Part shown: piece after piece, positions 1-64,000 of the stretch | Layout of the letters: each line of letters opens with the position of its first letter | How positions within the stretch are numbered: the stretch's first letter is position 1 | Virus record (IMG/VR): IMGVR_UViG_3300036944_001289 | Location: 124,001 to 188,000 of that record | Length of the DNA stretch: 64,000 nt | Strand: one strand, 5' to 3' | The notes under the pieces: model-generated | Database searches by the model: none | Told to the model about the DNA's origin: nothing | What the model saw: only the letters and a program-made list of their open reading frames with translations | Position numbers and translations under genes: made by a program

Positions 1-281
1 GTTGGTCTAACTACCTTTGGTATATCTTTATCAATATCTAGGTTTACATCAGTAAAACTTACAGATATAAATTTACATATATCAAAAAATAGCCCCGGCT
101 CAAACATACCTGTAGGTGTTATAAAGTATTTTCTATCAGCAACAAACCTCATCCCTTTTTTTCTCATAAAAAAGGCACCTTCGTTCTTTACACTGAAATG
201 TTCCCTTATTTCAGTTAGAAAATCACCAGATAACCTACAAAGTCCACGATTTTTTAGATAATCTATACGTATACTTTTCAT
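1..281 (-). CDS. uvsW: N-terminal fragment of UvsW-like helicase (runs off window edge)
   Basis: Hand-translated open frame from ATG at 281 (TAATG overlap with uvsY stop): MKSIRIDY...EIREHFSVKNEGAFF...ITPTGMFEPGLFFDICKF, resembling the N-terminus of T4-like UvsW; adjacent to uvsY. Confidence 0.6.
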   Translation of the reverse strand, partial: MKSIRIDYLKNRGLCRLSGDFLTEIREHFSVKNEGAFFMRKKGMRFVADRKYFITPTGMFEPGLFFDICKFISVSFTDVNLDIDKDIPKVVRP

Positions 282-676
282 TACAATTGCTCTAATTGCA
301 TTATTTTTATAATATTTGAAACATCGTAGGTCATAGATGAAAATGTCTTTTCTGTCTTTTCAAGAAATTCTATGATTATTTTCTCTTCACCTATTTTAAT
401 ATTCATCTCTCTCATTTTATCATGGTTTTCAGCAGCATTTTCTGCTGTAATCAAACTTAATTTAACAGGTGACTGTGTTTGTAGTTCAGTCATTACAGTT
501 TTTTTAAAAAAATTCTTATCGTTTTCGAGCTTTAATAGATTACGTTTATGATTGATCAGTCTACTAACCCAAAAATGTTTACGAGCAGGTATTCTTAGGC
601 CTACTTCTTTTATGTTAAATTCGTCAATCTTAAGATCTTCTTCGATTTCTTTTATATATCGTTCTAACAATTCCAT
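281..676 (-). CDS. uvsY: recombination mediator UvsY
   Basis: 131 aa helical protein; EEDLKIDEFN...HFWVSRL...IEFLEKT...NIIKIMQLE aligns by eye with T4 UvsY. Confidence 0.75.
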   Translation of the reverse strand: MELLERYIKEIEEDLKIDEFNIKEVGLRIPARKHFWVSRLINHKRNLLKLENDKNFFKKTVMTELQTQSPVKLSLITAENAAENHDKMREMNIKIGEEKIIIEFLEKTEKTFSSMTYDVSNIIKIMQLEQL

Positions 677-681
677 ATTAT

Positions 682-708
682 ATTATAAATATATAATACA
701 ATTATCAA
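682..708 (-). promoter_or_regulatory. sigma70-like promoter of uvsY (TTGATA-N15-TATAAT, 5 nt before ATG)
   Basis: Read directly; overlaps the divergent TAAATA element (686-691) of the 708 ORF. Confidence 0.5.
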
Positions 709-917
709 TGATAAGTTTTAAAAAATTCTATGCTATTTTTAAAGAAGATAGCTCTTACTCAGATGGTACATTAGGGCCTGCTGCAAATGTATCTCACAAT
801 GCAATAGCCAATAGCGATTGGTATGCACCTGGTGACTATAGAATACCAAAAGGTGGTAGAGTATATAGACGCAGTGGTGTTGTAAAGCGTAAAAAGAGAC
901 GTAAATACAAAAAATGA
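708..917 (+). CDS. small basic virion-type protein containing a major-capsid-like YAPGDYRIPK motif
   Basis: Start re-called at ATG 708 (the track ORF extends into uvsY antisense); MISFKKFYAIFKE leader and polybasic C-terminus. Confidence 0.65.
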   Translation: MISFKKFYAIFKEDSSYSDGTLGPAANVSHNAIANSDWYAPGDYRIPKGGRVYRRSGVVKRKKRRKYKK

Positions 918-1339
918 TAACAGATTTTGGTCATTGGATTAATTGCACATCATTAAATGTTGAGGAGTTACCCTATGGCTTTATCTATTTGATAGAGAAT
1001 AAAGTAACAAATAAAAAGTATATAGGTAAAAAACAAATTAAAAGTGTAAAAAAGCTTAAACCATTAAAAGGTAAGAAGAATAAAAGGCATTTTGACGTTG
1101 AGACAGATTGGAAGACTTATACATCTTCTTCTAATGAGGTTAATAGTGACATAGAAAAGTACGGAAAAGATAACTTTTCGTTCTCAATTATAAAATTTTG
1201 TGATTCTAAAAGTGAATTAGCATACTTTGAAGCAAAATTACAATTCGAAGAGAACGTACTATTACGTGAGGATTACTATAACGGTATCATAAATTTGAGA
1301 ATAGGTAAAAATTGTTTTATAAAAAAGTTGAAAACATAA
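914..1339 (+). CDS. GIY-YIG family endonuclease
   Basis: GFIYLIEN...KKYIGKK motif, DWKTY.SSS, conserved E and YYN; type common in T4-like phages. Confidence 0.8.
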   Translation: MITDFGHWINCTSLNVEELPYGFIYLIENKVTNKKYIGKKQIKSVKKLKPLKGKKNKRHFDVETDWKTYTSSSNEVNSDIEKYGKDNFSFSIIKFCDSKSELAYFEAKLQFEENVLLREDYYNGIINLRIGKNCFIKKLKT

Positions 1340-1359
1340 AATACAGTATATAATACAGT

Positions 1360-1917
1360 ATGTCTGTTATATACGATGTTGCTGATGATATTAATATAAT
1401 CGACGTTAATTCGATGTTTGTTGAAAAAACCTACGTAGATATAGTTAATGATTTATATAAGCTAGATCTATTGAAACCTAAAATAACTACAGATGTTAAG
1501 CGAATAATGTATCATCATGTAATACATGATATTTGTGAGTTTTATTTATGTAGTCCTCTTAGAAAACCTGTGGTATTATTCAATAATACTCAGTTAGAAG
1601 ACTGTCTAATCTTTCAATACTTTACAGAAGAAGATATATTGGGCATATTAACAAGTGTATTTGCAAAAATACAAAAGACTTTACCTATTAGATGCTACTT
1701 AAGTAAGTATAGTGGCAAGCATCTAAAGTACAAATCTAACTCTGATGATGGTAAAATACTAAATACCTTGAATTTAATAAAGGAAATTAGTAATTCACCT
1801 GTTAAATCTGATATAACATTCGAGAATATTAAAAAATTTACTAAGAAATACGGATTGATATACTTAAATCAAGAATACTTTACCAGGCTTGCAACTAAAC
1901 ATCTTTATATTCGTTAA
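1360..1917 (+). CDS. hypothetical protein
   Basis: 185 aa ORF with TTGAAA-N15-TATAAT promoter at 1328-1354; weak resemblance to a PIN/5'-nuclease N-terminus only. Confidence 0.6.
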   Translation: MSVIYDVADDINIIDVNSMFVEKTYVDIVNDLYKLDLLKPKITTDVKRIMYHHVIHDICEFYLCSPLRKPVVLFNNTQLEDCLIFQYFTEEDILGILTSVFAKIQKTLPIRCYLSKYSGKHLKYKSNSDDGKILNTLNLIKEISNSPVKSDITFENIKKFTKKYGLIYLNQEYFTRLATKHLYIR

Positions 1918-1934
1918 TAAATATAAATATTATT

Positions 1935-2465
1935 ATGAGTATTTTCGATAAAAAAGCTAACCAGATCATTTCATCATTTTTATTAGAAGGTGTAGATTCC
2001 GGATGCACAGTTGTAAAAGTTTCAACACCAACAGGTAAAGTTGATATTAATGCAAAATGTATACAAACGGCTTCAGGTTTATCATACGTGGCTGATGAAG
2101 TTGTTGAAAATATTAATAAAGGTGACGATATTACCGATCTAGTTGTTACCGATGAAGATGAAGAGTTTGATTTTAAGAAAGCTGATCTTGATAAAGACGG
2201 TAAATTATCTTCATATGAAAAAGCACGTGGTGAGGCAGTAGCAGGTGCTAAAGAAGAGAGCGAAGAAGTAGAAGACCCACAACTTAAGAAAATGGGTTTA
2301 GGTAAAGACGCAATTGCCGCTGTAACAGTTGCAGGTAAATTAGCAACAAAAGCAGGCGGGCTTGGTGCTGCAGCACTAACACAAAACAGAATGAATGCTG
2401 CTTACGGTACATTAATGAGAAAAATTGCTAAAAAGGTCACAGATATTTCAAATAAAATACAATGA
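1935..2465 (+). CDS. late protein with EF-hand-like DLDKDGKLSSYE motif
   Basis: TAAATA 5 nt upstream of ATG; leader ending FLLE; DxDxDG loop. Confidence 0.65.
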   Translation: MSIFDKKANQIISSFLLEGVDSGCTVVKVSTPTGKVDINAKCIQTASGLSYVADEVVENINKGDDITDLVVTDEDEEFDFKKADLDKDGKLSSYEKARGEAVAGAKEESEEVEDPQLKKMGLGKDAIAAVTVAGKLATKAGGLGAAALTQNRMNAAYGTLMRKIAKKVTDISNKIQ

Positions 2466-2812
2466 AATTTTTAAGTAAATTAAATTTTTATAAGAATCAG
2501 CTAATTAATGAAGCTGATGAGGAAGCCCCATTACCTCCTAATACTGAAGAGAATCCAACACCTCAAGAAGCTCAACAAACAGAAGAGCAACCAGCTGAAC
2601 CTGAACAACAAACTAAAGAGCTAACACCAGAAGGTGAAGTTCTTTTAATAAGGTTACTTAAGAAAGCATTCGTAATATCACCCAAACCTGAGGATATAGA
2701 GCAGATGTCTGATATTGATAATATCAACGAAAATAATGCAAGAGAATCTCTATCTAAGATAATAGGTTTAATGAAAAAATATTCTACAGATATAGAGTTA
2801 GATATCGATTAA
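2462..2812 (+). CDS. acidic late protein
   Basis: ATGA overlap with previous gene; MKFLSK...LINE leader; E/P-rich linker. Confidence 0.65.
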   Translation: MKFLSKLNFYKNQLINEADEEAPLPPNTEENPTPQEAQQTEEQPAEPEQQTKELTPEGEVLLIRLLKKAFVISPKPEDIEQMSDIDNINENNARESLSKIIGLMKKYSTDIELDID

Positions 2813-2973
2813 TGAAAAAATTTAAAGAGTTTTTTACAGAACGTAAGGTTATAAAACGTAAATTAAAAAAGAAGCCTGCATACTCTAATAATCAGTATAG
2901 AAATACTGTAAATTATATAAATCAACCACCATATGGTGCTGAAGGTAGAACATTAACACCTACAATTAATTAA
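2812..2973 (+). CDS. 53-aa basic protein with T4 IP-like leader (not in ORF track)
   Basis: Hand translation MKKFKEFFTERKVIKRKLKKKPAY...TPTIN*; TAATG overlap with upstream stop. Confidence 0.6.
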   Translation: MKKFKEFFTERKVIKRKLKKKPAYSNNQYRNTVNYINQPPYGAEGRTLTPTIN

Positions 2974-3763
2974 TCTTTTAGTGGTGTACTATAAGGTATA
3001 GAACCGTAATACTCTGCAACACTCTCTGCTTTCTTAATAGATTCCTTAGGTGTTGTACCTGGTTTATATTCTATGTCCATACCTGCATCTATATCTATAA
3101 CATCAAATACGCACCTAACAAACCCTAATTTAAACATTTGTTCGTGTACAAAACTTGTATCGATACCTTTTGTAAGCAAATACGCTCTACCTGTGTTCCA
3201 ATGAGCACCTGGACCACCTCTTACAGGTATAATTTCATTATATTTAATCCAGAAACCATATGGTGCTGATACTGGTAGATCGTATTGAACTGATTCAAAT
3301 AGTTTATCGTTTTCTATTACAGGTTAGAGACCGTAGTGTAATGCTACATCCCTTGCTATCCTTCTTGCTGAGATGTTAGGTTTATTTACAGATGATTGTA
3401 CATACATTATATCTTCACCTTTATCTGCAACTACACGTACAAAACCTCTATTGTACATCTGTGTATACATAGAACCTTCACCAAAATTTCTATTTTTACC
3501 TAGATATCTCGTTGCAGTGGTAATATGATTATCTAGTACAGGTATAATTTGATCTAAACTGATCCAAAACCATAAGGACATGCATCAGGTAGCTTATTAA
3601 AATCTATACTCTCAAAAAAGAACTGTTTAAATGTCTTAAATGATTCATTGGCTGTTGCAATTCTGAGAGCAGTTATATATTTCTTAACAGAACCGTTTGT
3701 ACATCCAACTTTTTTACCAGTGTCCTTACGATAGACACATTTACCTTTTGTTATATATGGCAT
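2970..3763 (-). pseudogene. two-domain protein interrupted by a 1-nt frameshift (3566-3569) and an in-frame TAA (3324-3326)
   Basis: Three track ORFs join into one ~264-aa frame; the two domains share LPxxxPYGFWIxxxxIIPV and GFVRxV. Confidence 0.7.
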
Positions 3764-3766
3764 GAT

Positions 3767-4066
3767 TTACCAGTCCTTACAAGCCATGTATCTAGCTGTA
3801 CCAGGTTTTGCAGTAGAGCACTTATGTCTAGCTCTAAAACTCTTTTTACGTTTAGTATTACCTGATTTACCTGTAACACGTACACCTGCTTGACCCCAAT
3901 GTATGCGCTTAAATCCACCACCAGGCTTACGTACACATTGCATCCACTTCTTACCAGGCCTTGTAGATGATGCCTTTTTAGTTGCCTTCGTGCATCTTGC
4001 TGAAGATTTTTCTTCTAATACATCATATTGTGTTAATAACTGTTCGACAATTACGTTAAAACTCAT
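3767..4066 (-). CDS. basic Cys-containing protein (RKKSFRARHKC...ARYMAC type)
   Basis: Start re-called at 4066; motif typical of a small phage family of unknown function. Confidence 0.65.
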   Translation of the reverse strand: MSFNVIVEQLLTQYDVLEEKSSARCTKATKKASSTRPGKKWMQCVRKPGGGFKRIHWGQAGVRVTGKSGNTKRKKSFRARHKCSTAKPGTARYMACKDW

Positions 4067-4077
4067 AAATATATTTA
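4066..4077. promoter_or_regulatory. palindromic bidirectional late-promoter element TAAATATATTTA
   Basis: Perfect 12-bp palindrome between divergent ATGs at 4066 and 4077; TAAATA on each strand 5 nt from the ATG. Confidence 0.6.
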
Positions 4078-4451
4078 TGGCATCAAACAATAATGATCAG
4101 CAAAAACTTTTCGAAAGTTATATAAGGATATTAAACGAAGATGTAGGTCTTGGACCTAAACATAAGGGTACTGATAATATGAATGTTACTTCAATTGGCT
4201 CTACAGGTAAGCCAGGCACATCACATATGGATATTTCTAAGAGTAATCTTACACCGGCGAGTGAAAACGAAGAAGTTCAGAACTATAAAGGTAGCTTAGA
4301 TCAAGTAATAGATGATATTGTTCAGAATCTAGAATTTATAAGAACTAAGAAACCTGTATTAAAAACAACAGATCGTAAACTATTACTAAAAAGCGTACAA
4401 CATGAAGTTGATCGCGTAGTGCACATAATAAGTAAAGGTGAGATACAATAA
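4077..4451 (+). CDS. late hypothetical protein
   Basis: Start re-called at 4077: MASNNNDQQKLFESYIRILNE. Confidence 0.6.
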   Translation: MASNNNDQQKLFESYIRILNEDVGLGPKHKGTDNMNVTSIGSTGKPGTSHMDISKSNLTPASENEEVQNYKGSLDQVIDDIVQNLEFIRTKKPVLKTTDRKLLLKSVQHEVDRVVHIISKGEIQ

Positions 4452-4452
4452 T

Positions 4453-4647
4453 ATGAACGAAAACATTGAAACAATAAAACAAGAATACTCAGCATTTATA
4501 GAAGATATTAGCAAATTTACCGAAAAAGGTACTGTTGCTGCTGCCAGTAGAGCACGCAAATCATTGCTTAAAATAGGAAAGACAGTAAAAGTCCTAAGAA
4601 AGCAAATTCAAGAAAGAAAAAAAGAGCTTCAAACTACCAATAAATAA
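4453..4647 (+). CDS. histone H1-like (Hc1-type) small DNA-binding protein
   Basis: EDISKFTEKGTVAAASRARKSLLKIGK...LRKQIQE pattern. Confidence 0.6.
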   Translation: MNENIETIKQEYSAFIEDISKFTEKGTVAAASRARKSLLKIGKTVKVLRKQIQERKKELQTTNK

Positions 4648-4651
4648 TTTG

Positions 4652-5050
4652 GTGATAACATTTAAGATATTTTTTGAACAAAAAGCCCTCGGTCTAATCG
4701 AGACGATTAATATCGAGGGTATTGGACCTATTGCTGCAAAAGTAGATAGCGGTAACGGTGCCTATAATGTATTACACGGTACAGATGTATCTGTTAAAGG
4801 TGATAAGGTAACTTTTACTACAGTAAATGGTAAGAAGTTAAATAAACCTTTTAAAGGCTATATAGATATCAATATTGGTTCTGGTAATATTGAACAAAGA
4901 CCAACTATAGAGTTTAGTGTATCTATAAATGGAGAAGATCATGAAAATGTACGGTTTTCCATTGCAGATAGAACCCAGAACGAAGAAAAAGTGCTGCTAG
5001 GTAAAGACTTCATAGCAGCACTTGGTGGTTTAATAGACGTAAATAAATAA
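4652..5050 (+). CDS. retropepsin-like aspartic protease (RimK-associated ATP-dependent zinc protease family)
   Basis: AKVDSGN catalytic motif, R-P-x-I, ADR...VLLGKDFI; GTG start 5 nt after TAAATA. Confidence 0.8.
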   Translation: MITFKIFFEQKALGLIETINIEGIGPIAAKVDSGNGAYNVLHGTDVSVKGDKVTFTTVNGKKLNKPFKGYIDINIGSGNIEQRPTIEFSVSINGEDHENVRFSIADRTQNEEKVLLGKDFIAALGGLIDVNK

Positions 5051-5064
5051 GTTACTTACGATTA

Positions 5065-6060
5065 CTAGCGTTTGAGACTTCTGTACGTCTCAAACGAGAC
5101 GTCTGCATTAAACCCGTCTTTAACACCTTTTATAATAACAGCTATCGCGTCGTGTGAATGTAGAGATTCAAGATGACTTAATACCACTTTAAAATCTAAA
5201 ATCTTATCGTTTGTATTGAGTGCTTTGTATAAAAGTCTTGCTGCGTCTTCAACAAACTTAGGGTTCGCACCGTTTAATTCAGCAAAAGCTTGTTCATCCT
5301 CACGTAATACCATTACTTGAGTTTCTGTCTTAAGTGCAGATAAACAGAGTTGCTGTAAATCTTCTAACCAAATAAGATCGTTACACATTACAGATACTCT
5401 CGCTGTAGATCTTTGTGAGTGTGGAATTGCAGCTCTATTCCTGTACTTTCTTGCATGTTCACTTAATTCATTAGAGCAAGGGCATGCACTACTATATACG
5501 AAATCGAAATGGATTACTTTTTTAATTTCATTATTGCGATTTACAGATATCTCAAACGTGACATCATAATATTGATATCCTGATAGCCCTGTTCTTAGTG
5601 ATTCTTGTAATATAGGATAGCTTATATGTAGCGCTATTTTAGCATCGAAAGAACCTATTTTATTTCTATATTCTTGTAATACTTTTTCGACGAGATTGAT
5701 ATTAAAATGTTCTTCTTTATACTCATAAAATGATCTAACTATGCGAGACATATTAATACCTCTTGACTCTGCATCGAGAGAGACTGTACCAGTAACAATA
5801 GTTTCGAGTTCTATGGGTGTGTAGTCTTTTCTGTCCCATTTGAGAGGTAATCTGAAACCGTGTATACCAACATGTTCTATGTGTTCACGTATACCTCCAT
5901 ATATATCATTTTGTAAATCTGGTAACGTTTGTTTATACTCTGCAGATGTTTTAAAATCTACATCATATTCCTTGATAGGTTCAATATATTGACTTGAATA
6001 TAGTGTTCCTATCAATTGTTCTGCTAATTTATTCTTGTCTTGTGTATTCATCGAGATCAT
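5065..6060 (-). CDS. folE2: GTP cyclohydrolase IB
   Basis: LPDLQ, RGINMSR, YSSACPCS, PHSQRS, REDEQAFAE, PKFVEDAAR, ESLHSHDA motifs. Confidence 0.95.
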   Translation of the reverse strand: MISMNTQDKNKLAEQLIGTLYSSQYIEPIKEYDVDFKTSAEYKQTLPDLQNDIYGGIREHIEHVGIHGFRLPLKWDRKDYTPIELETIVTGTVSLDAESRGINMSRIVRSFYEYKEEHFNINLVEKVLQEYRNKIGSFDAKIALHISYPILQESLRTGLSGYQYYDVTFEISVNRNNEIKKVIHFDFVYSSACPCSNELSEHARKYRNRAAIPHSQRSTARVSVMCNDLIWLEDLQQLCLSALKTETQVMVLREDEQAFAELNGANPKFVEDAARLLYKALNTNDKILDFKVVLSHLESLHSHDAIAVIIKGVKDGFNADVSFETYRSLKR

Positions 6061-6859
6061 TATAGTATATAATTGTTTTCTTAGAAATCCAAAAAACTCC
6101 TACTTTTTTTGATATTTTTAATGCGTGTGATATTTTTGCACAATCTCTGTCGAAAGATTCTTTTTTAGTTAGGGATTGTGGTTGAAAATATACACATTTT
6201 CCATCTGGGTCTAGATCTACCTGTTGTTTGGTAAAATGGTATGGTCCGTGATATTCCAATATTAGCTTAATACTACCATCTTCGTCTAGACAAACAAAAT
6301 CATAACTACAAAAACGCTTAATACCATTTATTTCTAAAACTTGATAATATTCTTTACCATTTATACCACCATTTTTAAAATAACACATTTTTTCATCAAT
6401 ACCATTTTCGTTGCAAAACTTTTTTATAAAAATAAATGCCGATTTAGAAAATCTACCGTTTATGTTTAAAGTGTTTATAGTACCGTAGCGCTCAAACATA
6501 GTTTTCCTGCGTTTAATAGATGTTTCAGATGTTATTCCTAATTTTATGTTTAATTTACGCTCTTCAGGGTTTTTATAAATACCACACTTTTGTTTTCTTA
6601 TTTCTAGTTGTTCTCTAGAAAGCATCTGTTTTTTAGCTTTTTCAGATCTTATTTTCTTCATTTTTTGGGCTAACTCAACACCATACCTCTCTTCATATGT
6701 AAGACCTTTAACTGTATTGACATACTTATCAATAGTTTCCTTATTTTTTAAGCAACTTACATTAAAACGTTGTTTATATTCCTCTGCTGTTAGATTATGT
6801 TGTTTGAGATGGGTGTTAGTTATTGCGTTAAATTCTTTATCACATATTAAACATATCAT
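6029..6859 (-). CDS. putative free-standing homing endonuclease (Zn-finger plus PD-(D/E)xK/Vsr-like domain)
   Basis: N-terminal CxxC...HLKQH...EEYK finger; C-terminal YDF...LEYHGPYH; overlaps folE2 start. Confidence 0.6.
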   Translation of the reverse strand: MICLICDKEFNAITNTHLKQHNLTAEEYKQRFNVSCLKNKETIDKYVNTVKGLTYEERYGVELAQKMKKIRSEKAKKQMLSREQLEIRKQKCGIYKNPEERKLNIKLGITSETSIKRRKTMFERYGTINTLNINGRFSKSAFIFIKKFCNENGIDEKMCYFKNGGINGKEYYQVLEINGIKRFCSYDFVCLDEDGSIKLILEYHGPYHFTKQQVDLDPDGKCVYFQPQSLTKKESFDRDCAKISHALKISKKVGVFWISKKTIIYYNDLDEYTRQE

Positions 6860-6938
6860 ATATTATTATTTAATGTTCACATCACCATTTAGACGTATAT
6901 AAATATGTGAAATAAACTGAAAATCAATAAATATTAAT

Positions 6939-7322
6939 ATGCGTATCAATAAAGTAATAGAGAATACTTTTAACACATTAAACTTAAAGAGAATCAGACT
7001 TAAAAGTGATCCTAACAATAACATAGTTCCTTATGAAGGTTATGTATTAGAAGAATGTGATGATGGCACTATGCAGATATATGCAATAGGTGCTGAAAAT
7101 CCTTATATGCAAGTAACACCTGATATGGTTGATGTACAGCAATCACTAACACCTTTAGATAAAATTAAGCTTATAATAGCTGGATGCATAGATAAAGGTG
7201 TTGCATGTCAAATTAAAGACTTAAATAATTTATCTGATATTGAAGCAACATTACTTTCAAGTGGATGTACAATGGAAGATATGTATAACATTTTCAAAAA
7301 ATACTTCTTAACAAATGAGTAA
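6939..7322 (+). CDS. late hypothetical protein
   Basis: 127 aa ORF with TAAATA 5 nt upstream. Confidence 0.6.
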   Translation: MRINKVIENTFNTLNLKRIRLKSDPNNNIVPYEGYVLEECDDGTMQIYAIGAENPYMQVTPDMVDVQQSLTPLDKIKLIIAGCIDKGVACQIKDLNNLSDIEATLLSSGCTMEDMYNIFKKYFLTNE

Positions 7323-8505
7323 ATTTTTACAAACAATAAATGAACAAGCTCCTACAGGTAAAATGCCAATTGGTAGTATACCTACAGGTAAAGGTATAAA
7401 GCCACAGCAACCTGTTCCACCTAAACCCACAACCCCACAAAACTATCAGAACAAAAGTTCATTAGGTCAAATAGGTGGCGCTTTAAGAAAAATTGGTTCT
7501 GGATTTCAAAAAGTAAAAGGAGCAGTCTCTGCTGTAAAAGACTTCACAGCTACAGGTGATCTTAGTGTATTACAACAACTTGGACAACAACTAATCAATA
7601 GAGCACTTGATTTAGATACATATAAAATATCTGCTTTTGGTAAAAAGGGATATACAGATGTTTTACTTATCGATGAAGAGTTGATAGCAAAAATTGGATT
7701 ACTAACACCGACAAAAAAAGTTAAAGCAGAGAGCGCAGACATTATTTTACAAAGCGGATTATTGAATGGTAATAAATTCTTACAAGTGTTAAAAGAAGCA
7801 AAACCAGCTGTAAAACAAAAACCGCAAGTTGCTATTGCTCCTCAATTTTTATTTGAACTAACAAAAGAAAGAAATCTAGGTACAAATGGTAAGCAATATA
7901 CGTTAACACCTAAGACACCTGAAGTGCAACAATATCTTAATGATAAAGGTATTAAGTTTGTAACATTTCTACGTGATCCAAATAACTCACCAGAAAATAT
8001 AGTAGGTAATGTCAGATTTGATGATAACTCAGGTAAGTTACAGTTTTATGATCTAGAAAATCAATTTATACAATCATTAGAAACAGAAGTAAAATTTGAA
8101 TATTCACCACAGGATAAACTATATAAAATAGGTTCATCTTTAACAGACCGCTCTTTTGAAGATATAGATCAAACTAAAGAATTACTAAAGAAAGGTATAT
8201 TGCTAATACATCCAAGAGAGAAATTATTTAGATTAGAAGGACCTACACAGGAAGGTAAATTTGCTAATTTTACTAATACACAGACGAAAGAACAATTTCA
8301 CGGTTTGCTAAACACATATCAGACTCCAGATAAAAAGACAAACTTTATTGTAATGTCTAGTATTAAACCTGGGCTAAAACCTTACACACAACCAACTGTA
8401 AGTAAACCAAGTACACCAAAAGTTGTAGCACCTAAGAAGGTTACTAAACCAGTGGCTGCTCCAGCCAAGCCAGCTACAACTGCACCAAATAAAACCACAC
8501 CTTAA
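7315..8505 (+). CDS. late hypothetical protein with P/K-rich ends
   Basis: 396 aa ORF; MSKFLQTINE leader. Confidence 0.65.
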   Translation: MSKFLQTINEQAPTGKMPIGSIPTGKGIKPQQPVPPKPTTPQNYQNKSSLGQIGGALRKIGSGFQKVKGAVSAVKDFTATGDLSVLQQLGQQLINRALDLDTYKISAFGKKGYTDVLLIDEELIAKIGLLTPTKKVKAESADIILQSGLLNGNKFLQVLKEAKPAVKQKPQVAIAPQFLFELTKERNLGTNGKQYTLTPKTPEVQQYLNDKGIKFVTFLRDPNNSPENIVGNVRFDDNSGKLQFYDLENQFIQSLETEVKFEYSPQDKLYKIGSSLTDRSFEDIDQTKELLKKGILLIHPREKLFRLEGPTQEGKFANFTNTQTKEQFHGLLNTYQTPDKKTNFIVMSSIKPGLKPYTQPTVSKPSTPKVVAPKKVTKPVAAPAKPATTAPNKTTP

Positions 8506-8735
8506 GGGTCAAACTCTACGAGTAATGCGTCTTCACCACAAATGACGTTATAACCATCTTTTCGTAGTCTTTTTACTATATCATTTTTATATATACCTAG
8601 GTGTTCATTTAGGATTGTCGATCTCACTTGATTATTTCTTGTCAGAAATATTGGAACTATATTATCTGGTATTAGTTCATAAATTTCACACATCTTTTTG
8701 TCGAAGAGCTTCTTAGCCATCTGTGTAGATTTCAT
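8502..8735 (-). CDS. hypothetical protein
   Basis: 77 aa ORF in an otherwise empty gap. Confidence 0.5.
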   Translation of the reverse strand: MKSTQMAKKLFDKKMCEIYELIPDNIVPIFLTRNNQVRSTILNEHLGIYKNDIVKRLRKDGYNVICGEDALLVEFDP

Positions 8736-8836
8736 ATATTTTCAATAATGTTAAAATACGTTAGTTGATTTTCAACTTAACAAAAATAAATAATTTAGAG
8801 TATTGAAAATCGAATAAAAGTTATAATATAACAGAT

Positions 8837-9469
8837 ATGATATATCAATCGAGTAAAATAATACCGTTAGGTTCTTGTGCATTTAGACAGCCATTTGCAG
8901 AGTCACATTGTAAATTCTTACACGGTTATAGATTACAAGCAAAGATTTGGGTTGCTTGTGATAAATTAGATAATAAAAACTGGGTCTTTGATTTTGGTGG
9001 TTTTAAAAGTATTAAAACTATTCTAGAAGATCAATTTGATCACACTACTGTTGTCGCTGAGAATGATCCTCATATCAATACGTTTAAAGAATTACATGCA
9101 AAGGGTATAATTGATCTAAGAGTCATGTCTGGTGTAGGTATCGAGAAGTTTGCAGAGTATGTACTTGAAGTGGCTAACACATACATAAAGAATTCAACAA
9201 ATGGTCGCTGTTGGGTGTCTCAAGTTGAAGTATGGGAGCATGAGCAAAACTCTGCAATGGCAATTAACTTCTGTAAAGAAGATATTAAACAAGCAGTTAA
9301 TAATATAGTTGCTAACGAAAACAAAACAGAGGTAAAGATTGAAGAGCCTGTTAAACCAGTAGAAAATATAACCCAACAAACAACCAATCAAACCGCAAAT
9401 CCATTATATGCTAAAAAGAGTACTGGGTGGTCTGATCCATTTAAAGGCACTTCTTGGGGTAATAAATAA
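8837..9469 (+). CDS. queD: 6-carboxytetrahydropterin synthase with C-terminal extension
   Basis: SHCKFLHGY, WVFDFG, FDHT, E-K-F-A, VEVWEHEQNSA motifs. Confidence 0.9.
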   Translation: MIYQSSKIIPLGSCAFRQPFAESHCKFLHGYRLQAKIWVACDKLDNKNWVFDFGGFKSIKTILEDQFDHTTVVAENDPHINTFKELHAKGIIDLRVMSGVGIEKFAEYVLEVANTYIKNSTNGRCWVSQVEVWEHEQNSAMAINFCKEDIKQAVNNIVANENKTEVKIEEPVKPVENITQQTTNQTANPLYAKKSTGWSDPFKGTSWGNK

Positions 9470-9473
9470 TTAA

Positions 9474-9683
9474 ATGCTGCCGTTATACTACTCATCAAAT
9501 AGTGGAATTACAAGAGAGTCCAATAATAAACAAGATGAAGTAGCTATAAATGTATTGAATCAACTAAATCAAATACAAAGGCAATTCGAACCAAATGAAA
9601 AACCTCTACAGTCTAAAACAGCTGTAGAGGTTGTTTCTGTTGAGCAAGCTCTTAAAGAGCTTAGAGAATTAGGTGCTATTTAA
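9474..9683 (+). CDS. small late protein
   Basis: TAAATA 5 nt before ATG; 69 aa. Confidence 0.45.
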   Translation: MLPLYYSSNSGITRESNNKQDEVAINVLNQLNQIQRQFEPNEKPLQSKTAVEVVSVEQALKELRELGAI

Positions 9684-10479
9684 CAAACATCTGATCACTA
9701 ACGTGGTGTGAATGTTGATGTCTTGGTTTAGTCTCTATTCTTTCAACAATATACTTCAATATACCAGATCTTACGATATCTTCTTTAGTGAATGAGAAAC
9801 AATGTATCCCTTGTGATTTACTTGTTTCATCGTTAAAAAGATCAAACATGTCCATAAATCCTGACCTTTTACCTATATCAGATTGTAGAGGGTCTCCAAC
9901 AATAATAAATTTGCTGAACTTACCTATTCTGGTTATAGATGTCGTAATCTCTTCAAATGTAAGATTTTGTGCTTCATCTATAAGAACAAACTTTGCGTTT
10001 ATAGATGCACCACGTAGATAATTAACAGGAATACCTTCTATTCTTTCTTCCTTTACAAGCTGTTTTACTTGATTTAAAGGTAATAATTCTTCTAATTTAT
10101 CGTATAAAGGCATTAAAAACGGCTCCATCTTATCGTTAGCCTCACCAGGTAATGAACCCAGTGATTTTGAAGCACTCTCAGCAATACTTCTTACATATAC
10201 TATATCGCTTACCGTCTTTTTATTCATTAACTTAAGACCGGCGTACATAGCAGTGAAAGTTTTACTAGTACCTGCAGGTCCTTGAATAAACACAACTCTA
10301 GTGGATTTATCCTCTATTAAGTCTATTAATTCTTTTTGTTTATTAGTAAAATCATTTCTTTCAATGATCTGTAGTTCGAAATCTATTTTACTATTTTGGT
10401 GTACCCTAGGTGTTATGTCCTTTTTAAGTGCTAACAATTCTTTATCTGTGTTTAGTTTTTTAGAACGTTTTGACATCAA
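9676..10479 (-). CDS. phoH: PhoH family ATPase
   Basis: GPAGTSKT, LGSLPG, YLRG, DEAQN, GDPLQSD, DIVRS motifs. Confidence 0.95.
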   Translation of the reverse strand: MMSKRSKKLNTDKELLALKKDITPRVHQNSKIDFELQIIERNDFTNKQKELIDLIEDKSTRVVFIQGPAGTSKTFTAMYAGLKLMNKKTVSDIVYVRSIAESASKSLGSLPGEANDKMEPFLMPLYDKLEELLPLNQVKQLVKEERIEGIPVNYLRGASINAKFVLIDEAQNLTFEEITTSITRIGKFSKFIIVGDPLQSDIGKRSGFMDMFDLFNDETSKSQGIHCFSFTKEDIVRSGILKYIVERIETKPRHQHSHHVSDQMFVK

Positions 10480-10559
10480 CTATATTTAATGAACCTTAAC
10501 AGATATCAATACTGTAATAAATTTGTTGATTTAAGGAACTTAATTATATAATATAAATT

Positions 10560-11330
10560 ATGAATGATATACTTTCAATATCCGACGATAAAGCATTCTA
10601 TACGCTTGAAGGAGAAGGTCGCTTTGTAGGTCAACCATCAGTTTTCTTGAGGTTGGCAATGTGTAATTTAACGTGTAAAGGGTTTGCATCTGAAGACTCA
10701 CCACACGGTTGTGATTCTTATATCTCTTGGTCAATTAAGAATCGTTTCTCATACGAAGATCTAAACAAATACTTTAGTGATAATGGTTTTGTAGAAAAGT
10801 TAAAAGAAGGTGCAATCTTAAAGTTAACTGGTGGAGAACCATTTCTACAACAGAAAAGACTATATGAATGGGTTGTACAATTCAAGAAGACATTTGGATT
10901 TAGAGAGACCTATCTTGGTGATGAACCTATTCTAAAGATAGACTTTGAAACAAACGGTACTATTTTACCGGATGATAAATGGTCAAGCGTTTTAAACGCT
11001 ACATTTACTACATCACCTAAAATGTCAAATAACGGTGATGAAGAGAAACTAAGATACAAACCAGAAGTACTAAAGTATCTCATTTCAAAAAATGCATGCT
11101 TTAAGTTTGTAATTAACAACCAATCTGATCTAGATGAACTGTATACAAAGTATATCCTCTCTACGGATGTTCTACTACCTAAAGATCTTATCTGGTTAAT
11201 GCCTTGTTGTGGTTCTCGTAAAGAACATGAGTTAAAAGCACCAATGGTTGCAGAGTTATGTAAGGAACATGGATTTAATTTCAGTCCAAGATTGCATTTA
11301 ATTCTTTGGAACCAAGCTTTACGTGTATAA
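10560..11330 (+). CDS. queE: 7-carboxy-7-deazaguanine synthase (radical SAM)
   Basis: YTLEGEG, VFLRL, CNLTC-x11-CDS, TGGEP, ETNGT, SPK, FKFV, PRLH motifs. Confidence 0.9.
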   Translation: MNDILSISDDKAFYTLEGEGRFVGQPSVFLRLAMCNLTCKGFASEDSPHGCDSYISWSIKNRFSYEDLNKYFSDNGFVEKLKEGAILKLTGGEPFLQQKRLYEWVVQFKKTFGFRETYLGDEPILKIDFETNGTILPDDKWSSVLNATFTTSPKMSNNGDEEKLRYKPEVLKYLISKNACFKFVINNQSDLDELYTKYILSTDVLLPKDLIWLMPCCGSRKEHELKAPMVAELCKEHGFNFSPRLHLILWNQALRV

Positions 11331-11363
11331 TCTTAGTATTATATCATATGTTAGGTTGTTGAG

Positions 11364-11397
11364 AAAAGAGCTCTATGATTAATCATAGAGCTCTTTT
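11364..11397. terminator. perfect 34-bp palindrome, intrinsic terminator
   Basis: AAAAGAGCTCTATGATT/AATCATAGAGCTCTTTT followed by a T-run. Confidence 0.75.
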
Positions 11398-11414
11398 TTA
11401 TTATAAATATTATT

Positions 11415-11783
11415 ATGAAGTTATCATATATTTTGGGATGTATCAATCAAATAAAGATACATCACTGGTTTACAGGTTCTTATGCTGAACATAAAGCTTT
11501 ACAAAAAGCTTATAATAATTTAGATGAATTATTCGATAGATTAGTGGAAGTGTATTTAGGTAAAAATGGTAAAAGTACTAACGTTGTATCAAATTATGAT
11601 ATTTCTGTAAACGGTTGGTCACCAACAGAACCACTCGATAAATATTATGAAAATATGCGTAATTCTTTAATAACTTATCTTAGAGGTATTTTTAACCCAG
11701 AAGGGGATAAGGATATACTAAATATAATAGATGAGTTAGAGGGTGAATTTAATCAGCTTATTTATCTTTTAAGGTTGAAGTGA
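11415..11783 (+). CDS. ferritin/Dps-like four-helix protein
   Basis: HHW...SYAEHKAL...Y..LDELFDRLVEVYLG and C-terminal DELEGE..QLIYLL. Confidence 0.7.
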   Translation: MKLSYILGCINQIKIHHWFTGSYAEHKALQKAYNNLDELFDRLVEVYLGKNGKSTNVVSNYDISVNGWSPTEPLDKYYENMRNSLITYLRGIFNPEGDKDILNIIDELEGEFNQLIYLLRLK

Positions 11784-11802
11784 TTTTTGATTAAATAATT
11801 AG

Positions 11803-12234
11803 ATGATACCTACAGAAATCATAAGCCTATTTGGTGGAGCGCTTACAGGTTTCGTGTTCAGATTCTTGGCAGCAAAAGCTGAGGCTGATAAAGTCAGATT
11901 TGAACGAATGATGCAAGCTATTGATAAAAAGGATGCATCAGCAGATAAAGCAGCAGCAAGAGATGGTGATACCGGTAAGGTAGTAAGAAGATTTATAGTT
12001 GTAACAGTAATGTTTTCATTAATTGCATCACCACTCATAATGGCTATATTAGGCATACCTACATATATAGAAGTACCTTTTATAGAAAAAGGTTTCTTTG
12101 GACTTACTGATGATATTACACGTACATCTTTTGTACAGGTTACAGGTAACTTAATAACAGCAGAGGTTAGACAATCATTGATTGCTATTACCGGTTTCTA
12201 CTTCGGTTCTGCATCTGCAAGCAATAAGTCATGA
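11803..12234 (+). CDS. multi-TM membrane protein, holin-like
   Basis: Hydrophobic segments at N-terminus, centre and C-terminus (AITGFYFG); directly precedes a lipoprotein. Confidence 0.5.
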   Translation: MIPTEIISLFGGALTGFVFRFLAAKAEADKVRFERMMQAIDKKDASADKAAARDGDTGKVVRRFIVVTVMFSLIASPLIMAILGIPTYIEVPFIEKGFFGLTDDITRTSFVQVTGNLITAEVRQSLIAITGFYFGSASASNKS

Positions 12235-12707
12235 AAAAGGCAGTAACAATAATATTGTTATTTTTACTACTAACAGGTTGTAATACTGTTTTTAATAAAA
12301 ACAAAAACCAACCAGTAATAATAAAAGAAGGTAATACATATGTACCTATAATAACTGATCAACCTCAAGGGGTTGTACTTCTACCTATACATGAAAAAGT
12401 AGAAAATATGTTTACTAAAAACAGGACAGATGCAAAACCTATTTTTGTACCTGCACAAGATGGTAAACAACCGTCTGTTGCTGTTGTAAAAGAAGCCGTT
12501 GCTAAACAAGATAAAGATGCAAATATAGTGACTGTAGAGCCTATACCTCAACAAATATCTAAAGTAGAACCTGTTGTATCTAACGAAACACCTGTTTGGA
12601 AGAAAATACTAGGTACTATATTTAATGTAATTATAATTGGTGGTATTATATTCTTTCTTTATAAGAAAAGAGATTGGTTCGGCTTTGATAAAAAAGCAAA
12701 ACAATAA
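12231..12707 (+). CDS. lipoprotein with C-terminal TM helix (u-spanin-like)
   Basis: MKK...LLLTGC lipobox and C-terminal ILGTIFNVIIIGGIIFFLY followed by KKR. Confidence 0.55.
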   Translation: MKKAVTIILLFLLLTGCNTVFNKNKNQPVIIKEGNTYVPIITDQPQGVVLLPIHEKVENMFTKNRTDAKPIFVPAQDGKQPSVAVVKEAVAKQDKDANIVTVEPIPQQISKVEPVVSNETPVWKKILGTIFNVIIIGGIIFFLYKKRDWFGFDKKAKQ

Positions 12708-12715
12708 ATAATATT

Positions 12716-13231
12716 ATGAATAATAGAGAGAACGAACTTATTTTCGAAAAGTACATGGGTACTAATAAACAGGTTGAGAGTTTAAACGAAGGTCTTATTG
12801 ATCGTATTAAGTCAAAAGCAGCAGGTGCTGTAGGTGCTGTACAAGGTATGGGTAAACAAGTATCTGGTAAAGTTAAAGGTGCAATAGCAGGTGCTAAAGG
12901 TAATGTAGCTGGTGTTAAACAAGCTACAATACAAGTTCAGCAAGGAAAGACCGCAGGTCCAGTAGCTAAAGTACAATCTTATAGAAATACAGCTATCAAA
13001 AAGTTTGACAAAGTTTCAAACGAAGTCTTTACTGATTTACAAAAGCTAGGTATTGACTTGAAAAAAATATCTCCACAAAGTCTCAATAATTTTAAGAGCA
13101 ATCTAAACAAAGCATTTGATGAAGTAATTAGTAACATCAAAGGTACATCTGGCAAGGCAACAACCAAGGCAACAACCAAGGCAACAACCAAGCCAAAACC
13201 AAAAGTAGCCGCACCTACTAGTACACCATAA
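12716..13231 (+). CDS. late basic protein
   Basis: TAAATA 5 nt upstream; ELIFEKY...SLNE leader; G/A/K-rich. Confidence 0.65.
   Translation: MNNRENELIFEKYMGTNKQVESLNEGLIDRIKSKAAGAVGAVQGMGKQVSGKVKGAIAGAKGNVAGVKQATIQVQQGKTAGPVAKVQSYRNTAIKKFDKVSNEVFTDLQKLGIDLKKISPQSLNNFKSNLNKAFDEVISNIKGTSGKATTKATTKATTKPKPKVAAPTSTP
13154..13192 (+). repeat. 12-bp tandem repeat AAGGCAACAACC x3 (KATT)
   Basis: Read directly. Confidence 0.95.
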
Positions 13232-13244
13232 TTAAAATTAATGT

Positions 13245-13276
13245 AAATCCACGAATTTTTAATTCGTGGATTTTTT
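13245..13276 (+). terminator. intrinsic terminator
   Basis: AAATCCACGAATT-ttt-AATTCGTGGATTT plus T-run. Confidence 0.75.
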
Positions 13277-13301
13277 ATGTCTAAAGCATATAATATCAAT
13301 T

Positions 13302-14093
13302 ATGCGTATCGCGATTTCAGGGACGGCTTCACAAGGGAAGAGTACTCTTATTAAAGACTTTCTAACAGAATGGCCTTTATTTAAATCTGAAAGCTCTACT
13401 TATAGAGACTTAATAAAAACTGCAAATTTACCTCATAGTAAAAATGCTACCAAAGACAGCCAGTGGAAGATATTGAACTTTATGTTGGATGAGCTCCAAA
13501 AATATACACTTACTGATAACGTCATATTCGACAGATGTCCGCTAGATAATCTAGTATACTCACTATGGTGCTTTGAAAATAACGTAGGTGATATTGATAA
13601 GGAATTTATCGATAAGTGCATACCTATTGTAAGAGAAAGTTTAAGACATCTAGATATTATCTTTTTTATACCCATTACTAGGGTATCACCTGTTAAGATT
13701 GAAAATGACGGATTGAGAGAATCCGATGGTGTTTATATTAAAGAGATTGACAATATTTTCAAAGCTCTTAATATGCAATATAGATTGGGTTTAGGTAAAA
13801 CACCGTTCTTTCCTACAGATGACTGCCCTGCGGTTATAGAAATATTTGGTAATCGTCAAGAACGTATTCAAATGATCAAGCTATACTTAAATCAGAACGG
13901 TGAATGTATAGGTGGAGACGTTAATGATCCCAATAATATACTAAACCCTAATAATATACTAAACCCTAATAATTTGTTAGTAGATCAAATAGGCTCAATT
14001 CTTAGTGACCAAAAAGCTATCGATAAGAAAGAAAAAGCCTATAAGAAAGAAATTAAACAAATTAAGGAATTTGTAAAGAAAAATAAACGTTAA
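13302..14093 (+). CDS. P-loop nucleotide kinase/ATPase (AAA_28-like), copy 1
   Basis: MRIAISGTASQGKST, DRCPLDN, DIIFF, DGLRE; start re-called at 13302; PNNILN repeat near 13930. Confidence 0.8.
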   Translation: MRIAISGTASQGKSTLIKDFLTEWPLFKSESSTYRDLIKTANLPHSKNATKDSQWKILNFMLDELQKYTLTDNVIFDRCPLDNLVYSLWCFENNVGDIDKEFIDKCIPIVRESLRHLDIIFFIPITRVSPVKIENDGLRESDGVYIKEIDNIFKALNMQYRLGLGKTPFFPTDDCPAVIEIFGNRQERIQMIKLYLNQNGECIGGDVNDPNNILNPNNILNPNNLLVDQIGSILSDQKAIDKKEKAYKKEIKQIKEFVKKNKR

Positions 14094-14434
14094 TTGGTAG
14101 CACTAAGCATTATTGCGTAGTTTGCACCATTTATTCTTATTTTTATATAGTGTGTAGAACTTGTTAAAACAGCAGAAGTCGTAGTTTGCCCGTAAAAAGT
14201 TGAAGATAACGACGATATATTCAACGTATTAGTAGTAACAGCCGAGGACAACGACAATATATCTGATGAGTTGCTACTAATAGTAGACGCAAACGTGACA
14301 TTATCTAAACCTACTATAAAATCTTTAAAATCTAGACGTCTGGTCTCAATACCATTATCTACTATCAGATAATCTCCATTAATAATTTCATTTGTTACAG
14401 GTAACTGATTGATACCTATGTTTACGGTTGACAT
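14090..14434 (-). CDS. small fibre/appendage-like structural protein
   Basis: Start re-called; INQLP...DYLIVD N-module, S/T-rich body, YIKIRING.NYAI C-terminus. Confidence 0.55.
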   Translation of the reverse strand: MSTVNIGINQLPVTNEIINGDYLIVDNGIETRRLDFKDFIVGLDNVTFASTISSNSSDILSLSSAVTTNTLNISSLSSTFYGQTTTSAVLTSSTHYIKIRINGANYAIMLSATN

Positions 14435-14460
14435 ATATAAAATATTTAATATAATACTAT

Positions 14461-15243
14461 ATGAATAAAATAGGTGTAGCTGTAATAACTTGTAATAGAC
14501 GAGCATTATTCAGTGTTTGTTTAGATTCTCTAAAGAAATGTTCATACGATGAATTGATCGTAATCAACGATGGCGCACCTATTAACGATAATTTTGATTG
14601 CGAGATAATAAACAACGAAAAAAACTTAGGTGTTGGTTTATCTAAAAATAAAGCAATGTCAATTCTTTTATCAAGAAACTGTGATTTTCTATTTATCATT
14701 GAAGATGATATGATTATAAAAGATAAAGATATACTTCAAAAATATATACACGCACATAATGTTACCGGTTTACATCACTTTATGTTTGCATATCATGGTT
14801 ATGCAAATAAAGATTATAATACCAAATCTGCTAAACCTAGAGTTATCATAGATTATGATAACGTAAAGGTATCACTAAATAGACATTGTGTTGGTGCTTT
14901 CTGTTTTTATACCAAATCTTCATTACAGGATGTCGGGTTAAACGACGATAAGTTCTATAATGCTTTCGAACATGTAGATCACTCTTTTAGATTAGCTAAG
15001 AAAGGTTATAGTACACCTTATTGGTGGTGGGCTGATATAGCAAATAGCTTAGATTTAATTGATGAGCAGTGTGCACCTGATGTTAACTCATCTATAAGAC
15101 ATAAACCAGACTGGGAAAAAACAATGAATAACTCTATGAAGTATTTTATGGAGAAACACAAAACCTCACCTCTACATGTACCAGACGCAAGTACAGAGGA
15201 AGTAGTAAATTTTCTTAAAAAAATTAAAGTAAAAAATGCATAA
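14461..15243 (+). CDS. GT2-family glycosyltransferase
   Basis: AVITCNR, VINDG, NLGVG..KN, IIEDD, GLND.KF..AFEHVD. Confidence 0.9.
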   Translation: MNKIGVAVITCNRRALFSVCLDSLKKCSYDELIVINDGAPINDNFDCEIINNEKNLGVGLSKNKAMSILLSRNCDFLFIIEDDMIIKDKDILQKYIHAHNVTGLHHFMFAYHGYANKDYNTKSAKPRVIIDYDNVKVSLNRHCVGAFCFYTKSSLQDVGLNDDKFYNAFEHVDHSFRLAKKGYSTPYWWWADIANSLDLIDEQCAPDVNSSIRHKPDWEKTMNNSMKYFMEKHKTSPLHVPDASTEEVVNFLKKIKVKNA

Positions 15244-15982
15244 AGACTTTACGTTAATAACGTGTTCTTATAATACACCTATAATAACTACAACCTTGTT
15301 AAAGTCATGGGCGTTTTACCATGATACACAAACGAAAATTGTACTAGTAGATAACTCTACTGACGAATTAACACATAAAATACTAATTGAAAATAACATA
15401 CCAGTGACTCGTGTTTTTGGTGATACACATGGTAATGGTGTGAATCGAGCTATAGAATTGTGTAAAACAAAATATGCTTTACTTGTGGATACAGATGTAA
15501 TATTTCTAAAACATCACGAAAAACTACTCAATGATTTTATACAATCAAAGCTAACATTAATGGGTAGATTAGAGGGTGATAGAGGTGGTAAAAATATACA
15601 TGATAGAATAGCACCATGTCATTGTTTTATAGATATTGAAAATATTAAAAAACATAATATTACATTCTTTAATATGCAAAAAATGAGAGATAGCTTTAAC
15701 ACAAATAAAATTTACGACATAGGTTCTACTTTTTTTGAAGATATTAAAAATGTGAAACTCGGTATAGGTCATATAGATGTAGAGAATAATTACTACATTC
15801 ATCTTGAAGGTATGAGTTGGTATAAAAATAAATACGATCCTTCTAAAGAGGATACAGGCATAGATTTTGGAGGTACACACAATAATCGTGCGTATGTAGA
15901 TATAGCAAATCAGAAAGAACTAATGTATCAACCATATGTTAAAAAGTTCGAAAACGTCAATATAGGAAACAAGTATATATGA
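15236..15982 (+). CDS. GT2-like glycosyltransferase
   Basis: SYNT, LVDNS, HG.GVN, LVDTD (DxD). Confidence 0.85.
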   Translation: MHKDFTLITCSYNTPIITTTLLKSWAFYHDTQTKIVLVDNSTDELTHKILIENNIPVTRVFGDTHGNGVNRAIELCKTKYALLVDTDVIFLKHHEKLLNDFIQSKLTLMGRLEGDRGGKNIHDRIAPCHCFIDIENIKKHNITFFNMQKMRDSFNTNKIYDIGSTFFEDIKNVKLGIGHIDVENNYYIHLEGMSWYKNKYDPSKEDTGIDFGGTHNNRAYVDIANQKELMYQPYVKKFENVNIGNKYI

Positions 15983-16731
15983 AAAATAAAATTTTATTCT
16001 TAATCGTTGTGCATAATAAAAGTATAATAGATTTATTTGAGTCCACTAAAAAGTACCACAAGTTAGCAAATTACAAGTATTTATTAGTAGGTAATCACAA
16101 TACTGATTACTCTAACGACATCATTATACAATGTAATAAACTTCAGAACAATATCGAACACAATGCTAATTATCTAGCATATACAGGTTGGTATGCAGCT
16201 GCACATAATAAAGAAATAACAAATTGTTATGATTATGTATGTCTCTTAGAGTATGATACAGATATCAACGAAAACTTCTCTCTCACAGAATTTTGTAACG
16301 AAGTTGTAACAAAAAATAAAAAATGCTACGGTATAACATTTATAGATAATATTAAAGAGTTGTTTATACGTAATCACTTTTCTGATAAGCTAATTGATTT
16401 TTTAATAAAGAATAAAATCACAGAAATAAAACCAACACAGAATAGATGGATAACAACTAATAACGTCGTCTTCAGTACAGATTTTTTACATGCATATTTT
16501 AATCACGATATGACGAAGGAAATACTAGTATATTTTAATAACGATAAAATGTCTGGACACTTCTTAGAAAGATACCTCAGTGTATTTTGTTTCTTGCAAT
16601 CGGTTGATTTTGACATTATTGAATGCAATAATATGCAACATAGAGGTTACGACAGCCATCGTACACAGAATATTTTTTCATCACATAGGGGCTATGAACA
16701 ATTTAAAATTACTAATAAAATTTCCGACTAG
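15979..16731 (+). CDS. GT-A fold glycosyltransferase-like protein
   Basis: CLLEYD, HFLER motifs; array context. Confidence 0.6.
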   Translation: MKNKILFLIVVHNKSIIDLFESTKKYHKLANYKYLLVGNHNTDYSNDIIIQCNKLQNNIEHNANYLAYTGWYAAAHNKEITNCYDYVCLLEYDTDINENFSLTEFCNEVVTKNKKCYGITFIDNIKELFIRNHFSDKLIDFLIKNKITEIKPTQNRWITTNNVVFSTDFLHAYFNHDMTKEILVYFNNDKMSGHFLERYLSVFCFLQSVDFDIIECNNMQHRGYDSHRTQNIFSSHRGYEQFKITNKISD

Positions 16732-17365
16732 ATCTAGACCGGAAAAATTCTTCAACACACTTAACAAGTACTACAGTCTGCTAACTACAGACTCTGTAGA
16801 GTTTGTAGTTTCCTGTGATAATGATGATTATTCAATGAATAATCCTGACGTTATAAGTAAAATGAAGACATATAAGAACCTGTCATTTTTCTTTGATAAT
16901 AATAAATCAAAAGTTGAAGCTTGTAATGCAAACATATCAGGTAAAGAATTCGATATTATTTTACTTGCTTCAGATGATATGGTACCTGAGATAAAAGGTT
17001 ATGACGAAATAATAAAGAAAGTGATGTTTAAGTACTTTCCAGATATGGATGGAGTACTGTGGTTTAATGATGGGTTTCAACAGATGAATCTAAACACACT
17101 ATCCATTTTAGGTAAAAAATATTACGATAGATTTGGATACATATACAACCCTGCATATAAGTCACTATATTGTGATAAAGAGTTTACAGTAGTATCACGT
17201 AGTTTAAAGAAAGTAATCTATATACAGGATTGTATTATTAGACATAAACAATATTCTATTACTAAAGAGAAGCCTGACGAACTTTACATCAAAAACGATA
17301 GACTCGAATCTGACGACTCAAAAACATTTAATATTAGAGCGTTAAACAATTTTCAAAATGGATAA
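16694..17365 (+). CDS. GT-A fold glycosyltransferase
   Basis: Start re-called at 16694; PTRSRP, DNDD, SKVEACN, ASDDM, LYCD. Confidence 0.75.
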   Translation: MNNLKLLIKFPTRSRPEKFFNTLNKYYSLLTTDSVEFVVSCDNDDYSMNNPDVISKMKTYKNLSFFFDNNKSKVEACNANISGKEFDIILLASDDMVPEIKGYDEIIKKVMFKYFPDMDGVLWFNDGFQQMNLNTLSILGKKYYDRFGYIYNPAYKSLYCDKEFTVVSRSLKKVIYIQDCIIRHKQYSITKEKPDELYIKNDRLESDDSKTFNIRALNNFQNG

Positions 17366-18074
17366 AATATTAGTATCATTTGCAACAAACAATAAATGGT
17401 ATGCTTCACAAGCATTACTAAATAAAACCGCAGCAAAAGGTGGTTTCACAGGTTATATATCTTATACAGATAGAAACTGGAGCTTTAAACACGATTACGA
17501 TGACATCTCCAGTACCAGAGGTTATGGTTATTGGATGTGGAAACCTTTAATTATTTTAGATGTAATGTCTAAACTCAATAATGGTGATATAGTAGGATAT
17601 ATCGATAGTGGTAATAGTATAGTGAATAGTTTAGAGTATATATTCAATCACTGCGCATCTAACGAGATTACCTTATTCGACAATCGCGACGGTAATTTCA
17701 ATAACACCACACATAAAAACAAGACATGGACTAAGCGTGACTGTTTTGTACTAATGAATTGCGACAATGATAGATACTACGAAGCCTCTCAAGTTGATGC
17801 ATCATATCAATTTTATAAAAAGACTGATAAGACTATAGCTTTCCTAGAAGAATATAAAGATTATTGCTGCAATAAAAATATAATATCTGATCTACCTAAC
17901 ATAACCGAAAAAAATCTACAAGACTTTAAGGATCATCGACACGATCAATCAATATTATCATTGTTAGCAGTTAAACATAATATAGAACTACTACCTGAAC
18001 CATCAGAGTGGGGAAATTATTTAAAAGATAGACCATACGTTCAGCTGTTTAGACATCATAGAGGTGTAATCTAA
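17358..18074 (+). CDS. GT-A fold glycosyltransferase
   Basis: RGYGYWMWKP, YIDSG, HRHDQSILS. Confidence 0.75.
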   Translation: MDKILVSFATNNKWYASQALLNKTAAKGGFTGYISYTDRNWSFKHDYDDISSTRGYGYWMWKPLIILDVMSKLNNGDIVGYIDSGNSIVNSLEYIFNHCASNEITLFDNRDGNFNNTTHKNKTWTKRDCFVLMNCDNDRYYEASQVDASYQFYKKTDKTIAFLEEYKDYCCNKNIISDLPNITEKNLQDFKDHRHDQSILSLLAVKHNIELLPEPSEWGNYLKDRPYVQLFRHHRGVI

Positions 18075-18084
18075 CTACTATAAT

Positions 18085-18849
18085 ATGGAAGTAAATATTA
18101 ATTTTTTCTTAATTACCTATAATATGCTACTGGATAAAGCGGTTCAACACCTCACTCCAGAAGAGCTTGATAAGTTAACTTGTTATACTGTACAGAAAAA
18201 GGTTCCAAAACAAATAACTACCAAGGTAGCTAAGAGAATTAATGAATGGGAATTACCATGGAATGACTATTTTTATCAAAGAAGTCAATGCTATGAATAT
18301 GGTGCTATGGTACATTTATATACAAACAAAGAGTTGATAGAAAAACTAACACATGTTGGTATCATGCATTATGATGTTATTTTTAATACAAACTCTGTGC
18401 AAAGCGTTATTTCAGAACTAACAAAAAATCCAGATACAATTTTCTACCAAATGATAAGACCAAAAGAGCAACTCTCTCTATCAAAGTATGAAGTATCTAA
18501 GCTTTGCGAATTTATGAGTGAAAAAATGGAAACAGAAGTCGATGGATCCATTGCCTGGGATAACGGATGGATAAGTGAAGCTCTAAGCCTAACACCTAAG
18601 TATGTTTTCGAAAAATACGCAAAATTTTTATATGAACACCATCTAGAAATTCTCGATATATTAAAAAACAATAGATGGAATATCATGAACCATTGCCCGC
18701 ACCGGATGTGCGGTATCTTAGAAAGAATGTGGGGATTTTATTTAGTATCTAGAAATTTACCCTTAAAACAATTAGATATTAAACATGATTGGGATTCTTA
18801 CCAACATAAACATATGGAGAGTAATGGTACAGGTGCAAAAATTTTATGA
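18085..18849 (+). CDS. glycosyltransferase-like protein
   Basis: HYDV and CGILERMW motifs similar to the 15979 ORF; array context. Confidence 0.5.
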   Translation: MEVNINFFLITYNMLLDKAVQHLTPEELDKLTCYTVQKKVPKQITTKVAKRINEWELPWNDYFYQRSQCYEYGAMVHLYTNKELIEKLTHVGIMHYDVIFNTNSVQSVISELTKNPDTIFYQMIRPKEQLSLSKYEVSKLCEFMSEKMETEVDGSIAWDNGWISEALSLTPKYVFEKYAKFLYEHHLEILDILKNNRWNIMNHCPHRMCGILERMWGFYLVSRNLPLKQLDIKHDWDSYQHKHMESNGTGAKIL

Positions 18850-19511
18850 TAACAAAACTAACAGAATTAGCAAATAAACACGGTACAGATAAAGGTACCA
18901 CATTTAATATAAGACACGGTTATACTGAAGTATATCCTAAATATATACCTGAAAAGGTAAATAAAATTTTAGAGATAGGTGTAAGGTTTGGCTCAAGTAT
19001 AAGGATGTGGTCAGATTACTATCCAGAAGCATCGACTATTTACGGATTAGACTATTGTGTTGAAATTTCTGTAGATCAACTAAAGCAAATTCAATCTGAA
19101 AATCCTAAGTATAAGTTTTTCCACGCAGATCAATCTAATCGAATACATCTCAAAGAAGTTGCAGATACGATTGGTGATAATCAACTTGATTTTATTTTAG
19201 ATGACGGTAGTCACTGCGTTGACCATCAGCAAATATCTCTAGCTGGATTATTTAGAACCGTTAAATCAGGTGGGCTGTATATGATAGAAGATTTAGCAGA
19301 TATGTATTACCCGCAAGGTGGTTGGAATATAAAAGACTTAAAAAACTTTACAGACGTAACACTTAATGTTTTAGATAAATTTAGTAAGACAGGTAAATTT
19401 GAATCACCTTACTTAACAGCAGAAGAAAATACTTATCTCGAAAATGCTATTGATAAAATTGTATTAGAAATTAAGTTGGAAAACAATATAGCGTTTATTT
19501 ATAAACGTTAA
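18846..19511 (+). CDS. class I SAM methyltransferase (sugar O-methyltransferase-like)
   Basis: GTDKG, HGY, LEIGV, GLD, ILDDGSH, GGLYMIED. Confidence 0.85.
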   Translation: MITKLTELANKHGTDKGTTFNIRHGYTEVYPKYIPEKVNKILEIGVRFGSSIRMWSDYYPEASTIYGLDYCVEISVDQLKQIQSENPKYKFFHADQSNRIHLKEVADTIGDNQLDFILDDGSHCVDHQQISLAGLFRTVKSGGLYMIEDLADMYYPQGGWNIKDLKNFTDVTLNVLDKFSKTGKFESPYLTAEENTYLENAIDKIVLEIKLENNIAFIYKR

Positions 19512-19528
19512 TAATTCTTTAAACAATA

Positions 19529-20311
19529 ATGGATTTTCATATAAACAATATTCTGAACGCTGCTAACTACGAGGATATCTGCGATTATTCTATAATACCA
19601 CCATACGGTAAATACTTTAACCCAGAGATTCTAAATAGAGACGCTATTATTTTTTGCAAAACAGATTTTATAGAATATCTGTTTAGTAATATTAAAGACT
19701 CTAAACAAAAATATAATCTAATTACACATCATAGTGATTACCCTATAGATGAATCTCGTTGGAATATAAAACCACATTGTATTAAAAAATGGTTTGCTAT
19801 AAACCCCACTATAAAGCATCCAGATCTCATACCAATACCGTTAGGTCTTAAAACTCATAAGAGTGCCTATTTAGAACCTGTTTACATGACAAGTTGGTTT
19901 GCTGAAAACTTTAAACGATTACAAAACAATAATAAGTCAAATAACGTATACTGTAACTGGAATATCACTAATATAAACCGTAAAGGAATTATAGATAATC
20001 TCAAAAATAATAACGTTAGTTATATCCATGACTCTAACATACCTTTTAATGAATATATTGAAAGAATGTCGCAAAATAAATTCGTACTATCTCCACCTGG
20101 AAACGGTATAGATTGCCATAGAACATGGGAGGCTTTATATGTTGGATGCATACCTATTGTTATCAAAAACTATATCTACGAAAATTGGAATCTACCGATT
20201 TTACAAGTAAATGATTTTTCAGAAGTTACTCAATCTTTGCTAGACAATTTTATTGCTAGTGCAAATTTAGAACAACTTAATATCAACTACTGGAAATCAA
20301 AGTTGATTTAA
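19529..20311 (+). CDS. exostosin/GT47-like glycosyltransferase
   Basis: FVLSPPGNGIDCHRTWEALYVGCIPIV. Confidence 0.8.
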   Translation: MDFHINNILNAANYEDICDYSIIPPYGKYFNPEILNRDAIIFCKTDFIEYLFSNIKDSKQKYNLITHHSDYPIDESRWNIKPHCIKKWFAINPTIKHPDLIPIPLGLKTHKSAYLEPVYMTSWFAENFKRLQNNNKSNNVYCNWNITNINRKGIIDNLKNNNVSYIHDSNIPFNEYIERMSQNKFVLSPPGNGIDCHRTWEALYVGCIPIVIKNYIYENWNLPILQVNDFSEVTQSLLDNFIASANLEQLNINYWKSKLI

Positions 20312-20334
20312 TCTCGATTACATCTATATTATTA

Positions 20335-21429
20335 ATGAATAGACCGTTAAGAGTATGTGTGTTAGGTAGCTGCAACTATCAGCAATTTCCAAATATAGGT
20401 TATGGTGGTATAGAAGCTTCGATTGAAAATCTCTGTAAAGGTTTGTATAAACACTTTAAAGATACTGTATCATTTACAGTTATTGTACCGAAAATTTTAG
20501 AAAAACGGGAGATAACAAAAACATACGGATTTAATATTGTAGAGACAGGATATACTCCAATGAGTATATCAAACATATATCCTACCCACTTTGCAGCAGC
20601 TGCTAAAGACATTATATTAAGTGCAGACATAAAACCAGATATAATTTGGTCAGTTGGTCACTGGTCAGCACTCATACTTAAAGATATTAATATACCGGTT
20701 ATCACAACAATGCAGGATTCTGGCCCATGGGAGGATCATAAATTTATAAACCATCAAAACATTACGTATCGGTTTATTTCTAAATTTATATATGATTTGA
20801 CATTTAAAGACTCCGCAATAAATGACAATATATGTAAAGTCAAAGAACGTAGTACTTGGTTTCATGTTGGTTTAGATGATTCAGAATTTGAATTTCAAAA
20901 AACAAAACAAGATTATATTTTATGGGTTGCTGGGCTTGGTTGGGGGTATGAAGGAAAAGGGCTAGATACATTTGTTAATCTTGCTAAGAGACTACCTAAT
21001 GAAAAATTTGTAGCATACGGTTCTGGTGATGATAACTTAGCAAAAAAACTTATTGCTCTATCTGATACAGTACCAAATTTTCAATTTAAAGGTAATTTAA
21101 ATAGAGGTAAGGAACATATAGATACATTTAAGAATGCTAAATTATTTGCAATGCTTACTAAAACATCAGAAGCATTCGGTAGAACAAATATTGAGGCCTT
21201 ATCAAAAGGTACACCAGTAATTGGTTCACTACATGGTGCAGTACCAGAGCTAGTAAACTATCCCAATATAGGTTTTTGTTCTAATGATAATGATGAGTTA
21301 GCAAAAGCAATTACGGAATATAATTTTAATACTGAAGCATGTTACAATTTTGCATATGACAAATATCATATCAAGTGTGAGATACAAAAGTTATTAGATT
21401 TAAGTTTAAACATATTAAACAAATCTTGA
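20335..21429 (+). CDS. GT4 (GT-B) glycosyltransferase
   Basis: PNIGYGGIE, KGLD, EAFG...IEALSKGTPVI, GAVPE. Confidence 0.9.
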   Translation: MNRPLRVCVLGSCNYQQFPNIGYGGIEASIENLCKGLYKHFKDTVSFTVIVPKILEKREITKTYGFNIVETGYTPMSISNIYPTHFAAAAKDIILSADIKPDIIWSVGHWSALILKDINIPVITTMQDSGPWEDHKFINHQNITYRFISKFIYDLTFKDSAINDNICKVKERSTWFHVGLDDSEFEFQKTKQDYILWVAGLGWGYEGKGLDTFVNLAKRLPNEKFVAYGSGDDNLAKKLIALSDTVPNFQFKGNLNRGKEHIDTFKNAKLFAMLTKTSEAFGRTNIEALSKGTPVIGSLHGAVPELVNYPNIGFCSNDNDELAKAITEYNFNTEACYNFAYDKYHIKCEIQKLLDLSLNILNKS

Positions 21430-21472
21430 ATTTTTAAGTAAGTTATACTAAAATGTAAAAAAAATCTAAAAT

Positions 21473-22006
21473 ATGAAAACATTAAAAACAAGAAACGATT
21501 TACTAAATTTAGTACCGAAAAACGCTACTATAGCAGAGATTGGTGTATTTAGAGGTGAGTTTGCAAAGTATATAATTCAAGTAACACAACCTGAACATTT
21601 ATACCTAGTCGATATATGGCAAGGTAGTTGGGGATCAGGTGATAAAGACGGTAATAACTATGTTAAAATAGAAAACATGGAAGAGATTTATCTACAGCTA
21701 TTTCACCAAGTAAAAAACAAACCAAATATTCATATAGTAAGATCATCCTCACATAACTTCTTAAAGAGTTGCTCTGAAAATTATTTTGATGCTGTATATG
21801 TTGATGGTGATCATACAGAGGAAGCAGTGTATCAAGATATGGTAGATTCGTTTAGAGTAGTGAAAGCAGGAGGTCTGCTAATGGGTCATGACTATCACCA
21901 TCAAATTAAAATAGCAGTTGATAGATTCTGTATCAATTTTAATCAAAAAATAAAAATAGTTACAGATGATGGATGTCCTTCTTTCCTAATTGAGATTATA
22001 AAATAA
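21473..22006 (+). CDS. class I SAM methyltransferase (Methyltransf_24-like)
   Basis: AEIGVFRG, LVDIW, VYVDGDH, GGLLMGHDY. Confidence 0.85.
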   Translation: MKTLKTRNDLLNLVPKNATIAEIGVFRGEFAKYIIQVTQPEHLYLVDIWQGSWGSGDKDGNNYVKIENMEEIYLQLFHQVKNKPNIHIVRSSSHNFLKSCSENYFDAVYVDGDHTEEAVYQDMVDSFRVVKAGGLLMGHDYHHQIKIAVDRFCINFNQKIKIVTDDGCPSFLIEIIK

Positions 22007-22007
22007 T

Positions 22008-22844
22008 ATGAAGATACTCATCATACAAGAATATAGCAGACACATTGAAAACGTTAAGTATAGAGAGTGTCTATGTTTTGAACGCGCATTCAAACGGCTC
22101 GGACATGAAGCGTATAGCTGGGGATTGGGACACCCTAATTTCGATAAAACTCCAGACTTTGACAGTTTCGACTTAATACTCTGTTGTGAGAATTACGGAG
22201 ATAATTGGATACCTAATCTATCGAAGTATAAAAAACCATATAAAATATTTTATGCAATAGACCCCCATGTTAGAGGTATTGAACCATACGAAGCTATTGT
22301 ACGTGATAAAGGTTTTGATTTTATGTTTGTAGCTGTTCATGATTTTTGTACAAAGTCTAATACAGCATGGCTACCACCTGCAATTGATGAAGAATTATTC
22401 TATAATAAACAGATAAGACGTGATATACCTATAGGATTTGTAGGTCATGTTGCTACTGTTGAGCGTAGCCATTATTTACAGGTATTAAAATCGAGACTTA
22501 ACTTATCCGTAAATCTTGAAGTTTTCGGTGACGCTATGGTTGATCTACTAAATCGATTTAAGATTTCTTTTAACAAAAATATATCTAATGATACTAATTA
22601 TAGAAACTTTGAAAGTATAGCGTGTGGTTCTTTGCTTATTACAGATGATAATCCTGCGTTATATGATCTTGGATTTAAACATGGTGAAAACTGTCTTATG
22701 TATAAAACAGTCGATGATATCGTATCGTTATTTCCTTTAGATGTAAACAAATACGATACGGTTACTAAAAACGGTATTGAGTTAGCTAAGAAACATACAT
22801 ATACAAAAAGATGTATAAGCATTTTAAATTTTTTAAATAAATGA
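22008..22844 (+). CDS. GT-B glycosyltransferase (CgeB-like)
   Basis: IGFVG, KISFN, NYRNFESIACG.LLITD. Confidence 0.8.
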   Translation: MKILIIQEYSRHIENVKYRECLCFERAFKRLGHEAYSWGLGHPNFDKTPDFDSFDLILCCENYGDNWIPNLSKYKKPYKIFYAIDPHVRGIEPYEAIVRDKGFDFMFVAVHDFCTKSNTAWLPPAIDEELFYNKQIRRDIPIGFVGHVATVERSHYLQVLKSRLNLSVNLEVFGDAMVDLLNRFKISFNKNISNDTNYRNFESIACGSLLITDDNPALYDLGFKHGENCLMYKTVDDIVSLFPLDVNKYDTVTKNGIELAKKHTYTKRCISILNFLNK

Positions 22845-23812
22845 AAAAAATAGCGTTCCACACAAATGAGTTAAATTTACGCGGCACTAATGTTGCATTA
22901 TACGACTACGCGCATTACAACGAACAAATACTCAATAATACCTCTTATATTATTTCAAATAAAAATGCAGACATGTCTGCGTATAAGAAGTTTATTGAAA
23001 GATGGCCTTCTCGTGTATTTCTCTATGATAACTTTTCTGAGGTTGATGCCTTTCTAAAAAAAGAAAATATAGAGTTTATTTATATTGTAAAAGCTGGTGG
23101 TGTAGATGGTAAGACAGTAAACAATGCAAAAAATCTTATACATGCTGTATTTCAACACTACGAACCGCACGGTGAAAAATATGTATACATATCACAGTGG
23201 TTAGCGCAAAAAATGTGTAAAGATAGTGATAACTATATACCTTATATAGTAGACTTACCACCATCTAATGCTAATTTAAGACAGAAATTAAATATACCTG
23301 AAACAGCTACAGTAATGGGTAGACACGGAGGTTATGATGAATTTGATTTTTATTACACAATACAAGCGGTAGTAGAGTCACTAAATAAGCGACAGGATTT
23401 GTACTATGTATTCATGAATACAAGGCCGTTTATTAATCACCCACGTGTATTTTTTATCGAAGGTACATATAATTTACAACATAAGTCAAACTTTATATCT
23501 ATGTGTGATTGTATGATCCATGGCAGACAGCAAGGAGAAACGTTTGGACTTGCAATAGGTGAATTCTTATTCTTTGATAAACCGGTTATTCTATCAACAC
23601 AAGGTATCGATGAAAATCACCGTTATATGTTAAGCGATAAAGGTTTTTGGTATGACGATTATTCTAGTTGTTTATCTATGTTACTAGAGTTTGATAAGAC
23701 TAAGCTTATACCTGGCACATACAAAGCACTAGTAAGTCAGTATACACCACAGAAAGTAATGGAACAATTCAATAGTAAATTTCTTGGGGGTTTAAAGACT
23801 GGTTTTTATTGA
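22841..23812 (+). CDS. GT4-like glycosyltransferase
   Basis: RGTNVALYDY, GRHGG, HGRQQGETFGLAIGEF...KPVI. Confidence 0.85.
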   Translation: MKKIAFHTNELNLRGTNVALYDYAHYNEQILNNTSYIISNKNADMSAYKKFIERWPSRVFLYDNFSEVDAFLKKENIEFIYIVKAGGVDGKTVNNAKNLIHAVFQHYEPHGEKYVYISQWLAQKMCKDSDNYIPYIVDLPPSNANLRQKLNIPETATVMGRHGGYDEFDFYYTIQAVVESLNKRQDLYYVFMNTRPFINHPRVFFIEGTYNLQHKSNFISMCDCMIHGRQQGETFGLAIGEFLFFDKPVILSTQGIDENHRYMLSDKGFWYDDYSSCLSMLLEFDKTKLIPGTYKALVSQYTPQKVMEQFNSKFLGGLKTGFY

Positions 23813-23832
23813 AACTGATATTATTATAACGA

Positions 23833-24420
23833 ATGATCATTAAAAATCTCAAAAAATACGATGGTTCTTTGATTCATAAGAGATTTGCTTATGAATACTT
23901 TAGAAAGAAAACATTACCTATCGGTAATATAGTAGCATTTCGTGGTGAAATGGATGTAACTACTAATCTTATCGATAGCGAAGATCTACTTAATAACGAC
24001 TATATTCATAGTGAAGATGCAATAAACTTCTGTTGGGAGATTCCTAATCTCGACGCATTTGGTGCAGTAGCCTTTCAAAGACTATTCAATACATATATTG
24101 CAAACATTCTATCATCAAAGTATCTCAAAAAGCCCATTGAAGTAGATGGTGATGACTTAATGGTGCATGATGAGTTTGAAGGTTCAGATGGTTCATTGCA
24201 AAAGGTTGGTAAGTGTAGTGTTAGCATTACATATTCTAAAGATGGTATTGCATTAGGGCATACTGGTATCAATATCGATGCTGGTAGAAAAGCTCCTAAC
24301 TTTGCATATAGTACTAAGCTTACTGATGAACAAGCTGAACAGTTTATGAAAGACGTTATCGACGTATTTTACGCTACGACAGACGATATTTTCATTGCCA
24401 CGACGAAAGTTATCGTGTAA
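23833..24420 (+). CDS. DUF366-like protein (biotin/lipoate-ligase fold)
   Basis: YDGS, IVAFRG.MDV, FCWEIP, AVAFQRL, DGDDL, K.SVSI, HTGINI pattern recalled for DUF366. Confidence 0.7.
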   Translation: MIIKNLKKYDGSLIHKRFAYEYFRKKTLPIGNIVAFRGEMDVTTNLIDSEDLLNNDYIHSEDAINFCWEIPNLDAFGAVAFQRLFNTYIANILSSKYLKKPIEVDGDDLMVHDEFEGSDGSLQKVGKCSVSITYSKDGIALGHTGINIDAGRKAPNFAYSTKLTDEQAEQFMKDVIDVFYATTDDIFIATTKVIV

Positions 24421-24463
24421 CAGTCACCCTATTAAGATTTCATCGTCGTTTGTATAAAAAAAA

Positions 24464-24820
24464 ATGACAATATTCGATCAACTTAATAGTATTCTATTTA
24501 CAAAAAAGAAAATTGAACTAAACTGTGATGATGAGTCACAGTTTAGTCCTTTTATGTTAAATAGATGGTTATCTTTTCATAGTAGTGAGATGACATTATT
24601 CATAAATGATACTGCAAACAAGTACCAGCACTTTTCTGATAAACATGAGGCTTACAATTTTTACTTCAACATATGTCCTAGATTGAAGTTTAAGAGAATA
24701 AACTATATTAAAAAAGCTAAAAAAGAAGATACAAAAGAGGAAGAAGTAATATTACCTGACTTTTTGAGTAAAAAAGAATATAATATGTATGTTGATCTAT
24801 TAAAAGAGACTAATATATAA
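24464..24820 (+). CDS. clamp loader small subunit gp62
   Basis: PFMLNRWLS...N...Y.F...PRLKFKRINYIK. Confidence 0.7.
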   Translation: MTIFDQLNSILFTKKKIELNCDDESQFSPFMLNRWLSFHSSEMTLFINDTANKYQHFSDKHEAYNFYFNICPRLKFKRINYIKKAKKEDTKEEEVILPDFLSKKEYNMYVDLLKETNI

Positions 24821-24825
24821 CGTAT

Positions 24826-25230
24826 ATGGCACTAAGTGTAGATATTCTAGAAACACAGAGATCTCTTATCGATCTCACATCACATAGTGATGGTAACTTT
24901 GGTTTTGGCGAAGACTTTAAGTTGTCTTTTTTGTTTGAAGACATTGTACTCGTTGAATTTATCGATGAAGCAGATGATGGTCATGGTGATGCAATCCTGA
25001 GAGGTGGTATCTTTGTACCGACCAATACTTTAACTAAAGCATGGAGAAAAGCTAAAGTTATTCTAGCTGGCCCTAATGCACAATACGCTAAAGTTGGAGA
25101 TATAGTTATATTTCCAAATGATAAGGGTGTATCAGTGTCTAATATTGAAATAGAAGGTCATGGTATTCTAAAGAAAGGTATGTTCCTAAACGAAAAAAGA
25201 CTTTTCGGTATTTGTAAGAAGAAAGAGTAA
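24826..25230 (+). CDS. GroES-like co-chaperonin
   Basis: DIVLVE, GGIFVP, AKVILAGP, KVGDIVIF. Confidence 0.75.
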   Translation: MALSVDILETQRSLIDLTSHSDGNFGFGEDFKLSFLFEDIVLVEFIDEADDGHGDAILRGGIFVPTNTLTKAWRKAKVILAGPNAQYAKVGDIVIFPNDKGVSVSNIEIEGHGILKKGMFLNEKRLFGICKKKE

Positions 25231-25610
25231 TGCCGCAAGTAACTATAGCATCATTAAAAAACCTGCTTAGGTCTAACGTTTGTGAGATAGAATTCTTACG
25301 GCGTAGACCTAAAGCGGGTCGCCCTTTGTATAGGAAAATGATGTGTACGTTATGTAATGATCTTTTAAACTCAACAAATGGTAGAATATCCTTAAACTAC
25401 AGACCACCAGTTTATGGTTTACCATATAATGCAGAGTCAAAAAATCTATTACCGGTTTGGGACATCTTTATGCAAGATTGGAGAATGGTAAATATGGATG
25501 CTTGTAATCTTCTCAATACAATAAAAGCAGATGATTCATTCTGGAAACATTATAACGAAAATCTATATACTATGTCAGCGCAAGATAAAATCAATTATAT
25601 GGACCTATGA
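25230..25610 (+). CDS. WYL/SH3-like protein (DUF2693 type)
   Basis: L...VCEIEF.....RKMMCTL...VWDIFMQDWRMV. Confidence 0.6.
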   Translation: MPQVTIASLKNLLRSNVCEIEFLRRRPKAGRPLYRKMMCTLCNDLLNSTNGRISLNYRPPVYGLPYNAESKNLLPVWDIFMQDWRMVNMDACNLLNTIKADDSFWKHYNENLYTMSAQDKINYMDL

Positions 25611-25951
25611 TAGACCCGCTAATAGAAAATAAAATCAATTCTTTTTTACAAAAAAAGATAAGCATCTTTGTAGAAGGTGCTAAGCCTATGAAAGAAGGTA
25701 AATTTTTAATATTCAGATTTAAAGAGTTTTATCTTAATTTTACTATCAAGCACAGTACAACATCTAAGATTATAGAGCTTCCATATCCCTTTAAAATTAC
25801 AGAAGAGCATAATTGTTTAAAGTTCTCATATAAAGTAGAAGAATTTGCTGCAGAGAACGAAGATTTGCAATTCAAGTTAATGCTATATAAACCAGAAAAG
25901 AAAAATAAATTATATAATTCTGTAGTGGTTTTATCTGCAATTGAAATATAA
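25607..25951 (+). CDS. hypothetical protein
   Basis: 114 aa, ATGA-coupled. Confidence 0.6.
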   Translation: MIDPLIENKINSFLQKKISIFVEGAKPMKEGKFLIFRFKEFYLNFTIKHSTTSKIIELPYPFKITEEHNCLKFSYKVEEFAAENEDLQFKLMLYKPEKKNKLYNSVVVLSAIEI

Positions 25952-25958
25952 TTAACGG

Positions 25959-27590
25959 GTGTTAAAAAATCTAGTCTCTTTCTTTCCCGAAAATTATACA
26001 CCCAGTAATCAGCAGCAAGCGCTCCTAGAAAAAATAGATAAAGCGTTTGAAGAAAATAAGTTTGTAATATGTAATGCACCTACGGGTTCTGGTAAGAGTT
26101 TTTTATCTAAAACATTAGGTAATTACTCTACAGAATGTTCTTCCGAATTTAAACAGCTTATTACAAGTTATGATGCGTTTAAACAGACATACGATGGTTC
26201 GTATGAATATGAACCTGACTGTATGGCAGAAGAACCTTTCGGTTCTTTTGTATTAACAATAACAAAATCTCTTCAAGATCAGTATCAAAAACTATTTCAA
26301 GAAGATGCTATTTTAAAAGGTAAAACCAATTATACATGTCAAGTAGATGATCAATTTGATGTAGACACCGCACCATGCTTATTGACACCTAAATTAAAAG
26401 AGACATGTTGGCAAAAAAACATGTGCCCTTATTATAATGCGAGAAATGATATACTGACAAGTAGGTTCGGTATCTTAAATTATAAGATGTTTCTTTCGTT
26501 GCCAGGTCATGTAAAAAGGAAGCAATTTATCATCTGTGATGAAGCTTCTGAATTGGAAGATACATTGGTTAGTCAATTTTCAGCTACGATTGACCCTGAA
26601 AAGCTTAGAATAGCAGGAGCTAAAGTAACACCTCTTATCAATCATACAGACTATAGTCAAGTTCAAAAATGGCTTAATAATATATGCATTACGGTAAGTG
26701 AGGAAGCTGATCTATTACTTTCTAAACTCCTTTCAAAGAAGAACGATAAAAATGCTCAATCGGATAAAATTAAACTTAATTATTTAAGAAGTATACACGG
26801 TAGTATTAAAATGATTTTAGACACATGGCACGAATGTGAATATGTAGTACAGAAAGAGGATAAGGTCGTTAAATTAACACCTCTAAAGGTAGATACTTTA
26901 TCTAAACATATATTTGAACATGCTGATAAAGTGTTATTAATGTCTGCTACTATAATTGACCATAAGACGTTTGCTAAAACTCTAGGTATAACTGATTACA
27001 AGTATGTAGAGGTTGATAGTACTTTTGATCCTGCTAAAGCTCCAATCTTTATTAATACCAAGCTAAAGCTTAATCATGGCAATCTAAAAGATAATCTACC
27101 TACGATTGCTAAACAAATACAAGCTATTTGCGATAAACATAAAAACGATAAAGGTATTATACATACACATTCGATGGCAATTACTAGTTACTTGCAAGGT
27201 TCAATAAAAGGTAAGAGATTCCTTTTTAGATCTGAAGGTCAGAAGAATGAAGTGCTATTAACACAACATGCAGAATCTACAGAACCTACTGTTGTTGTAA
27301 GCCCATCAGTTGCATTTGGTGTTGACTTTAAAGATGATTTAGCTAGATTCCAGATAATAGTAAAAGCAGCATTTCCACCTTTAGGTGATGCAAGAATAAA
27401 GAAGTTATTTGAAATGGATAAACAATGGTACACTGATAAAATGCTTTGTAATTTTGTACAAGCATGTGGTAGAGGTGTTAGAAGTAAGGATGATCATTGT
27501 ATAACGTATGTGTTAGATGCGTGTATATATGATGCTATTATTAAAAATAACCGTAATCTACCTAAGTACTTTCTCAATAGATTCGTATAA
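25959..27590 (+). CDS. DinG/XPD-like Fe-S helicase
   Basis: APTGSGKS, four Cys (TCQ, APC, TCW, MCPY), CDEAS, LMSAT, GVDF, QACGRGVRS. Confidence 0.9.
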   Translation: MLKNLVSFFPENYTPSNQQQALLEKIDKAFEENKFVICNAPTGSGKSFLSKTLGNYSTECSSEFKQLITSYDAFKQTYDGSYEYEPDCMAEEPFGSFVLTITKSLQDQYQKLFQEDAILKGKTNYTCQVDDQFDVDTAPCLLTPKLKETCWQKNMCPYYNARNDILTSRFGILNYKMFLSLPGHVKRKQFIICDEASELEDTLVSQFSATIDPEKLRIAGAKVTPLINHTDYSQVQKWLNNICITVSEEADLLLSKLLSKKNDKNAQSDKIKLNYLRSIHGSIKMILDTWHECEYVVQKEDKVVKLTPLKVDTLSKHIFEHADKVLLMSATIIDHKTFAKTLGITDYKYVEVDSTFDPAKAPIFINTKLKLNHGNLKDNLPTIAKQIQAICDKHKNDKGIIHTHSMAITSYLQGSIKGKRFLFRSEGQKNEVLLTQHAESTEPTVVVSPSVAFGVDFKDDLARFQIIVKAAFPPLGDARIKKLFEMDKQWYTDKMLCNFVQACGRGVRSKDDHCITYVLDACIYDAIIKNNRNLPKYFLNRFV

Positions 27591-27598
27591 ATATATTT

Positions 27599-28162
27599 GT
27601 GAAGTTCTCTACATATTACAAATTGGATGAGTCTCTCAAGACTAAACTAAAAGCATTAGGATTAGCAGGTCTAGCTGCTTTAACACCTTACACTAAAGCT
27701 TCAGATATGAGTGTAAATTTTCAGATGCCTGCAACTATCGCACAGTCGCAACGTAATAGGACGGCTTCCAAAACTGCGACAGATATAGATATTGTTGCTG
27801 CTACGTTATATAAGGAAGCTAGAGGTGAAGGTAAGAAAGGTATGGAGGCTGTAAATGAGGTTATACATAATAGATCTAAAAAGAAAAAAAAATCTCTATC
27901 TCAAATATGTACTGAACCTAAGCAATTCTCATGCTGGAATAATATAGCACCTACAAAAGATGTTATAGACTCTATTGCTAAAAAAGATCCAAAAAGTTTT
28001 TCAATAGCTAAGAAAATTGCATCTGATGATTTAACAAACCATACTAAAGGTGCTGAGTATTACCATACACTAGCTGTAAAGCCAACGTGGGGACCAAAAC
28101 TAAAGAAAAGCGGCTACCAAACAGTAATTATAGGTAATCACATTTTTTATTATAAAAAGTAG
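27599..28162 (+). CDS. SleB/Hydrolase_2 cell-wall hydrolase
   Basis: EARGE, VIHNR, QFSCWN, GAEYYH, IGNHIFY; leader MKFSTYYKLDE then a hydrophobic stretch. Confidence 0.9.
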   Translation: MKFSTYYKLDESLKTKLKALGLAGLAALTPYTKASDMSVNFQMPATIAQSQRNRTASKTATDIDIVAATLYKEARGEGKKGMEAVNEVIHNRSKKKKKSLSQICTEPKQFSCWNNIAPTKDVIDSIAKKDPKSFSIAKKIASDDLTNHTKGAEYYHTLAVKPTWGPKLKKSGYQTVIIGNHIFYYKK

Positions 28163-28163
28163 A

Positions 28164-28391
28164 CTACTTTTTCTTCTTCTTTCTAGGTAATCTGAATGTT
28201 ACTGTAGATATAGATGGATTTAGTCTATCACCTTTAAATCCACTGTACGCAGAGGGTGTAGACTTATTACCAATAAGAGGGTTCACAGTACCATGATTAG
28301 GCATATTAGGAACCTTTACAGGTCTTTTTGTATCTATAGGTGCTCTAAAACCACCCTCCAATAGAAATTTAACTAATTTATTGAACCCCAT
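28164..28391 (-). CDS. small basic late protein
   Basis: TAAATA 5 nt upstream; MGFNKLVKFLLE leader; RKKKKK tail. Confidence 0.55.
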   Translation of the reverse strand: MGFNKLVKFLLEGGFRAPIDTKRPVKVPNMPNHGTVNPLIGNKSTPSAYSGFKGDRLNPSISTVTFRLPRKKKKK

Positions 28392-28414
28392 ATTATTATT
28401 TATATAATAACAGA

Positions 28415-28777
28415 ATGACTAAAACTAAAACTTTAACCTGCGTAGTTACAGGAAGTACTACTGTTTACTCAGGTGAATTCCTTGCAAAGAAAATTGAAGA
28501 GTATGGTTCTGAAGAAAACTTAGAAAAACGATATATTTGTAAAGAAGTAAAAAGCTTTCTTAAAAAGAGATATAAGATTAAAGATATTAGAAAAGTATTA
28601 TCTGTGGATGATAAGATACCACTACCTGATAATGAAACTCTGGTCTTTTTAGAAATGAATTTTAATAGCAGTATTAATACTGAGAACTCAGCATCTACAA
28701 CAATAACAGAATTTACATACAATAAGTCAGATAAAGATGTTGAAGAATTTATCAACAAGTATATAATTCAAAAATGA
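28415..28777 (+). CDS. hypothetical protein
   Basis: 120 aa; TTGAAC-N16-TATAAT promoter 6 nt upstream. Confidence 0.6.
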   Translation: MTKTKTLTCVVTGSTTVYSGEFLAKKIEEYGSEENLEKRYICKEVKSFLKKRYKIKDIRKVLSVDDKIPLPDNETLVFLEMNFNSSINTENSASTTITEFTYNKSDKDVEEFINKYIIQK

Positions 28778-29295
28778 TACCTATATCTTTAGTAGATACA
28801 CCTGTTAATGTGGAGGAATTTAAAATTTTAACACCAGCAGAAACTAAGTACGCGCTCTTTTTAGGATTTATTATTCGTAATGAATATGATAACAAAAGGC
28901 TAAAAATAGCTGAAAATTTTAAGCCGGTAAAGTTTTTACATGTAAAAAGAAAAGATAATCAAATAACAGAGTGTATACCATTGTATGGTGTATTATTAAC
29001 ACCTAATAGTGCTATTGTAAACTTAATGAAGACAGTGCGATCACAAGAAAAAGTAAAAGAAATGCCGCTTATAACATACAGAAACATACTTTCTCAGTAT
29101 AATTTTTCATGTGATAATACATATTCATTATACAGCGATATGATATACCCAATTGATTTCACAAATTTAAAATCAGTTTGCGATGATACATTTAACGAAG
29201 ATAAAAAAGTATTTCAACACCTACTATCATTAGATGAAAAACATTTTGATTTCCAATCTTTTGCATCATTGAAATTATTAATTCTTAACATATAA
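28774..29295 (+). CDS. hypothetical protein
   Basis: 173 aa, ATGA-coupled. Confidence 0.6.
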   Translation: MIPISLVDTPVNVEEFKILTPAETKYALFLGFIIRNEYDNKRLKIAENFKPVKFLHVKRKDNQITECIPLYGVLLTPNSAIVNLMKTVRSQEKVKEMPLITYRNILSQYNFSCDNTYSLYSDMIYPIDFTNLKSVCDDTFNEDKKVFQHLLSLDEKHFDFQSFASLKLLILNI

Positions 29296-29320
29296 TAGCA
29301 GATAAATAATAATCTAATTT

Positions 29321-30292
29321 ATGTTATTCGAAGAGCAAATATCACGCAAACCTAACTTGTACCCTTGGACAAAGGAATTTATCAAAGCAATGCATAACGG
29401 TTTTTGGACAGAAGATGAATTCTCATTTAAATCTGATGTACAGCAATTTAAAGTAAATTTAACTAAACAAGAACAAGATATGATAATCAAAGTTCTATCC
29501 GCTATAGGGCAAATAGAGGTAGAAGTAAAAACATTCTGGGGAGAGCTTGGTAAGAATCTACCACACCCATCGATTAAAGATCTTGGGTTTGTTATGGCTA
29601 ACACCGAAGTTATTCATAATAACGCTTATGAAAAACTTTTAACACTTTTGGGACTAGAAGATATTTTCCAAGAAAATCTCAAGCTAGACTGGATTCAAGG
29701 TAGAGTTAAGTACCTAAAAAAGCACAATCATAGATTTTACAAAGACTCTAAAAAACAATACTTATACGCTATAATTCTATTCACATTATATGTTGAAAAC
29801 GTTTCATTATTTTCTCAGTTTTATATAGTCAACTGGTTTGCAAGATTTAAAAATCTCTTAAAAGATACTGATCAACAAGTCAAATATACACGTAACGAAG
29901 AAAATATACACGCACTAGTAGGTATTAAAATAATTAACACATTGAGAGAAGAATACCCGGAACTTTTTGATAATGAACTCGAAGAAAGAATACTAAGTGA
30001 AGCACGCGAATCTATTAAGGCTGAATCAATCATAATCGATTGGATGGTAGGTGATCTACGTGAAGAAAATGTATCACCAGATATTCTTAAAGAGTTTATT
30101 AAAAACAGAATGAATCAATCATTATTAAACATAGGTTTTAAGAGTATATTTGATATAGATCAAGATCTACTAAGCAAAACAACCTGGTTTGATGAAGAGT
30201 TACTTGGTAATAATATGACCGACTTTTTTCATACTCGACCTGTCGAATACAGCAAAAAAGGGCATTCATTCTCTGAATCTGATTTATTTTAA
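29321..30292 (+). CDS. nrdB: ribonucleotide reductase beta subunit
   Basis: FW...E, EVIHNNAY, ENVSLFSQF, NEENIH, TDFF. Confidence 0.95.
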   Translation: MLFEEQISRKPNLYPWTKEFIKAMHNGFWTEDEFSFKSDVQQFKVNLTKQEQDMIIKVLSAIGQIEVEVKTFWGELGKNLPHPSIKDLGFVMANTEVIHNNAYEKLLTLLGLEDIFQENLKLDWIQGRVKYLKKHNHRFYKDSKKQYLYAIILFTLYVENVSLFSQFYIVNWFARFKNLLKDTDQQVKYTRNEENIHALVGIKIINTLREEYPELFDNELEERILSEARESIKAESIIIDWMVGDLREENVSPDILKEFIKNRMNQSLLNIGFKSIFDIDQDLLSKTTWFDEELLGNNMTDFFHTRPVEYSKKGHSFSESDLF

Positions 30293-30295
30293 TTT

Positions 30296-31942
30296 ATGGA
30301 AACAATATATTGGTTAAACGAGGACTCTAGAACGTACTTGCAGCGGGGATATTTATTACCTGGAGAGACTGCAGAGAATCGTATTAGAGATATTGCGGTT
30401 TTTGCAGAAGGTATATTACAAATACAAGGATTTGCGAATAAATTTGAAGACTATTTAAAGAAAGGTTTTTATAGCTTATCAAGCCCTATTTGGAGTAATT
30501 TTGGCAGAAAACGTGGCCTACCTATATCATGTTTTGGTTCGTACATAAACGATGACATCAATGATATTCTATTTAAAATAGGTGAGGTTGGATCAATGTC
30601 TAAATCTGGTGGAGGTACTTCCGGTTATTTCGGTAAAGTTAGATCAAGAGGTTCTAAGATCTCTTCTGGAGGTGAATCAACTGGTGTACATCATCAGTTG
30701 ACTGTCTTCAACGCTATTACAAACTACATCTCACAAGGTAACGTGCGCAGAGGATCATTTGCTGCATATCTACCAATTGATCATGGAGACTTTGATGAGT
30801 TTATAAATATAAGATCTGACGGTGATTCTATTCAGGATCTATCAATAGGTGTTTGTATCACAAATGAGTGGATGGAGGATATGATTGCTGGCAACACCGA
30901 GAAACGTCAACGTTGGGGTAAGGTAATTAAGAAGAGATTCGAATCAGGTTACCCGTACATATTCTTTACAGATAATGCAAATGATCAAGCTCCTAAGGTT
31001 TATAAAGATAAAGGGTTAAAAATAACTCATTCTAACTTATGCTCTGAAATTATGCTTGCAAATGGTATTGATGAATCATTTGTATGTGACCTATCATCTC
31101 TTAATCTTGAAAAATGGGATGAGTGGAAAGATACAGATGCTGTAGAAGTGCTTACATTCTTTCTGGATGCCGTAATGACTGATTTTATTAATAAAACAGA
31201 AGGTGACCTATTTTTATCTCACGCACGTAAATTTGCTATCAATCAACGTGCACTAGGTATAGGTGTATTAGGTTGGCATACATATTTGCAATCTAAAATG
31301 ATTGCATTTGAGTCTGTTCAAGCGAAATCATTAAATGCACAAATCTGGAAAAATATAAGAACTAAAGCAGATAATGCATCGCAGAAATTGGCTGATTTAT
31401 TTGGAGAACCAGAACTACTTAAAGGTTATGGACGTAGAAATACTACTACACTTGCTATCGCACCTACAACGTCGAGTTCTTTTATTTTAGGTCAAGTATC
31501 ACCTTCTATAGAACCATTAAATTCAAATTACTTTGTAAAAGACTTAGCAAAAGGTAAATTTACGTTTAGGAATCCACAATTAGTAAAGCTATTAGAATCT
31601 AAAGATAAAAACAAAGAGGATATTTGGAGATCTATTCTCGTAAAAGGTGGTTCTGTACAGCATTTAGATTTCTTTACGGAAGATGAAAAGAATGTATTTA
31701 AAACATTTGGAGAGATATCTCAAAAAGAAATTATAATACAAGCTGCTACACGCCAAAAGTACATCGACCAAGGTCAATCCCTTAATATAATGATACCACC
31801 CGATACCAAACCTAAAGATGTAAGTGAACTAACGATCTTTGCGTGGAGAGAAGGTATTAAAGCGCTTTATTATCAAAGAAGTGCTAACCCAGCTCAGGAG
31901 CTGGCGAGAAACATATTAAATTGTCAGTCCTGCCAATCATAA
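30296..31942 (+). CDS. nrdA: ribonucleotide reductase alpha subunit (no ATP cone)
   Basis: PISCF, RRGSFAAY, SNLCSEI, CDLSS, IAPTTSSS, IDQGQSLN, LYY, C-terminal CQSC. Confidence 0.97.
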   Translation: METIYWLNEDSRTYLQRGYLLPGETAENRIRDIAVFAEGILQIQGFANKFEDYLKKGFYSLSSPIWSNFGRKRGLPISCFGSYINDDINDILFKIGEVGSMSKSGGGTSGYFGKVRSRGSKISSGGESTGVHHQLTVFNAITNYISQGNVRRGSFAAYLPIDHGDFDEFINIRSDGDSIQDLSIGVCITNEWMEDMIAGNTEKRQRWGKVIKKRFESGYPYIFFTDNANDQAPKVYKDKGLKITHSNLCSEIMLANGIDESFVCDLSSLNLEKWDEWKDTDAVEVLTFFLDAVMTDFINKTEGDLFLSHARKFAINQRALGIGVLGWHTYLQSKMIAFESVQAKSLNAQIWKNIRTKADNASQKLADLFGEPELLKGYGRRNTTTLAIAPTTSSSFILGQVSPSIEPLNSNYFVKDLAKGKFTFRNPQLVKLLESKDKNKEDIWRSILVKGGSVQHLDFFTEDEKNVFKTFGEISQKEIIIQAATRQKYIDQGQSLNIMIPPDTKPKDVSELTIFAWREGIKALYYQRSANPAQELARNILNCQSCQS

Positions 31943-31950
31943 CAATAATA

Positions 31951-31984
31951 AAAAAAAGATATCATTTAAATGATATCTTTTTTT
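31951..31984. terminator. perfect 34-bp palindrome, bidirectional terminator
   Basis: AAAAAAAGATATCATTT/AAATGATATCTTTTTTT between convergent genes. Confidence 0.75.
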
Positions 31985-31985
31985 A

Positions 31986-32345
31986 TTATTTTTTAGAAAT
32001 ATTATCTTTGATATATTCTATATCTTTTTGTATCAAACCTATATCTCTTTCCATATTTATGATTTTATTATCATAAATTATCTTACCATCTTCGGTAATG
32101 ATATTGCTCAATCTCTTTTCAATATTTTTTAGTACCGGTACTATGTCTCCCATCTGTCTCTCAAGATTATTAGTCTTAGATTCTACCACGACTATTCTAT
32201 TTGTTAACTCTTTAAACTCGTTTTGTTTAACGTAGTTACTGTTTAACCAAACAACACATGTTGCTATAAAAAAAGTACCTACAACTTTAACTATATTGAT
32301 TGTAGTAAACAACTCTGATAATGTAGAGTTACTTGATGACGGCAT
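31986..32345 (-). CDS. single-TM coiled-coil protein
   Basis: Hydrophobic helix at about aa 16-34, then heptads; TAAATA 6 nt upstream. Confidence 0.55.
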   Translation of the reverse strand: MPSSSNSTLSELFTTINIVKVVGTFFIATCVVWLNSNYVKQNEFKELTNRIVVVESKTNNLERQMGDIVPVLKNIEKRLSNIITEDGKIIYDNKIINMERDIGLIQKDIEYIKDNISKK

Positions 32346-32363
32346 ATAATCTATTTATTAGTT

Positions 32364-34649
32364 TCACTTACGTTCGTTGTGTATACCTTCAGATACTGAT
32401 CGTTGTGACCCATCGTTTAATTCTTTAGCAGCAACTCTTACAGCATCATTAGTTGCGAGTAATGTGAGAGGTAAGTTTGCAAATGCATGAGAATGCGGAT
32501 AACATTCAATTATATTAGTACCCGTACTGGTATATTCCAATGTTGCAGGACTTCCGTTTATTTTAACATTTACTACTGTACCTGTAACAAATTTACCAAA
32601 TAGTGTAACTTGTTCAGTCACCTGATATTCCTTAGGTGCTGTTATATGCTGTATGTAAGTTTCACCTTCTACGTGTAGACCTCCACCAATAATAACATTA
32701 TTATTAACACCGAGACTTTCGTTTATTAGTACTTGTCTTTGATTTTTATTTCTTAATCTTAGGATTTCAGCAGATATGTTAATTGTTTTTGCATCTATAT
32801 TAATTTCATTAGATGATGCAATATTTACTTGCTCGCCTACTATATTAGTAACAGTGCCTGTTATGTTAGTTTGTCCAAGAGATTTAATATTGATGCCGCC
32901 AGCACCTACTAAAACGTTCATTCTATTACATGCTGTTATCGTATAATTACCACCTGGTAAGTCTTGCACGTGTACCAACTCTACTAATGGACTCTCTTTT
33001 TTGTTTACATATACACCAAAATCATCAACAAGTACTTCATTGCTTAACATTTTACCGATACCATCGTATCGTATACTACCGAAATCATTAAACGTTAAAC
33101 CTATAGTTTCAATTTTATGCTTGGCAATTTGCGATATCTCACTACCACCAACACCAAGTTGTTTTTCTATTTCTGTTAGCTGTTGTATATTAAGTTCTAT
33201 TAACTGGTTTAAAATATCTTTTTGATCTTCTACATCCCAATTACCACCTTGTGAAGATGTGCTCTTACCTACACCACCAGGTCCCCATTCAGTGTTAGAT
33301 TCAGCAAGATATCTTGAAGTAGGTGGTAATGATCTATCAACAGTAGAACCTAAATTATTATTAATATTATAAGCACCGTCAGATGATGCATTTGTTGTTG
33401 TGTTATATGTGTCAAATGATTGACTACCTGTAATAGTATCATACGTTACTGATCCATCTGTTACTGGATGTGCAGCAAAAGCACCTGATCTTGTTTGCAG
33501 TAAACTATTACGTTTTAGTCTTATATTACCGTCTGCATCTAAAACGTTATTATTATCCGTACGCTTAATTTCAAATAGTTGCTTATTTTCATGTATTATA
33601 GCATAAGTTAGTTTCCACTGATCAAATAGTTCACTATTTAATAACCCGACTTTTTTATACTTATCACGCATTACTATTTCATCTAAGCTCTTACCGGTAT
33701 ATACATTATTAAAACCTCTTACCGTTTCATACTGATCATTTAGTACTAGCTTTTGGCTATTCTTTGTAGCGAGCTCTATATTAGATTGATTATTAAATTC
33801 TTTAAACGACCCTGAAAAATGCGTAAACTTTAACTTCTCATTTAAGTCTGTATTAACAACCTCTATAGTACCACCTTTTTGATTTATAACAAATTTATTT
33901 CTGTACGTATCTACATTATTATTATATTCGGTTTGTATCTTATTTTCGAAACTACCAGGGTAATCTATACCACCATTTTCAGAATTAAAAATTCCCTGCC
34001 AATCTATATTACCGTATGTTGTGGCAAAATAAATAGGTGCTGTAGGGTTACCATCTCTGAAAAATACCCATACATGTGAACCTACACTTGGTATAGCGAA
34101 AGAGCCTTTTGCTTTATTAGAATATGATGAAGGTAAATACTCGTAAGATAAAGGATTAGGTCTATTAATATTATTTGAAGCAGAATCAAACGCGTCTTGA
34201 AGTCTATATGTTTGATCTTCGTAGAAAGCAGCAGGTTTCCCAGGTATATCTTTTGAGTCAATATCTGGCGATAGCTGATCTGCAAAATTAGAGTCCGAAG
34301 TAGTACCTACTTGCCTTGTATTATTATACCTACCACTAGTGTTCTCACCTACTAATGGGCATGCACATTCTGCCCAAGGTAATATACGTTTTAATTCTTC
34401 AGCAACGTTTATGATTGTAGAACTAGTCGAAGATTCACCACCTGTCTCTGTTTGTTGCTTTAATATCTGTGTTAGTACAGATTGTATATTATCACCTAAA
34501 AACTTAAATGATTTATTAGTTTTCTGTTGTATCCATCTTTCGTACACAGTAGGTGAAATATAAGGTATGAATACCTTAACTTTACCTGATTTGTCTGGAT
34601 CGTTATTTTGTATAACTATACCTACATGATTGCCGTAATATTTTTTCAT
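32364..34649 (-). CDS. gp5/VgrG-like baseplate hub-spike protein
   Basis: YYG..VGIVIQNNDPDKSGKVKV, PWA, PSVGSHVWVFF.DG.P..PIYF OB-fold; C-terminal beta-helix-like repeats and an HSH motif. Confidence 0.8.
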   Translation of the reverse strand: MKKYYGNHVGIVIQNNDPDKSGKVKVFIPYISPTVYERWIQQKTNKSFKFLGDNIQSVLTQILKQQTETGGESSTSSTIINVAEELKRILPWAECACPLVGENTSGRYNNTRQVGTTSDSNFADQLSPDIDSKDIPGKPAAFYEDQTYRLQDAFDSASNNINRPNPLSYEYLPSSYSNKAKGSFAIPSVGSHVWVFFRDGNPTAPIYFATTYGNIDWQGIFNSENGGIDYPGSFENKIQTEYNNNVDTYRNKFVINQKGGTIEVVNTDLNEKLKFTHFSGSFKEFNNQSNIELATKNSQKLVLNDQYETVRGFNNVYTGKSLDEIVMRDKYKKVGLLNSELFDQWKLTYAIIHENKQLFEIKRTDNNNVLDADGNIRLKRNSLLQTRSGAFAAHPVTDGSVTYDTITGSQSFDTYNTTTNASSDGAYNINNNLGSTVDRSLPPTSRYLAESNTEWGPGGVGKSTSSQGGNWDVEDQKDILNQLIELNIQQLTEIEKQLGVGGSEISQIAKHKIETIGLTFNDFGSIRYDGIGKMLSNEVLVDDFGVYVNKKESPLVELVHVQDLPGGNYTITACNRMNVLVGAGGINIKSLGQTNITGTVTNIVGEQVNIASSNEINIDAKTINISAEILRLRNKNQRQVLINESLGVNNNVIIGGGLHVEGETYIQHITAPKEYQVTEQVTLFGKFVTGTVVNVKINGSPATLEYTSTGTNIIECYPHSHAFANLPLTLLATNDAVRVAAKELNDGSQRSVSEGIHNERK

Positions 34650-35728
34650 ACCAATGAACCTTTAATTGTTTTAATTACTAATTTTTTTGGAGGTGTTTTA
34701 GCTTCACCTTCTTGTATTAAAGTAAGTCTTTCTCGTAGTGTTTTATTAATATTCTGTATATATGTTTCTGATGACATCGTACCGTTAGTTTTTTGAACTG
34801 CAAATTTAACTATCATACACTGTTTATTGTTTACATCGAGATTAAATTTTGTATTATCTAGATCTAATTCATTCTGAGTATATAATTTATCTAAACCGTT
34901 AACGTTTTCAACTAACGTGCTATACGTTCTCTTTATGATATTACCTGCAGTAATCTTATCGTCATCAATATATGGTTTAGCATTAGTAAATAAGAAAACC
35001 AAACCTGCTTGTATGTCCTTAAGCAACAGAGTACTTTCGTTATAAAGATTATCTGTATCTTTTTCAAATTTTTCGTCTTGAGGTGCTGATACAGTTTGCA
35101 AAGCGCTTAGAGATGTTGTTTGTGTATTTACTATTTGTTTATTACTTTGTGAATCAGAAGCTTTTGTTGTACCTTTACTTATAGTATCGCTTGTTATCTC
35201 TTGCGTTTTCTTATCTTTATATTCAGTATTTTCTGATACTTTTTTAATTTCACTGTTTGTTAAATTTTTAGTACTAGAAACGCTAGTAGACATAACTGAA
35301 GATTTTATAGCTGTAGTTTCTTGAGTCGATTGTAACGCTTCTGCAGTTGTTTCATCTTCGCAATCAAAAGCTGATTTCATATTTTGATACTGTTTGGATA
35401 TCTCATTTTTTGCAGATATAATACCATTTGCAATGCTTGTTTTGATTCCCTTTAAATCTTCAGGTATACCTGCTTTTAAATCAGTACCTAATCCCGATAC
35501 TAAACCACCTAGATTAGAGAGTTTACCTGTAGCATCATTTGCAAAATTACCTATTTGGTTTCCTACCTGCCTTGTAAGATCTCCAGCCATGTCACCAAAA
35601 CCTTCAGCAATTTTTTTTGCCTTTAATTTTGGTGATAAGCCTTCTAAGCTACTTGGTGTTAATTTCTTAAACTGTTCGTTTATGTTAGATAAGCCTGGTA
35701 AGTTGGATAACTTATTTTTACATGACAT
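34646..35728 (-). CDS. late hypothetical protein, probably baseplate-associated
   Basis: Coupled to the gp5-like gene; TAAATA 5 nt upstream. Confidence 0.55.
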   Translation of the reverse strand: MSCKNKLSNLPGLSNINEQFKKLTPSSLEGLSPKLKAKKIAEGFGDMAGDLTRQVGNQIGNFANDATGKLSNLGGLVSGLGTDLKAGIPEDLKGIKTSIANGIISAKNEISKQYQNMKSAFDCEDETTAEALQSTQETTAIKSSVMSTSVSSTKNLTNSEIKKVSENTEYKDKKTQEITSDTISKGTTKASDSQSNKQIVNTQTTSLSALQTVSAPQDEKFEKDTDNLYNESTLLLKDIQAGLVFLFTNAKPYIDDDKITAGNIIKRTYSTLVENVNGLDKLYTQNELDLDNTKFNLDVNNKQCMIVKFAVQKTNGTMSSETYIQNINKTLRERLTLIQEGEAKTPPKKLVIKTIKGSLV

Positions 35729-35781
35729 ATCAATATTTAAAGAAAATATTGATTTTTCAAATTTACATATATAATGAAACT

Positions 35782-36585
35782 ATGAATCATAAGATTTTAA
35801 TTTCACATGAATCACCTATATCAATACTGACCGACTCCCTTCAGTTTAACGATTATGATTACTGTCTAGTACATCTTTTAGAACAGAAACCTGAATATGC
35901 TGAGTTTTTTAAAAGGAGTAAAGCACTCAATCGTGAAATCCTACTAGATAATAGTATATTTGAATTAGGTACATCGTTCGAACCTTCTAAATTTGCTAAG
36001 TATGTAGAATCACTACAACCTAATTGGTATATAGTACCAGATGTTTTAGAAGATGGTTATGCTACGATAGAATCGTTCAATAAGTTTACGTCTACATACA
36101 AAGATCTACCTGGATTAAAAATAGGTGCAGTACAAGGTAAATGTTATGATGAATTAGTTGACTGTTATAAGTATATGTCGCAAAATGCTGACTATATTGC
36201 TATAAGTTTTGATTTTAGCTACTATATCGGTACAGGTATTGGTTTATCAAAATTAGATAGATGGTGTGATGGTAGAAAGCGATTTATTAAATCTTTGATA
36301 AATGATGGTGTATGGGATTGGAATAAACCACACCATTTACTAGGTTGTTCTTTAGCAAAAGAGTTTAGCTATTACGTGAATAATAACATCTATAATATTA
36401 GATCGATTGATACATCAAACCCTGTTGTAGCTGGTATCAAAGGCATGAGATATAATGGAGATTTAGGGTTAAATGATAAACCTTCGATTAAACTTGCTGA
36501 CTTAATTGACCACGAAGTAACAACTGATGAATTGGAAATTATTAATTATAATACACGTCAATTTAAAAACATATTAAAAAGATGA
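35782..36585 (+). CDS. TGT-fold DpdA-like deazaguanine DNA transglycosylase
   Basis: Start at 35782; LDNSIFE, VPDV, AVQG, HHLLGC, SIDTSNP match TGT catalytic-barrel motifs; no Zn-binding CxCxxC; operon with queF. Confidence 0.7.
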   Translation: MNHKILISHESPISILTDSLQFNDYDYCLVHLLEQKPEYAEFFKRSKALNREILLDNSIFELGTSFEPSKFAKYVESLQPNWYIVPDVLEDGYATIESFNKFTSTYKDLPGLKIGAVQGKCYDELVDCYKYMSQNADYIAISFDFSYYIGTGIGLSKLDRWCDGRKRFIKSLINDGVWDWNKPHHLLGCSLAKEFSYYVNNNIYNIRSIDTSNPVVAGIKGMRYNGDLGLNDKPSIKLADLIDHEVTTDELEIINYNTRQFKNILKR

Positions 36586-37151
36586 TAATAACATTTACAG
36601 GTACACAATCAGTAGGTAAAAGTACTTTGCTTTCAGCTCTTCAAAAAGATGAAAGATATAAAGACTGGATGTTTGAACCGGAAATAACGCGTAGTCTAAA
36701 AGAGAAGTTTGGACTGAATATAAATGAATCAGGTGATTCAATAACGCAGTTATTCGTTCTAAATTCGCATTTAGAAAATGTAGTAAAACATAAGAACAAT
36801 AATGTTATTTTAGATAGATGTATAGTTGATGGGCTTGTATATACAACATATCAGTATATGACAGGTAAGATTCATACAGATGTATTTTTGCATGCAAAGT
36901 ATATGTTCGATCTTATTATAGATAAATATGATATAATATTTCATATTGAGCCTGAATTTCCTGTTGTTGATGATGGTGTAAGAAGTATAGATGAAAAGTT
37001 TAGAACAACTATAGCTTCATTGATAAACGAAGCCTTACAATCTAATAGTGTAGTTAGAACTAAGATAGTAAAGTTAACAGGTACTGTAGAAGAAAGATTG
37101 AAACAAATAGATATAGCTATTGAAAACTTAAAAGCACAAAATATAATATAA
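36582..37151 (+). CDS. P-loop nucleotide kinase/ATPase (AAA_28-like), copy 2
   Basis: FTGTQSVGKST, DRCIVDG, YDIIF, DDGVR. Confidence 0.8.
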   Translation: MIITFTGTQSVGKSTLLSALQKDERYKDWMFEPEITRSLKEKFGLNINESGDSITQLFVLNSHLENVVKHKNNNVILDRCIVDGLVYTTYQYMTGKIHTDVFLHAKYMFDLIIDKYDIIFHIEPEFPVVDDGVRSIDEKFRTTIASLINEALQSNSVVRTKIVKLTGTVEERLKQIDIAIENLKAQNII

Positions 37152-37153
37152 AC

Positions 37154-38074
37154 ATGGCACTTAAAAAACTCGACAATAAAAACATAAGCAAGCACCTTGG
37201 TAAGGTATCACAATACAAATCAACATATGATGCTTCTCTCTTGGTAAGAGAGCCAAGATCATCTAATAGAGTACATCTTAATATTAAAGATGATAACTTA
37301 CCCTTTGTAGGTTATGATACTTGGAATGCATATGAAGTTAGTGCATTAACAGATAGTGGTTTACCTGTTGCAGGTGTAGCTAAAATTGTTTACCCTGCTT
37401 CAAGCAAATATATCGTAGAATCAAAGTCTATTAAACTTTACTTTAATTCTTTTAATATGACTAAACTAGGGTTTCATAGCGATGCAGTTCTTGATAAAAT
37501 AGCAATTACTGCTTCAGAAGATCTCTCAAAACTACTCGAAACAGATGTACAAGTTTACGTACATTCGAATGCTGAAGTACTACGTCAACAAAGCACTGCA
37601 TATACCGAATGGAATCACAAAAAATACTCAACAATAGAGGATGAGTATAATGTTAATGATGTAACCTTTGAAATCTATAAGGAAACACCAGAACTACTAC
37701 AAGTAGTAGATAGTGTTAACGATACAGTTCACTATCATAGTGCTCTACTTAAGAGTAATTGTAGAGTAACATCACAACCAGACTGGGGTGATGTATATAT
37801 AACCATCACAAAAAAAGATAAAACTATTGACCCTATCTCTTTACTAAAGTATATAATATCATTTAGAGATGAGTGCCACTTTCATGAAGAGATATGTGAG
37901 ACAATTTATAAACGCATATATGATAAGCTAACACCTGATGAACTTACGGTAAGATGTTTGTATGCACGTAGGGGTGGTATTGATATAAACCCTGAGCGTG
38001 CAAATAAAGAGGTATTATTAAGTACTAATCTACAACTTAATTGTATACCACATATTAAAACACCTAAGCAATAA
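37154..38074 (+). CDS. queF: NADPH-dependent preQ0 reductase (bimodular QueF)
   Basis: WNAYEVS, IVESKSIKLYFNSF, LKSNCRVTSQPDWG (catalytic Cys), FHEEICE, YARRGGIDINP. Confidence 0.95.
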   Translation: MALKKLDNKNISKHLGKVSQYKSTYDASLLVREPRSSNRVHLNIKDDNLPFVGYDTWNAYEVSALTDSGLPVAGVAKIVYPASSKYIVESKSIKLYFNSFNMTKLGFHSDAVLDKIAITASEDLSKLLETDVQVYVHSNAEVLRQQSTAYTEWNHKKYSTIEDEYNVNDVTFEIYKETPELLQVVDSVNDTVHYHSALLKSNCRVTSQPDWGDVYITITKKDKTIDPISLLKYIISFRDECHFHEEICETIYKRIYDKLTPDELTVRCLYARRGGIDINPERANKEVLLSTNLQLNCIPHIKTPKQ

Positions 38075-38101
38075 TAACTAAATCAGTTAATAAATAATAT
38101 T

Positions 38102-38689
38102 ATGGCAGATACAAAATTAACAGAGTTAGACGCACTTTCATCAGTGCAAAGTACCGACTTACTGTACGTTGTTAGTCTACAAACTTTACCTTCAGGTGAA
38201 TCCAAGAAAATCACTGTCAATGATTTTCTTGGCAATCTTAGTGATTCTATAGAGACGAGTAGCACGATTACAGCAGCTTCTATATTAGCTAATACGGTAG
38301 CTGGTACTAACGTAAATGCAGTAGCATTTACGAGTAATACAATAAATACGTCTTACATAAATGCAACTTCTGGTAATTTTGATAGTATTACCTCAGGCTT
38401 CTTTCCATTAACGGCAGTTACATCTATAACTGCTGATAATACATATGATAACAGTAGAGTATATAATTTAAATACAAATTCTACTAATTTAAGTGTTATA
38501 CTACCATCAGAACTTTCTAACGGTTTTAATATGGGTATAACAAATATAGGTACAGGTACTATATACATATCATCAACACAAGTGCCAATGATTTGTGCAT
38601 TCTCCAATAGATGCTCCACACAATTCGGTAGCTTATTTATATATAAATCAAATAATATTCTTTTTGGTATAGGTGGCTTCGATCTATGA
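38102..38689 (+). CDS. fibre/appendage-like structural protein
   Basis: KLTEL...DLLYVV N-module, S/T-rich, beta-rich C-terminus. Confidence 0.55.
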   Translation: MADTKLTELDALSSVQSTDLLYVVSLQTLPSGESKKITVNDFLGNLSDSIETSSTITAASILANTVAGTNVNAVAFTSNTINTSYINATSGNFDSITSGFFPLTAVTSITADNTYDNSRVYNLNTNSTNLSVILPSELSNGFNMGITNIGTGTIYISSTQVPMICAFSNRCSTQFGSLFIYKSNNILFGIGGFDL

Positions 38690-39489
38690 TACTTAAAGAT
38701 TTCATGATATTATGTTGCGCACAAACGTATGATTATGATGCGCTAAAATATATAAAAAGTGTTGAACAAGCAGATGGTCAACCACTGGAAACTATTGTAA
38801 AAGATGCAATACGAACTTTTATCTTTAATTGTAAACGCGATAACACTTGGCAATACATTAACAATTCATGTTTATTGTGTGGCCCACACACTATTCAAGG
38901 TGCTTTAGTACCACTAAAAGGTGCTGCACCTATAAGTTATAATTTTACCTCATCTAATTATGATAGAAAAACTGGATTAGAATCACCATCAACTTCTGTA
39001 AATGCTTATATCGATACAGGATTCGATTCAAAAAGCGTTGGATTAGATGATATACATATAGCAACATATGCTTCATCAATACCTTTCGGATCTTTTGGTA
39101 ATATAATGGGAGATATTACAGATTCAAATTCTAGAATGACATTATTTAGATCTACATTAGGTTTAGGTAGTTATTGCAGAGCTACCAACCCTGATGGATA
39201 TTTTTCTACTGGTTTTGATTACACTAATAATCTGCTGGGTATTACAAGAGCATCATCCACTACATTTAATATGAGAGCTACAAGCACCAATAATTCTTTT
39301 ACGCGTGGATCGAGAGCAACAACTACAGCAAGTAATATTTACGTATATACAAGAAATCTAGGCGGTGCTTCTAATACACCTATAGGTATGACAAGACTAC
39401 AATTTTATTCATGCGGTAGAAACGTAGATCTTCAAAAGATTGAAAATAGAATATCTCAATACGTATCAGCAGTTTCGTTATTACCATGA
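38686..39489 (+). CDS. beta-sandwich structural protein (receptor-binding-like)
   Basis: YIKSVEQADG...ALVPLKG, YIDTGF; T/S/G-rich. Confidence 0.5.
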   Translation: MILKDFMILCCAQTYDYDALKYIKSVEQADGQPLETIVKDAIRTFIFNCKRDNTWQYINNSCLLCGPHTIQGALVPLKGAAPISYNFTSSNYDRKTGLESPSTSVNAYIDTGFDSKSVGLDDIHIATYASSIPFGSFGNIMGDITDSNSRMTLFRSTLGLGSYCRATNPDGYFSTGFDYTNNLLGITRASSTTFNMRATSTNNSFTRGSRATTTASNIYVYTRNLGGASNTPIGMTRLQFYSCGRNVDLQKIENRISQYVSAVSLLP

Positions 39490-39740
39490 CAACATATATC
39501 GACATAATGACAGCTACAGATTTAGAAAACTTTCGTTTTTTAATTTCTGATGAGTTAGGAAACGAAATTAATTTAGCACAACAAGGAAGTAATATGAAGA
39601 TTTCTCTCCATGAAATATCACCAGGTATACAATCTTTTACTTGTTATATTGTAAATGAAATAACAGAAACAGGTATATATAATCATTTATATAGCGTACT
39701 AAAAAATAAACTTTCAAGTATAGAAGTAGAACCTGTATAA
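39486..39740 (+). CDS. small hypothetical protein
   Basis: 84 aa, ATGA-coupled. Confidence 0.5.
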   Translation: MTTYIDIMTATDLENFRFLISDELGNEINLAQQGSNMKISLHEISPGIQSFTCYIVNEITETGIYNHLYSVLKNKLSSIEVEPV

Positions 39741-39763
39741 CTATTAAATCTAACCATTAGTTT

Positions 39764-39795
39764 AAAAAAGCAGCTTTTTATAGCTGCTTTTTTTT
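39764..39795 (+). terminator. intrinsic terminator
   Basis: AAAAAAGCAGCT-loop-AGCTGCTTTTTT. Confidence 0.75.
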
Positions 39796-39820
39796 TATGT
39801 CTGTATTACAAATATAGACA

Positions 39821-39850
39821 TAAAAAAGAGCTGCTCTTTCGAGCAGCTCT
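39821..39850 (-). terminator. gp23 terminator
   Basis: AGAGCTGCTC-GAAA-GAGCAGCTCT plus U-run on the minus strand. Confidence 0.85.
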
Positions 39851-39885
39851 GAAGTTGTTTATGATTCGTTGTACTAGCGTTAAGC

Positions 39886-41340
39886 TTAGAAGTAAACTGA
39901 CTGATTGCCAGGTGTGAATGCCTGACCGAGTCCGCTTACTATAATAACGTGGTAGTAGAGGTTTGCGCCGAAAATGTTGTCTACAACACCGTAACGGGTT
40001 AATAGACCAACACGTGGTGCAAAGTCGTTCTGACCAATGGTGCGTTGTACCATAACAGGTATGTATGGGCAGTAGATGATACCGGTATCGTAGAATTCTG
40101 GACCCTTGTAGCCAAGTAGTGCATATTCTGGACGATTTGTAGTATCAACGTATTGACCTTCTGTTCTGGTGTCTCTGTAAACCTGGAAACGACCACCAAG
40201 GCTACCTACCTTAGCAACACCGACTGGCTGTGTGTTAACATTGCCTTGAACTGGTACCCATTGGAATTCAGGTAGCATTTCAAGGATTGCGCAAACGCGA
40301 GGTGTTGCAACAATGAAGTTTGCAGCGCCACGACGATTACGTACAGCAATACGGTTAGCTTCGATAATTAGTCTTTGATAGAAGTCACGGTTACGTTCGA
40401 CCAACCAACGGCCATCTGCTGAAGCAGGAGACCAGATAGAATAACCAACGCCAGCACCTGCATTGAGGGCGACTTGGATCATTCTAATAATCATTTCACG
40501 GTCGATTTCGGCCTGAATTTCATAGCTCATAGCGTTTGTTAATTCAGTGTCGATATCAATACCGTTCATGTTCTTGAGGTCTTGCTCAAGCTCTACGGAC
40601 CAGCGGGCGCCTAAGCGTCTTGTACCAGCTTCAACAGCAGTCTTTTCAAATGAAACTTCAAATGTCGGAATGTTTTCCGAGATTTCAAAGCTTGATAGAA
40701 GAGCTGCTACACCGTTATTTTGACCGTTATTAATAAAATTAACGGGCAATGCAGAGCTACCAGAAAGGTAGGCTGCGGATGTACCGGTGTAAGCACTGTT
40801 AAGGTACTGATAGCCTGCTTCCTGACCAGCTGCAGAGGTAAGAATACCAGACTGACCGGCAGGAGCGTTGCCATTAGAACCTAAAGTGCTACCTGTGTAG
40901 CGATAACGAAGAGCGAATGCGAGACCTACTGGACCAGCCATTGGTTGAACGCCGACAATTTCGTTAGAGATAAGCTCTGGGAAAGTACGGCGGATCATGG
41001 GGATCAAGATTTTTGGAAGACGGTAGTCACCAGGTGCGTATGTATCTGTACCAGGTGTACCGGTAGAGTTCCATGAGTTCATACCTGCTGTGCCACCAAC
41101 TGCACCACCGAAACCGGCAGTATTAACTGTACCGGATGGGTTGTAGTTAGGACCAGCTTCGTTAACCATACACCATTGCTCTTGGTTTTCCAATAGCATT
41201 GCTGTATTTAAACGGGTGTGGTTGTCTTCAATCGGAGCAACGTTCTTAGAAGAGTAATCCAAAACTGGACCCCACTTCTCAAGAAGCGCCTTTGCTCTTG
41301 ATTCATTGATATATGCTTGTGTAGGACGAATAGTGTTCAT
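39886..41340 (-). CDS. major capsid protein gp23
   Basis: LLEKW.PVL, TA.LLENQ, VGVQPMAGPVGLAFALR, RRL.ARWSVELEQDLK, EIDRE, YCPYIP, TRYG. Confidence 0.97.
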   Translation of the reverse strand: MNTIRPTQAYINESRAKALLEKWGPVLDYSSKNVAPIEDNHTRLNTAMLLENQEQWCMVNEAGPNYNPSGTVNTAGFGGAVGGTAGMNSWNSTGTPGTDTYAPGDYRLPKILIPMIRRTFPELISNEIVGVQPMAGPVGLAFALRYRYTGSTLGSNGNAPAGQSGILTSAAGQEAGYQYLNSAYTGTSAAYLSGSSALPVNFINNGQNNGVAALLSSFEISENIPTFEVSFEKTAVEAGTRRLGARWSVELEQDLKNMNGIDIDTELTNAMSYEIQAEIDREMIIRMIQVALNAGAGVGYSIWSPASADGRWLVERNRDFYQRLIIEANRIAVRNRRGAANFIVATPRVCAILEMLPEFQWVPVQGNVNTQPVGVAKVGSLGGRFQVYRDTRTEGQYVDTTNRPEYALLGYKGPEFYDTGIIYCPYIPVMVQRTIGQNDFAPRVGLLTRYGVVDNIFGANLYYHVIIVSGLGQAFTPGNQSVYF

Positions 41341-41420
41341 CGATAATTATTTATTCCTTTTTTCTTCGACCCCAGGGTTTTTTACCAGGTAACTCAGGAA
41401 AAAATAGCCTAATTCTTCTC

Positions 41421-42275
41421 TTAGTACTTACCTAATTCTTTTAGGTAAGGAGAAATTTGTTGCACGCCTTCTGTGATCACTTCTTCTGTCTGTTCTGTAA
41501 CAACATGATCAACATCTTGGCGCTCATTTAGTGCTTCTTCTTTCAAGACTTCGAGTCTATCTGTTAATTTCTTATTGAAGAGTTTGACTGTGTAATCAAA
41601 ATTTTCATTTATAAATTCCAGCGATTTGCCAGCCATTACTTTCTTAACGTAATATTTTTCTTGATCGTTAAGTTTGGCGGTTTTTTGTTCTAGAATCAAA
41701 CCAGCTTGTATTTGCTGTAGGGATTCTTTTAACATAGCGTTTTCGCTTTGGATAGACTCAAGCTTTTTAGAAGCTTCATTTATTTGGTTTTTACCATCAA
41801 GCACTGCATCTTTGATAGAATCTCTTTCAAGTGCAGATGTGACAGCTAAAGTGTTTCGTAGTGATTCAAGTAGTTTGGCTGCTTTCTTGTTTTTAACAGC
41901 TTCTTGAATGTCAGCAGCAGGTACTATCTCTTCAAGATAAGCTTCGAGATAGTCACTGATAGATTCAACTAAGGTTTGTTTAAACTTCTTAGCATCTTCA
42001 TTTAGTGTTCTCTCATACTTAGAAACAACCTTCTTAAGTTTGTTTGCTCTATCTAGTTCAATAGCTTCTACTACCTTTTCTAATTTAATTGTATGATCTT
42101 TATCAATAGCTTCGAGTAGTTGCTCGAGCTTCTTAGTATAAAGTTCATCTTGTTCAGCAAGAGCTTTCTCAACATGGAGTTCAACTTTTGCTTTTACCTT
42201 TGATTCAATAGCCTCTTGAATCATTTTTAAAGATTCAGGTGAGAGGTCTTTTAATTGTTCGTTAATATTCTCCAT
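41421..42275 (-). CDS. prohead core scaffold gp22
   Basis: Acidic coiled coil between gp21 and gp23, multiple (L/I)xE sites. Confidence 0.85.
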   Translation of the reverse strand: MENINEQLKDLSPESLKMIQEAIESKVKAKVELHVEKALAEQDELYTKKLEQLLEAIDKDHTIKLEKVVEAIELDRANKLKKVVSKYERTLNEDAKKFKQTLVESISDYLEAYLEEIVPAADIQEAVKNKKAAKLLESLRNTLAVTSALERDSIKDAVLDGKNQINEASKKLESIQSENAMLKESLQQIQAGLILEQKTAKLNDQEKYYVKKVMAGKSLEFINENFDYTVKLFNKKLTDRLEVLKEEALNERQDVDHVVTEQTEEVITEGVQQISPYLKELGKY

Positions 42276-42278
42276 AAA

Positions 42279-42473
42279 TTAGAAAAGTTTTGCGTTATTA
42301 TTATTTATTATTTTTTGCTTTATTTTTTGTTCAATGGCAACTTTTATTGAGTCTTTAGCAGATTTAGGCTTATTACTCAATATATTGTCAATAAAATTAT
42401 GCAAGGACTCTTTAACTACAGAACGCTTACTGTGTTTTTTTACCTTTTCTTTTATCTTATGTTTTTTTCTCAT
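42279..42473 (-). CDS. small basic head-module protein
   Basis: 64 aa between gp21 and gp22. Confidence 0.5.
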   Translation of the reverse strand: MRKKHKIKEKVKKHSKRSVVKESLHNFIDNILSNKPKSAKDSIKVAIEQKIKQKIINNNNAKLF

Positions 42474-42474
42474 A

Positions 42475-43137
42475 TTATAATTTATTTATAAAACTAAGAA
42501 TCGCGCTACGTAGATATTGATCTTTATCGGAGCGAGGTAAAGTTATTAACTTCTTTTCAAAAGTATCATATAATTCTTCATAATGTCCATTCTCTCTCAA
42601 TACATATTGTTTAGATTCGAGAATACCATTAACAAACGCTTTACCGAAACTTGGATCTGCAACGCAATCGATTGCTACTAGTCTAAAATCTTTTACTCTA
42701 TTACAACCGTTTGATTCAGGTATTAATTGCCCTAAAGCTCTAGAACTCATACCAACTTTAACACCGTCGTTAATAAGTGAGCGAACTATAAGACCTGTAG
42801 GTGTTGATAGTACTTTACTTTTACCGTAAAATACATTACCATCTCTTTTTAGTTCTGTAACTAAGTGACAGACTCTAGATAGATCTACGTCAGCTGTGGT
42901 AGGGTGATTAAGTTCACCCATTGCTCTACCAGGCTTAATCATATCATCTTCGTAGCGCTGAACTTCACGGACCATTTCATCGATAGGATATAGACGCTTA
43001 TTTCTATTGACACCCTCTGCCATCATATATGGCCCCTTTATATAGAGTGTTCTAGGTTCATTAGCATTACGCTCTTCAACGATATAAGAAAAATCGTTGT
43101 TATTAGTAGGTGTCTCAACTATTAGTCTAAAACTCAT
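42475..43137 (-). CDS. prohead protease gp21
   Basis: NRNKRLYP, GELNHP, GMSSRALG, DCVADPS. Confidence 0.95.
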   Translation of the reverse strand: MSFRLIVETPTNNNDFSYIVEERNANEPRTLYIKGPYMMAEGVNRNKRLYPIDEMVREVQRYEDDMIKPGRAMGELNHPTTADVDLSRVCHLVTELKRDGNVFYGKSKVLSTPTGLIVRSLINDGVKVGMSSRALGQLIPESNGCNRVKDFRLVAIDCVADPSFGKAFVNGILESKQYVLRENGHYEELYDTFEKKLITLPRSDKDQYLRSAILSFINKL

Positions 43138-43171
43138 TTAATATTATTTATATGATGGTGTATCATATCCA

Positions 43172-43621
43172 TTAAGTTTTTATATTTAATTCTTTTTCTG
43201 TTAGTATAATAAACTCCATATTCTTTCTTTTAGCCCATTCTTTAGCTGCTATCCATTTTGCTTGATTGGTAATCCAGGTAGTTTGTTCGTATAGTATTGT
43301 TTTTTTATGTTTACCTTTTGTAGGTACTGGTTGTACCGTTTGTTTGCTAGGCTTAATTTCTATCAAAAGTTTTTGTTTATTACCGTCTTTATCTTTAAAG
43401 ACAACAAAATTATCTACAAAATATCTGTGAACTTTCTGATCTAAAGGGTTGATATATGGTACAATTATATTTTCACTACCCCATGCTAATATATTAGGAT
43501 TTGTATCAGCCCATCTAAAGAATTTTAACTCCCAACCACTACGATATACAGGATTGTTCTTTCCTAGATATTTTTCTATATTAATCGGTCGGTAAATTCC
43601 TTGCTTATATTTATTGGCCAT
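43172..43621 (-). CDS. head completion nuclease gp4
   Basis: YRSGWE, WGSE, HRYFVD, IEIKP, KW.AAKEW. Confidence 0.95.
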   Translation of the reverse strand: MANKYKQGIYRPINIEKYLGKNNPVYRSGWELKFFRWADTNPNILAWGSENIIVPYINPLDQKVHRYFVDNFVVFKDKDGNKQKLLIEIKPSKQTVQPVPTKGKHKKTILYEQTTWITNQAKWIAAKEWAKRKNMEFIILTEKELNIKT

Positions 43622-43650
43622 AAATTAACTATTTAAAAAGTTAAATGTTT

Positions 43651-44496
43651 TCATTTTACAAACACACCACTATACATCATTGCATTACCCCATTTACTCG
43701 GATATAAAGACACATGTACATGTTTGAGACCATGGCTAATCAAATTAGCAGTAGTGTAGTTAGCATTTTTAACTTGTAGTAGGTTGTTCTTAATATTTTT
43801 ACCTATGTTTATGTTAAACTCATCTATATATGCGTCTTCCGGTAACTCATAGAAATTAGCATCATCTGGTTCAGTAGTGTTTATTGTATCACTCTCATCA
43901 TACTTAGACCTATTAATTCTGGTATCTATATAAGACTTAGATCTAATTAGATTAGTGAATGTAACATGAATAAATCCATTAGGTGTAAGATTATTGAATA
44001 CATGTGCTATCGCATCTATAGCCTCTGGTATTGCTGTAGTAGTAGTATCATAATCGACTATATCGAATAATATTGGTTTGTCTACAATATTATTATCAAC
44101 AACATTGATGAATTTTTGCGGTTGTTGTAATACATTTTCAAACTTAACAATTTTTCTTTTTGTAAAAGGCACATACACACTTAATTTATTATTAGATGCA
44201 TCTCTAATAAATCTTCGACCTTGTTCAAAAGCTTTAGTAGGGGTATAATCGACACCATATATCTCTATGGTTGGATTAGGTAGATTTGATATTATTTTAC
44301 GTTCAAAATCATAGGTATCTGGGAGAGATGCTATTCTAACCACTGGCTGTGCATTTAATTTATCAAACACCCCAAGTCTAGATAATATAGATATATAATT
44401 TTCTCTATCTTTAAGTTTGTTCTCGATAGAGAACCCAGTATGATACTCCTCTCTACGTTTACGTTCAATTAAAAAATAGTCCTTAAATGTTATCAT
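43651..44496 (-). CDS. SAM-methyltransferase-like protein with capsid-targeting leader
   Basis: MITFKDYFLIE; RIASLP, EIYGVD, FDIVDYD, LTPNGFIHVTF in Rossmann MTase strand order. Confidence 0.45.
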   Translation of the reverse strand: MITFKDYFLIERKRREEYHTGFSIENKLKDRENYISILSRLGVFDKLNAQPVVRIASLPDTYDFERKIISNLPNPTIEIYGVDYTPTKAFEQGRRFIRDASNNKLSVYVPFTKRKIVKFENVLQQPQKFINVVDNNIVDKPILFDIVDYDTTTTAIPEAIDAIAHVFNNLTPNGFIHVTFTNLIRSKSYIDTRINRSKYDESDTINTTEPDDANFYELPEDAYIDEFNINIGKNIKNNLLQVKNANYTTANLISHGLKHVHVSLYPSKWGNAMMYSGVFVK

Positions 44497-44517
44497 TATT
44501 ATTATGTGACCTAGTCC

Positions 44518-45666
44518 CTAGCCGACAAAGAATAGAGGAGGTTCATTATCACCAAGCCCGGGTGTAGCACCGGTATATAGTTGCTCTTCGAGTTTTTCCT
44601 TCTCAGCAAGACCTTCCGATAACATGTCTGCATTTACAGATCCACCACCGAATAATGTAGTACCTTGGTACTTACCACGCACTCTTGCAAGTACTATTTT
44701 TGTTAATGCAAGAGAATATTGATATACCCACTGCTCTTGTATTACATCTCTTAAAGGCTTTTCAACATAACAGCTTATAACACCATAATATTGTGAAGTG
44801 CTTTCACCAGCTTTTGGTTGAGGATATATTCTCATTAACTGAGTTCTTTCATTAAAGTCGTATGAAGGTTTAATTGCCAGTAACTTCTCTCTATTGTTTA
44901 ACCAGTCCTTTAATACATACCAGCTTATTAAATCAAAGCCGTAATTACCCATCGCATAACTGAAATAGGTTTGTTGTGCTAATGTTTGTTCAATTGTAAA
45001 CAGCGTATTAATACCTGTTGTAGATCCTTGTTCAAAGTCTGTAATAGCGATTACTTTACGATAATCCATTACGTCATAATCAAAAGAGTTATTATATTTT
45101 GTAGATGATACTGGTGTACCTAATTGTGTTATCTGTCTTTGAGATGTTTGTGTAAAATTAGCTGATAGAGATGAATTAAAAGCAGTAATTTGACTATATA
45201 TTGTTGTATCAAATATTTCATTTACAAATAGACCACCACTTAGTGCTGCAGATAAACTTGTAGATGTATTAAAGTAACCTGAATTTGTTGCTGTATTTAC
45301 TACGTATGCAACAGTTTGCTGTGGTACGTAATTTGTATATTGAGGGTTAGAAGTTTTACCTTTTGTCTGATCTAACACACTTGCATCGTTTAATGTTACT
45401 AAAGAGTCTAGTCTAATACCAACATCTTTCTCATAAAGGTTACTATTGAATAATATATACTCTCTGGTATAACCGGCAAATTTAGTAAACATTTCACAAG
45501 CTATGCTAATATTTTCATATAACTGGTCTCTATGAACCTCTACATTTATAAATGGGTAACCAAGGCTTCTAAGAATTCTTTCTGATAATCTATTAAAAGA
45601 AGTTATCTTGTTTGAAAGATTAGTACTTTGAAAAGCAGAGATGGGTGTTATATCGCACTGTGACAT
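44518..45666 (-). CDS. neck protein gp13
   Basis: RSLGYPFINVE, WVYQYSLAL.K..L, KYQGTTLFGG, PPLFFVG. Confidence 0.85.
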   Translation of the reverse strand: MSQCDITPISAFQSTNLSNKITSFNRLSERILRSLGYPFINVEVHRDQLYENISIACEMFTKFAGYTREYILFNSNLYEKDVGIRLDSLVTLNDASVLDQTKGKTSNPQYTNYVPQQTVAYVVNTATNSGYFNTSTSLSAALSGGLFVNEIFDTTIYSQITAFNSSLSANFTQTSQRQITQLGTPVSSTKYNNSFDYDVMDYRKVIAITDFEQGSTTGINTLFTIEQTLAQQTYFSYAMGNYGFDLISWYVLKDWLNNREKLLAIKPSYDFNERTQLMRIYPQPKAGESTSQYYGVISCYVEKPLRDVIQEQWVYQYSLALTKIVLARVRGKYQGTTLFGGGSVNADMLSEGLAEKEKLEEQLYTGATPGLGDNEPPLFFVG

Positions 45667-45705
45667 ATAGTTATTTATTAAGAGTCTATGATGTCAATGT
45701 TTTCG

Positions 45706-47475
45706 TTATTGTGGTGCGGGTGTTTCAGCTGGTGCTGCTTCTGCACCACCAGTTTCAACTGGAGCTTCTCCACCTACTTCAGCGGGACCTCCACCAAACT
45801 CCGGTGGTGAACCTGCTGGTGATTGTTGCTCACCCGCACCACCTATTTCACTACCTGCTGCTGCTTGATTTTGTTGACTCATTGTCTGTAGTTGATCTCT
45901 CCAATTTGGACCAGCATTTGTAATATTATTAAGCTCCCACTCAAGCTCTTTATCCTTACGGAGGAATTCACGATTTGCCTTAATGTCAATATCACTCCAA
46001 CCAAGAATTTTCTTTTGTAAATATGTAGGAGAGATAGTAGGATTGCTCGCAAGGGTATTAAAGTTATTTGTTTTAAGTTCTAATTTTTGGCTCTCTCTTA
46101 ACTCATAAAAGTTAGTAGGTACATTAAATTCTAATGATATATGCTGTTCTTTAATGTCGTATTTTTCTACTAGACCTTTAAGATTTAAGTGTGTTAAAAA
46201 TCCATTTTTTAATGCACCTGCAAATTGTTGTTGTAAGCGAATAATAAACTTAGCAAACTTGAGCTCTTCTCTTAAAATTTCTGCACCATCTTTGAAAGTA
46301 CTCTCAGAGTTAAGTCTATTAGTAGGTACTTTTAATGATTTGTAAAGTTTGTTTACAAAGTACATTAAGTCTGTTAGCTCACCAAGATTTGCACCACCAG
46401 CTAATTGTGTAACAGATGTGCCTTCGCTACCTTGTCTTTTTGCAAACCAAAAAGAGTCCAACATTGATTGTGGATTAAATTTCTGAACTATACCAGATTG
46501 ATTGACGTCGAAAGTCTTCTTGCTCCAGTACTCTTGAATTAATTTACGTAAATAAGCTTCAGCTTTTGGTGGTGGCATGTTACCAACATCAACATTAAAT
46601 ACTAGACGTTCAGGAGCTCTTACCAATCTATATATTACTATAGAGTCTTCTATAAGAGATAACTGTCTGTAAGCTCTTCTTGAATTTTCAATAAACGGTA
46701 ATCTAAAAGATTTATCTTGATTCCATATGCCAGAATTAATATATGTAACCTGGTTTTTATCCATAGGGATAAACTCATACTTAATTACTTTATTAGGCTT
46801 AGCAGGATCAAAAATAGGCTTTCTTAGAATATAACCTTTAATAATCATATTCTGAATATTATCAAAAATAGGATCGATTAACTCCGTAGGCAACTGTACC
46901 ACGCCAAGTATACCTTCTTCTGGAAACTTTTTATGAACTACATGTTCAAAGTAAACTTCACCCTCCACTATTAACTGTCTAAAATATTCCCAGCCTTTTC
47001 TTTCAAGATTAAAATATTCTACGTATTTTTGAAACTCTTTAATTATCTGTTCCTTATCTATATCTTTTAAGTCAATATTTTTAAATTGTAACTTAACAAT
47101 ATCACCTGCTTGATCTTTATTGATTGTTTCATCACAAATCTCATCTAAACAATCAGATATTTCAGAGAATGCCGCCATCACTCTGTAATCCATTATTCTC
47201 GCACCCTTATCAGCCTGTATATTGGCATATACCATATCATTGTATATGCCACCTTTTGCTATAGAACCAGATGGTGTGTTATTATAATCATTATCAAAAA
47301 ATACGCTATTACGAGCTAAAGCTTCGGAACGTTTAGACCCTGTGTCCTGGAATATTTGATACTTAGGATTTATCTGATTTAAGTATCCATTTAGATCAAG
47401 AGTTTGGTATGGTAACTTATTTACAAGGTTTTTAAAGAAACCACCGGATACTGTATTTTTATCGTCTGCAGCCAT
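45706..47475 (-). CDS. portal protein gp20
   Basis: RQLSLIEDSIVIYRLVRAPERLVFNVDVGNMPPPKAEAY, GEILREELKFAKFI.RLQ. Confidence 0.97.
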   Translation of the reverse strand: MAADDKNTVSGGFFKNLVNKLPYQTLDLNGYLNQINPKYQIFQDTGSKRSEALARNSVFFDNDYNNTPSGSIAKGGIYNDMVYANIQADKGARIMDYRVMAAFSEISDCLDEICDETINKDQAGDIVKLQFKNIDLKDIDKEQIIKEFQKYVEYFNLERKGWEYFRQLIVEGEVYFEHVVHKKFPEEGILGVVQLPTELIDPIFDNIQNMIIKGYILRKPIFDPAKPNKVIKYEFIPMDKNQVTYINSGIWNQDKSFRLPFIENSRRAYRQLSLIEDSIVIYRLVRAPERLVFNVDVGNMPPPKAEAYLRKLIQEYWSKKTFDVNQSGIVQKFNPQSMLDSFWFAKRQGSEGTSVTQLAGGANLGELTDLMYFVNKLYKSLKVPTNRLNSESTFKDGAEILREELKFAKFIIRLQQQFAGALKNGFLTHLNLKGLVEKYDIKEQHISLEFNVPTNFYELRESQKLELKTNNFNTLASNPTISPTYLQKKILGWSDIDIKANREFLRKDKELEWELNNITNAGPNWRDQLQTMSQQNQAAAGSEIGGAGEQQSPAGSPPEFGGGPAEVGGEAPVETGGAEAAPAETPAPQ

Positions 47476-47539
47476 TTTAAATATTTAATATAAAAAATAG
47501 ATTTATCAATTATAATAAATCTATAGATTTTAATTTATA

Positions 47540-49792
47540 TTAAGTATATAAACCACCCGTTGCTGCTACACCAAGAGCATTACCAAGTAAATAATTACTG
47601 GCACCACCATTTGTATAAATTAATGAATTATTCCATACATTATAATATTTACCTGAATAAACAGCGACACCAGAAAAGGTAGGTCTAGTTCCAAATGTTG
47701 GTGTAAGGTTAATTGTAGCAAGGTTACGTGCAACAGCAAAAGCATCTGTTAATGTCAAATTACCAGCACCATAAGCCAAATTAGACCCTGGATTAACACG
47801 TATATATCCATTGTTTTCAGCTAACATATGTGCATAAATTTGCGAACCACTTACGACACTTATATTCCAACTAGCATTTACCCATATTTCACCACCTTCT
47901 GTAGCATACAGATGAATTAACGCAGAATTACTACCTATAAACGTTATACCTGTACCTATTAACAATCTTGCTGTAGATCTTGCACAAGATGCAAATGTAA
48001 CTAATAAGTTTGATATACTTACCTGACCTCTACCTATACGAAATGGATTAGTATTATTTCCTAGTGTAACTGTACCGACACCAATACCACTTAGTGTCGT
48101 TAAATTAACATTCGTTGGTCCAAGAAGAAGATTACTAGATATTTCATATGTACCTGGTTTTAATAATATTGTTGGTGATACTGATGTTTGTATAGCTAAA
48201 CCACCAATGTAGTCAAATGCTTTTTGAACAGTTAAAAAAGGATTATCATCAGTACCGGTACCTGATAAATTACTACCTGTAGTTGAAACGTATAGTGTAA
48301 AATTAGTATCTATAGCGTTAGCTGTATTGACAGTTACATCTATATTTTGAGAACCAGCATCGGTAGCAGATATAGTTGTACCAACAAAATTAATACCAGT
48401 AACACCTACAACAACGGTAGTACCTTCATCCTTTATTGTTAACGATGATACAGCAAGGTTAGGATTAAAACTACTTAGAGTATTTAATACTATTTTCTCT
48501 GCAGATGTTATTAAACCTTTTGTTGAGGTAGTAGCTAGATCAAGCATCGAAGTTACTTGTGTAGGTGTTAAATCCTCAACATTACCGGTACCTGCTGTTA
48601 TTCTACCTTTAATGACATTAGTTGATACTTGCGATAATTTAGTATTACCAATTACACCGCTATCAACAGTCCAAGATGTACCGCTACCTGATACAGTTAT
48701 ATCACCTTTATCACCGTCAGTAAGACTGCCTGAAACACTTACTGTAATATTACCTGGTGAAGATAATGATGATTGAACACTTGCACCAATAAAATTAATA
48801 GATGATACAGATGTGGATATAGTAATACCTTCATCTTTTACGGTTAAAGATGGTGAGATGATATTGGGGTTGAAACTACTTAGAGTATTTAATACTATTT
48901 TCTCTGCAGATGTTATTAAACCTTTTGAAGACGTAGTAGCTAGATCAAGCATTAAAGTTGCTTGTGTAGTCGTTAAGTCTTCTAGATTACCTGTACCTGC
49001 TGTTGTTCTACCTTTAAAAACACCTGAAGATACTTGTGATAATTTAGCGTTACTAACTACATTAGAATCAATTGTCCAAGATGTACCTGAGCCAGATACA
49101 GTTATATCACCTTTATCGCCATCGGTAATTGCTCCAGAAACACTTACTATAATATTACTCGGTGATGATAATGATGATTGAACGCTTGCACCAATAAAGT
49201 TAATCGATGTTACAGAAGTTGATACAGTAGTACCTTCATCCTTTATTGTTAACGATGATACAGCAAGGTTAGGATTGAAACTACTTAGAGTATTTAATAC
49301 TATTTTCTCTGCAGATGTTATTAAACCTTTTGTGGAGGTAGTGGCTAAATCAAGCATTGAAGTTATCTGTGCTGTAGTTAGGTCTTGTACATCGCCCATA
49401 CCAGTTGATATTCTACCTTTAATAGTATTAGCAGATATAGTAGCTAATTTTGTATTTGTTACTGCATTAGAATCAATAGTCCAGGTAGCTCCTGAACTAG
49501 ACACGGTTATATCGCCTTTATCACCATCTGTAATTGATCCAGAAACACTTACAGTTATATTACCAGGAGAAGAGATAGATGCTTGTACTGTAGCTCCGAC
49601 AAAATTAATTGATGATACAGTAGTTGAAACTGTTGTACCTTCGTCTTTTATAGTTAAAACTTGTGGTATAGAAGACTTTATATCTGAAAATGTAATTTTA
49701 TTAACAACACCATCTGTGGTAGATATAGGAATAATATCACTATCACTTGGAGTTGTAATAGAAGATAAATCAATAAACTGTTTGTATTTCAT
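47540..49792 (-). CDS. long tail-fibre-like protein with three 135-aa repeats
   Basis: Repeated TIKDEG...ITDGDKGDITVS...LDLATT..KGL; C-terminal YVSTTG...PF.TVQKA beta-helix-type domain. Confidence 0.75.
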   Translation of the reverse strand: MKYKQFIDLSSITTPSDSDIIPISTTDGVVNKITFSDIKSSIPQVLTIKDEGTTVSTTVSSINFVGATVQASISSPGNITVSVSGSITDGDKGDITVSSSGATWTIDSNAVTNTKLATISANTIKGRISTGMGDVQDLTTAQITSMLDLATTSTKGLITSAEKIVLNTLSSFNPNLAVSSLTIKDEGTTVSTSVTSINFIGASVQSSLSSPSNIIVSVSGAITDGDKGDITVSGSGTSWTIDSNVVSNAKLSQVSSGVFKGRTTAGTGNLEDLTTTQATLMLDLATTSSKGLITSAEKIVLNTLSSFNPNIISPSLTVKDEGITISTSVSSINFIGASVQSSLSSPGNITVSVSGSLTDGDKGDITVSGSGTSWTVDSGVIGNTKLSQVSTNVIKGRITAGTGNVEDLTPTQVTSMLDLATTSTKGLITSAEKIVLNTLSSFNPNLAVSSLTIKDEGTTVVVGVTGINFVGTTISATDAGSQNIDVTVNTANAIDTNFTLYVSTTGSNLSGTGTDDNPFLTVQKAFDYIGGLAIQTSVSPTILLKPGTYEISSNLLLGPTNVNLTTLSGIGVGTVTLGNNTNPFRIGRGQVSISNLLVTFASCARSTARLLIGTGITFIGSNSALIHLYATEGGEIWVNASWNISVVSGSQIYAHMLAENNGYIRVNPGSNLAYGAGNLTLTDAFAVARNLATINLTPTFGTRPTFSGVAVYSGKYYNVWNNSLIYTNGGASNYLLGNALGVAATGGLYT
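48468..49332 (-). repeat. 405-bp period tandem repeat inside the fibre gene
   Basis: Identical ~55-bp block at 48468, 48873 and 49278. Confidence 0.9.
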
Positions 49793-49801
49793 TGTTATTA
49801 T

Positions 49802-50335
49802 TTATATAAGATAAATAGCGCTTGTGCTATCTACAAAAACATTATTATCGTTATCTACACATATGCTTAATAAAGACTCTGGCGTTAGGAATAACGATCT
49901 ACCATCTGGTCTTCTATATGTAAAAGATGATACGGGTCTAATATAGGTTATTATTAATGGTGTTGTTACAGATATTACAGTACTATTTGAAGATAAATAT
50001 GGTGAAAATAACGTTTTAGAGCTCTCTGAGTACCCAGCAACATTATATGGTATGAATTGTATATCACAATCACCTATTAATCTAGGTACATTTATTAAAA
50101 TATTATTTTTGTCTATAACAGTATAATCAACTAAAGAACCTGTAATAGGCTGCTGTCTTTTGAATATGTTTATACTAGTTAGTGATGGTAAAGAAAATGT
50201 ATCGTTACTCGATAACATAACATTTAAAAGCTTATCAAAATTATATCCCTGTAAACCTACAACACTTAAATTATTTGTGTTTGTGGTTAACGTATCGTAT
50301 AATTTTATACCATCGACTGTAATGCTGGTTATCAT
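49802..50335 (-). CDS. structural protein downstream of gp15
   Basis: Start re-called at ATG 50335 (ATGA overlap with gp15 stop); Ig-like T/S/N-rich sequence. Confidence 0.55.
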   Translation of the reverse strand: MITSITVDGIKLYDTLTTNTNNLSVVGLQGYNFDKLLNVMLSSNDTFSLPSLTSINIFKRQQPITGSLVDYTVIDKNNILINVPRLIGDCDIQFIPYNVAGYSESSKTLFSPYLSSNSTVISVTTPLIITYIRPVSSFTYRRPDGRSLFLTPESLLSICVDNDNNVFVDSTSAIYLI

Positions 50336-51090
50336 GGATTTGCTGATACTCCTACAAATTCCGTTTCTGTTAAAATACCTGTAGATACAGGCCATGTATA
50401 GGTATTACCTGAGAGACTATCATAGGTTGTTATCCTACTCTCAACATTAAAATTATTATTAATATAATATATTAATCCTTTTGGATTTTGCTGAGTCTTA
50501 AACAACCAACCTTTTATCGTAAAAGACGTGTCAGCTGTACATCTATATTTATCGGTACTTGAGATATCTGTAGGGTATGATAATGCAATACCACCTTCCC
50601 AGAGAACTTCGCTTCTTATTTCTTGATTTAATGATAGACCTAAATCCTCTGGTACCTTCCAACCTATTATAATGTATGGATTAGCATAAGGTACAAAGTT
50701 ACTTAGTATTTGATCCATGTCTGTCTGATATTTTGTTATTATCGACATACTTACACTTATATTAATAGGTACAGGTGATAAAAGATGAGATACACTATTT
50801 TGAGTACCATCGTTTTTACCATAATAGAAACCATCAAGTTTATTGAAAACTCTATTAACATCCCTAGATATATTTGTTATAGATACAGATACTACTGGTA
50901 GTGTTAAGTTTTTAGCTTGGTTTATTATATCATATAATACACGCTGTTTAGGTGCATATACATATCTTACTTCAATTGACTGTTCTGTTTTTCTTTCTCT
51001 ATTATATCGCTGAATTACAGTATCGTCAAACGCAGCAATAAACTGCGTTATAAGATCTTTTACTTCGAAAAAATACGTTTTTGATTTAAT
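50332..51090 (-). CDS. tail terminator/sheath stabiliser gp15 with probable AUU start
   Basis: Frame stays open 114 codons upstream of the track start: IKSKTYFFEVKDLITQFIAAFDD...VRYVYAPKQR...TLPVVSV; no NTG before the upstream TAA. Confidence 0.8.
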   Translation of the reverse strand: MKSKTYFFEVKDLITQFIAAFDDTVIQRYNRERKTEQSIEVRYVYAPKQRVLYDIINQAKNLTLPVVSVSITNISRDVNRVFNKLDGFYYGKNDGTQNSVSHLLSPVPINISVSMSIITKYQTDMDQILSNFVPYANPYIIIGWKVPEDLGLSLNQEIRSEVLWEGGIALSYPTDISSTDKYRCTADTSFTIKGWLFKTQQNPKGLIYYINNNFNVESRITTYDSLSGNTYTWPVSTGILTETEFVGVSANP

Positions 51091-51095
51091 GTTGC

Positions 51096-51104
51096 ACCTC
51101 CTTA
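51096..51104 (-). promoter_or_regulatory. perfect Shine-Dalgarno TAAGGAGGT, 5 nt before ATT
   Basis: Read directly; preceded by a TAAATA late element. Confidence 0.8.
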
Positions 51105-51113
51105 TAATATTTA

Positions 51114-51506
51114 TTAGTTATAATGCTTTAATAGAGTCGCAAGCATTTCCAGTTTTGTTGTAATCTGACTATATTTTTTAAGCTTCTTCATTTCGGATAC
51201 AGAATCAACAGTTTTATCTATCAAATTTTTTAGTTGATTTTTAGTCATCTTACCGTATCCTTTTACCATAATTTCTTCACTTTCACTAAACGAACCTGAT
51301 GCTCCTGGAATACCTGCAGTGTTTGTTTTAGCTGAATTACCTGGTAAGTTACTAGTACTGTTAGCATTAGCGTAGCTGTTCTTTACGTCAGATGTTGGCA
51401 TATTATTATGTGCTTGATTTTTTTGCTGTGTATCAGCAATAGCCCACATATTGAGACCGCTTTCATACAACATACCTATCTGCTTTATGTCATTAAGTTT
51501 ATCCAT
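51114..51506 (-). CDS. late hypothetical protein
   Basis: TAAATA 5 nt upstream; MLYE leader. Confidence 0.6.
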   Translation of the reverse strand: MDKLNDIKQIGMLYESGLNMWAIADTQQKNQAHNNMPTSDVKNSYANANSTSNLPGNSAKTNTAGIPGASGSFSESEEIMVKGYGKMTKNQLKNLIDKTVDSVSEMKKLKKYSQITTKLEMLATLLKHYN

Positions 51507-51519
51507 AATTATATTTACA

Positions 51520-51557
51520 TAAAAAAAGCTGGGTTGTTAACAACCCAGCTTTTTTTA
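51520..51557. terminator. perfect 38-bp palindrome, terminator
   Basis: TAAAAAAAGCTGGGTTGTT/AACAACCCAGCTTTTTTTA. Confidence 0.8.
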
Positions 51558-51570
51558 AAATTTTTATATA

Positions 51571-51972
51571 TTATCCGTTAAGATTCCAACGACGTCTATT
51601 ATCTGGACCAATATTATCAAACCCACCAGCACTAACTCTTGCTATTATAGTTGAGCTAGAAGTTAGTACTGTAAATGAGGTTGTAAAGTTATTTGACGCT
51701 TGAAGGCAGAGTGTTACACCTGTAGCAGATCCGGATAGTAGTCTTACTATTGTAGATGTATCTCCAGGGCTTGAAATTGTTACTACTTGTGTGGTAGACA
51801 GCGATGCTGTAAATTCTGTAGAATTGTACAATACACCCTCTACATCTACACCATTAAATGTACCAGCACTAGAAAGTACTATTGCATTGTTAACACCACT
51901 CAGAGAGTAGATTAAAGGTGCTGGGTTACCCATTTTTGTTACATCGTATACTGCGTCTGTAAAGCTTGCCAT
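51571..51972 (-). CDS. S/T-rich structural protein
   Basis: 133 aa, beta-rich, TAAATA upstream. Confidence 0.55.
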   Translation of the reverse strand: MASFTDAVYDVTKMGNPAPLIYSLSGVNNAIVLSSAGTFNGVDVEGVLYNSTEFTASLSTTQVVTISSPGDTSTIVRLLSGSATGVTLCLQASNNFTTSFTVLTSSSTIIARVSAGGFDNIGPDNRRRWNLNG

Positions 51973-52028
51973 ATGTATTATTATTTATTGTTTTTGATCA
52001 GAATTTATTGAATTTAATAAATAATTAT

Positions 52029-52679
52029 ATGAGCTTTCACGAAGAATTAAATAATCTTTACGCAAAACAAATAGCAGGTAAATCTATACTTGTAAATGAA
52101 AATAGTCAAAAGACAGTAAATGAAGCATTCCCACCCTATGAAGCAGGTGAATATGCCCCCGAACATCCTACTGCTCGTGAAAAAATGTTAGCTTTAGCAA
52201 AGAGTACACATGAAGAAACACCAGAAGGTGAAAGACCACGTGTTGCATATCAAGGTGCAGAACCTGGTACACATACATGGCGCTTCTATTTAGCGTTTAT
52301 AACAAAATTTAGAGAAATGTCACCAGAAACATCTGTTAAAGTTGCTAATTTAATTTTAACACAAATACTTGATAAACTATCTGAAAGCCCAGATGGTAGA
52401 TTTATGGGTACAAATCTTCAATTTAGAGAGCAAGTAGTTAAGCCTATTGTTGCAAGAGCAATACCTGAAATGACAAAAGGTGATGTAAAGATAGGTAAAA
52501 CATATGTTGAGTATATTGCAAGAGGTATAACCGATGCTGCAGTACAATCAGGTATATTAAGAAACTTCTCTGATGACGAGTTTCCACGCAACAAACCAAA
52601 GGATAAACCAATTACAGATCCTGCAGGTCTAGGTAAGTACTCAGCACAAAATCTAGATAAATTACTCGGACTAGATTAA
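52029..52679 (+). CDS. late hypothetical protein
   Basis: Start re-called at 52029 (TAAATA 5 nt upstream). Confidence 0.6.
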   Translation: MSFHEELNNLYAKQIAGKSILVNENSQKTVNEAFPPYEAGEYAPEHPTAREKMLALAKSTHEETPEGERPRVAYQGAEPGTHTWRFYLAFITKFREMSPETSVKVANLILTQILDKLSESPDGRFMGTNLQFREQVVKPIVARAIPEMTKGDVKIGKTYVEYIARGITDAAVQSGILRNFSDDEFPRNKPKDKPITDPAGLGKYSAQNLDKLLGLD

Positions 52680-53374
52680 TGTACGTTACACCTACAAGCG
52701 AGCTTGCTACTGCTGTACGTGAAAACTTACGTAGAGCAGTATTAAATAAAGAATCCTGCTGGGTGTTTGATAAAATCGAACCTTCAGGTAAGTACTTTAC
52801 ATCTTTTAAGATAGTCGATGAGAATAACATAATTATGTACGCTTACAGAAATGGTAACGTATATAAGCTAAATAATCTTAACGGACCTGCATTCTATCAC
52901 GTAAGAGGTAATAAAAAAATGTTCTTTATTGATAATGAAGCTTATTCTGAGTTTGATTATAGTAGACACTACGCTATTAAATTTATCAAAAATTTACAGC
53001 TTAGAGATCCTAATCAACCTATAGTTGGACCTGGACGCTACAGATTAGTAAATAATGGTATACTTGAGATAAAAATAAATTACAGCGGTGATATGTCATT
53101 AAAAACATATAATTCAAGAGGTAATCTACATAATGAAAACGGACCTGCAGTTATTGATTTTGCTTTCTATCATATGATAGAATATTATAGAAACGGTGAA
53201 TTACATAATTCAACAGGACCTGCAGTCCTCAAATTGAGTAAAGATTCTAATGTAGATACACAAGAGCTATTTTTTATAGGCGGTAAAGCGCTGACACAAA
53301 ATGAATTCAAGTCATTTGCTAAAGGTTATGATTCTACTGACATTGACTTATACTCGGATTTAACAGGACTTTAA
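52679..53374 (+). CDS. LHxxxGPA-repeat protein with shared C-terminal tag
   Basis: LNNLNGPA, LHNENGPA, LHNSTGPA; tail IGGKALTQNEFKSFAKGYDSTDIDLYSDLTGL. Confidence 0.75.
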   Translation: MYVTPTSELATAVRENLRRAVLNKESCWVFDKIEPSGKYFTSFKIVDENNIIMYAYRNGNVYKLNNLNGPAFYHVRGNKKMFFIDNEAYSEFDYSRHYAIKFIKNLQLRDPNQPIVGPGRYRLVNNGILEIKINYSGDMSLKTYNSRGNLHNENGPAVIDFAFYHMIEYYRNGELHNSTGPAVLKLSKDSNVDTQELFFIGGKALTQNEFKSFAKGYDSTDIDLYSDLTGL

Positions 53375-53375
53375 T

Positions 53376-55007
53376 ATGAGTAATATTTTAGAAGACTATC
53401 ACATATACACAAGATATACTAATAACCTCATTCTTGAGTTTAATGAAGCTACGCTTAAAAAATTGAGCGTAACATACAAGAAAGAGAGACCAGAACTAAC
53501 TGATGATGCTATAACAGCATACTTAGAGGCATATGAACAACTAAAAAACACTCCTAGGTTTATTGGTGTAGTTAATAGATTTTATCCTAAAATTAAAAAC
53601 CCTAAGGATATATATTCATTCACTTGGGAGCAACTTGAACAGGTAATAGATAGTTTAAAAGATATTCAGATAAGTACCGATACTAAAGTCGATAGTACTA
53701 AGTATAAAGAAATTTACGAAGACGATACAATAAAGATAATTCTAGGTAGAGATGCAGAAGAGTGGATATATATTCGTAATACATTATTACCAGCGTTACC
53801 ACCATTTAAGGGTTCTTCATGGTGTATAGGCAACCCCGGTGGTAGTAATATGTATTACTCTTATAGAATTAAAAAGTTAAATCAATATTCACCAGAACAA
53901 TTCTGGTCACAATATCTTATTCATAGCAAAGTACCTACACCTTCTCCTAAGTATCAAAATGCAGTATTGATGATATCACAAGATGGTGAGTATTATTTAA
54001 CTTCTCAAGATAACAGGGATGATACACGCATGGAATGGAGCAGGGTAATACATCTTATACCTGCATTAAAAAATAAAGAGAAGTATATAAAATTTATACC
54101 ATTATCGAAAAAAGAACAAGAAGAATATGCTGTCACAAAAGCTACACCGGAAAGTTTTGACAAACTAAGATATAGAGCAAAACAGGTATATTGTCAAGTA
54201 GGTAAGCCATTATTTATAAAAGATTTTATAAACATGGATAAAGATCTACAAACCATGTACATAAATGGTAGATTTGATAGAGGTGGTTTTTCTCTGTACA
54301 ATAAAAGTACATACGATTCATATAGTAAAAATCTATTTGCAATTCCTGGACCCAAAGAGATAGATTTACCTCAAGGTAATATTCAATCACCTGAGTTTGT
54401 AGAGCGACTTAACAGCCTACTTGGAGATATTTCTATAGAAGATAAGTTTAGTATCTATAAACAACTCTTGTTTTATATATCACCTGAGCTTAAAAACTTT
54501 CCTCAAGCAATACAAACATTCTGCAGACAATGTGAGAAGTATTTACCTGCATTAAAAAATACACTACTTTCAAAACTTATATCAGAGTATAATATTAAAA
54601 ATTTCAAAACATTACCAGATATGATAAAGTATACACTTTGCGAACTGCCTCAAATTTTCATAACAAGTTCTGATTTTATAAACCTACCTGAAAAATCACA
54701 AAATAACTATATTAATAGTAGAAAAACGTTAAGACATTTAGTGTATTTATTTTTTACACCTAAGATGATAAAAAAGATAGAATCTCTAAAACCATCTGAA
54801 ATTAATGAACAAGCAATTACAAATATATGGAAAAATAACTCTGTAACATATAGACAAGTTATTGATATGGCTACAAGAGAAGGACAAAAACAAAAAGGTA
54901 AAGGGATTACATATTTGTTAAACTTCAATAATTTGAGCGGTGATATACCTGTACGAAAATTATACGCTTCAAAAGTCTTAGAAAAGATTAAAGAAGAAAA
55001 CGAATAA
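53376..55007 (+). CDS. large hypothetical protein with SWC...YYSY motif (PcfJ-like)
   Basis: 543 aa; GSSWCIG...MYYSYR. Confidence 0.6.
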   Translation: MSNILEDYHIYTRYTNNLILEFNEATLKKLSVTYKKERPELTDDAITAYLEAYEQLKNTPRFIGVVNRFYPKIKNPKDIYSFTWEQLEQVIDSLKDIQISTDTKVDSTKYKEIYEDDTIKIILGRDAEEWIYIRNTLLPALPPFKGSSWCIGNPGGSNMYYSYRIKKLNQYSPEQFWSQYLIHSKVPTPSPKYQNAVLMISQDGEYYLTSQDNRDDTRMEWSRVIHLIPALKNKEKYIKFIPLSKKEQEEYAVTKATPESFDKLRYRAKQVYCQVGKPLFIKDFINMDKDLQTMYINGRFDRGGFSLYNKSTYDSYSKNLFAIPGPKEIDLPQGNIQSPEFVERLNSLLGDISIEDKFSIYKQLLFYISPELKNFPQAIQTFCRQCEKYLPALKNTLLSKLISEYNIKNFKTLPDMIKYTLCELPQIFITSSDFINLPEKSQNNYINSRKTLRHLVYLFFTPKMIKKIESLKPSEINEQAITNIWKNNSVTYRQVIDMATREGQKQKGKGITYLLNFNNLSGDIPVRKLYASKVLEKIKEENE

Positions 55008-55020
55008 CATAAATATTAAC

Positions 55021-55269
55021 ATGGCAAAATTTGACGACTTAATAAAGCACATACTTAGTGAATCACCAGCACCTGCTATTACACCAGAAAAACCTACAGT
55101 AAAACCTGGCACAAAACCAGAAACACCAAGTAAACCATCTAAACCAGAACATCCTTTTGCACCTAAACCAGGTATAAAACCACGCCCTGATGCAAAGAAG
55201 AAATCACGTGAAGAGAATGAAGAAAATGCTGATGTTAAGTTATTTTTATCACACCGTCGTAAAAAATGA
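55021..55269 (+). CDS. Pro/Lys-rich late protein
   Basis: TAAATA 5 nt upstream; MAKFDDLIKHILSE; KP repeats. Confidence 0.65.
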   Translation: MAKFDDLIKHILSESPAPAITPEKPTVKPGTKPETPSKPSKPEHPFAPKPGIKPRPDAKKKSREENEENADVKLFLSHRRKK

Positions 55270-56423
55270 AATTTAATAAAAAAATATTCGAAGCTATAGA
55301 TAAAGGTGATGCACCTAATCTCTTTCACAGTGATAAAGAGAAAAAATATAAACCATCTTTAGATGTAGAGAAGTTAATGCCTTCTCTATCTCAAAAAGAA
55401 TCAAATTACATAGAAACAGTTACAAGTGCATCATATAAAAAGGCAATTGAAAGATTAAGAAATTATACCGGGTTAAATCCGGCTAGGACAGGTCTACCGC
55501 AACTACTAACAGTTGCAATGAGTGCTATACCTAAGATACAGCAGGTACAACACGCACACAAACAACATCTTGAAAAATTAGCAGTAGATACAGTTTTAAG
55601 TCTTCCAGAATTTGAGTTTTTTAAGCACATGATTGATCGTGGTCAGCTTAAAATAGTTGCTAAATTAGAGCAAGCAGATTTAAGTAATGCTATTACAAAA
55701 GAGGATCTTGAAAATAAAGAAGAAGAACCTGAAGAGGGCGAACTAACTAATGCTGAAGAAATTACATTAAACCTGGCCGTAGATCTCGGAGATGCAAGCG
55801 ATGATAAGTTAAAATGGAAGTTTGCAAATATGTTAAAACAAGGAAATGCATTTAATAAGACATACTTGTTTAATATGGTTTCTGATGAACTAAATAAAAT
55901 AGATCCAAACTTAGTAAAATTATATGGCACATTATCATCAGTAATACAAGTTGCATACTATGCAATGCCTGATATACCTCTTAATATGCGTTCATCAGAA
56001 TCTGAAATGGGTTCATCTGAAGTTGTTCCAGAAGACGATATTTATACTGTATATGCTTTATCACCTTTCTTTCCGGTATTGATACATGAGATTGTAAAGG
56101 GGTTGTGGACATATCTAACCATGTCACTTGTAGGTCAAGGAGAACATGATGAAAGAACAATAGACGATGAAACTGTTGAGTTAATGACTGGACCTGAATT
56201 ATACGCAAAATTCGTTGAGTTTATACCTTTCAAAGATTCAAAATATCTACCTCAGACAGTAATGCAATTAATAAAGACAAATAAGATTGCTGATGTTCTA
56301 GGTGGTGGTGATAAAGCTAAATCAGCTGTATATACAGCTTTAGATCAGGTAAAACAAATAATGGCAGAGTACGAAGATCAAATGGACGACTTTAACGGTG
56401 ATAAATATAAGGATATAGAATAA
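55266..56423 (+). CDS. helical late protein
   Basis: 385 aa; MKFNKKIFE leader; LEKLAVD, F.NML.QG, LIHEIVKG. Confidence 0.7.
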   Translation: MKFNKKIFEAIDKGDAPNLFHSDKEKKYKPSLDVEKLMPSLSQKESNYIETVTSASYKKAIERLRNYTGLNPARTGLPQLLTVAMSAIPKIQQVQHAHKQHLEKLAVDTVLSLPEFEFFKHMIDRGQLKIVAKLEQADLSNAITKEDLENKEEEPEEGELTNAEEITLNLAVDLGDASDDKLKWKFANMLKQGNAFNKTYLFNMVSDELNKIDPNLVKLYGTLSSVIQVAYYAMPDIPLNMRSSESEMGSSEVVPEDDIYTVYALSPFFPVLIHEIVKGLWTYLTMSLVGQGEHDERTIDDETVELMTGPELYAKFVEFIPFKDSKYLPQTVMQLIKTNKIADVLGGGDKAKSAVYTALDQVKQIMAEYEDQMDDFNGDKYKDIE

Positions 56424-56807
56424 ATGGAAAATATTTTTCTTACACAATATATAAATGAAGCTTTTGATACAAAATCTTTAGCAGCTCATAGAAAAAGTCT
56501 AATATCTAAATACGGTAAAAAGGGTACGACAAGTGTAAAAGACGTAATAATAACTCCAGAGAAATTACAAATGCTCAAGACTATCAGAAATGATATGGGA
56601 TTATTTAATGAAGGTGAGCCTGCACCAGCTTGGAATAGTTTTACAGCAGCGCTACTAAACAATATAAAAACCAATCCAGTTTTTGTTAAGAAGATGCTAT
56701 CTAACGAGCAAACAGCTAAAAAATTTATAGCGTCCTTTATATTAAAGTTTAGACGCGAAATTGAAAGTACTTCCAGCTACCTTAGCGAAAAATTAAAGAC
56801 TGGTTAA
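56424..56807 (+). CDS. late hypothetical protein
   Basis: MENIFLTQYINE leader. Confidence 0.6.
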   Translation: MENIFLTQYINEAFDTKSLAAHRKSLISKYGKKGTTSVKDVIITPEKLQMLKTIRNDMGLFNEGEPAPAWNSFTAALLNNIKTNPVFVKKMLSNEQTAKKFIASFILKFRREIESTSSYLSEKLKTG

Positions 56808-57611
56808 GTCGTTATACATTTGTATATCTTCTGTACTATACTGCTTAGTTAGTTGCTTAAACTCACCAGGTAATATTTGTTTACCATCAATGTAATACTC
56901 CATAATATCAGGTAGAACTGAGCCTGATGGACTAGTCATACCATAAAAATTAATTATAATGGCAGGGCCTGTTAGACGGTGAAGCTGACCGTGTTTTAAC
57001 CACTTTGTTTCCTTAGTTTTACTAAAAGAAGAAGGCTGTAAGATATAAGCAGGTTTATCATCTTCTCTGTGTAATCTATTTTGAGGATCACGATACTGTA
57101 TAAGTTCTCTATTGCTGGCTGTTATAGAAGTTTGTTTCTTGTATTGTAACTTACCTTCAATATAAAAATCTTCATCTTTAAACTTACCGCTTCCTTGTGA
57201 AATATATACATTTGCAGGTCCACCTATACGGTGATACTTGCCATTTTTGTACCATTCTTGTGATTCTATCTTACCATTTTTTATAGTAGTTTTAGCAGGG
57301 CCATTCTCCCTGTTCAACTTACCGTGTGTATACCAAGCTTCAATATGATGTATATTGGGATACTCTTGTATAATCTCATTAAGATTTAACTCTAGAGACC
57401 ATTCATTATCAGTTAAAATCATAGCAGGTCCATCATCTCTATGTAATCTACCTTGTTTATCTCTCCATGATTTTCTGGTATATACTTCGTCGAATGCTGA
57501 ACTATCTCTTTTAGATACGTGTGTTCGAGTAGTTTTCTCTACATCAGTAGGTGGTATAAGATACTTACTCTTAAGGCCTTCCTGTAAATAAAATTTTTTA
57601 AACGATAACAT
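56793..57611 (-). CDS. LHRxDGPA-repeat protein with shared C-terminal tag
   Basis: Five degenerate repeats; MLSFKKFYLQE leader. Confidence 0.8.
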   Translation of the reverse strand: MLSFKKFYLQEGLKSKYLIPPTDVEKTTRTHVSKRDSSAFDEVYTRKSWRDKQGRLHRDDGPAMILTDNEWSLELNLNEIIQEYPNIHHIEAWYTHGKLNRENGPAKTTIKNGKIESQEWYKNGKYHRIGGPANVYISQGSGKFKDEDFYIEGKLQYKKQTSITASNRELIQYRDPQNRLHREDDKPAYILQPSSFSKTKETKWLKHGQLHRLTGPAIIINFYGMTSPSGSVLPDIMEYYIDGKQILPGEFKQLTKQYSTEDIQMYNDLTSL

Positions 57612-57988
57612 TACGAATTAAGGTCGTTTAGTATATCAAGATCTTCATCAGTGTAATCTTTAGCTGCTTGAGATACTTCATTAGGTAAGACTTCTTTACC
57701 TTTAATATAGTATTTCTTCTCGATGAGAGAACCGTCTTGATCATACTCTTCTAAAGCAGGACCTTTTATATTGTGTAATTGACCATCTCTATAATGAGAT
57801 ATAAGTTTAGGCTTACCATCTTTATAGAATAGCTCTACAGCAGGACCACTCTCATTATGCAGTACTTTAGTACTTGGCTTAAAAACGACATTAACACCTA
57901 CTACACCATTACCCCAATTTAAAGTGTAAGCATTACTACCAGTCTCAGACATTTCATTTAAGATTTCTAGAAGAGCGTTGAAATTCAT
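57611..57988 (-). CDS. LHRxDGPA-repeat protein with shared C-terminal tag
   Basis: Two repeats; MNFNALLEILNE leader. Confidence 0.8.
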   Translation of the reverse strand: MNFNALLEILNEMSETGSNAYTLNWGNGVVGVNVVFKPSTKVLHNESGPAVELFYKDGKPKLISHYRDGQLHNIKGPALEEYDQDGSLIEKKYYIKGKEVLPNEVSQAAKDYTDEDLDILNDLNS

Positions 57989-58005
57989 ATGTTAATATTT
58001 ATTAT

Positions 58006-58554
58006 TTATGAATTTAAGTCATCTAAGATATCTAAGTCTTCTTTATCATATTGCTTAGTTAGCTGTTTAAATTCATTTGGTGTTAGTTCTTTACCATCTA
58101 TATAGTACTCTTCTTCTATTTTATCACCATTTTGATTCCACACTTGACTAGCAGGACCATCTAAGCGATGAAGCTTGCTATCTTTATACCATTCTTCACT
58201 TCGCCTTTTACCATTTTTATGCCATGATTGATAAGCAGGTCTATCTAACCTATAACGTTTATTATCTCTAAACCATTCTTCAATATGTTTTTGACCATCT
58301 ATATACCACAGTTGAACAGCAGGACCATCTAAGCGATGAAGCTTGCTATTCTTAAACCACTCTTCAAATTCTTTTTGACCATTTTTATACCACCATTGAC
58401 GAGCAGGACCATCTAATCTATGAAATTCACCATCTTTAAGCCATTCTTCAGACTTAAGCTTTGTATCATCCTCATCCCAATACGTATGTATAACTTTAAT
58501 ATCTTGGTAATCTTCAATATTCTCTACTAATAAAATCAATTGATCAAACTTCAT
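58006..58554 (-). CDS. LHRLDGPA-repeat protein (4 x 28 aa) with shared C-terminal tag
   Basis: 84-bp repeat units; MKFDQLILLVE leader. Confidence 0.85.
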   Translation of the reverse strand: MKFDQLILLVENIEDYQDIKVIHTYWDEDDTKLKSEEWLKDGEFHRLDGPARQWWYKNGQKEFEEWFKNSKLHRLDGPAVQLWYIDGQKHIEEWFRDNKRYRLDRPAYQSWHKNGKRRSEEWYKDSKLHRLDGPASQVWNQNGDKIEEEYYIDGKELTPNEFKQLTKQYDKEDLDILDDLNS

Positions 58555-58562
58555 AAGATTAT

Positions 58563-59186
58563 TTATGAATTTAAGTTATCTAATATATCCATATCTTCTT
58601 TATCGTATTGCTTAGTTAGTTGTTTAAGCTCATTTGGTGGTATTTCTTTACCGTTTATATAGTACTCTTCAATCATCTTTTGACCATCTTCATCCCACTC
58701 TTGACTAGCAGGACCATCTAAGCGATGAAGCTTGCTATCTTTATACCATTCTTCAAATTCTTTTTGACCATTTTTATACCAATCTTGACGAGCAGGTCCA
58801 TCTAAGCGATGAGGTCTACCATCTATATAGTACTCTTCAATCATCTTTTGACCATTTGTATACCAGTATTGACGAGCAGGTCCATCTAATCTATGAAATT
58901 CATCATCTCTAAACCATTCTTCAATATATTTTTGACCATCTATATACCACAGTTGAACAGCAGGACCATCTAAGCGATGAAGCTTGTTATCTTTATACCA
59001 TTCTTCAAATTCTTTTTGACCATTTTTATACCACCCTTGACGAGCAGGACAATCTAATCTATGAGGTTTACCATCTTTATACCAATACTCCTCCTTAGGT
59101 TTTGTCTCAGCATCATCCCAGTACACTCTTTCAACTCGAATATTTTCATTATCTTCTGCTAATAAAACTAAATCTTTAAACTTCAT
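58563..59186 (-). CDS. LHRLDGPA-repeat protein (5 x 28 aa) with shared C-terminal tag
   Basis: 84-bp repeat units; MKFKDLVLLAE leader. Confidence 0.85.
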   Translation of the reverse strand: MKFKDLVLLAEDNENIRVERVYWDDAETKPKEEYWYKDGKPHRLDCPARQGWYKNGQKEFEEWYKDNKLHRLDGPAVQLWYIDGQKYIEEWFRDDEFHRLDGPARQYWYTNGQKMIEEYYIDGRPHRLDGPARQDWYKNGQKEFEEWYKDSKLHRLDGPASQEWDEDGQKMIEEYYINGKEIPPNELKQLTKQYDKEDMDILDNLNS

Positions 59187-59341
59187 AAGATTATTTATAA
59201 GAAAACCTCTCTTTATATTTTTACGCCGCCCAAAAATTCCCGAAAGGCGTAATACTATCTATATTACCGAAAGTTCCGGGCCCTATATAGCGTTTCTATT
59301 TTTCTGCGCGCGTCGCGAGAATTTCCGAGGGTTCCGAGCTT

Positions 59342-59436
59342 TTTATGGTTCCGAGCGCTCTCTGCGGCGAATATAGAATTTCCCGCGACTTTTGCGGCGA
59401 GAATAGCGCTATTTATGGTTCCGAGCGCTCTCTGCG
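59342..59436. repeat. 25-bp direct repeat TTTATGGTTCCGAGCGCTCTCTGCG x2 (70-bp period) in a GC-rich patch
   Basis: Copies at 59342-59366 and 59412-59436. Confidence 0.9.
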
Positions 59437-59837
59437 CAGAGAATTGGGCATGGGGCTCATTATACGAAAGTTCCTTTAACTAATAAGTGAAAACTCCTTT
59501 GCCCTGGTCTCTGAAACCTTTTTATATGAAAACCTTTTTTGAACTAGAGGTTCCGACTTTTCCGAAAAAAGTTATCTGCGATATAACCACTATCTTTTCT
59601 GAAAAGGTTCCTTTTATGCAGCCAAAGGAACATCTATATAATTAATGTAACTATTTATTATGAAGCGACAACCATTAGCTTATCCGAAATGTATAATATG
59701 AAATATTCTTTTAGGAGTTATATATCAAAGCTTTTCTGAAATGTATAATATGAAGATAGTATATAGCAGTTTCTGAAAAGTATAATATGAAGACCAATTA
59801 AGGCTACAAATAATATGCAGCCCTAATAAGTGCTAAC

Positions 59838-60032
59838 TTATCCTTTATTACATTCTTCCCAACAAGTTAGCTCATCCTCGTTTTCTAATATTAATACCAG
59901 ATCTTTTAAGTCATCAATTAGTTGTTGCAAATCTATTTTATCTTTAATGGCGTCTTCCTTTAATAGAGGATGCCCTTTAACAGGTTCTTTTTCTAGATAT
60001 TTCTTTGCAAGTTCTAAATGTTTATTTGTCAT
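59838..60032 (-). CDS. small early-type protein
   Basis: 64 aa; GGAAC-N5-TATACT upstream (60053-60068). Confidence 0.55.
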   Translation of the reverse strand: MTNKHLELAKKYLEKEPVKGHPLLKEDAIKDKIDLQQLIDDLKDLVLILENEDELTCWEECNKG

Positions 60033-60269
60033 AATAATTAGGGTGCATAATAAGTATATACTTGTTCCATCCTATAAAGTGAAACATTATTATATGAAAC
60101 CATTATTTAATACCGTTTCAGAAACGCTCTTATATGCAAAAGAGGTGATCAACCGTTTCAGAAAAGTATTATATGAAATATGTACTAGAGCGGTTTCTGA
60201 AAGCTACAAGAGGATATCAGATCAACAAACTTTTCAGAAATAAACGGATTTGAAAAATGAGTGAGAAAA

Positions 60270-60306
60270 TAATAGTAGGCTGCTTATATTAAGCAGCCTA
60301 CTATTA
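60270..60306. terminator. hairpin terminator downstream of the 60319 ORF
   Basis: TAATAGTAGGCTGCTTA-tat-TAAGCAGCCTACTATTA. Confidence 0.75.
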
Positions 60307-60318
60307 TGCTAATTACTT

Positions 60319-60681
60319 TTAGTCAATGCTGGGTTCTGAATCTTCGTCATCCGAATCCATATCTTCATCTTCTACATCCTCCACCATATCATTCTTCTTA
60401 ACCTTACCTGCCGCAATCAAACGACGCGCTTCCTTTTGCGCCTCCTTAAACTCTTCATACTTAGCCTTGCGACGAGCCTCCTTTTCCTCAGCCTCAATCT
60501 TATTCTTAGCTTCCGCTGCCAATTCCATCTCTTCCATATGCTGAATGGCCGCATCCAAAATTGCGGTCATCGTATCTTTTTCCGTCAAGTTAAGCTTCTT
60601 GCGGATTTCGATAATGCGATTCTTATCGGCTTCATGGAGTAGAGCTGCGGTGAACTTGGCTGGCACTTTTAGGGTCTTCAT
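60319..60681 (-). CDS. RHH-like DNA-binding protein with coiled coil and acidic tail
   Basis: beta-strand then two helices (KFTAALLHEADKNRIIEIRKKLNLTEKDTMTAILDAAI); visibly higher GC than the bulk genome. Confidence 0.5.
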   Translation of the reverse strand: MKTLKVPAKFTAALLHEADKNRIIEIRKKLNLTEKDTMTAILDAAIQHMEEMELAAEAKNKIEAEEKEARRKAKYEEFKEAQKEARRLIAAGKVKKNDMVEDVEDEDMDSDDEDSEPSID

Positions 60682-61196
60682 TTTAGTAGTTAGTTTGTTG
60701 TTGTTGTTAATAAGGGCTCTATCGGCCCTACATTTATATTACTAAAGTTCCGTTGTAAGAGTTGAAGGAGGATCCGAGGAAAAATAAGTCCTAAGCTTTT
60801 CAGAAAAGTAAAAAATGCAAGCCGCACTTTTCTGAAAAAATAGAATACACCTTTCATACCTGACTTTTCTGAAAAGCTTTGAATGCTGCTTCCAATTCGT
60901 AAACCACTTTTCGAGGAACTTTGATATTATAAAGTTTAAGGGTCTATATTTTTCCTGTATACTATTTCAGTTCCTGCGTTTCGTACGCATTAAAATGCAA
61001 GGCTTTATATGATACTAATATAAAAGAAGCTTACAAGTACGCAGGAACAAGTACTTGTGCCTAGTAAGCAGGAACTGGAACAGAGTACTATATAGCCGTA
61101 CTAAGAATCGGAACAATAAGAAAGGAGAGCCGCATAAAGCAGACTCTCCTTGTTCCTATATACTAGCTAACTAAAACTGTTCCTAGATACTATTGA

Positions 61197-61379
61197 TTAC
61201 TTACTAATCTTATCATCGACCTTATTTGAGAAGTATAGCATGATATAACCGAATACTGCCATCTTAATGATTACTAGTACTTGCATTACTAGAGTAGTTT
61301 GTTGCTTGAATGTAGCTCCTTCTAAGATAGCCAGTATTAGAAAGAATAGTGTTAGTAGTAGATTGATAGCTGTACGCAT
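61197..61379 (-). CDS. small two-TM membrane protein
   Basis: Two hydrophobic helices in 60 aa. Confidence 0.5.
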   Translation of the reverse strand: MRTAINLLLTLFFLILAILEGATFKQQTTLVMQVLVIIKMAVFGYIMLYFSNKVDDKISK

Positions 61380-61439
61380 ATAGTATGATCTAATATGTAT
61401 ATGAGGTTCTTATATCCAAGAATAACAATGTGTTTCGGG

Positions 61440-61469
61440 GCTCTCAGAGCGCTGTTTGTCTCTGAGAGC
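61440..61469. other. GC-rich hairpin without U-tract
   Basis: GCTCTCAGAG-N10-CTCTGAGAGC. Confidence 0.6.
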
Positions 61470-61510
61470 TGGGCGGGGCTATGATATCAGTGAGTGGGTT
61501 CTGTGAATGG

Positions 61511-62047
61511 TTAACTCATCTCGTCTAACCAGTTTTTGTAATAGGCTCTACCAGCTTTTGCTGCATTTGGACCACCTATAAATAGTGTTAACCCACCTGA
61601 ACCTACTACGAAACGTGGACCTCCACTTTGTTTATACAAAATCTCAGTGCAAGCCAAAATTGTAAGCTTACCACTAGCAATTGAATTAAAGAATGATAAT
61701 GGATCATCCACGAGTGTGATGTCTTTTGTTTTGAATACTCCTTTAGCAATAGCATCTTCGATAGTTAATTTAGCCTCGTCTGCATCTGGACCTGGTTTAC
61801 CAGTGTCGACGAATTCATAAGGCATATGTAGCATAAGGTCTTCAAACCCATAATTAGTGTAGATGTCTGAATTATTATCTTCTGGTAAAATTATAAAACA
61901 GGTTGGATCATCACCAAGACTATCATAGTTATCTTCGCACCTTACTACCGCGTTAGCTACTTTTGTTCCGTAGTCCTCGTCGGTGTTCTCTTTATAGATA
62001 GAAGCATAAGCTTCTGAAATTAACTTATAATCATGTTTGTCTTTCAT
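61511..62047 (-). CDS. acidic late protein
   Basis: TAAATA 5 nt upstream; KLISEAY...YKE leader. Confidence 0.65.
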   Translation of the reverse strand: MKDKHDYKLISEAYASIYKENTDEDYGTKVANAVVRCEDNYDSLGDDPTCFIILPEDNNSDIYTNYGFEDLMLHMPYEFVDTGKPGPDADEAKLTIEDAIAKGVFKTKDITLVDDPLSFFNSIASGKLTILACTEILYKQSGGPRFVVGSGGLTLFIGGPNAAKAGRAYYKNWLDEMS

Positions 62048-62244
62048 AGGTATATTTATTTATTCAGCGCTGCTCATAGATTTGAGAATCTTAGCTTGGG
62101 CTTCGAATTCTCTCTTGAAGCAGCATTATTTTTGTTTATATTTTGTTAGCATTCTGACATTTCTATGATCTCCCATACCTCTCTTGTAAATCCCTCTCCC
62201 ATCCTCCTATAACCTTCCGGTGCCGCATTAGGTTTTTCGTTAAT

Positions 62245-62463
62245 TTAACTATGATTTTTAACTATTTTATTAACGTATTCCTTAGCTTCCTTATTACTTA
62301 CCCCTACTAATACAGGTGTTTGATATAGAGGCTCTCCTACATATTCATATACTGTATATGTATTAAGAGCTACTTGCTTATTCTTCATCCATTGCTTTGT
62401 TACCGGGTTTTGTTCACTCACCCATTTATAGTCTTGTTCGATATGGAAGCTTTGATCGTTCAT
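62245..62463 (-). CDS. small hypothetical protein
   Basis: 72 aa in an early-type cluster. Confidence 0.5.
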   Translation of the reverse strand: MNDQSFHIEQDYKWVSEQNPVTKQWMKNKQVALNTYTVYEYVGEPLYQTPVLVGVSNKEAKEYVNKIVKNHS

Positions 62464-62474
62464 ATGAGTAATAA

Positions 62475-62867
62475 TTAAAATATACCATCACAGAAGCCTT
62501 GCTCAATACCATTAACAATTTCCAATACCTTAGCCTTATCTGGACCTGCTACAAACAATGCACCATCTACGCAAGTTGCATCTATATACTCTCCTTCTTC
62601 ATCTACCTCATTTGGCGCCGTATAAAGTGCTACATAACCTGTCTTTGCTAACTTCTGGAAGTTAAGCATATTTGCTACTACAGTAACATTCTTAAGTTCT
62701 TTTACCCGTCCCTTAATATAATCCATATGATCTTTATACATATCCATCTCATCTGGATTACTTGTGCGTAAAGCATCCGAAACCTCTTTAATGTTGCTAA
62801 TAAAAGGACCAGGATCAGAGACTTCATGACCTTCATCACCGCCTAGGACTACTTTATAGATATTCAT
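62475..62867 (-). CDS. hypothetical protein
   Basis: 130 aa; GGAAC-N5-TATAAT at 62905-62920. Confidence 0.6.
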   Translation of the reverse strand: MNIYKVVLGGDEGHEVSDPGPFISNIKEVSDALRTSNPDEMDMYKDHMDYIKGRVKELKNVTVVANMLNFQKLAKTGYVALYTAPNEVDEEGEYIDATCVDGALFVAGPDKAKVLEIVNGIEQGFCDGIF

Positions 62868-62940
62868 AATGTTTTAGATGTTATTTGTTTTACTGTGCAC
62901 TATAATTATATGTTTGTTCCGAGGGCTAACTAATTACTAA

Positions 62941-63189
62941 TTAAGCTTCCAAGTCAATATAAATCTCATCACCATTCTCATCCATAATAAGCTTACTAAG
63001 CTTATGATCTTTACCCACACCCCAATCACTCAGCTCATCAATAATACGCTGCACAGTGATAAGAGTCTTATCATTGTCGCCGAAACTAAAACTGTTACTT
63101 TCGCAGATGAAGTCGTATTGCTCATCACTGATATACTTTTCATCATACAAGGCACTTAGCTCTAAGATAGGTGTATATGTTGGTTTCAC
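62941..63189 (-). CDS. small acidic protein
   Basis: Start re-called at GTG 63189, 6 nt after GGAAC-N5-TATTAT. Confidence 0.55.
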   Translation of the reverse strand: MKPTYTPILELSALYDEKYISDEQYDFICESNSFSFGDNDKTLITVQRIIDELSDWGVGKDHKLSKLIMDENGDEIYIDLEA

Positions 63190-63217
63190 GTTATTATAAT
63201 ATATTTGTTCCCTTTGC

Positions 63218-63400
63218 TTACTCTTCTTCGTCTTTGAAAAGTGCTTCAAGATACTCTCGATCCTGAGCTTTATCAAAAGCTTCATTGACAGATTTTACAA
63301 ACTCTTTAAGCTGTTCAATAGTGTCTACATTATGTAGCGCTTCGCTTAAGTTATCCTTTGCGCACTCAATATAGGTTTCTTGTTTTTCTTTTTGAGTCAT
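63218..63400 (-). CDS. small acidic protein
   Basis: 60 aa; GGAAC-N5-TAATAT 6 nt upstream. Confidence 0.55.
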   Translation of the reverse strand: MTQKEKQETYIECAKDNLSEALHNVDTIEQLKEFVKSVNEAFDKAQDREYLEALFKDEEE

Positions 63401-63431
63401 ACCAATATATTATATTGGTTCCCGGGGCTTA

Positions 63432-63842
63432 CTATTGGCGTATCCCGTTTTTATATACAATTAGTTTTTTATTTGGATTATCTAATATAATATCCATTAC
63501 ATGATTAGTAATTACTTGTTCTGTATATGTAATTATTACACCGTTACTAAACATATTATTAAACCATTTATAGTACTTTGAACTTTCGAGTATAACAACA
63601 TAGTCTACAATATCAAAGGTAAGTATAAATACATTGTTATCTATACTCTTAAAAGCCAACCAATCTACTTCATCTGGGTCGAACTGTCCTTTACTTTGTA
63701 GATTGTCTATATAGTATTGAAAGATACCATCTGATATCTCTTCTGGTGTATGTCTATTTTCTAGCTGATCTAGACGTGTATTAAAAAAGTGCTCAAGACT
63801 TGTAGTTGTTCTTATAACACATATTATAGCCTTGTTATTCAT
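63432..63842 (-). CDS. hypothetical protein
   Basis: 136 aa ORF. Confidence 0.55.
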   Translation of the reverse strand: MNNKAIICVIRTTTSLEHFFNTRLDQLENRHTPEEISDGIFQYYIDNLQSKGQFDPDEVDWLAFKSIDNNVFILTFDIVDYVVILESSKYYKWFNNMFSNGVIITYTEQVITNHVMDIILDNPNKKLIVYKNGIRQ

Positions 63843-64000
63843 TTTATACGTTCTCCATCTCTATATACAATAAGCTCAGTATTATTACTATCATGTATAA
63901 GCTTTAATATGTGTTCGTATATATCAATCCAATCGGTATTACTACTCACCATTTTCATGATTTTATAGTACTTAGATGTATCAGGAATAATATATACATC

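What the first reader, a model, noticed from the sequence alone, without database searches (positions are those of the whole stretch)
5065..38074. Dispersed 7-deazaguanine DNA-modification pathway that includes a true QueF reductase
Seen: folE2 (5065), queD (8837), queE (10560), TGT-fold DpdA-like (35782) and bimodular queF with catalytic Cys (37154); queC is not in this window. Known: FolE-QueD-QueE-QueC make preQ0, QueF reduces it to preQ1, and phage DpdA proteins place deazaguanines in DNA to block restriction. Use of FolE2 rather than FolE is notable. Inference: the DNA carries dPreQ1, whose free primary amine is a handle for further chemistry by neighbouring enzymes, possibly giving an undescribed base.
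Basis: partly seen in the sequence, partly recalled or inferred. Interest (0 to 1): 0.75.

Follow-up and report, generated by a model that had tools for sequence, protein, structure and literature searches.

The report
Phage preQ1-type DNA guanine replacement genes
An uncultured 209-kb T4-like phage carries a full gene set to make the guanine analogue preQ1 and put it into its own DNA through a DpdA3 enzyme; this kind of system is known, but this phage lacks the usual formylating enzyme and has an acetyltransferase instead, so its DNA base may be one not yet described.

Summary
They are FolE2, a QueD-like protein, a QueE-like protein, a TGT-fold protein and a bimodular QueF with its catalytic Cys and NADPH motif. 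QueC lies 13 kb upstream of the window.

The TGT-fold protein is a DpdA3. It is 48.5% identical to the DpdA3 of Flavobacterium phage immuto, whose G is fully replaced by formyl-dPreQ1. Its model matches TGT and DpdA structures at Z 18. It forms a tight cassette, DpdA3-kinase-QueF, between baseplate and capsid genes.

Phage QueF and dPreQ1 DNA are already published (Hutinet 2019; Cui 2023), so the core finding is a new member of a known kind.

What differs from immuto:
- DpdN (formyltransferase) and DpdM (methyltransferase) are absent from the complete genome.
- The genes next to the cassette look structural, not enzymatic.
- A GNAT acetyltransferase sits 2.5 kb from QueC, outside the window.

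Among relatives, GNAT and DpdN exclude each other: 4 records against 15, with no exception. The tree allows as few as one evolutionary event behind this pattern.

My estimates for the final base are plain dPreQ1 about 0.45 and N-acetyl-dPreQ1, an undescribed base, about 0.3.

The kinase is kept beside DpdA3 in at least three phage lineages. This raises the possibility that the base is exchanged on nucleotides before replication.

The parts
5065..6060 (-). FolE2 (GTP cyclohydrolase IB), first step GTP to H2NTP
   Evidence: PF02649 230.8 bits; NF010200 268.8 bits, above the 215 cut-off. The metagenome gene call is 328 aa.
8837..9469 (+). QueD-like 6-carboxytetrahydropterin synthase, with motif CxxxHGY and a 60-aa low-complexity tail
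   Evidence: PF01242 54.8 bits; PHROG 2389 E 3e-37; 39% identical to immuto QueD, which has the same CxxxHGY motif.
10560..11330 (+). QueE-like radical-SAM 7-carboxy-7-deazaguanine synthase, with Cys motif C35-x3-C39-x11-C51
   Evidence: PHROG 2076 E 3e-44; five NCBIfam QueE models match below their cut-offs.
35782..36585 (+). DpdA3, a minimal TGT-fold 7-deazaguanine transglycosylase (267 aa; the ORF is open from 35722)
   Evidence: 48.5% identical to immuto DpdA3 and about 45% to CP220 DpdA3. AF2 pLDDT 93. Z 18 to TGT, ArcTGT and DpdA 7ui4. 2716 homologues, mostly 260-270 aa.
36582..37151 (+). P-loop NMP-kinase-like protein (AAA_28; 'thymidylate kinase' PHROG). Its start overlaps the DpdA3 stop (ATGA).
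   Evidence: PF13521 63 bits and PHROG 2107 E 7e-29. 37% identical to the kinase beside CP220 DpdA3 and 33% to the immuto one. Present in all but five of the 80 related DpdA3 loci.
37154..38074 (+). Bimodular QueF, NADPH-dependent preQ0 to preQ1 reductase
   Evidence: PF14819 plus PF14489; TIGR03138 249.7 bits (cut-off 293); Cys203, ESKSIKLY, QPDWG and FHE conserved against 3bp1.
38102..39740 (+). Three accessory ORFs (195, 267 and 84 aa) downstream of QueF. They are not part of the pathway.
   Evidence: Fibre-like and ConA/laminin-G-like by Atlas. Absent or replaced in relatives L006, L023, L050 and L051.
13266..14093 (+). Second AAA_28 kinase paralogue near QueE; its link to the pathway is unknown
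   Evidence: PF13521 33.6 bits; PHROG 2107 E 2e-14.

Best explanation
The window holds most of a DpdA3-type phage system that replaces guanine in the phage's own DNA with a preQ1-derived 7-deazaguanine.

The proposed pathway is:
- FolE2, QueD and QueE, with QueC (13 kb outside the window), turn GTP into preQ0.
- QueF reduces the nitrile of free preQ0 to the aminomethyl group of preQ1.
- DpdA3, a stripped-down TGT-fold transglycosylase, swaps guanine for this base. It works together with the kinase that is always encoded beside it.

By analogy with the three DpdA3 phages that have been analysed, replacement is probably complete or nearly so. It should protect the DNA from host nucleases.

The genome lacks the formyltransferase DpdN and the methyltransferase DpdM. 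The final base is therefore not fdPreQ1 or mdPreQ1. It is either plain dPreQ1 (most likely) or dPreQ1 capped by another enzyme.

Shown here: gene identities, conserved catalytic motifs, the fold, synteny, and the absence of DpdN and DpdM.

Inferred: enzyme activities, the DNA (rather than tRNA) target, the extent of replacement, and the final base.
For: - Gene identities.
- DpdA3: 48.5% identical to the DpdA3 of immuto (fdPreQ1, no dG detected) and about 45% to that of CP220 (PMC10516641 read).
- Fold: TGT superfamily at Z 18.
- Cassette order: DpdA3-kinase-QueF matches immuto's DpdA3-DpdN-kinase-QueF minus DpdN.
- Same minimal cassette, in the same slot between baseplate spike and capsid gene, in 39 of 80 related IMG/VR loci and in large contigs.
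- DpdN and DpdM are absent from the complete 209-kb genome.
- Phage QueF proteins with these motifs complement an E. coli queF mutant (PMC10516641).
Against: - No chemistry was done: no isolate exists. The nearest cultured phage has 34% capsid-protein identity.
- DpdA3 activity has never been reconstituted by anyone.
- QueD, QueE and QueF score below the NCBIfam equivalog cut-offs.
- QueC has lost 3 of its 4 zinc-binding Cys. Immuto's QueC has none and that phage still makes a preQ1 derivative.
- A GNAT near QueC may modify the amine further.
Confidence: 0.75

Rival explanations
1. The final base is N-acetyl-dPreQ1 (7-(acetylamino)methyl-7-deazaguanine), an undescribed base. A 157-aa GNAT acetyltransferase (G000 107502-107975(-), outside the window, 2.5 kb from QueC) would take over the amine-capping role that the formyltransferase DpdN has in sister phages. 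It would use acetyl-CoA in place of formyl-tetrahydrofolate.
For: - The GNAT passes the Pfam gathering scores (PF13508 28.3 against 27; PF00583 23.0 against 20.7). Its AF2 model (pLDDT 93) matches amine N-acetyltransferases such as SpeG and the Nat enzymes.
- It overlaps its neighbours' stop and start codons in the operon o127-GNAT-GT2_5-DnaB.
- All 61 IMG/VR relatives of this GNAT sit in the same slot of the conserved order PolB-UvsX-QueC-o127-GNAT-GT-DnaB, wherever the contig reaches far enough.
- No homologue turned up in cultured phages.
- The distribution is complementary. All 4 records with GNAT that also hold the DpdA3 cassette lack DpdN. All 15 DpdN-type records that hold QueC lack GNAT (with a positive control).
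- In 10 of 12 such records with this synteny, o127 lies directly against GT. In one there is about 100 bp of unaligned sequence, and in G019 a 292-aa ORF on the opposite strand lies between them.
- G044 has the own-type QueC (65% identity, same one-Cys motif) yet carries DpdN and no GNAT. This suggests a second, independent swap.
Against: - The association may rest on a single evolutionary event. GNAT-bearing phages form one clade apart from G044, whose position is weakly supported, and the AU test does not reject a single origin (p 0.226).
- GNATs have many substrates, and the fold hits are generic.
- No DpdN-less record without GNAT could be checked, because the contigs are too short.
- The small protein that accompanies DpdN in most sister cassettes has no counterpart here.
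Confidence: 0.3
2. The base is exchanged on nucleotides before replication, not in finished DNA. DpdA3 would exchange guanine for preQ1 on dGMP (or another deoxynucleotide). The adjacent kinase would phosphorylate the product. The phage polymerase would then incorporate the triphosphate. This would explain full replacement. It is a rival only for the insertion step.
For: - A homologous P-loop kinase lies directly beside DpdA3 in Campylobacter phage CP220 (37% identity), in immuto (33%) and in all but five of the 80 aquatic loci.
- In phiST a 159-aa P-loop protein precedes DpdA3 and a MazG-like pyrophosphatase lies nearby.
- CP220 has an HD-phosphohydrolase/P-loop gene just upstream of its DpdA3.
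- Some sister cassettes carry a dATP/dGTP-pyrophosphohydrolase-like gene (PF18909; PHROG 801 E 4e-21) or a GMP-reductase-like gene between DpdA3 and the kinase.
- DpdA3 is only 267 aa and has no CxCxxC zinc motif.
- ADG nucleoside was reported in CP220-infected cells (cited in PMC10516641).
Against: - Cui et al. 2023 argue that all 7-deazaguanine DNA marks are post-replicative because a DpdA is always present.
- All characterised DpdAs act on DNA.
- This genome shows no dGTP-depleting enzyme in the roughly 190 kb with Pfam annotation.
- The kinase substrate is unknown.
Confidence: 0.4
3. The pathway serves RNA, not DNA. The phage would boost preQ1 and queuosine supply for host tRNA, and the TGT-like protein would modify tRNA.
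For: The Que genes and the TGT fold are those of tRNA queuosine synthesis.
Against: - The protein belongs to DpdA3, which is linked to fully modified DNA in three analysed phage groups.
- It lacks the C-terminal zinc motif of tRNA-guanine transglycosylases.
- No QueA, QueG or QueH genes were seen in the annotated genome.
- The cassette is conserved beside a nucleotide kinase.
Confidence: 0.04
4. The modification is sparse (a few percent of G or less), as in DpdA1, DpdA2 or phiSM-type phages, not a wholesale replacement.
For: - Phages with QueF and DpdA1 or DpdA2 carry dPreQ1 at 0.1-1% of G.
- This genome lacks an evident dGTPase.
Against: All three DpdA3 phage groups analysed so far show no residual dG. 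The protein is a clear DpdA3.
Confidence: 0.15

Closest known systems
[quoted passage not shown] 2023)
   Same: - DpdA3 is 48.5% identical, QueF 47.6%, kinase 33% and QueD 39%.
- The gene order DpdA3-...-kinase-QueF is shared.
- QueD has the same CxxxHGY motif.
- QueC lacks the zinc motif in both.
   Different: - There is no DpdN here.
- FolE2 replaces FolE1.
- The pathway genes are scattered over about 50 kb instead of about 7 kb.
- The virion module is unrelated (T4-like).
- A GNAT lies near QueC.
Sister clade of uncultured aquatic T4-like phages with DpdA3-DpdN-(GuaC)-small ORF-kinase-(rSAM)-QueF (at least 574 IMG/VR loci)
   Same: Both have the same insertion slot between baseplate spike and gp23 capsid gene, the same replication-module synteny around QueC, and DpdA3 55-62% identical.
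   Different: - The sister clade carries DpdN, usually with a 116-aa unknown protein or an MazZ-like dATP/dGTP pyrophosphohydrolase.
- It lacks the GNAT.
- Most members keep the QueC zinc motif and use FolE1.
Campylobacter phage CP220 group (DpdA3, dADG replaces all G)
   Same: DpdA3 is about 45% identical. A homologous kinase (37%) lies immediately downstream. The capsid is T4-like.
   Different: The CP220 group has no QueC or QueF, and its end product is the amide dADG. An HD/P-loop gene lies upstream of its DpdA3.
[quoted passage not shown]
   Same: These phages encode QueF and carry dPreQ1 in DNA. Their QueF acts on the free base.
   Different: They use DpdA4, DpdA1 or DpdA2, reach 0.01-30% replacement, and some add DpdM (mdPreQ1).
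Bacterial TGT / DpdA (PDB 1pud family, 7ui4)
   Same: They share the (beta/alpha)8 TGT fold, Z 18 over about 231 residues.
   Different: Sequence identity is 11-14%. There is no Pfam TGT match, the protein is about 100 residues shorter, and it has no zinc-binding Cys cluster.

Membership tests
DpdA3 (phage 7-deazaguanine transglycosylase subfamily) | Sequence kinship with the DpdA3 proteins of immuto, CP220 and phiST | tested here: met
   48.5%, about 45% and 25% identity; E 4e-67, 2e-51 and 2e-4. PHROG 19058 E 2e-57.
DpdA3 (phage 7-deazaguanine transglycosylase subfamily) | TGT-superfamily fold despite no ordinary Pfam TGT hit | tested here: met
   No PF01702 match. AF2 pLDDT 93. Foldseek E 3e-8 and VIA Z 18 to TGT, ArcTGT and DpdA.
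DpdA3 (phage 7-deazaguanine transglycosylase subfamily) | Co-encoded 7-deazaguanine synthesis genes | tested here: met
   FolE2, QueD, QueE, QueC and QueF are in the same genome.
DpdA3 (phage 7-deazaguanine transglycosylase subfamily) | Complete replacement of dG in virion DNA; base-exchange activity | not testable with these tools
   There is no isolate and no nucleoside data. The activity has not been reconstituted in the literature either.
QueF, bimodular type (NADPH-dependent preQ0 reductase) | QueF_N plus QueF domains, catalytic Cys, and NADPH motif E(S/L)K(S/A)hK(L/Y)(Y/F/W) | tested here: met
   PF14819 108 bits and PF14489 82 bits. Cys203 in LLKSNC, ESKSIKLY at 89-96, and the Asp of QPDWG and His of FHE aligned to 3bp1.
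QueF, bimodular type (NADPH-dependent preQ0 reductase) | NCBIfam equivalog cut-off (TIGR03138) | tested here: not met
   249.7 bits against a cut-off of 293.45. It is a divergent phage member; similar phage QueFs complement E. coli.
FolE2 (GTP cyclohydrolase IB) | Equivalog model above the curated cut-off | tested here: met
   NF010200 268.8 bits against 215; PF02649 full length.
QueD (6-carboxytetrahydropterin synthase) | PTPS fold family and the CxxxHGH signature | tested here: inconclusive
   PF01242 is above its cut-off, but TIGR03367 scores 42 bits against 89. The motif is CKFLHGY (second His replaced by Tyr), as in immuto QueD.
QueE (7-carboxy-7-deazaguanine synthase) | Radical-SAM core with three cluster Cys; equivalog score | tested here: inconclusive
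   All five QueE NCBIfam models match below their cut-offs. PHROG QueE-like E 3e-44. The Cys spacing is C-x3-C-x11-C, not CxxxCxxC.
QueC (7-cyano-7-deazaguanine synthase) | PP-loop SGGxDS and the C-terminal four-Cys zinc site | tested here: inconclusive
   PF06508 175 bits and SGGADS are present. Only 1 of 4 zinc Cys is kept. Immuto's QueC has none, yet that phage makes a preQ1 derivative.
fdPreQ1 system (needs DpdN, PF00551 formyltransferase) | DpdN encoded in the genome | tested here: not met
   No PF00551 match in the complete genome. No tblastn hit with seven DpdN queries.
mdPreQ1 system (needs DpdM, DUF3109) | DpdM encoded in the genome | tested here: not met
   No PF11307 match in the complete genome.
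GNAT N-acetyltransferase (candidate preQ1-amine capping enzyme, outside the window) | GNAT fold and an acetyl-CoA motif of R/Q-x-x-G-x-G/A type | tested here: met
   PF13508 and PF00583 are above the gathering scores. The motif is K/R-G-Q-G-I-A. The model hits GNAT structures at E 6e-8.
GNAT N-acetyltransferase (candidate preQ1-amine capping enzyme, outside the window) | Acts on preQ1 or dPreQ1 | not testable with these tools
   The only evidence is positional and phyletic.

The most novel reading that the evidence does not exclude
In this phage and its clade, guanine is wholly replaced by N-acetyl-dPreQ1, a DNA base not yet described. A dedicated GNAT beside QueC would have displaced the formyltransferase DpdN of sister phages. 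The base may enter DNA through a nucleotide-level route run by DpdA3 and its partner kinase, rather than by post-replicative exchange.
Probability: 0.25. Interest if true: 0.8.

Novelty: new variant of a known kind. Interest (0 to 1): 0.55.

Why it matters
- DpdA3 systems are the only 7-deazaguanine systems known to replace every G, and only three phage groups have been analysed.
- The DpdA3 family is very large in metagenomes: 2716 protein clusters, at least 559 IMG/VR loci with DpdA3 and at least 574 with DpdN.
- In this sample it splits into a DpdN (formyl) type and a DpdN-less type, and the window belongs to the second.
- If the DpdN-less type carries fully substituted dPreQ1, its DNA would bear a positive charge on every G. 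That would be a new extreme for natural DNA. If instead it carries acetyl-dPreQ1, that would be a ninth natural 7-deazaguanine.
- The conserved DpdA3-kinase pair gives a direct test of the published claim that all such marks are added after replication.
- Practically, such DNA resists restriction enzymes and may bias sequencing and metagenome recovery.

Tried and rejected
1. Cassette neighbours as tailoring enzymes: rejected.
- o195 and o267 look like fibre or lectin-type structural proteins. With o84 they are not conserved in relatives.
- o360 and the 761-aa spike are baseplate genes on the other strand.

2. ORF396 between FolE2 and QueD as an enzyme: no support.
- It has no Pfam, PHROG or Atlas relatives, and its ends are proline/lysine-rich and disordered.

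3. The 254-aa insert between DpdA3 and the kinase in one relative (L049) as a new tailoring enzyme: rejected.
- It is homing-endonuclease-like (NUMOD3).

4. The PF00551 hit in GNAT-bearing record G006 as a hidden DpdN: rejected.
- It lies 23 kb from the cassette and has no similarity to DpdN queries.

5. A strict 'zinc-sparing' package of FolE2, Cys-less QueC and GNAT: rejected as a rule.
- G009 has GNAT but FolE1.

6. Several independent GNAT/DpdN swaps: not shown.
- The tree needs 2 changes, the well-supported branches force only 1, and the AU test gives p 0.226.

7. Homology between the two small-ORF families that precede the kinase in sister cassettes: not detected (hhalign probability 0.2).

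8. preQ1 riboswitch or tRNA genes in the window: none.

9. Near-identical cultured phage: none.

Full report
**What the sequence is**

The window is bases 124001-188000 of a 209,282-bp virus record. The record has short terminal repeats, is estimated complete, and has 33% G+C. It has a T4-type capsid gene (gp23 family, window 39886-41340(-)), a T4-type portal, prohead protease and baseplate genes. No cultured phage is close: the best capsid identity is 34%, to cyanomyoviruses, and there is no DNA match. The same DNA occurs in shale-gas metagenome runs. Weaker matches occur in lake and freshwater runs.

**Check of the observation**

- FolE2 (5065-6060(-)) passes the NCBIfam equivalog cut-off (268.8 bits against 215).
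- The QueD-like gene (8837-9469) and the QueE-like gene (10560-11330) match the phage QueD-like and QueE-like PHROGs strongly (E 3e-37 and 3e-44). Both fall below the NCBIfam equivalog cut-offs.
- QueF (37154-38074) has both QueF domains. Aligned to V. cholerae QueF it keeps the catalytic Cys (Cys203, LLKSNC), the NADPH motif ESKSIKLY, and the Asp and His of the active site.
- QueC is not in the window. It is in the genome at G000 110536-111288(-), in the replication module (PolB, UvsX, QueC, then DnaB and gp32).

**The TGT-like protein is a DpdA3**

It has no Pfam TGT hit and no sequence hit in the PDB. By tblastn it is 48.5% identical to the annotated DNA guanine transglycosylase of Flavobacterium phage immuto. 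It is about 45% identical to the homologue in the Campylobacter phage CP220 group and 25% to that of Cellulophaga phage phiST. These are the three DpdA3 phage groups of Cui et al. 2023. In all three, dG is completely replaced, by fdPreQ1, dADG and dDG respectively.

An AlphaFold model built on 30 homologues (pLDDT 93) matches bacterial TGT, archaeal ArcTGT and the bacterial DNA preQ0 insertase DpdA. VIA-align gives Z 18 over about 231 residues, and Foldseek gives E 3e-8.

Homologues are mostly 260-270 aa. The protein has no CxCxxC zinc motif. Invariant residues include LDNSIFE, PDVLED, QG, HHLLG and DTSNP. Their order resembles the Asp/Asp/Gln-Gly/Gly/Asp active-site series of TGT. That mapping is my inference and was not verified residue by residue.

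**The cassette**

DpdA3, a P-loop kinase (36582-37151; AAA_28, 'thymidylate kinase' PHROG) and QueF are packed together. DpdA3 and the kinase share an ATGA overlap, and only 2 nt separate the kinase from QueF. They lie on the + strand, between baseplate genes and the capsid gene, which are on the - strand. Immuto has DpdA3, a small ORF, DpdN, kinase and QueF in that order. The window has the same order without DpdN.

The three ORFs after QueF (195, 267 and 84 aa) look like fibre or ConA-like structural proteins. They are absent from close relatives.

**Relatives**

DpdA3 has 2716 homologous protein clusters at E 1e-5 or better and at least 559 IMG/VR loci. I sorted 80 of these loci by gene order.
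- 39 have the minimal cassette DpdA3-kinase-QueF, like the window.
- 36 have DpdA3-DpdN followed by some of: a GMP-reductase-like gene, a small protein of about 116 aa, the kinase, sometimes a radical-SAM/SPASM gene, and QueF.

The small protein is either an unknown family or a dATP/dGTP-pyrophosphohydrolase-like protein (PF18909; PHROG 801).

DpdN-type loci number at least 574 in IMG/VR. On a DpdA3 tree the DpdN label needs at least 4 changes. Rooted on CP220 (a long branch), DpdN-less lineages are basal.

**What the final base is**

DpdN (PF00551) and DpdM (PF11307) are absent from the complete genome. The published tailoring steps are therefore excluded. Plain dPreQ1 is the default prediction, probably at or near full replacement, because the inserting enzyme is a DpdA3.

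I annotated about 190 kb of the genome through precomputed Pfam hits on the source contig. The only acyltransferase found is a 157-aa GNAT at G000 107502-107975(-). It lies 2.5 kb from QueC and overlaps the stop and start codons of its neighbours o127 and a GT2_5 glycosyltransferase. Its model is a typical amine N-acetyltransferase fold.

Evidence that links the GNAT to the pathway:
- All 61 IMG/VR relatives of this GNAT (down to 37% identity) sit in the same slot of the conserved order PolB-UvsX-QueC-o127-GNAT-GT-DnaB, wherever the contig reaches far enough.
- Four records hold both the GNAT and the DpdA3 cassette (G000, G006, G009, G012). All have the DpdN-less cassette.
- Fifteen DpdN-type records hold QueC. 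All lack the GNAT, and the profile found its positive controls.
- In 10 of the 12 of these records that show this synteny, o127 lies directly against the glycosyltransferase. In one there is about 100 bp of unaligned sequence. In G019 an opposite-strand 292-aa ORF lies between them.
- G044 has a QueC of the window's type (65% identity, same one-Cys motif) but carries DpdN and no GNAT.

Limits of this evidence:
- On a UvsX+QueC+DnaB tree the GNAT label needs two changes, but only one is forced by well-supported branches.
- An AU test does not reject a single origin (p 0.226). The complementarity may therefore reflect one event.
- No paper in the searched library mentions an acetyltransferase together with dPreQ1.

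I rate N-acetyl-dPreQ1 at about 0.3 and plain dPreQ1 at about 0.45.

**How the base gets in**

Cui et al. propose post-replicative exchange for all DpdAs. Several observations fit a nucleotide-pool route better.
- A homologous kinase sits next to DpdA3 in CP220 (37% identity), in immuto (33%) and in nearly all aquatic loci.
- phiST has a P-loop protein directly before its DpdA3 and a MazG-like pyrophosphatase nearby.
- CP220 has an HD/P-loop gene upstream of its DpdA3.
- Some sister cassettes carry a dATP/dGTP pyrophosphohydrolase-like gene.
- DpdA3 is a minimal barrel of 267 aa.

Under that route, base exchange would occur on dGMP, followed by dedicated phosphorylation and polymerase incorporation. 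This would also explain 100% replacement.

Against it, this genome shows no obvious dGTP-removing enzyme, and no DpdA is known to act on nucleotides. I give this rival for the insertion step about 0.4.

**Variant features of the synthesis genes**

- QueC has lost three of the four zinc-binding Cys (TWTCYSNREDKLADADTPSSS against B. subtilis TLTCYNGIIADGCGECPAC).
- Most DpdN-type relatives keep CGECTAC. GNAT-clade relatives have one or two Cys.
- Immuto's QueC has none, yet that phage makes a preQ1 derivative. The loss is therefore compatible with function.
- QueD has CxxxHGY in place of CxxxHGH, as in immuto.
- QueE has C-x3-C-x11-C.
- FolE2 is found in three GNAT-clade records (G000, G006, G008). 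FolE1 is found in G009 and in all five DpdN-type records tested. It is a non-orthologous displacement within the lineage, not a defining feature.

**Verdict**

The suggested role of neighbouring enzymes is not supported inside the window.

The system is a DpdN-less variant of the DpdA3 type. It belongs to a large uncultured clade. It has a specific, testable candidate (the GNAT) for a new base. It also offers a testable alternative for how DpdA3 systems insert their base.

Noticed in passing
G000 107502-107975(-), about 16 kb upstream of the window start (locus L030:7502-7975): A GNAT acetyltransferase lies between o127 and a GT2_5 glycosyltransferase, 2.5 kb from QueC. It is present only in DpdN-less relatives and absent from all 15 DpdN-type records that hold QueC.
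   Followed up: yes
G000 110536-111288(-) (L001:1408-2160): QueC has lost 3 of its 4 zinc-binding cysteines. Across relatives the motif goes from 4 Cys to 2 to 1, and immuto's QueC has none.
   Followed up: partly
window 13900-24420: A run of about 12 same-strand genes includes GT2, GT47 (exostosin-like) and GT1 glycosyltransferases. Sugar-nucleotide genes (an NTP transferase and epimerase/dehydratases) lie at G000 97-102 kb. The target of this glycan machinery is unknown.
   Followed up: no
window 13266-14093(+): This is a second AAA_28 'thymidylate kinase'-like paralogue, about 27% identical to the immuto cassette kinase. It lies near QueE.
   Followed up: partly
window 7315-8505(+): A 396-aa orphan ORF lies between FolE2 and QueD. 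It has no Pfam, PHROG or Atlas relatives, and its ends are Pro/Lys/Thr-rich and disordered.
   Followed up: partly
window 4453-4647(+) and 6029-6859(-): A 64-aa Hc1 histone-like protein, and a 276-aa protein with a ROS/MucR zinc-finger N-terminus, flank FolE2.
   Followed up: no
window 43172-43621(-): A TnsA-like endonuclease N-terminal domain ORF sits inside the head module, between the prohead protease and gp13-like genes. It is conserved in relatives L050 and L051.
   Followed up: no
L007:10596-11921, L009:9418-10389, L010:9831-10205 (sister-clade cassettes): DpdN-type cassettes carry extra genes: a radical-SAM/SPASM protein, a GMP-reductase/IMPDH-like protein, and either an MazZ-like dATP/dGTP pyrophosphohydrolase or an unrelated 116-aa protein just before the kinase.
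   Followed up: partly
L294:4484-4963 (Cellulophaga phage phiST CGPG_00066): The hypothetical protein directly upstream of phiST DpdA3 has a P-loop (GEICSGKD). Together with the MazG-like gene nearby, this repeats the DpdA3 plus kinase plus pyrophosphatase pattern.
   Followed up: no
G000 about 8-23 kb (L275): An NAD-salvage and nucleotide block holds NadV/NAMPT, a PRPP-synthase-like gene, a nucleoside 2-deoxyribosyltransferase-like gene and a GMP-reductase/IMPDH-like gene.
   Followed up: no
window 914-1339(+): A SegE-type GIY-YIG homing endonuclease is present. Homing-endonuclease-like inserts also interrupt the cassette in relative L049 and the o127/GT junction in G019.
   Followed up: no

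What the first reader, a model, noticed from the sequence alone, without database searches (positions are those of the whole stretch)
35782..38074. Tight dpdA-like / nucleotide kinase / queF operon
Seen: three genes coupled by an ATGA overlap and a 2-nt gap under one TTGATT-N15-TATAAT promoter; a second, diverged kinase paralog lies at 13302. Known: post-replicative base exchange needs no kinase, while some phages fully replace dG with a deazaguanine. Inference: a kinase between the transglycosylase and QueF hints at a nucleotide-pool route (deaza-dNMP to dNTP) or salvage of modified nucleotides.
Basis: partly seen in the sequence, partly recalled or inferred. Interest (0 to 1): 0.65.

Follow-up and report, generated by a model that had tools for sequence, protein, structure and literature searches.

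The report
Phage deazaguanine operon with built-in kinase
A marine phage carries a tightly packed operon for swapping guanine in its DNA for a 7-deazaguanine base, and the small kinase wedged inside it is a conserved, so far overlooked partner of this enzyme family, which suggests the odd base is made as a free nucleotide before replication and not pasted into finished DNA.

Summary
Three genes sit at 35782-36585, 36582-37151 and 37154-38074, with an ATGA overlap and a 2-nt gap. A second kinase paralog starts at 13302.

- **Gene 1** is a DpdA3-type TGT-fold protein. It is 48% identical to the DpdA3 of Flavobacterium phage immuto and 45% to that of Campylobacter phage CP220. Its closest solved structure is the DNA preQ0 insertase DpdA (Z 18.2).
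- **Gene 2** is a P-loop kinase of the AAA_28 / NadR-RNK / dNK / TMPK fold.
- **Gene 3** is a bimodular QueF.

The 209-kb phage also encodes FolE2, QueD, QueE and QueC but no DpdN, so the predicted base is preQ1.

The trio is conserved in about 100 IMG/VR loci. DpdA3 lies beside a P-loop kinase in nine of ten lineage-level contexts examined. These include all three phages shown experimentally to replace 100% of G (CP220, phiST, immuto). The kinases belong to different families (AAA_28, AAA_18, AAA_33), and two DpdA3 proteins are fused to a T7 gp1.7-like domain. MazG, PRA-PH or HD hydrolases and the replicative polymerase are often adjacent.

The 2023 paper that named DpdA3 calls the modification post-replicative and never mentions a kinase. 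I judge a nucleotide-pool route most likely (about 0.5), but it is unproven. This phage has no recognisable dGTPase, and one DpdA3 clade has no kinase.

The parts
35749..35775 (+). Promoter-like element: TTGATT (35749-35754), 15-nt spacer, TATAAT (35770-35775). The -10 hexamer ends 6 nt before the ATG, so the mRNA would be leaderless or nearly so. There is no Shine-Dalgarno sequence.
   Evidence: Sequence. Not above chance on its own. The -10 hexamer and a TTGA-type -35 are kept in position in 9 diverged loci. The same promoter type is enriched genome-wide, 25 genes against about 4 expected.
35782..36585 (+). DpdA3-type TGT-fold 7-deazaguanine transglycosylase, 267 aa.
   Evidence: No Pfam or NCBIfam hit; phrog_19058 at 1.7e-57. 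48% identical to immuto gp206 'DpdA' and 45% to CP220 gp056. AF2 pLDDT 92. The top 50 Foldseek hits are all TGT. Exhaustive search: DpdA 7ui4 Z 18.2, ArcTGT 18.1, TGT 16.6. Invariant residues D56-N-S, D87, Q118, H185-LLG, D210-TSNP.
36582..37151 (+). Kin1, a P-loop kinase of 189 aa. Walker A GTQSVGKST, PE-x-TR motif, DRC motif, DDGxRS lid.
   Evidence: AAA_28 at 5e-17; dNK and thymidylate-kinase models fall below their cut-offs. phrog_2107. The profile's best solved relatives are the NadR RNK domain at 8.5e-4, TMPK at 3e-3 and dNK at 3.7e-3. AF2 pLDDT 90.7; Foldseek top hits are NadR-RNK, dAK/dGK, dCK and Dm-dNK, then TMPK.
37120..37147 (+). Internal promoter-like site TTGAAA-N16-TATAAT inside the 3' end of Kin1, 6 nt before the QueF ATG.
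   Evidence: Best-scoring site of the scan, 11 of 12 matches. Listed in the genome-wide class.
37154..38074 (+). Bimodular QueF (NADPH-dependent preQ0 reductase), 306 aa.
   Evidence: QueF_N at 3.3e-31 and QueF at 3e-23. TIGR03138 scores 249.7 bits, below its 293.45 cut-off. The QueF motif ESKSIKLY and the Cys motif SNCRVTSQPDWG can be read in the sequence. 47.6% identical to the immuto QueF.
38102..39740 (+). Three co-directional genes after QueF (38102-38689, 38686-39489, 39486-39740) of unknown function. They are probably co-transcribed but are not part of the conserved module.
   Evidence: No Pfam hit; phrog_17104 (unknown function) for the second gene. Present only in the closest relatives L007-L009. 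In the other relatives QueF is followed directly by the major head protein gene.
39764..39850 (.). Terminator-like hairpins at 39764-39793 (+) and 39827-39850 (both strands), between the operon and the convergent head gene.
   Evidence: 5 terminator-like sites against 1.6 expected in the region.
13302..14093 (+). Kin2, the second kinase paralog (263 aa from ATG 13302). It has an N-terminal kinase domain and a C-terminal extension of about 95 aa that is low-complexity and Lys-rich.
   Evidence: AAA_28 at 5.8e-8; phrog_2107 at 2e-14; 24% identical to Kin1. A Kin2 ortholog is present in 4 of 5 large related genomes, each time within about 1 kb of QueE or QueD.
10560..11330 (+). QueE-like radical-SAM protein.
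   Evidence: Fer4_12 at 9.2e-5, weak. Homologous to the QueE genes of immuto and the clade-B clusters.
8837..9469 (+). QueD (6-carboxytetrahydropterin synthase, PTPS family).
   Evidence: PF01242 at 1.2e-14.
5065..6060 (-). FolE2 (GTP cyclohydrolase IB).
   Evidence: PF02649 at 2.6e-68. QueC lies outside the window at G000 110536-111288.
29321..31942 (+). Ribonucleotide reductase small and large subunits (context: phage nucleotide metabolism about 4 kb upstream).
   Evidence: PF00268 at 1.1e-44 and PF02867 at 5.8e-93.

Best explanation
**What it is.** The trio is the core of a DpdA3-type system that replaces genomic guanine by a 7-deazaguanine. Here the base is most likely preQ1, giving dPreQ1, because the phage has FolE2, QueD, QueE, QueC and QueF but no DpdN formyltransferase.

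**The kinase is not a passenger.** A P-loop kinase is a conserved functional partner of DpdA3.

**Most likely mechanism (inferred, not shown).**
1. preQ0 is made from GTP and reduced to preQ1 by QueF.
2. DpdA3 exchanges the guanine of a free deoxyguanosine nucleotide or nucleoside (dGMP or dG) for preQ1.
3. Kin1 and Kin2 phosphorylate the product toward the diphosphate, and a nucleoside-diphosphate kinase completes dPreQ1TP.
4. The phage replisome incorporates it.

This copies the T4 scheme of dCTPase, dCMP hydroxymethylase and dNMP kinase. It would explain why DpdA3 phages reach 100% replacement while other DpdA subfamilies modify only 0.1-30% of G.

**Shown:** gene identities, folds, synteny, fusions and promoter class.
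**Inferred:** the substrate of DpdA3, the substrates of the kinases, and the timing relative to replication.
For: 1. Conservation in the window's clade. 36 of 38 DpdA3-anchored IMG/VR loci at 55% identity or more carry Kin1 downstream, and the 2 exceptions have under 2 kb of downstream sequence. 73 of 75 kinase-anchored loci carry DpdA3 upstream, and 67 carry all three genes.
2. Both kinase paralogs are kept in related complete genomes. Kin2 stays next to QueE or QueD.
3. All three phages with measured complete replacement (Table 1 of PMC10516641) have a P-loop kinase touching DpdA3 and a nucleotide hydrolase within three genes:
   - CP220: HD+AAA_33 fusion, then DpdA3, then AAA_28.
   - phiST: MazG, one gene, AAA_18 kinase, DpdA3, DnaE.
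   - immuto: PRA-PH/MazG-like, one gene, DpdA3, one gene, DpdN, AAA_28, QueF.
4. Further lineages:
   - BSTP12: P-loop protein overlapping a DpdA3-like gene, then DNA polymerase I.
   - L149, L163, L164, L165, L169: AAA_28-type kinase beside DpdA3, with MazG, dUTPase or DCD-like genes and DnaE nearby.
5. The kinases come from different families. Two DpdA3 proteins are fused to a DUF3310 domain that PHROGs calls 'nucleotide kinase' and that is 36% identical to the C-terminal part of T7 gp1.7. This is non-orthologous displacement plus fusion.
6. Specificity. Among 50,697 phage records, Kin1 relatives occur only in Campylobacter and immuto phages and in a Streptomyces group. A DpdA2-type phage with QueF and low-level dPreQ1 (VH7D) has no kinase near QueF.
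7. DpdA3 alone could not be made to work in the authors' E. coli assay (PMC10516641).
8. The DpdA3 family is acidic to neutral (net charge -16 to 0) and lacks the Zn subdomain of TGT.
9. The TGT superfamily already spans tRNA, DNA and protein substrates (Cap10).
Against: - No assay exists for any DpdA3 or for any of these kinases.
- The window's own genome has no recognisable dGTP- or dGMP-removing enzyme. There is no HD, MazG or PRA-PH domain, and no homolog of the phiST, immuto or CP220 hydrolases.
- Its only dUTPase-family gene looks canonical and lies 85 kb away.
- A DpdA3 clade at 35-40% identity (L044-L063) has QueC, QueD, QueE, FolE2 and, in at least two of its loci, a phosphoribosyltransferase. 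It shows no kinase in five contigs of 53-112 kb, although those contigs are only 33-67% complete.
- About 70 Streptomyces phages carry a kinase of this family without any DpdA3.
- The closest solved structure is a DNA-acting enzyme, DpdA 7ui4.
- The authors who defined DpdA3 conclude that insertion is post-replicative, and a 2025 paper still cites deazaguanine as the textbook nucleic-acid-level example.
- Part of the synteny may be inherited and not independently selected. In both this phage and CP220 the module sits inside the structural gene block.
Confidence: 0.5

Rival explanations
1. Post-replicative insertion, which is the published view. DpdA3 flips and exchanges every G in finished phage DNA. 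The kinases, and in other lineages the phosphoribosyltransferase, serve a supply loop. Each exchange frees one guanine, which is salvaged to GMP and re-phosphorylated to GTP. The GTP feeds FolE and QueD/E/C/F to make the next preQ1.
For: - DpdA3 is a TGT/DpdA-fold enzyme, and its best structural match acts on DNA.
- Cui et al. 2023 argue this from the presence of a DpdA in every modified phage.
- Phosphoribosyltransferases recur in DpdA3 clusters: immuto gp211 and L051. The window's genome has a Prs-like PRPP synthase.
- Complete replacement needs one GTP per G, about 70,000 per 209-kb genome, so extra kinase capacity is plausible.
- Kin2 sits with QueE and QueD, the GTP-consuming steps.
Against: - The kinases are not guanylate-kinase-family proteins. 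They are dNK, TMPK, NadR-RNK, AAA_18 or AAA_33 types and a gp1.7-like domain, which are folds mostly tied to deoxynucleosides and deoxynucleotides.
- MazG, PRA-PH or HD hydrolases next to DpdA3 would destroy the dGTP that a post-replicative route needs in order to build G-containing DNA first.
- DpdA subfamilies known to act on DNA reach only 0.1-30% replacement and are motif-bound.
- DpdA3 lacks the Zn subdomain and is acidic.
- DpdA3 alone was inactive on E. coli DNA.
Confidence: 0.3
2. The kinases are ordinary phage dNMP or deoxynucleoside salvage kinases, like T4 gp1, for recycling host DNA. They sit next to DpdA3 and QueF only because nucleotide-metabolism genes cluster and share an early promoter class.
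For: - PHROGs labels the family 'thymidylate kinase'.
- About 70 Streptomyces phages carry the family without DpdA3.
- The same promoter type drives the gene just upstream of the RNR genes and the dUTPase gene as well.
- Some clusters also hold ThyA or ThyX and dUTPase.
Against: - Adjacency, often with overlapping stop and start codons, is kept across at least 9 lineages with different kinase families, and includes fusions.
- Kin1 relatives are absent from nearly all of the 50,697 phage records outside DpdA3 phages.
- Two paralogs are both tied to deazaguanine genes.
Confidence: 0.12
3. The AAA_28 proteins are nicotinamide-riboside kinases (NadR RNK-like) that support NAD(P)H supply for QueF. 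They would work with the phage's NAMPT and Prs NAD-salvage genes.
For: - The best sequence-level solved relative is the NadR RNK domain, sharing a DDGxR lid.
- The phage has NAMPT and a Prs-like gene.
- QueF consumes NADPH.
Against: - CP220, phiST, L164, L165 and L169 have the kinase beside DpdA3 but no QueF in the cluster.
- The NadR match is marginal (E about 1e-3).
- The kinases are about 145 kb from the NAD genes.
Confidence: 0.04

Closest known systems
[quoted passage not shown]
   Same: - DpdA3 homolog: 48% identical to immuto and 45% to CP220. My DpdA3 profile also hits phiST CGPG_00065 at E 2.4e-19.
- Phage-encoded preQ0 pathway.
- Bimodular QueF, as in immuto.
- The order kinase then QueF is the same as in immuto, and the order DpdA3 then kinase is the same as in CP220.
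   Different: - There is no DpdN formyltransferase, so dPreQ1 is predicted and not fdPreQ1. Full replacement by dPreQ1 itself has not been reported.
- FolE2 is used in place of FolE.
- There is no MazG, PRA-PH or HD gene.
- The pathway genes are scattered over about 50 kb.
- The published description does not include the kinases or hydrolases and assumes post-replicative insertion.
Bacterial DpdA and phage DpdA1/DpdA2 DNA-guanine transglycosylases; tRNA-guanine transglycosylase (TGT)
   Same: TIM-barrel TGT fold: 7ui4 Z 18.2, 1iq8 Z 18.1, 3unt Z 16.6. Invariant Asp residues sit at strand ends, where TGT carries its catalytic Asp pair.
   Different: - No hit to any Pfam model and no TGT among solved-structure sequence matches. 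hhalign against E. coli TGT gives probability 2.4%.
- About 120 residues shorter than TGT.
- No CxCxxC...H zinc site.
- Associated with complete replacement and not with partial, motif-bound replacement.
T4 hydroxymethylcytosine pathway (gp56 dCTPase, gp42 dCMP hydroxymethylase, gp1 dNMP kinase) and the dZ pathway (MazZ, PurZ, DatZ). From established knowledge; the dZ scheme is also summarised in PMC12783734.
   Same: The logic is the same if the best explanation holds: a canonical dNTP is hydrolysed, the base is changed at the monophosphate level, a dedicated kinase follows, and the polymerase incorporates the product to give 100% replacement. The matching gene set (NTP pyrophosphatase or HD, DpdA3, kinase) occurs in phiST, immuto, CP220 and L163.
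   Different: The base-changing enzyme would be a transglycosylase that swaps the whole base, not an enzyme that decorates it. None of the proteins is homologous to gp42, gp1 or PurZ. In this window the hydrolase is missing.
Toyocamycin/sangivamycin biosynthesis (preQ0 to nucleotide via a phosphoribosyltransferase). From established knowledge.
   Same: A 7-deazaguanine base is turned into a free nucleotide. Phosphoribosyltransferase and GMP-reductase-like genes occur in some DpdA3 clusters.
   Different: This phage has no such phosphoribosyltransferase, only a Prs-like gene. DpdA3 has no counterpart in that pathway.

Membership tests
DpdA3 subfamily (Cui et al. 2023) | Sequence homology to the founding members (phiST CGPG_00065, the CP220 homolog, immuto gp206) | tested here: met
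   48.5% identity over 97% of the query to immuto 'DpdA', and 45.6% to CP220. A profile built from the window's family hits immuto at 7e-100, CP220 at 4e-83 and phiST at 2.4e-19.
DpdA3 subfamily (Cui et al. 2023) | Distant TGT/DpdA fold | tested here: met
   AF2 pLDDT 92. Foldseek top 50 hits are all TGT (E about 1e-8). VIA-align gives DpdA Z 18.2 and ArcTGT Z 18.1, against 14.9 or less for generic TIM barrels.
DpdA3 subfamily (Cui et al. 2023) | Co-encoded with 7-deazaguanine synthesis genes | tested here: met
   FolE2, QueD, QueE-like, QueC and QueF are all in the same 209-kb genome.
DpdA3 subfamily (Cui et al. 2023) | Complete replacement of G in virion DNA | not testable with these tools
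   This needs LC-MS of virion DNA. The phage is known only as a metagenomic record.
TGT / DpdA superfamily (PF01702) | Match to the family's sequence model | tested here: not met
   No Pfam or NCBIfam hit. No TGT among PDB sequence matches. hhalign against E. coli TGT gives probability 2.4%.
TGT / DpdA superfamily (PF01702) | Zinc-binding CxCxxC...H subdomain | tested here: not met
   No such motif in the sequence. The only nearly invariant Cys is C189, and the protein ends about 55 residues after the last barrel strand.
TGT / DpdA superfamily (PF01702) | Catalytic Asp pair (general acid/base and nucleophile) | tested here: inconclusive
   Invariant D56 (strand 53-56) and D210 (strand 206-211) sit at strand ends as in TGT. 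No residue-level structural superposition was available.
QueF, bimodular type | QueF_N plus QueF domains, QueF motif and catalytic Cys | tested here: met
   PF14819 at 3.3e-31 and PF14489 at 3e-23. ESKSIKLY and SNCRVTSQPDWG can be read. The NCBIfam equivalog cut-off is not reached (249.7 against 293.45).
Thymidylate kinase (the PHROG and GenBank label of the kinase's relatives) | Score above the Pfam PF02223 cut-off | tested here: not met
   16.8 bits against a cut-off of 27. The label is therefore unproven.
Deoxynucleoside kinase family (PF01712) | Score above the family cut-off; ERS motif | tested here: not met
   17.6 bits against a cut-off of 27. The motif is DRC, not ERS. The fold is nevertheless closest to dAK/dGK, dCK and dNK together with NadR-RNK.
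AAA_28 (NadR RNK-like P-loop kinases) | Score above the family cut-off | tested here: met
   Kin1 scores 63 bits and Kin2 33.6 bits against a cut-off of 27.

The most novel reading that the evidence does not exclude
DpdA3 is not a DNA transglycosylase. It would be the first TGT-superfamily enzyme that exchanges the base of a free deoxyguanosine nucleotide or nucleoside. Together with dedicated kinases, and in many lineages a dGTP-destroying MazG or HD enzyme, it would form a third natural pre-replicative purine-replacement pathway, after 2-aminoadenine and deoxyinosine. [quoted passage not shown]
Probability: 0.4. Interest if true: 0.85.

Novelty: new variant of a known kind. Interest (0 to 1): 0.62.

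Why it matters
How some phages replace every guanine by a 7-deazaguanine is unresolved. A modified-dGTP route was proposed in 2019. After DpdA3 was found in 2023 the field settled on post-replicative exchange, but DpdA3 has never been shown to work.

The comparative pattern found here gives a concrete, cheap test set: kinase next to DpdA3 in nearly every lineage, different kinase families, fusions, and neighbouring NTP hydrolases and polymerases. The test set is three small soluble proteins plus preQ1 and dGMP.

If the nucleotide route is right, three things follow:
- It defines a new reaction for the TGT fold.
- It explains the gap between complete and partial replacement among DpdA subfamilies.
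- It offers an enzymatic route to 7-deaza-dNTPs, which are useful reagents for sequencing and PCR.

The family is also large and mostly marine: 4,252 representatives at 50% identity and 2,722 clusters at 90%. Fully G-substituted genomes may therefore be common in ocean viromes and could bias methods that depend on restriction or ligation.

Tried and rejected
- **Single-sequence promoter scan.** Not above chance. The promoter is kept only because of cross-locus conservation.
- **Sequence-profile link to TGT.** Nothing from HMMER against PDB sequences. hhalign against E. coli TGT aligned only 44 columns at probability 2.4%. Residue equivalences with TGT are therefore not claimed.
- **Search for a dGTPase or dGMPase in this genome.** PF01966, PF03819 and PF01503 gave no hits. 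phmmer with the phiST MazG, the immuto PRA-PH and CP220 gp055 found nothing. The one dUTPase-family gene has canonical dUTPase motifs.
- **Unknown genes between QueE and Kin2** (12231-13231). Pfam, PHROGs and the protein atlas gave nothing usable.
- **Streptomyces phage Karimac.** The 'methyltransferase' upstream of its kinase is not DpdA3-like.
- **dUTPase and DCD genes in DpdA3 clusters as candidate dGTPases.** Not relied on, since they may simply serve dTTP synthesis beside ThyA or ThyX.
- **Net charge of DpdA3.** Treated as weak evidence only.
- **Crippen et al. 2019** (J Virol, PMC6854489). Could not be read. What it says is known here only through citations.
No reads were laid and expression is untested.
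- **Complex prediction** was not used, because the report does not claim that the proteins bind each other.


Full report
**1. The observation**

The window is part of a complete 209,282-bp viral record with direct terminal repeats and 33% G+C. The window covers bases 124001-188000 of that record.

- Gene 1 runs from ATG 35782 to TGA 36585.
- Gene 2 runs from ATG 36582 to TAA 37151, sharing ATGA with gene 1.
- Gene 3 runs from ATG 37154 to 38074, after a 2-nt gap.

TTGATT (35749-35754) and TATAAT (35770-35775) are there, 15 nt apart.

Taken alone, that promoter is not above chance in this AT-rich DNA. The scan found 31 sigma-70-like sites against 31.8 expected in shuffles. An alignment of the upstream region from nine diverged relatives changes the picture. 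A TA[TC]AAT hexamer is fixed 6-9 nt before the ATG, and each locus has its own TTGAnn or TGGACA hexamer 15-17 nt further up.

Genome-wide, 25 of 307 genes have such a hexamer 4-10 nt before the ATG, where about 4 are expected. Among them are QueD, QueE, Kin2 and QueF. The promoter is therefore plausible. It would give a leaderless or nearly leaderless mRNA, and it defines a class shared by the deazaguanine genes.

Two corrections apply. QueF has its own internal site (37120-37147, 11 of 12 matches). Three more co-directional genes follow before terminator-like hairpins at 39764-39850.

The module is a plus-strand island inside minus-strand structural genes. A baseplate-hub-like gene lies at 32364-34649. 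The major head protein, scaffold, protease and portal genes start from 39886.

**2. What the genes are**

*Gene 1 (267 aa).* It matches no Pfam or NCBIfam model. It is 48% identical to the protein annotated DpdA in Flavobacterium phage immuto_2-6A and 45% identical to CP220 gp056. Both are founding members of the DpdA3 subfamily (PMC10516641).
- An AlphaFold model from 22 homologs has pLDDT 92.
- Its 50 best Foldseek matches are all tRNA-guanine transglycosylases.
- An exhaustive structural search ranks the DNA preQ0 insertase DpdA first (7ui4, Z 18.2). ArcTGT (18.1), TGT (16.6), QTRT2 (16.0) and the CBASS protein Cap10 (15.1) follow. Generic TIM barrels score 14.9 or less.
- Invariant residues are D56-N-S, D87, Q118, H185-L-L-G and D210-T-S-N-P. 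There is no zinc motif.

*Gene 2 (189 aa).* It is an AAA_28 P-loop kinase (5e-17). It stays below the cut-offs of the dNK and thymidylate-kinase models.
- Its profile's nearest solved relatives are the ribosylnicotinamide-kinase domain of NadR (8.5e-4), a thymidylate kinase (3e-3) and a deoxynucleoside kinase (3.7e-3).
- Its model (pLDDT 90.7) is closest to NadR-RNK, bacterial dAK/dGK, dCK and Dm-dNK, and then to TMPKs.
- The fold therefore does not tell whether the acceptor is a nucleoside or a monophosphate. The database label 'thymidylate kinase' is unproven.

*Gene 3.* It is a bimodular QueF with the QueF motif and the catalytic-Cys motif. It falls below the NCBIfam equivalog cut-off.

*The rest of the pathway.* The genome also has FolE2 (window 5065-6060), QueD (8837-9469), a QueE-like gene (10560-11330) and QueC (just outside the window). 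There is no formyltransferase. The predicted DNA base is therefore preQ1, whereas immuto, which has DpdN, carries the formylated form.

**3. Conservation**

DpdA3 relatives are numerous. There are 2,722 clusters at 90% identity and 4,252 representatives at 50% identity, many from marine samples.

In IMG/VR:
- 36 of 38 loci with a DpdA3 at 55% identity or more carry Kin1 downstream. The two exceptions end within 2 kb.
- In the closest loci the three genes abut as they do here.
- In a middle clade, a DpdN formyltransferase follows DpdA3 (checked by Pfam in L024). L029 also has a GMP-reductase-like gene there. Kin1 and QueF are adjacent in most of these loci.
- Starting instead from the kinase, 73 of 75 loci have DpdA3 upstream and 67 have all three genes. 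The rest are cut by contig ends.

Related complete genomes keep both kinase paralogs, and Kin2 stays within about 1 kb of QueE or QueD.

**4. The kinase link reaches beyond this clade**

| Phage or locus | Gene order around DpdA3 |
|---|---|
| CP220 (100% dADG) | HD+AAA_33 fusion, DpdA3, AAA_28 kinase |
| phiST (100% dDG) | QueD, QueE, FolE, MazG, small ORF, AAA_18 kinase (CGPG_00066), DpdA3, split unannotated DnaE, ligase |
| immuto (100% fdPreQ1) | PRA-PH (MazG-like), small ORF, DpdA3, small ORF, DpdN, AAA_28 kinase, QueF |
| Bacillus phage BSTP12 | P-loop kinase-like ORF overlapping a DpdA3-like gene (mislabelled NadR), then DNA polymerase I |
| L149 | AAA_28 kinase, DpdA3 fused to DUF3310, DnaE |
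| L163 | FolE, DUF3310, dUTPase, MazG, DpdA3, ORF, AAA_28 kinase, QueF |
| L164 | AAA_28 kinase, DpdA3, DCD-like gene, preQ transporter-like Vut_1 |
| L165 | dUTPase, QueC, AAA_28 kinase, DpdA3, DnaE |
| L169 | DCD-like gene, QueC, kinase, DpdA3, DnaE |

Fusions also occur:
- Two DpdA3 representatives carry a C-terminal DUF3310 domain, which PHROGs calls 'nucleotide kinase'. One of them is 36% identical to residues 123-183 of T7 gp1.7.
- Two others are fused to DpdN.

As a control, Vibrio phage VH7D has QueF but belongs to the low-level dPreQ1 group. It has no P-loop kinase within 6 kb of QueF. Among 50,697 phage records, Kin1 relatives occur only in Campylobacter phages, immuto phages and a Streptomyces phage group.

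Exceptions:
- A DpdA3 clade at 35-40% identity (L044-L063) has QueC, QueD, QueE and FolE2. L051 carries a phosphoribosyltransferase by Pfam, and L061 has a same-sized ORF at the same position. In most of these loci the cluster sits next to RNR. No QueF was found in the flanks, and no kinase was found in five contigs of 53-112 kb, which are 33-67% complete.
- The Streptomyces phages have the kinase without DpdA3.

**5. Mechanism**

A DNA-level base exchange needs no kinase and needs G-containing DNA as its substrate. A pool-level route needs exactly what these clusters hold:
- an enzyme that makes the new glycosidic bond;
- kinases;
- often an enzyme that hydrolyses the canonical triphosphate;
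- a polymerase.

Different kinase families recur beside DpdA3, and fusions exist. This points to selection for the activity and not to inherited gene order.

I therefore rank the nucleotide-level route first, at about 0.5. In it, DpdA3 exchanges guanine for preQ1 on dGMP or dG, Kin1 and Kin2 phosphorylate the product, and the replisome incorporates it. This mirrors the T4 scheme of dCTPase, dCMP hydroxymethylase and dNMP kinase. It would explain why DpdA3 phages reach 100% while other DpdA subfamilies reach 0.1-30%. It would also explain why DpdA3 alone failed in the E. coli assay.

The main rival, at about 0.3, keeps DpdA3 on DNA. It gives the kinases, and elsewhere the phosphoribosyltransferase, the job of turning the released guanine back into GTP for the next round of preQ synthesis. 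It accounts for the phosphoribosyltransferases and for Kin2's place beside QueE. It does not account for the MazG and HD neighbours or for the deoxynucleotide-type kinase folds.

Generic salvage (0.12) and nicotinamide-riboside kinase (0.04) are less likely.

The weak points of the leading model:
- There is no assay.
- This phage has no recognisable dGTP-removing enzyme.
- One DpdA3 clade has no kinase.
- The best structural match acts on DNA.

**6. Relation to the literature held**

- Hutinet et al. 2019 note that a modified dGTP used by the polymerase had been 'proposed for Campylobacter phages' (PMC6884629).
- Cui et al. 2023 found DpdA3 and concluded that all these modifications are post-replicative. 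The word 'kinase' does not occur in either paper.
- 'DpdA3' occurs in no other relevant paper in the library.
- A December 2025 paper still uses deazaguanine as the example of nucleic-acid-level modification.
- Crippen et al. 2019 could not be read.

The locus is thus a member of a known system. It carries a conserved, undescribed component that reopens the question of mechanism.

**7. Limits**

No reads were laid.
- Counts of loci are not phylogenetically independent, and several loci come from the same or near-identical contigs.
- Residue-level comparison with TGT and surface electrostatics could not be done.

Noticed in passing
whole genome G000; examples at window 8837, 10560, 13302, 37154, 28415, 28774: Two upstream motif classes sit directly before start codons. 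The first is TTGAnn-N15-17-TA[TC]AAT ending 5-10 nt before the ATG (14 genes). These genes have no Shine-Dalgarno sequence and look leaderless. The second has the same -10 hexamer but an AGGAA(A/C) element about 10-15 nt upstream where the TTGA would be, and may be a middle-promoter class.
   Followed up: partly
G000 10445-15033 (outside the window; L146:1448-6033): An NAD-salvage or NAD-reconstitution cluster. It holds a NAMPT-like gene (PF04095 at 3.5e-37), an AAA ATPase, a 295-aa protein with a C-terminal nucleoside 2-deoxyribosyltransferase-like domain (PF15891 at 5.6e-16), and a Prs-like PRPP synthase. The deoxyribosyltransferase-like protein could matter for nucleoside base exchange or dNMP hydrolysis.
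   Followed up: partly
G000 21866-22900 (outside the window); L029:9385-10353: A GMP-reductase/IMPDH-domain protein without a CBS domain (1.2e-40). In relative L029 its homolog (42% identity, 8.6e-57) sits inside the operon between DpdN and Kin1. It may adjust the guanine-nucleotide pool.
   Followed up: partly
P0141, P0177 (metagenomic proteins): Natural fusions of DpdA3 with the DpdN-type formyltransferase (447 aa). They suggest that the two enzymes act on the same molecule in succession.
   Followed up: partly
P0150, P0153, P0165; L163: Several DpdA3 genes are extended by, or flanked by, GIY-YIG/NUMOD homing-endonuclease modules. The locus appears to be a hotspot for mobile endonucleases, as in CP220, where a homing endonuclease lies two genes upstream.
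   Followed up: no
L152:7115-10715 (Cellulophaga phage phiST, NC_020842.1): The public record has a 3.8-kb stretch without annotated genes right after DpdA3. It holds two ORFs that together make a split DnaE-type polymerase (PHP, pol III alpha, finger and HHH domains).
   Followed up: yes
L150:4896-5684 (Bacillus phage BSTP12, MW354678.1): BSTP12_038, annotated as 'NADR_SALTY trifunctional NAD biosynthesis/regulator protein', is a DpdA3-like protein (profile E 1.6e-22, motifs DNS, HLLG and SIDT). The P-loop protein is the neighbouring BSTP12_039. This phage group has Gat-QueC, so its DNA is probably modified.
   Followed up: partly
window 38102-39740: Three genes are inserted after QueF only in the closest relatives. 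The first is very acidic (pI 4.1), and its N-terminus looks like those of phage fibre or tailspike proteins. Function unknown.
   Followed up: no
window 14461-15243 and following plus-strand genes to about 24420: A long run of plus-strand genes of similar size (about 220-360 aa) starts right after Kin2. The first is a family-2 glycosyltransferase (7e-6). The others were not examined, but the run might encode a sugar- or surface-modification pathway.
   Followed up: no
window 9676-10479 (-) and 11415-11783 (+): A PhoH-like ATPase (1.9e-53) and a starvation-inducible-regulator-like gene (phrog_858) lie between QueD, QueE and Kin2. CP220 also has a PhoH-like gene a few genes from its DpdA3.
   Followed up: no
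model m77771f51d390 against PDB 9ntn_B: DpdA3 resembles Cap10 of a CBASS system (Z 15.1), a TGT-like protein solved in complex with a CD-NTase carrying a deazaguanine-type modification. This shows that the fold has already moved to non-nucleic-acid substrates.
   Followed up: no

What the first reader, a model, noticed from the sequence alone, without database searches (positions are those of the whole stretch)
51060..51120. gp15 appears to start at AUU, behind the only perfect Shine-Dalgarno noticed in the window
Seen: the gp15 frame extends 114 codons beyond the first ATG with conserved gp15 motifs. Between the upstream in-frame TAA (51118-51120) and this region there is no ATG/GTG/TTG, but TAAGGAGGT-GCAAC-ATT-AAA gives ideal spacing. 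Known: AUU starts are rare and IF3-sensitive (infC, pcnB). Inference: deliberate low-level or regulated expression of a low-copy tail terminator in an otherwise SD-poor genome.
Basis: partly seen in the sequence, partly recalled or inferred. Interest (0 to 1): 0.6.

Follow-up and report, generated by a model that had tools for sequence, protein, structure and literature searches.

The report
Phage tail gene starting at ATT
A tail-completion gene (gp15) of an uncultured T4-like phage almost certainly starts at the weak codon ATT behind a perfect ribosome-binding site that this genome otherwise never uses, and related phages have arrived at the same pairing several times.

Summary
On the minus strand, TAAGGAGGT (51104-51096), a 5-nt spacer and ATT (51090-51088) open a 252-codon gp15 frame (PF16724). 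No ATG, GTG or TTG lies between the in-frame TAA and codon 115.

- **Real and conserved.** 22 independently assembled contigs from three sub-lineages keep both the motif and the ATT, although about 27% of codons carry silent changes. Codons 2-24 change almost only silently.
- **Homologous start.** Farther relatives have ATG or GTG at exactly this codon.
- **No Shine-Dalgarno (SD) elsewhere.** SD-like pairing at gene starts in the 209-kb genome is no commoner than at random sites. This site is the strongest, and the 9-mer occurs once.
- **Recurrence.** Of 106 distinct gp15 relatives, 78 start with GTG, 16 ATG and 3 TTG, none with an SD. ATT or ATA starts arose at least 5-7 times and nearly always carry a GGAGG-type SD 5-10 nt upstream.
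- **Second case.** An amidotransferase gene in the same genome has ATT exactly where relatives have Met before the catalytic Cys.

The kind is known (infC; S. aureus cvfC1 and ccpN). The SD-free setting and the recurrence are new. That the purpose is low or regulated expression is plausible but not shown. Reads could not be checked.

The parts
50332..51090 (-). gp15 tail sheath stabiliser / tail completion gene: 252 codons from ATT, plus TGA stop at 50334-50332
   Evidence: PF16724 E 8e-21; T4 gp15 PDB chains E 1e-7; 2453 homologues found; synteny with the portal in relatives
51088..51090 (-). ATT, inferred initiation codon
   Evidence: Aligns with the ATG or GTG start of relatives. Invariant in 22 contigs. 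It is the only near-cognate codon at SD spacing.
51091..51095 (-). 5-nt spacer GCAAC
   Evidence: Varies between sub-lineages (GCAAC, GCAAA, ACAAT) while the SD and ATT do not
51096..51104 (-). Shine-Dalgarno TAAGGAGGT; G51095 extends the 16S complement to 10 nt
   Evidence: -13.5 kcal/mol to ACCUCCUUA. Unique in the genome. Invariant in relatives.
51108..51115 (-). AATAAATA, T4-type late-promoter-like box. Predicted transcript start is A51102, giving the 12-nt leader AGGAGGUGCAAC (inferred).
   Evidence: Box-to-start spacing is 5 nt in 28 genes of this genome. The same box-N5-AGGAGG layout recurs in other ATT/ATA lineages. A gp55 homologue is present. Box geometry from PMC2988020.
51118..51120 (-). 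In-frame TAA that closes the gp15 frame upstream
   Evidence: conserved in relatives
51114..51506 (-). Upstream 130-aa gene of unknown function. Its TAA stop (51116-51114) lies 23 nt before the ATT, in another frame.
   Evidence: no Pfam or PHROG match; present before gp15 in relatives
50746..50748 (-). First canonical start (ATG) in the gp15 frame, codon 115. A gene caller would take it, giving a truncated 138-aa protein.
51016..51018 (-). Codon 25, GTA here but GTG in the closest relatives. Callers used it there to make 228-aa truncated proteins.
51520..51557 (.). Palindromic terminator-like hairpin flanked by A and T runs, upstream of the 130-aa gene. It bounds the transcription unit.

Best explanation
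gp15 is translated from AUU at 51090-51088 by ordinary initiator-tRNA near-cognate initiation. The 9-10-nt SD five bases upstream anchors the 30S subunit so that the weak codon can be used. In this phage clade the normal arrangement is a late-promoter box exactly 5 nt before a GTG or ATG with no SD, which probably gives a leaderless late mRNA. In the window's clade a short cassette of SD plus spacer sits between that box and the start. The predicted gp15 transcript therefore begins with AGGAGG and has a 12-nt leader. Ribosomes terminating on the upstream gene 23 nt away could be captured by the same SD. A weak codon with a strong SD probably gives an output similar to the family's usual weak leaderless GTG, suited to a protein needed at six copies per virion. 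Shown here: the sequence anatomy, conservation, homology of the start, absence of SD elsewhere, and the recurrent ATT/ATA-with-SD pairing. Inferred: that AUU is read by fMet-tRNA, the transcript 5' end, and the expression level.
For: 1. Relatives P0003, P0009, P0010 and P0013 start with M exactly where the window has I: MKNETYFFE against IKSKTYFFE.
2. SD, 5-nt spacer and ATT are invariant in 22 contigs from JGI, ENA and Logan assemblies covering three sub-lineages, while the spacer varies.
3. Window against L002: codons 2-24 differ by 4 silent and 0 replacement changes; codons 25-252 by 62 silent and 15 replacement changes.
4. This genome does not use SD. Only 7.8% of 294 gene starts pair at -4.4 kcal/mol or better, against 6.7% of random sites, and G is depleted upstream of starts. 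As a control, 21 of 50 starts in Pelagibacter phage HTVC008M pair at -6 kcal/mol or better.
5. Among 140 gp15 loci, every GTG, ATG or TTG start has SD energy of -4.0 or weaker. ATT and ATA starts have -6.1 to -13.5.
6. On the tree, ATT/ATA/ATC starts need 7 changes, at least 5 of them on well-supported branches. SD goes with them in 5 of 5 supported and 7 of 7 total independent pairs.
7. The distance from the GGAGG core to the start is 5-10 nt in the SD-bearing lineages.
8. A second gene in the same genome, a class-II amidotransferase, reads TAG GGT AAC TAT ATT TGC. Relatives begin MCGI, with the catalytic Cys directly after the initiator Met. A purine-rich SD-like stretch lies upstream. Other lineages of that gene have GGAGAAG-N8-ATT.
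9. The initiation region is unstructured.
10. In S. aureus all non-canonical AUU and AUA starts carry extended SDs and give about 10% of AUG output (PMC13009471).
Against: The host is unknown, so it is unproven that its ribosomes can use an SD. If it were a Bacteroidia-type host, ordinary ribosomes would ignore the motif (PMC13000453). The ATT-with-SD rule is not absolute. One ATT lineage (L183/L255) has no SD, and three ATC lineages (L180, L186, L229) sit in the SD-less box-N5 context. The sign test on well-supported independent pairs is only p=0.06. The amidotransferase ATT is confined to this genome's own lineage: relatives at 88% identity have ATG, so it could be a recent hypomorphic mutation.
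Confidence: 0.8

Rival explanations
1. Re-initiation is the main route. Ribosomes finishing the upstream 130-aa gene at TAA 51116-51114 stay on the mRNA, are held by the SD 10 nt downstream and restart at AUU. De novo 30S binding would contribute little. The start codon is still ATT.
For: The stop and the ATT are only 23 nt apart on the same strand. Farther relatives place the gp15 ATG 1-4 nt after the upstream stop. SDs raise re-initiation efficiency in E. coli (PMC2268962).
Against: A late-promoter-like box lies between the two genes, and the SD begins at its predicted +1 in about nine lineages, which implies a separate transcript. The amidotransferase ATT starts with an SD follow a divergently oriented gene, so they must initiate de novo.
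Confidence: 0.12
2. The ATT is a defect, either a sequencing or assembly error or a recent ATG-to-ATT mutation. On this reading gp15 is dead or is made as a truncated protein from ATG codon 115 (or from GTG codon 25 in relatives).
For: Gene callers made 228-aa and 138-aa versions. A single G-to-T change would turn ATG into ATT.
Against: ATT is present in 22 independent assemblies spanning about 10% nucleotide divergence. Codons 2-24 evolve under purifying selection. Codon 25 is GTA in the window. Residues 10-114 carry the conserved half of the Pfam domain. The gene is an essential single-copy tail gene.
Confidence: 0.03
3. Ribosomes enter the gp15 frame from the upstream gene by frameshift, read-through or a hop, for example from AAC 51119-51117 to AAC 51093-51091. 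This would make a fusion protein, with the SD-like motif acting as a stimulator as in prfB, dnaX or T4 gene 60.
For: The window has matching AAC codons before the upstream stop and directly before the ATT. SD-like motifs stimulate known recoding events (my knowledge).
Against: The landing codon is AAA in the L002 lineage and AAT in L012, so the match is not conserved. There is no slippery heptamer. Relatives encode two separate proteins with their own starts. The amidotransferase cases have no upstream co-directional gene.
Confidence: 0.02
4. The GGAGG motif is not a ribosome-binding site. It would be an initial-transcribed or 5'-end element, for promoter escape or mRNA stability, that happens to resemble an SD. 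AUU would then be used without its help.
For: The motif begins at the predicted +1 of the late promoter in about nine lineages. The genome otherwise initiates without SD.
Against: The motif is absent from all 97 distinct GTG/ATG/TTG gp15 starts and from the 34 other box-N5/N6 genes of this genome. Its distance to the start codon is within or just beyond the classic SD range. It is complementary to the 16S tail over 9-10 nt. SD-bearing ATT lineages without a nearby box also exist (L185, L197).
Confidence: 0.03

Closest known systems
E. coli infC (IF3) and pcnB AUU start codons
   Same: A conserved AUU start gives low, IF3-discriminated initiation (Sacerdot 1996 as cited in PMC2268962; PMC2939334, listed).
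   Different: Those are host regulatory genes in an SD-using genome, and infC is autoregulated by its own product. Here it is a phage structural gene in a genome with no other SD. No IF3 link was tested.
S. aureus / B. subtilis cvfC1 (AUU), ccpN (AUA), infC (AUA) with extended SD (PMC13009471)
   Same: A non-canonical AUU or AUA start, a very strong extended SD at proper spacing, and both conserved together. That study interprets it as attenuated initiation at about 10% of AUG.
   Different: Firmicutes use SD on about 90% of genes, so the SD there is a stronger version of the norm. Here the SD is unique in the genome and the pairing arose repeatedly in one gene family.
Flavobacterium johnsoniae rpsU, the lone strong SD in an SD-less genome (PMC9976891, PMC13000453)
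   Same: A single gene with an extended SD in a genome that otherwise lacks SDs and has A-rich, G-poor initiation regions.
   Different: There the SD is read only by ribosomes lacking bS21, as an autoregulatory loop. Here the host is unknown, the phage has no bS21 gene, and the start codon is non-canonical.
T4 gp15 and the HTVC008M gp15 initiation region
   Same: Same protein family. The layout of late box, SD, spacer and start is as in HTVC008M, whose gp15 start is preceded by TAAGGAG.
   Different: Those start at ATG, and their genomes use SD generally (21 of 50 starts in HTVC008M).

Membership tests
T4-gp15 tail sheath stabiliser / tail completion protein (PF16724) | Sequence match to the family profile above the curated cut-off | tested here: met
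   74.8 bits against a cut-off of 25, E 8e-21; 73.9 bits in the genome search
T4-gp15 tail sheath stabiliser / tail completion protein (PF16724) | Relation to the solved T4 gp15 structure | tested here: met
   A profile of 20 relatives hits 4HUH and 3J2M at E 1e-7 over residues 90-218. The fold itself was not modelled.
T4-gp15 tail sheath stabiliser / tail completion protein (PF16724) | Location in the T4-like neck, tail and portal module | tested here: met
   Portal_T4 and Phage_T4_gp13 genes lie just downstream in relatives. The portal is at window 45706-47475.
Genes initiated at a non-canonical AUU/AUA codon with an extended SD | No canonical start is available, and the AUH codon sits at the homologous start position | tested here: met
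Genes initiated at a non-canonical AUU/AUA codon with an extended SD | Extended SD (8 nt or more) at functional spacing, conserved together with the codon | tested here: met
   9-10 nt complementarity, 5-nt spacer, invariant in 22 contigs
Genes initiated at a non-canonical AUU/AUA codon with an extended SD | Initiation complex or N-terminal Met demonstrated on the AUH codon | not testable with these tools
   Needs proteomics, toeprinting or ribosome profiling.
IF3-autoregulated or IF3-sensitive AUU genes (infC type) | Expression responds to IF3 level | not testable with these tools
A phage IF3 gene was not searched for.
bS21-gated SD genes of Bacteroidia (rpsU type) | Host ribosomes sequester the anti-SD (Bacteroidia host) | tested here: inconclusive
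   The host is unknown. The best isolate match for the portal is 32% identity, to cyanomyoviruses. The only genome-collection hit is a probably mis-binned MAG contig. No phage bS21 gene.
T4-type late transcription unit | Late sigma (gp55) gene and a TATAAATA-like box about 10 bp before the transcript start | tested here: met
   A gp55 homologue lies at genome 122475-122798, E 5e-17. The box AATAAATA is at 51115-51108. The transcript 5' end itself was not tested.

The most novel reading that the evidence does not exclude
This uncultured phage clade uses two fixed initiation layouts. In the first, late genes are transcribed as leaderless mRNAs from T4-type late promoters placed exactly 5 nt before the start codon: 34 genes in this genome, and 48 of the 57 motif-located GTG-start gp15 genes in one scan of relatives. 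In the second, genes that carry AUU or AUA instead have a cassette whose SD begins at the very first transcribed base, giving an 11-16-nt leader. Lineages switch repeatedly between leaderless GUG and 5'-terminal SD plus AUH to hold gp15 at a low set point. Both layouts belong to the IF3-sensitive classes of initiation, so gp15 output could track the state of the host's initiation machinery late in infection.
Probability: 0.3. Interest if true: 0.75.

Novelty: new member of a known kind. Interest (0 to 1): 0.55.

Why it matters
It is a clean natural experiment on start-codon choice. In a phage lineage whose genes carry no SD, an SD appears almost only where the start codon is AUU or AUA, and this happened repeatedly. 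That implies the host ribosome can use an SD, and that a near-cognate codon needs one.

It also exposes a systematic annotation error. Public protein sets hold this gp15 as 228-aa or 138-aa fragments, and the amidotransferase as a 127-aa fragment.

The fixed 5-nt spacing between the late box and the start codon, if it means leaderless late mRNAs, would be a new feature of T4-like gene expression and could be tested with metatranscriptome 5' ends.

Tried and rejected
- **Near-identical phage records.** None found. The best isolate hits are 25-32% identical cyanomyoviruses and HTVC008M.
- **Hop or frameshift from the upstream gene.** The matching AAC codons in the window are not conserved in L002 or L012. 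Rejected.
- **Phage-encoded helpers.** No bS21 gene. Neither of the two tRNA-Met(CAT) genes looks like an initiator by eye: no GGG/CCC anticodon stem and no 1:72 mismatch. No tRNA in the window.
- **Regulatory hairpin over the SD or ATT.** None; the region folds less well than shuffles.
- **Host identification.** No psbA. The genome-collection scan gave one MAG contig labelled Bacteriovoracaceae, probably mis-binned phage DNA. Unresolved.
- **Third candidate start** (genome 201765, CGGAGGGT-ACG-ATT-TTG). No relatives found and no family match. Unresolved.
- **Coverage-based screening.** Proteins matching at 95% coverage are not a sign of ATT starts; they are GTG-start genes called from an internal ATG.
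- **Literature.** No paper found on ATT-start gp15 or on leaderless T4-type late mRNAs. The held library is incomplete.
- **Not used.** The large representative search, structure prediction and complex prediction were not needed.

Full report
**Where the window lies.** The window is bases 124001-188000 of a 209,282-bp IMG/VR virus record with direct terminal repeats, rated complete. The genome is 33% G+C and carries 27 tRNA genes. It is a T4-like myovirus far from any isolate. Its gp15 is at most 28% identical, and its portal at most 32% identical, to cyanomyoviruses and Pelagibacter phage HTVC008M. It has no psbA gene. Close relatives come from Lake Michigan and other metagenomes, apparently freshwater. 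The host is unknown.

**The observation.** On the minus strand the gp15 frame reads TAA (51120-51118), then CTA ATA AAT ATT ATA AGG AGG TGC AAC, then ATT (51090-51088), and stays open to TGA at 50334-50332.
- There is no ATG, GTG or TTG before codon 115, the ATG at 50748-50746.
- TAAGGAGGT lies at 51104-51096 and is followed by GCAAC.
- The product is gp15. PF16724 matches at E 8e-21, with profile positions 7-211 on residues 10-219, so the family's N-terminus falls at the ATT. A profile of relatives finds the T4 gp15 structures.
- One copy of the 9-mer in 64 kb is no more than chance gives: 36 of 100 shuffles have at least one.
- What is not chance is described in the sections that follow.

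**The ATT is real and is the homologous start.**
- The word search found 2453 relatives. The closest, at 92-96% identity, are stored as 228-aa proteins that begin at codon 25.
- I fetched 22 contigs that encode them, from JGI, ENA and Logan assemblies of different samples. Every one has TAAGGAGGT, five bases and ATT.
- The spacer differs between the three sub-lineages (GCAAC, GCAAA, ACAAT). Codon 25 is GTG in those relatives but GTA in the window.
- Window and L002 differ by 62 silent and 15 replacement codon changes over codons 25-252, and by 4 silent and 0 replacement changes over codons 2-24. The stretch after the ATT is therefore coding and under selection.
- More distant relatives (62-84% identical) begin with M at exactly the position of the window's I.
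- Where their DNA is at hand (L025, L026), that ATG lies 1-4 nt after the upstream stop and has no SD.

**The genome does not use SD.**
- With 294 crudely called genes, 7.8% of starts pair with ACCUCCUUA at -4.4 kcal/mol or better, against 6.7% of random positions. The median is +0.4.
- G is depleted to 5-10% at most positions from -15 to -1.
- The gp15 site, at -13.5 kcal/mol, is the strongest of all. The other AAGGAGG and AGGAGGT copies lie inside genes or on the wrong strand.
- As a control, 21 of 50 annotated starts in HTVC008M reach -6 kcal/mol or better, and its gp15 start is preceded by TAAGGAG and is ATG.

**The pairing recurs.**
- I collected 140 gp15 loci from IMG/VR and other assemblies, giving 106 distinct proteins.
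- Their homologous start codons are GTG 78, ATG 16, ATT 7, TTG 3, ATA 1 and ATC 1.
- Every GTG, ATG or TTG start has SD energy of -4.0 or weaker. ATT and ATA starts have -6.1 to -13.5.
- On a maximum-likelihood tree the ATT/ATA/ATC state needs 7 changes, at least 5 of them on well-supported branches. The SD goes the same way in 5 of 5 supported pairs (sign test p=0.06) and, by the same test, in 7 of 7 pairs on all branches (p=0.016).
- An unbiased pattern scan for I-K-x5-FEIKD found 25 further gp15 loci with such starts.
- Sorted by distinct leader sequence, these are eight ATT and two ATA with an SD, one ATT without (L183/L255), and three ATC without an SD.
- So the rule is strong for ATT and ATA but not absolute.
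- The distance from the GGAGG core to the start is 5-10 nt, within or just beyond the classic SD range.

**A second ATT start in the same genome (outside the window).**
- At genome 108634-107972, minus strand, a 220-codon class-II glutamine amidotransferase reads TAG GGT AAC TAT ATT TGC GGC. This gives stop-G-N-Y-I-C-G-I-F-G.
- Relatives begin MCGI[FY]G. In this enzyme class the Cys must become the N-terminal residue (my knowledge), so the start is fixed one codon before it.
- Upstream lies AAGGAAGGTAGGGT, at -8.4 to -8.8 kcal/mol.
- Relatives at 88% identity have ATG there.
- Other lineages at 62-70% identity have ATT preceded by GGAGAAG-N8, with the neighbouring gene on the opposite strand.

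**Promoter geometry (inferred).**
- In this genome ATAAATA lies exactly 5 nt before the start codon of 28 genes and 6 nt before 6 more. All other spacings occur only 1-4 times each.
- In one scan of relatives, 48 of the 57 GTG-start gp15 genes located by motif show the same 5-nt spacing.
- TATAAATA about one helical turn before the transcript start is the T4 late promoter (PMC2988020). NATAAATA is its cyanomyovirus form (PMC2984593). The genome has a gp55 late-sigma homologue.
- A 5-nt spacer would put +1 on the first base of the start codon, which means leaderless mRNA.
- At the window's gp15 the box AATAAATA (51115-51108) is followed by TTATA and then AGGAGGTGCAAC ATT. The predicted transcript therefore starts with the SD.
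- The same box-N5/6-(A)GGAGG layout, with leaders of 11-16 nt, recurs in L002, L012, L182, L205, L214, L230, L238 and L253.
- HTVC008M shows the ordinary form of this layout, box then SD then ATG.
- The initiation region is unstructured.
- A terminator-like hairpin at 51520-51557 bounds the unit upstream.

**Mechanism and rivals.**
- The best reading is SD-assisted initiation at AUU. The kind is known from infC and pcnB, and from S. aureus cvfC1, ccpN and infC. In S. aureus every non-canonical start has an extended SD and yields about 10% of AUG output (PMC13009471).
- Re-initiation from the upstream gene may contribute. It cannot be the whole story, given the intervening promoter box and the amidotransferase cases.
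- A sequencing error, a pseudogene, an internal start, a hop or a frameshift are each contradicted by the conservation data.
- It also fits the fact that non-canonical starts and leaderless mRNAs are both IF3-sensitive classes in E. coli (PMC2268962). It remains an inference.
- If the host were SD-blind like Bacteroidia (PMC13000453), the motif would work only on special ribosomes. I rate that unlikely, because the SD arose repeatedly at canonical spacing.

**Limits.** My gene calls are crude. The host is unknown. The tree was built in quick mode.

Noticed in passing
whole genome; in the window e.g. the start of the 382-aa gene at 45666 (-) and a + strand start at 52029: ATAAATA lies exactly 5 nt before the start codon of 28 genes (6 nt for 6 more) in this genome, and before most GTG-start gp15 genes in relatives. 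With a T4-type late promoter this predicts leaderless late mRNAs. HTVC008M has only 3 such cases in 50 genes.
   Followed up: partly
genome 108634-107972 minus (L028:1473-2135), outside the window: A class-II glutamine amidotransferase gene has ATT where relatives have the Met before the catalytic Cys, behind a purine-rich SD-like stretch. The public protein call for it is a 127-aa fragment (P0185).
   Followed up: yes
genome 201765-201190 minus (L175:391-966), outside the window: CGGAGGGT-ACG-ATT-TTG-GGA-ATG: another strong SD with ATT at 5-nt spacing, directly followed by TTG, opening a 191-codon ORF with no known relatives. Which codon is used is open.
   Followed up: partly
L180, L186, L229 (and duplicates L212, L221, L268, L270, L272): Three gp15 lineages have ATC at the homologous start with no SD, in the same box-N5 context as GTG starts. 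L186 and L229 have no canonical start upstream in frame; L180 has an in-frame TTG 7 codons upstream. How these are initiated is unexplained.
   Followed up: no
L183 / L255: One ATT-start gp15 lineage has a 13-nt predicted leader without any SD, an exception to the ATT-with-SD rule.
   Followed up: no
window 47540-49792 (-): A 750-aa gene sits between the gene after gp15 and the portal. Relatives lack it. Its only database matches are weak ones to a Rhodobacter phage protein and an uncultured phage.
   Followed up: partly
window 50333-50335 (-): The gene after gp15 most likely starts at the ATG of an ATGA overlap with the gp15 stop, as in relatives, not at the longer-ORF ATG at 50395.
   Followed up: partly
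genome about 120014-120900 minus, outside the window: An ORF with 156 open codons and no canonical start continues, after a one-base frame change at an A-run (TTAAAAAGG), an upstream frame ending ...VGYWVKK. It looks like a frameshifted (or slippage-dependent) endonuclease-like gene.
   Followed up: no
L091 1501-1560 and L093 1001-1060: Upstream of the ATT-start amidotransferase in two lineages lies a remnant resembling the gene's own 5' end (ATGGTATATACGG). It is followed by a hairpin whose arms differ between lineages but stay complementary (TGCTTT/AAAGCA against CTCTTC/GAAGAG). A GIY-YIG endonuclease-like gene is next door in L093.
   Followed up: no
window 51520-51557: A 17-bp palindromic hairpin flanked by A and T runs, a terminator-like site readable on both strands, lies between the 133-aa and 130-aa genes.
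   Followed up: no
genome 37492-44944 and 195708-198864: 27 tRNA genes, including tRNA-Ile(TAT), tRNA-Ile(GAT) and two tRNA-Met(CAT). By eye, neither tRNA-Met has initiator hallmarks.
   Followed up: partly
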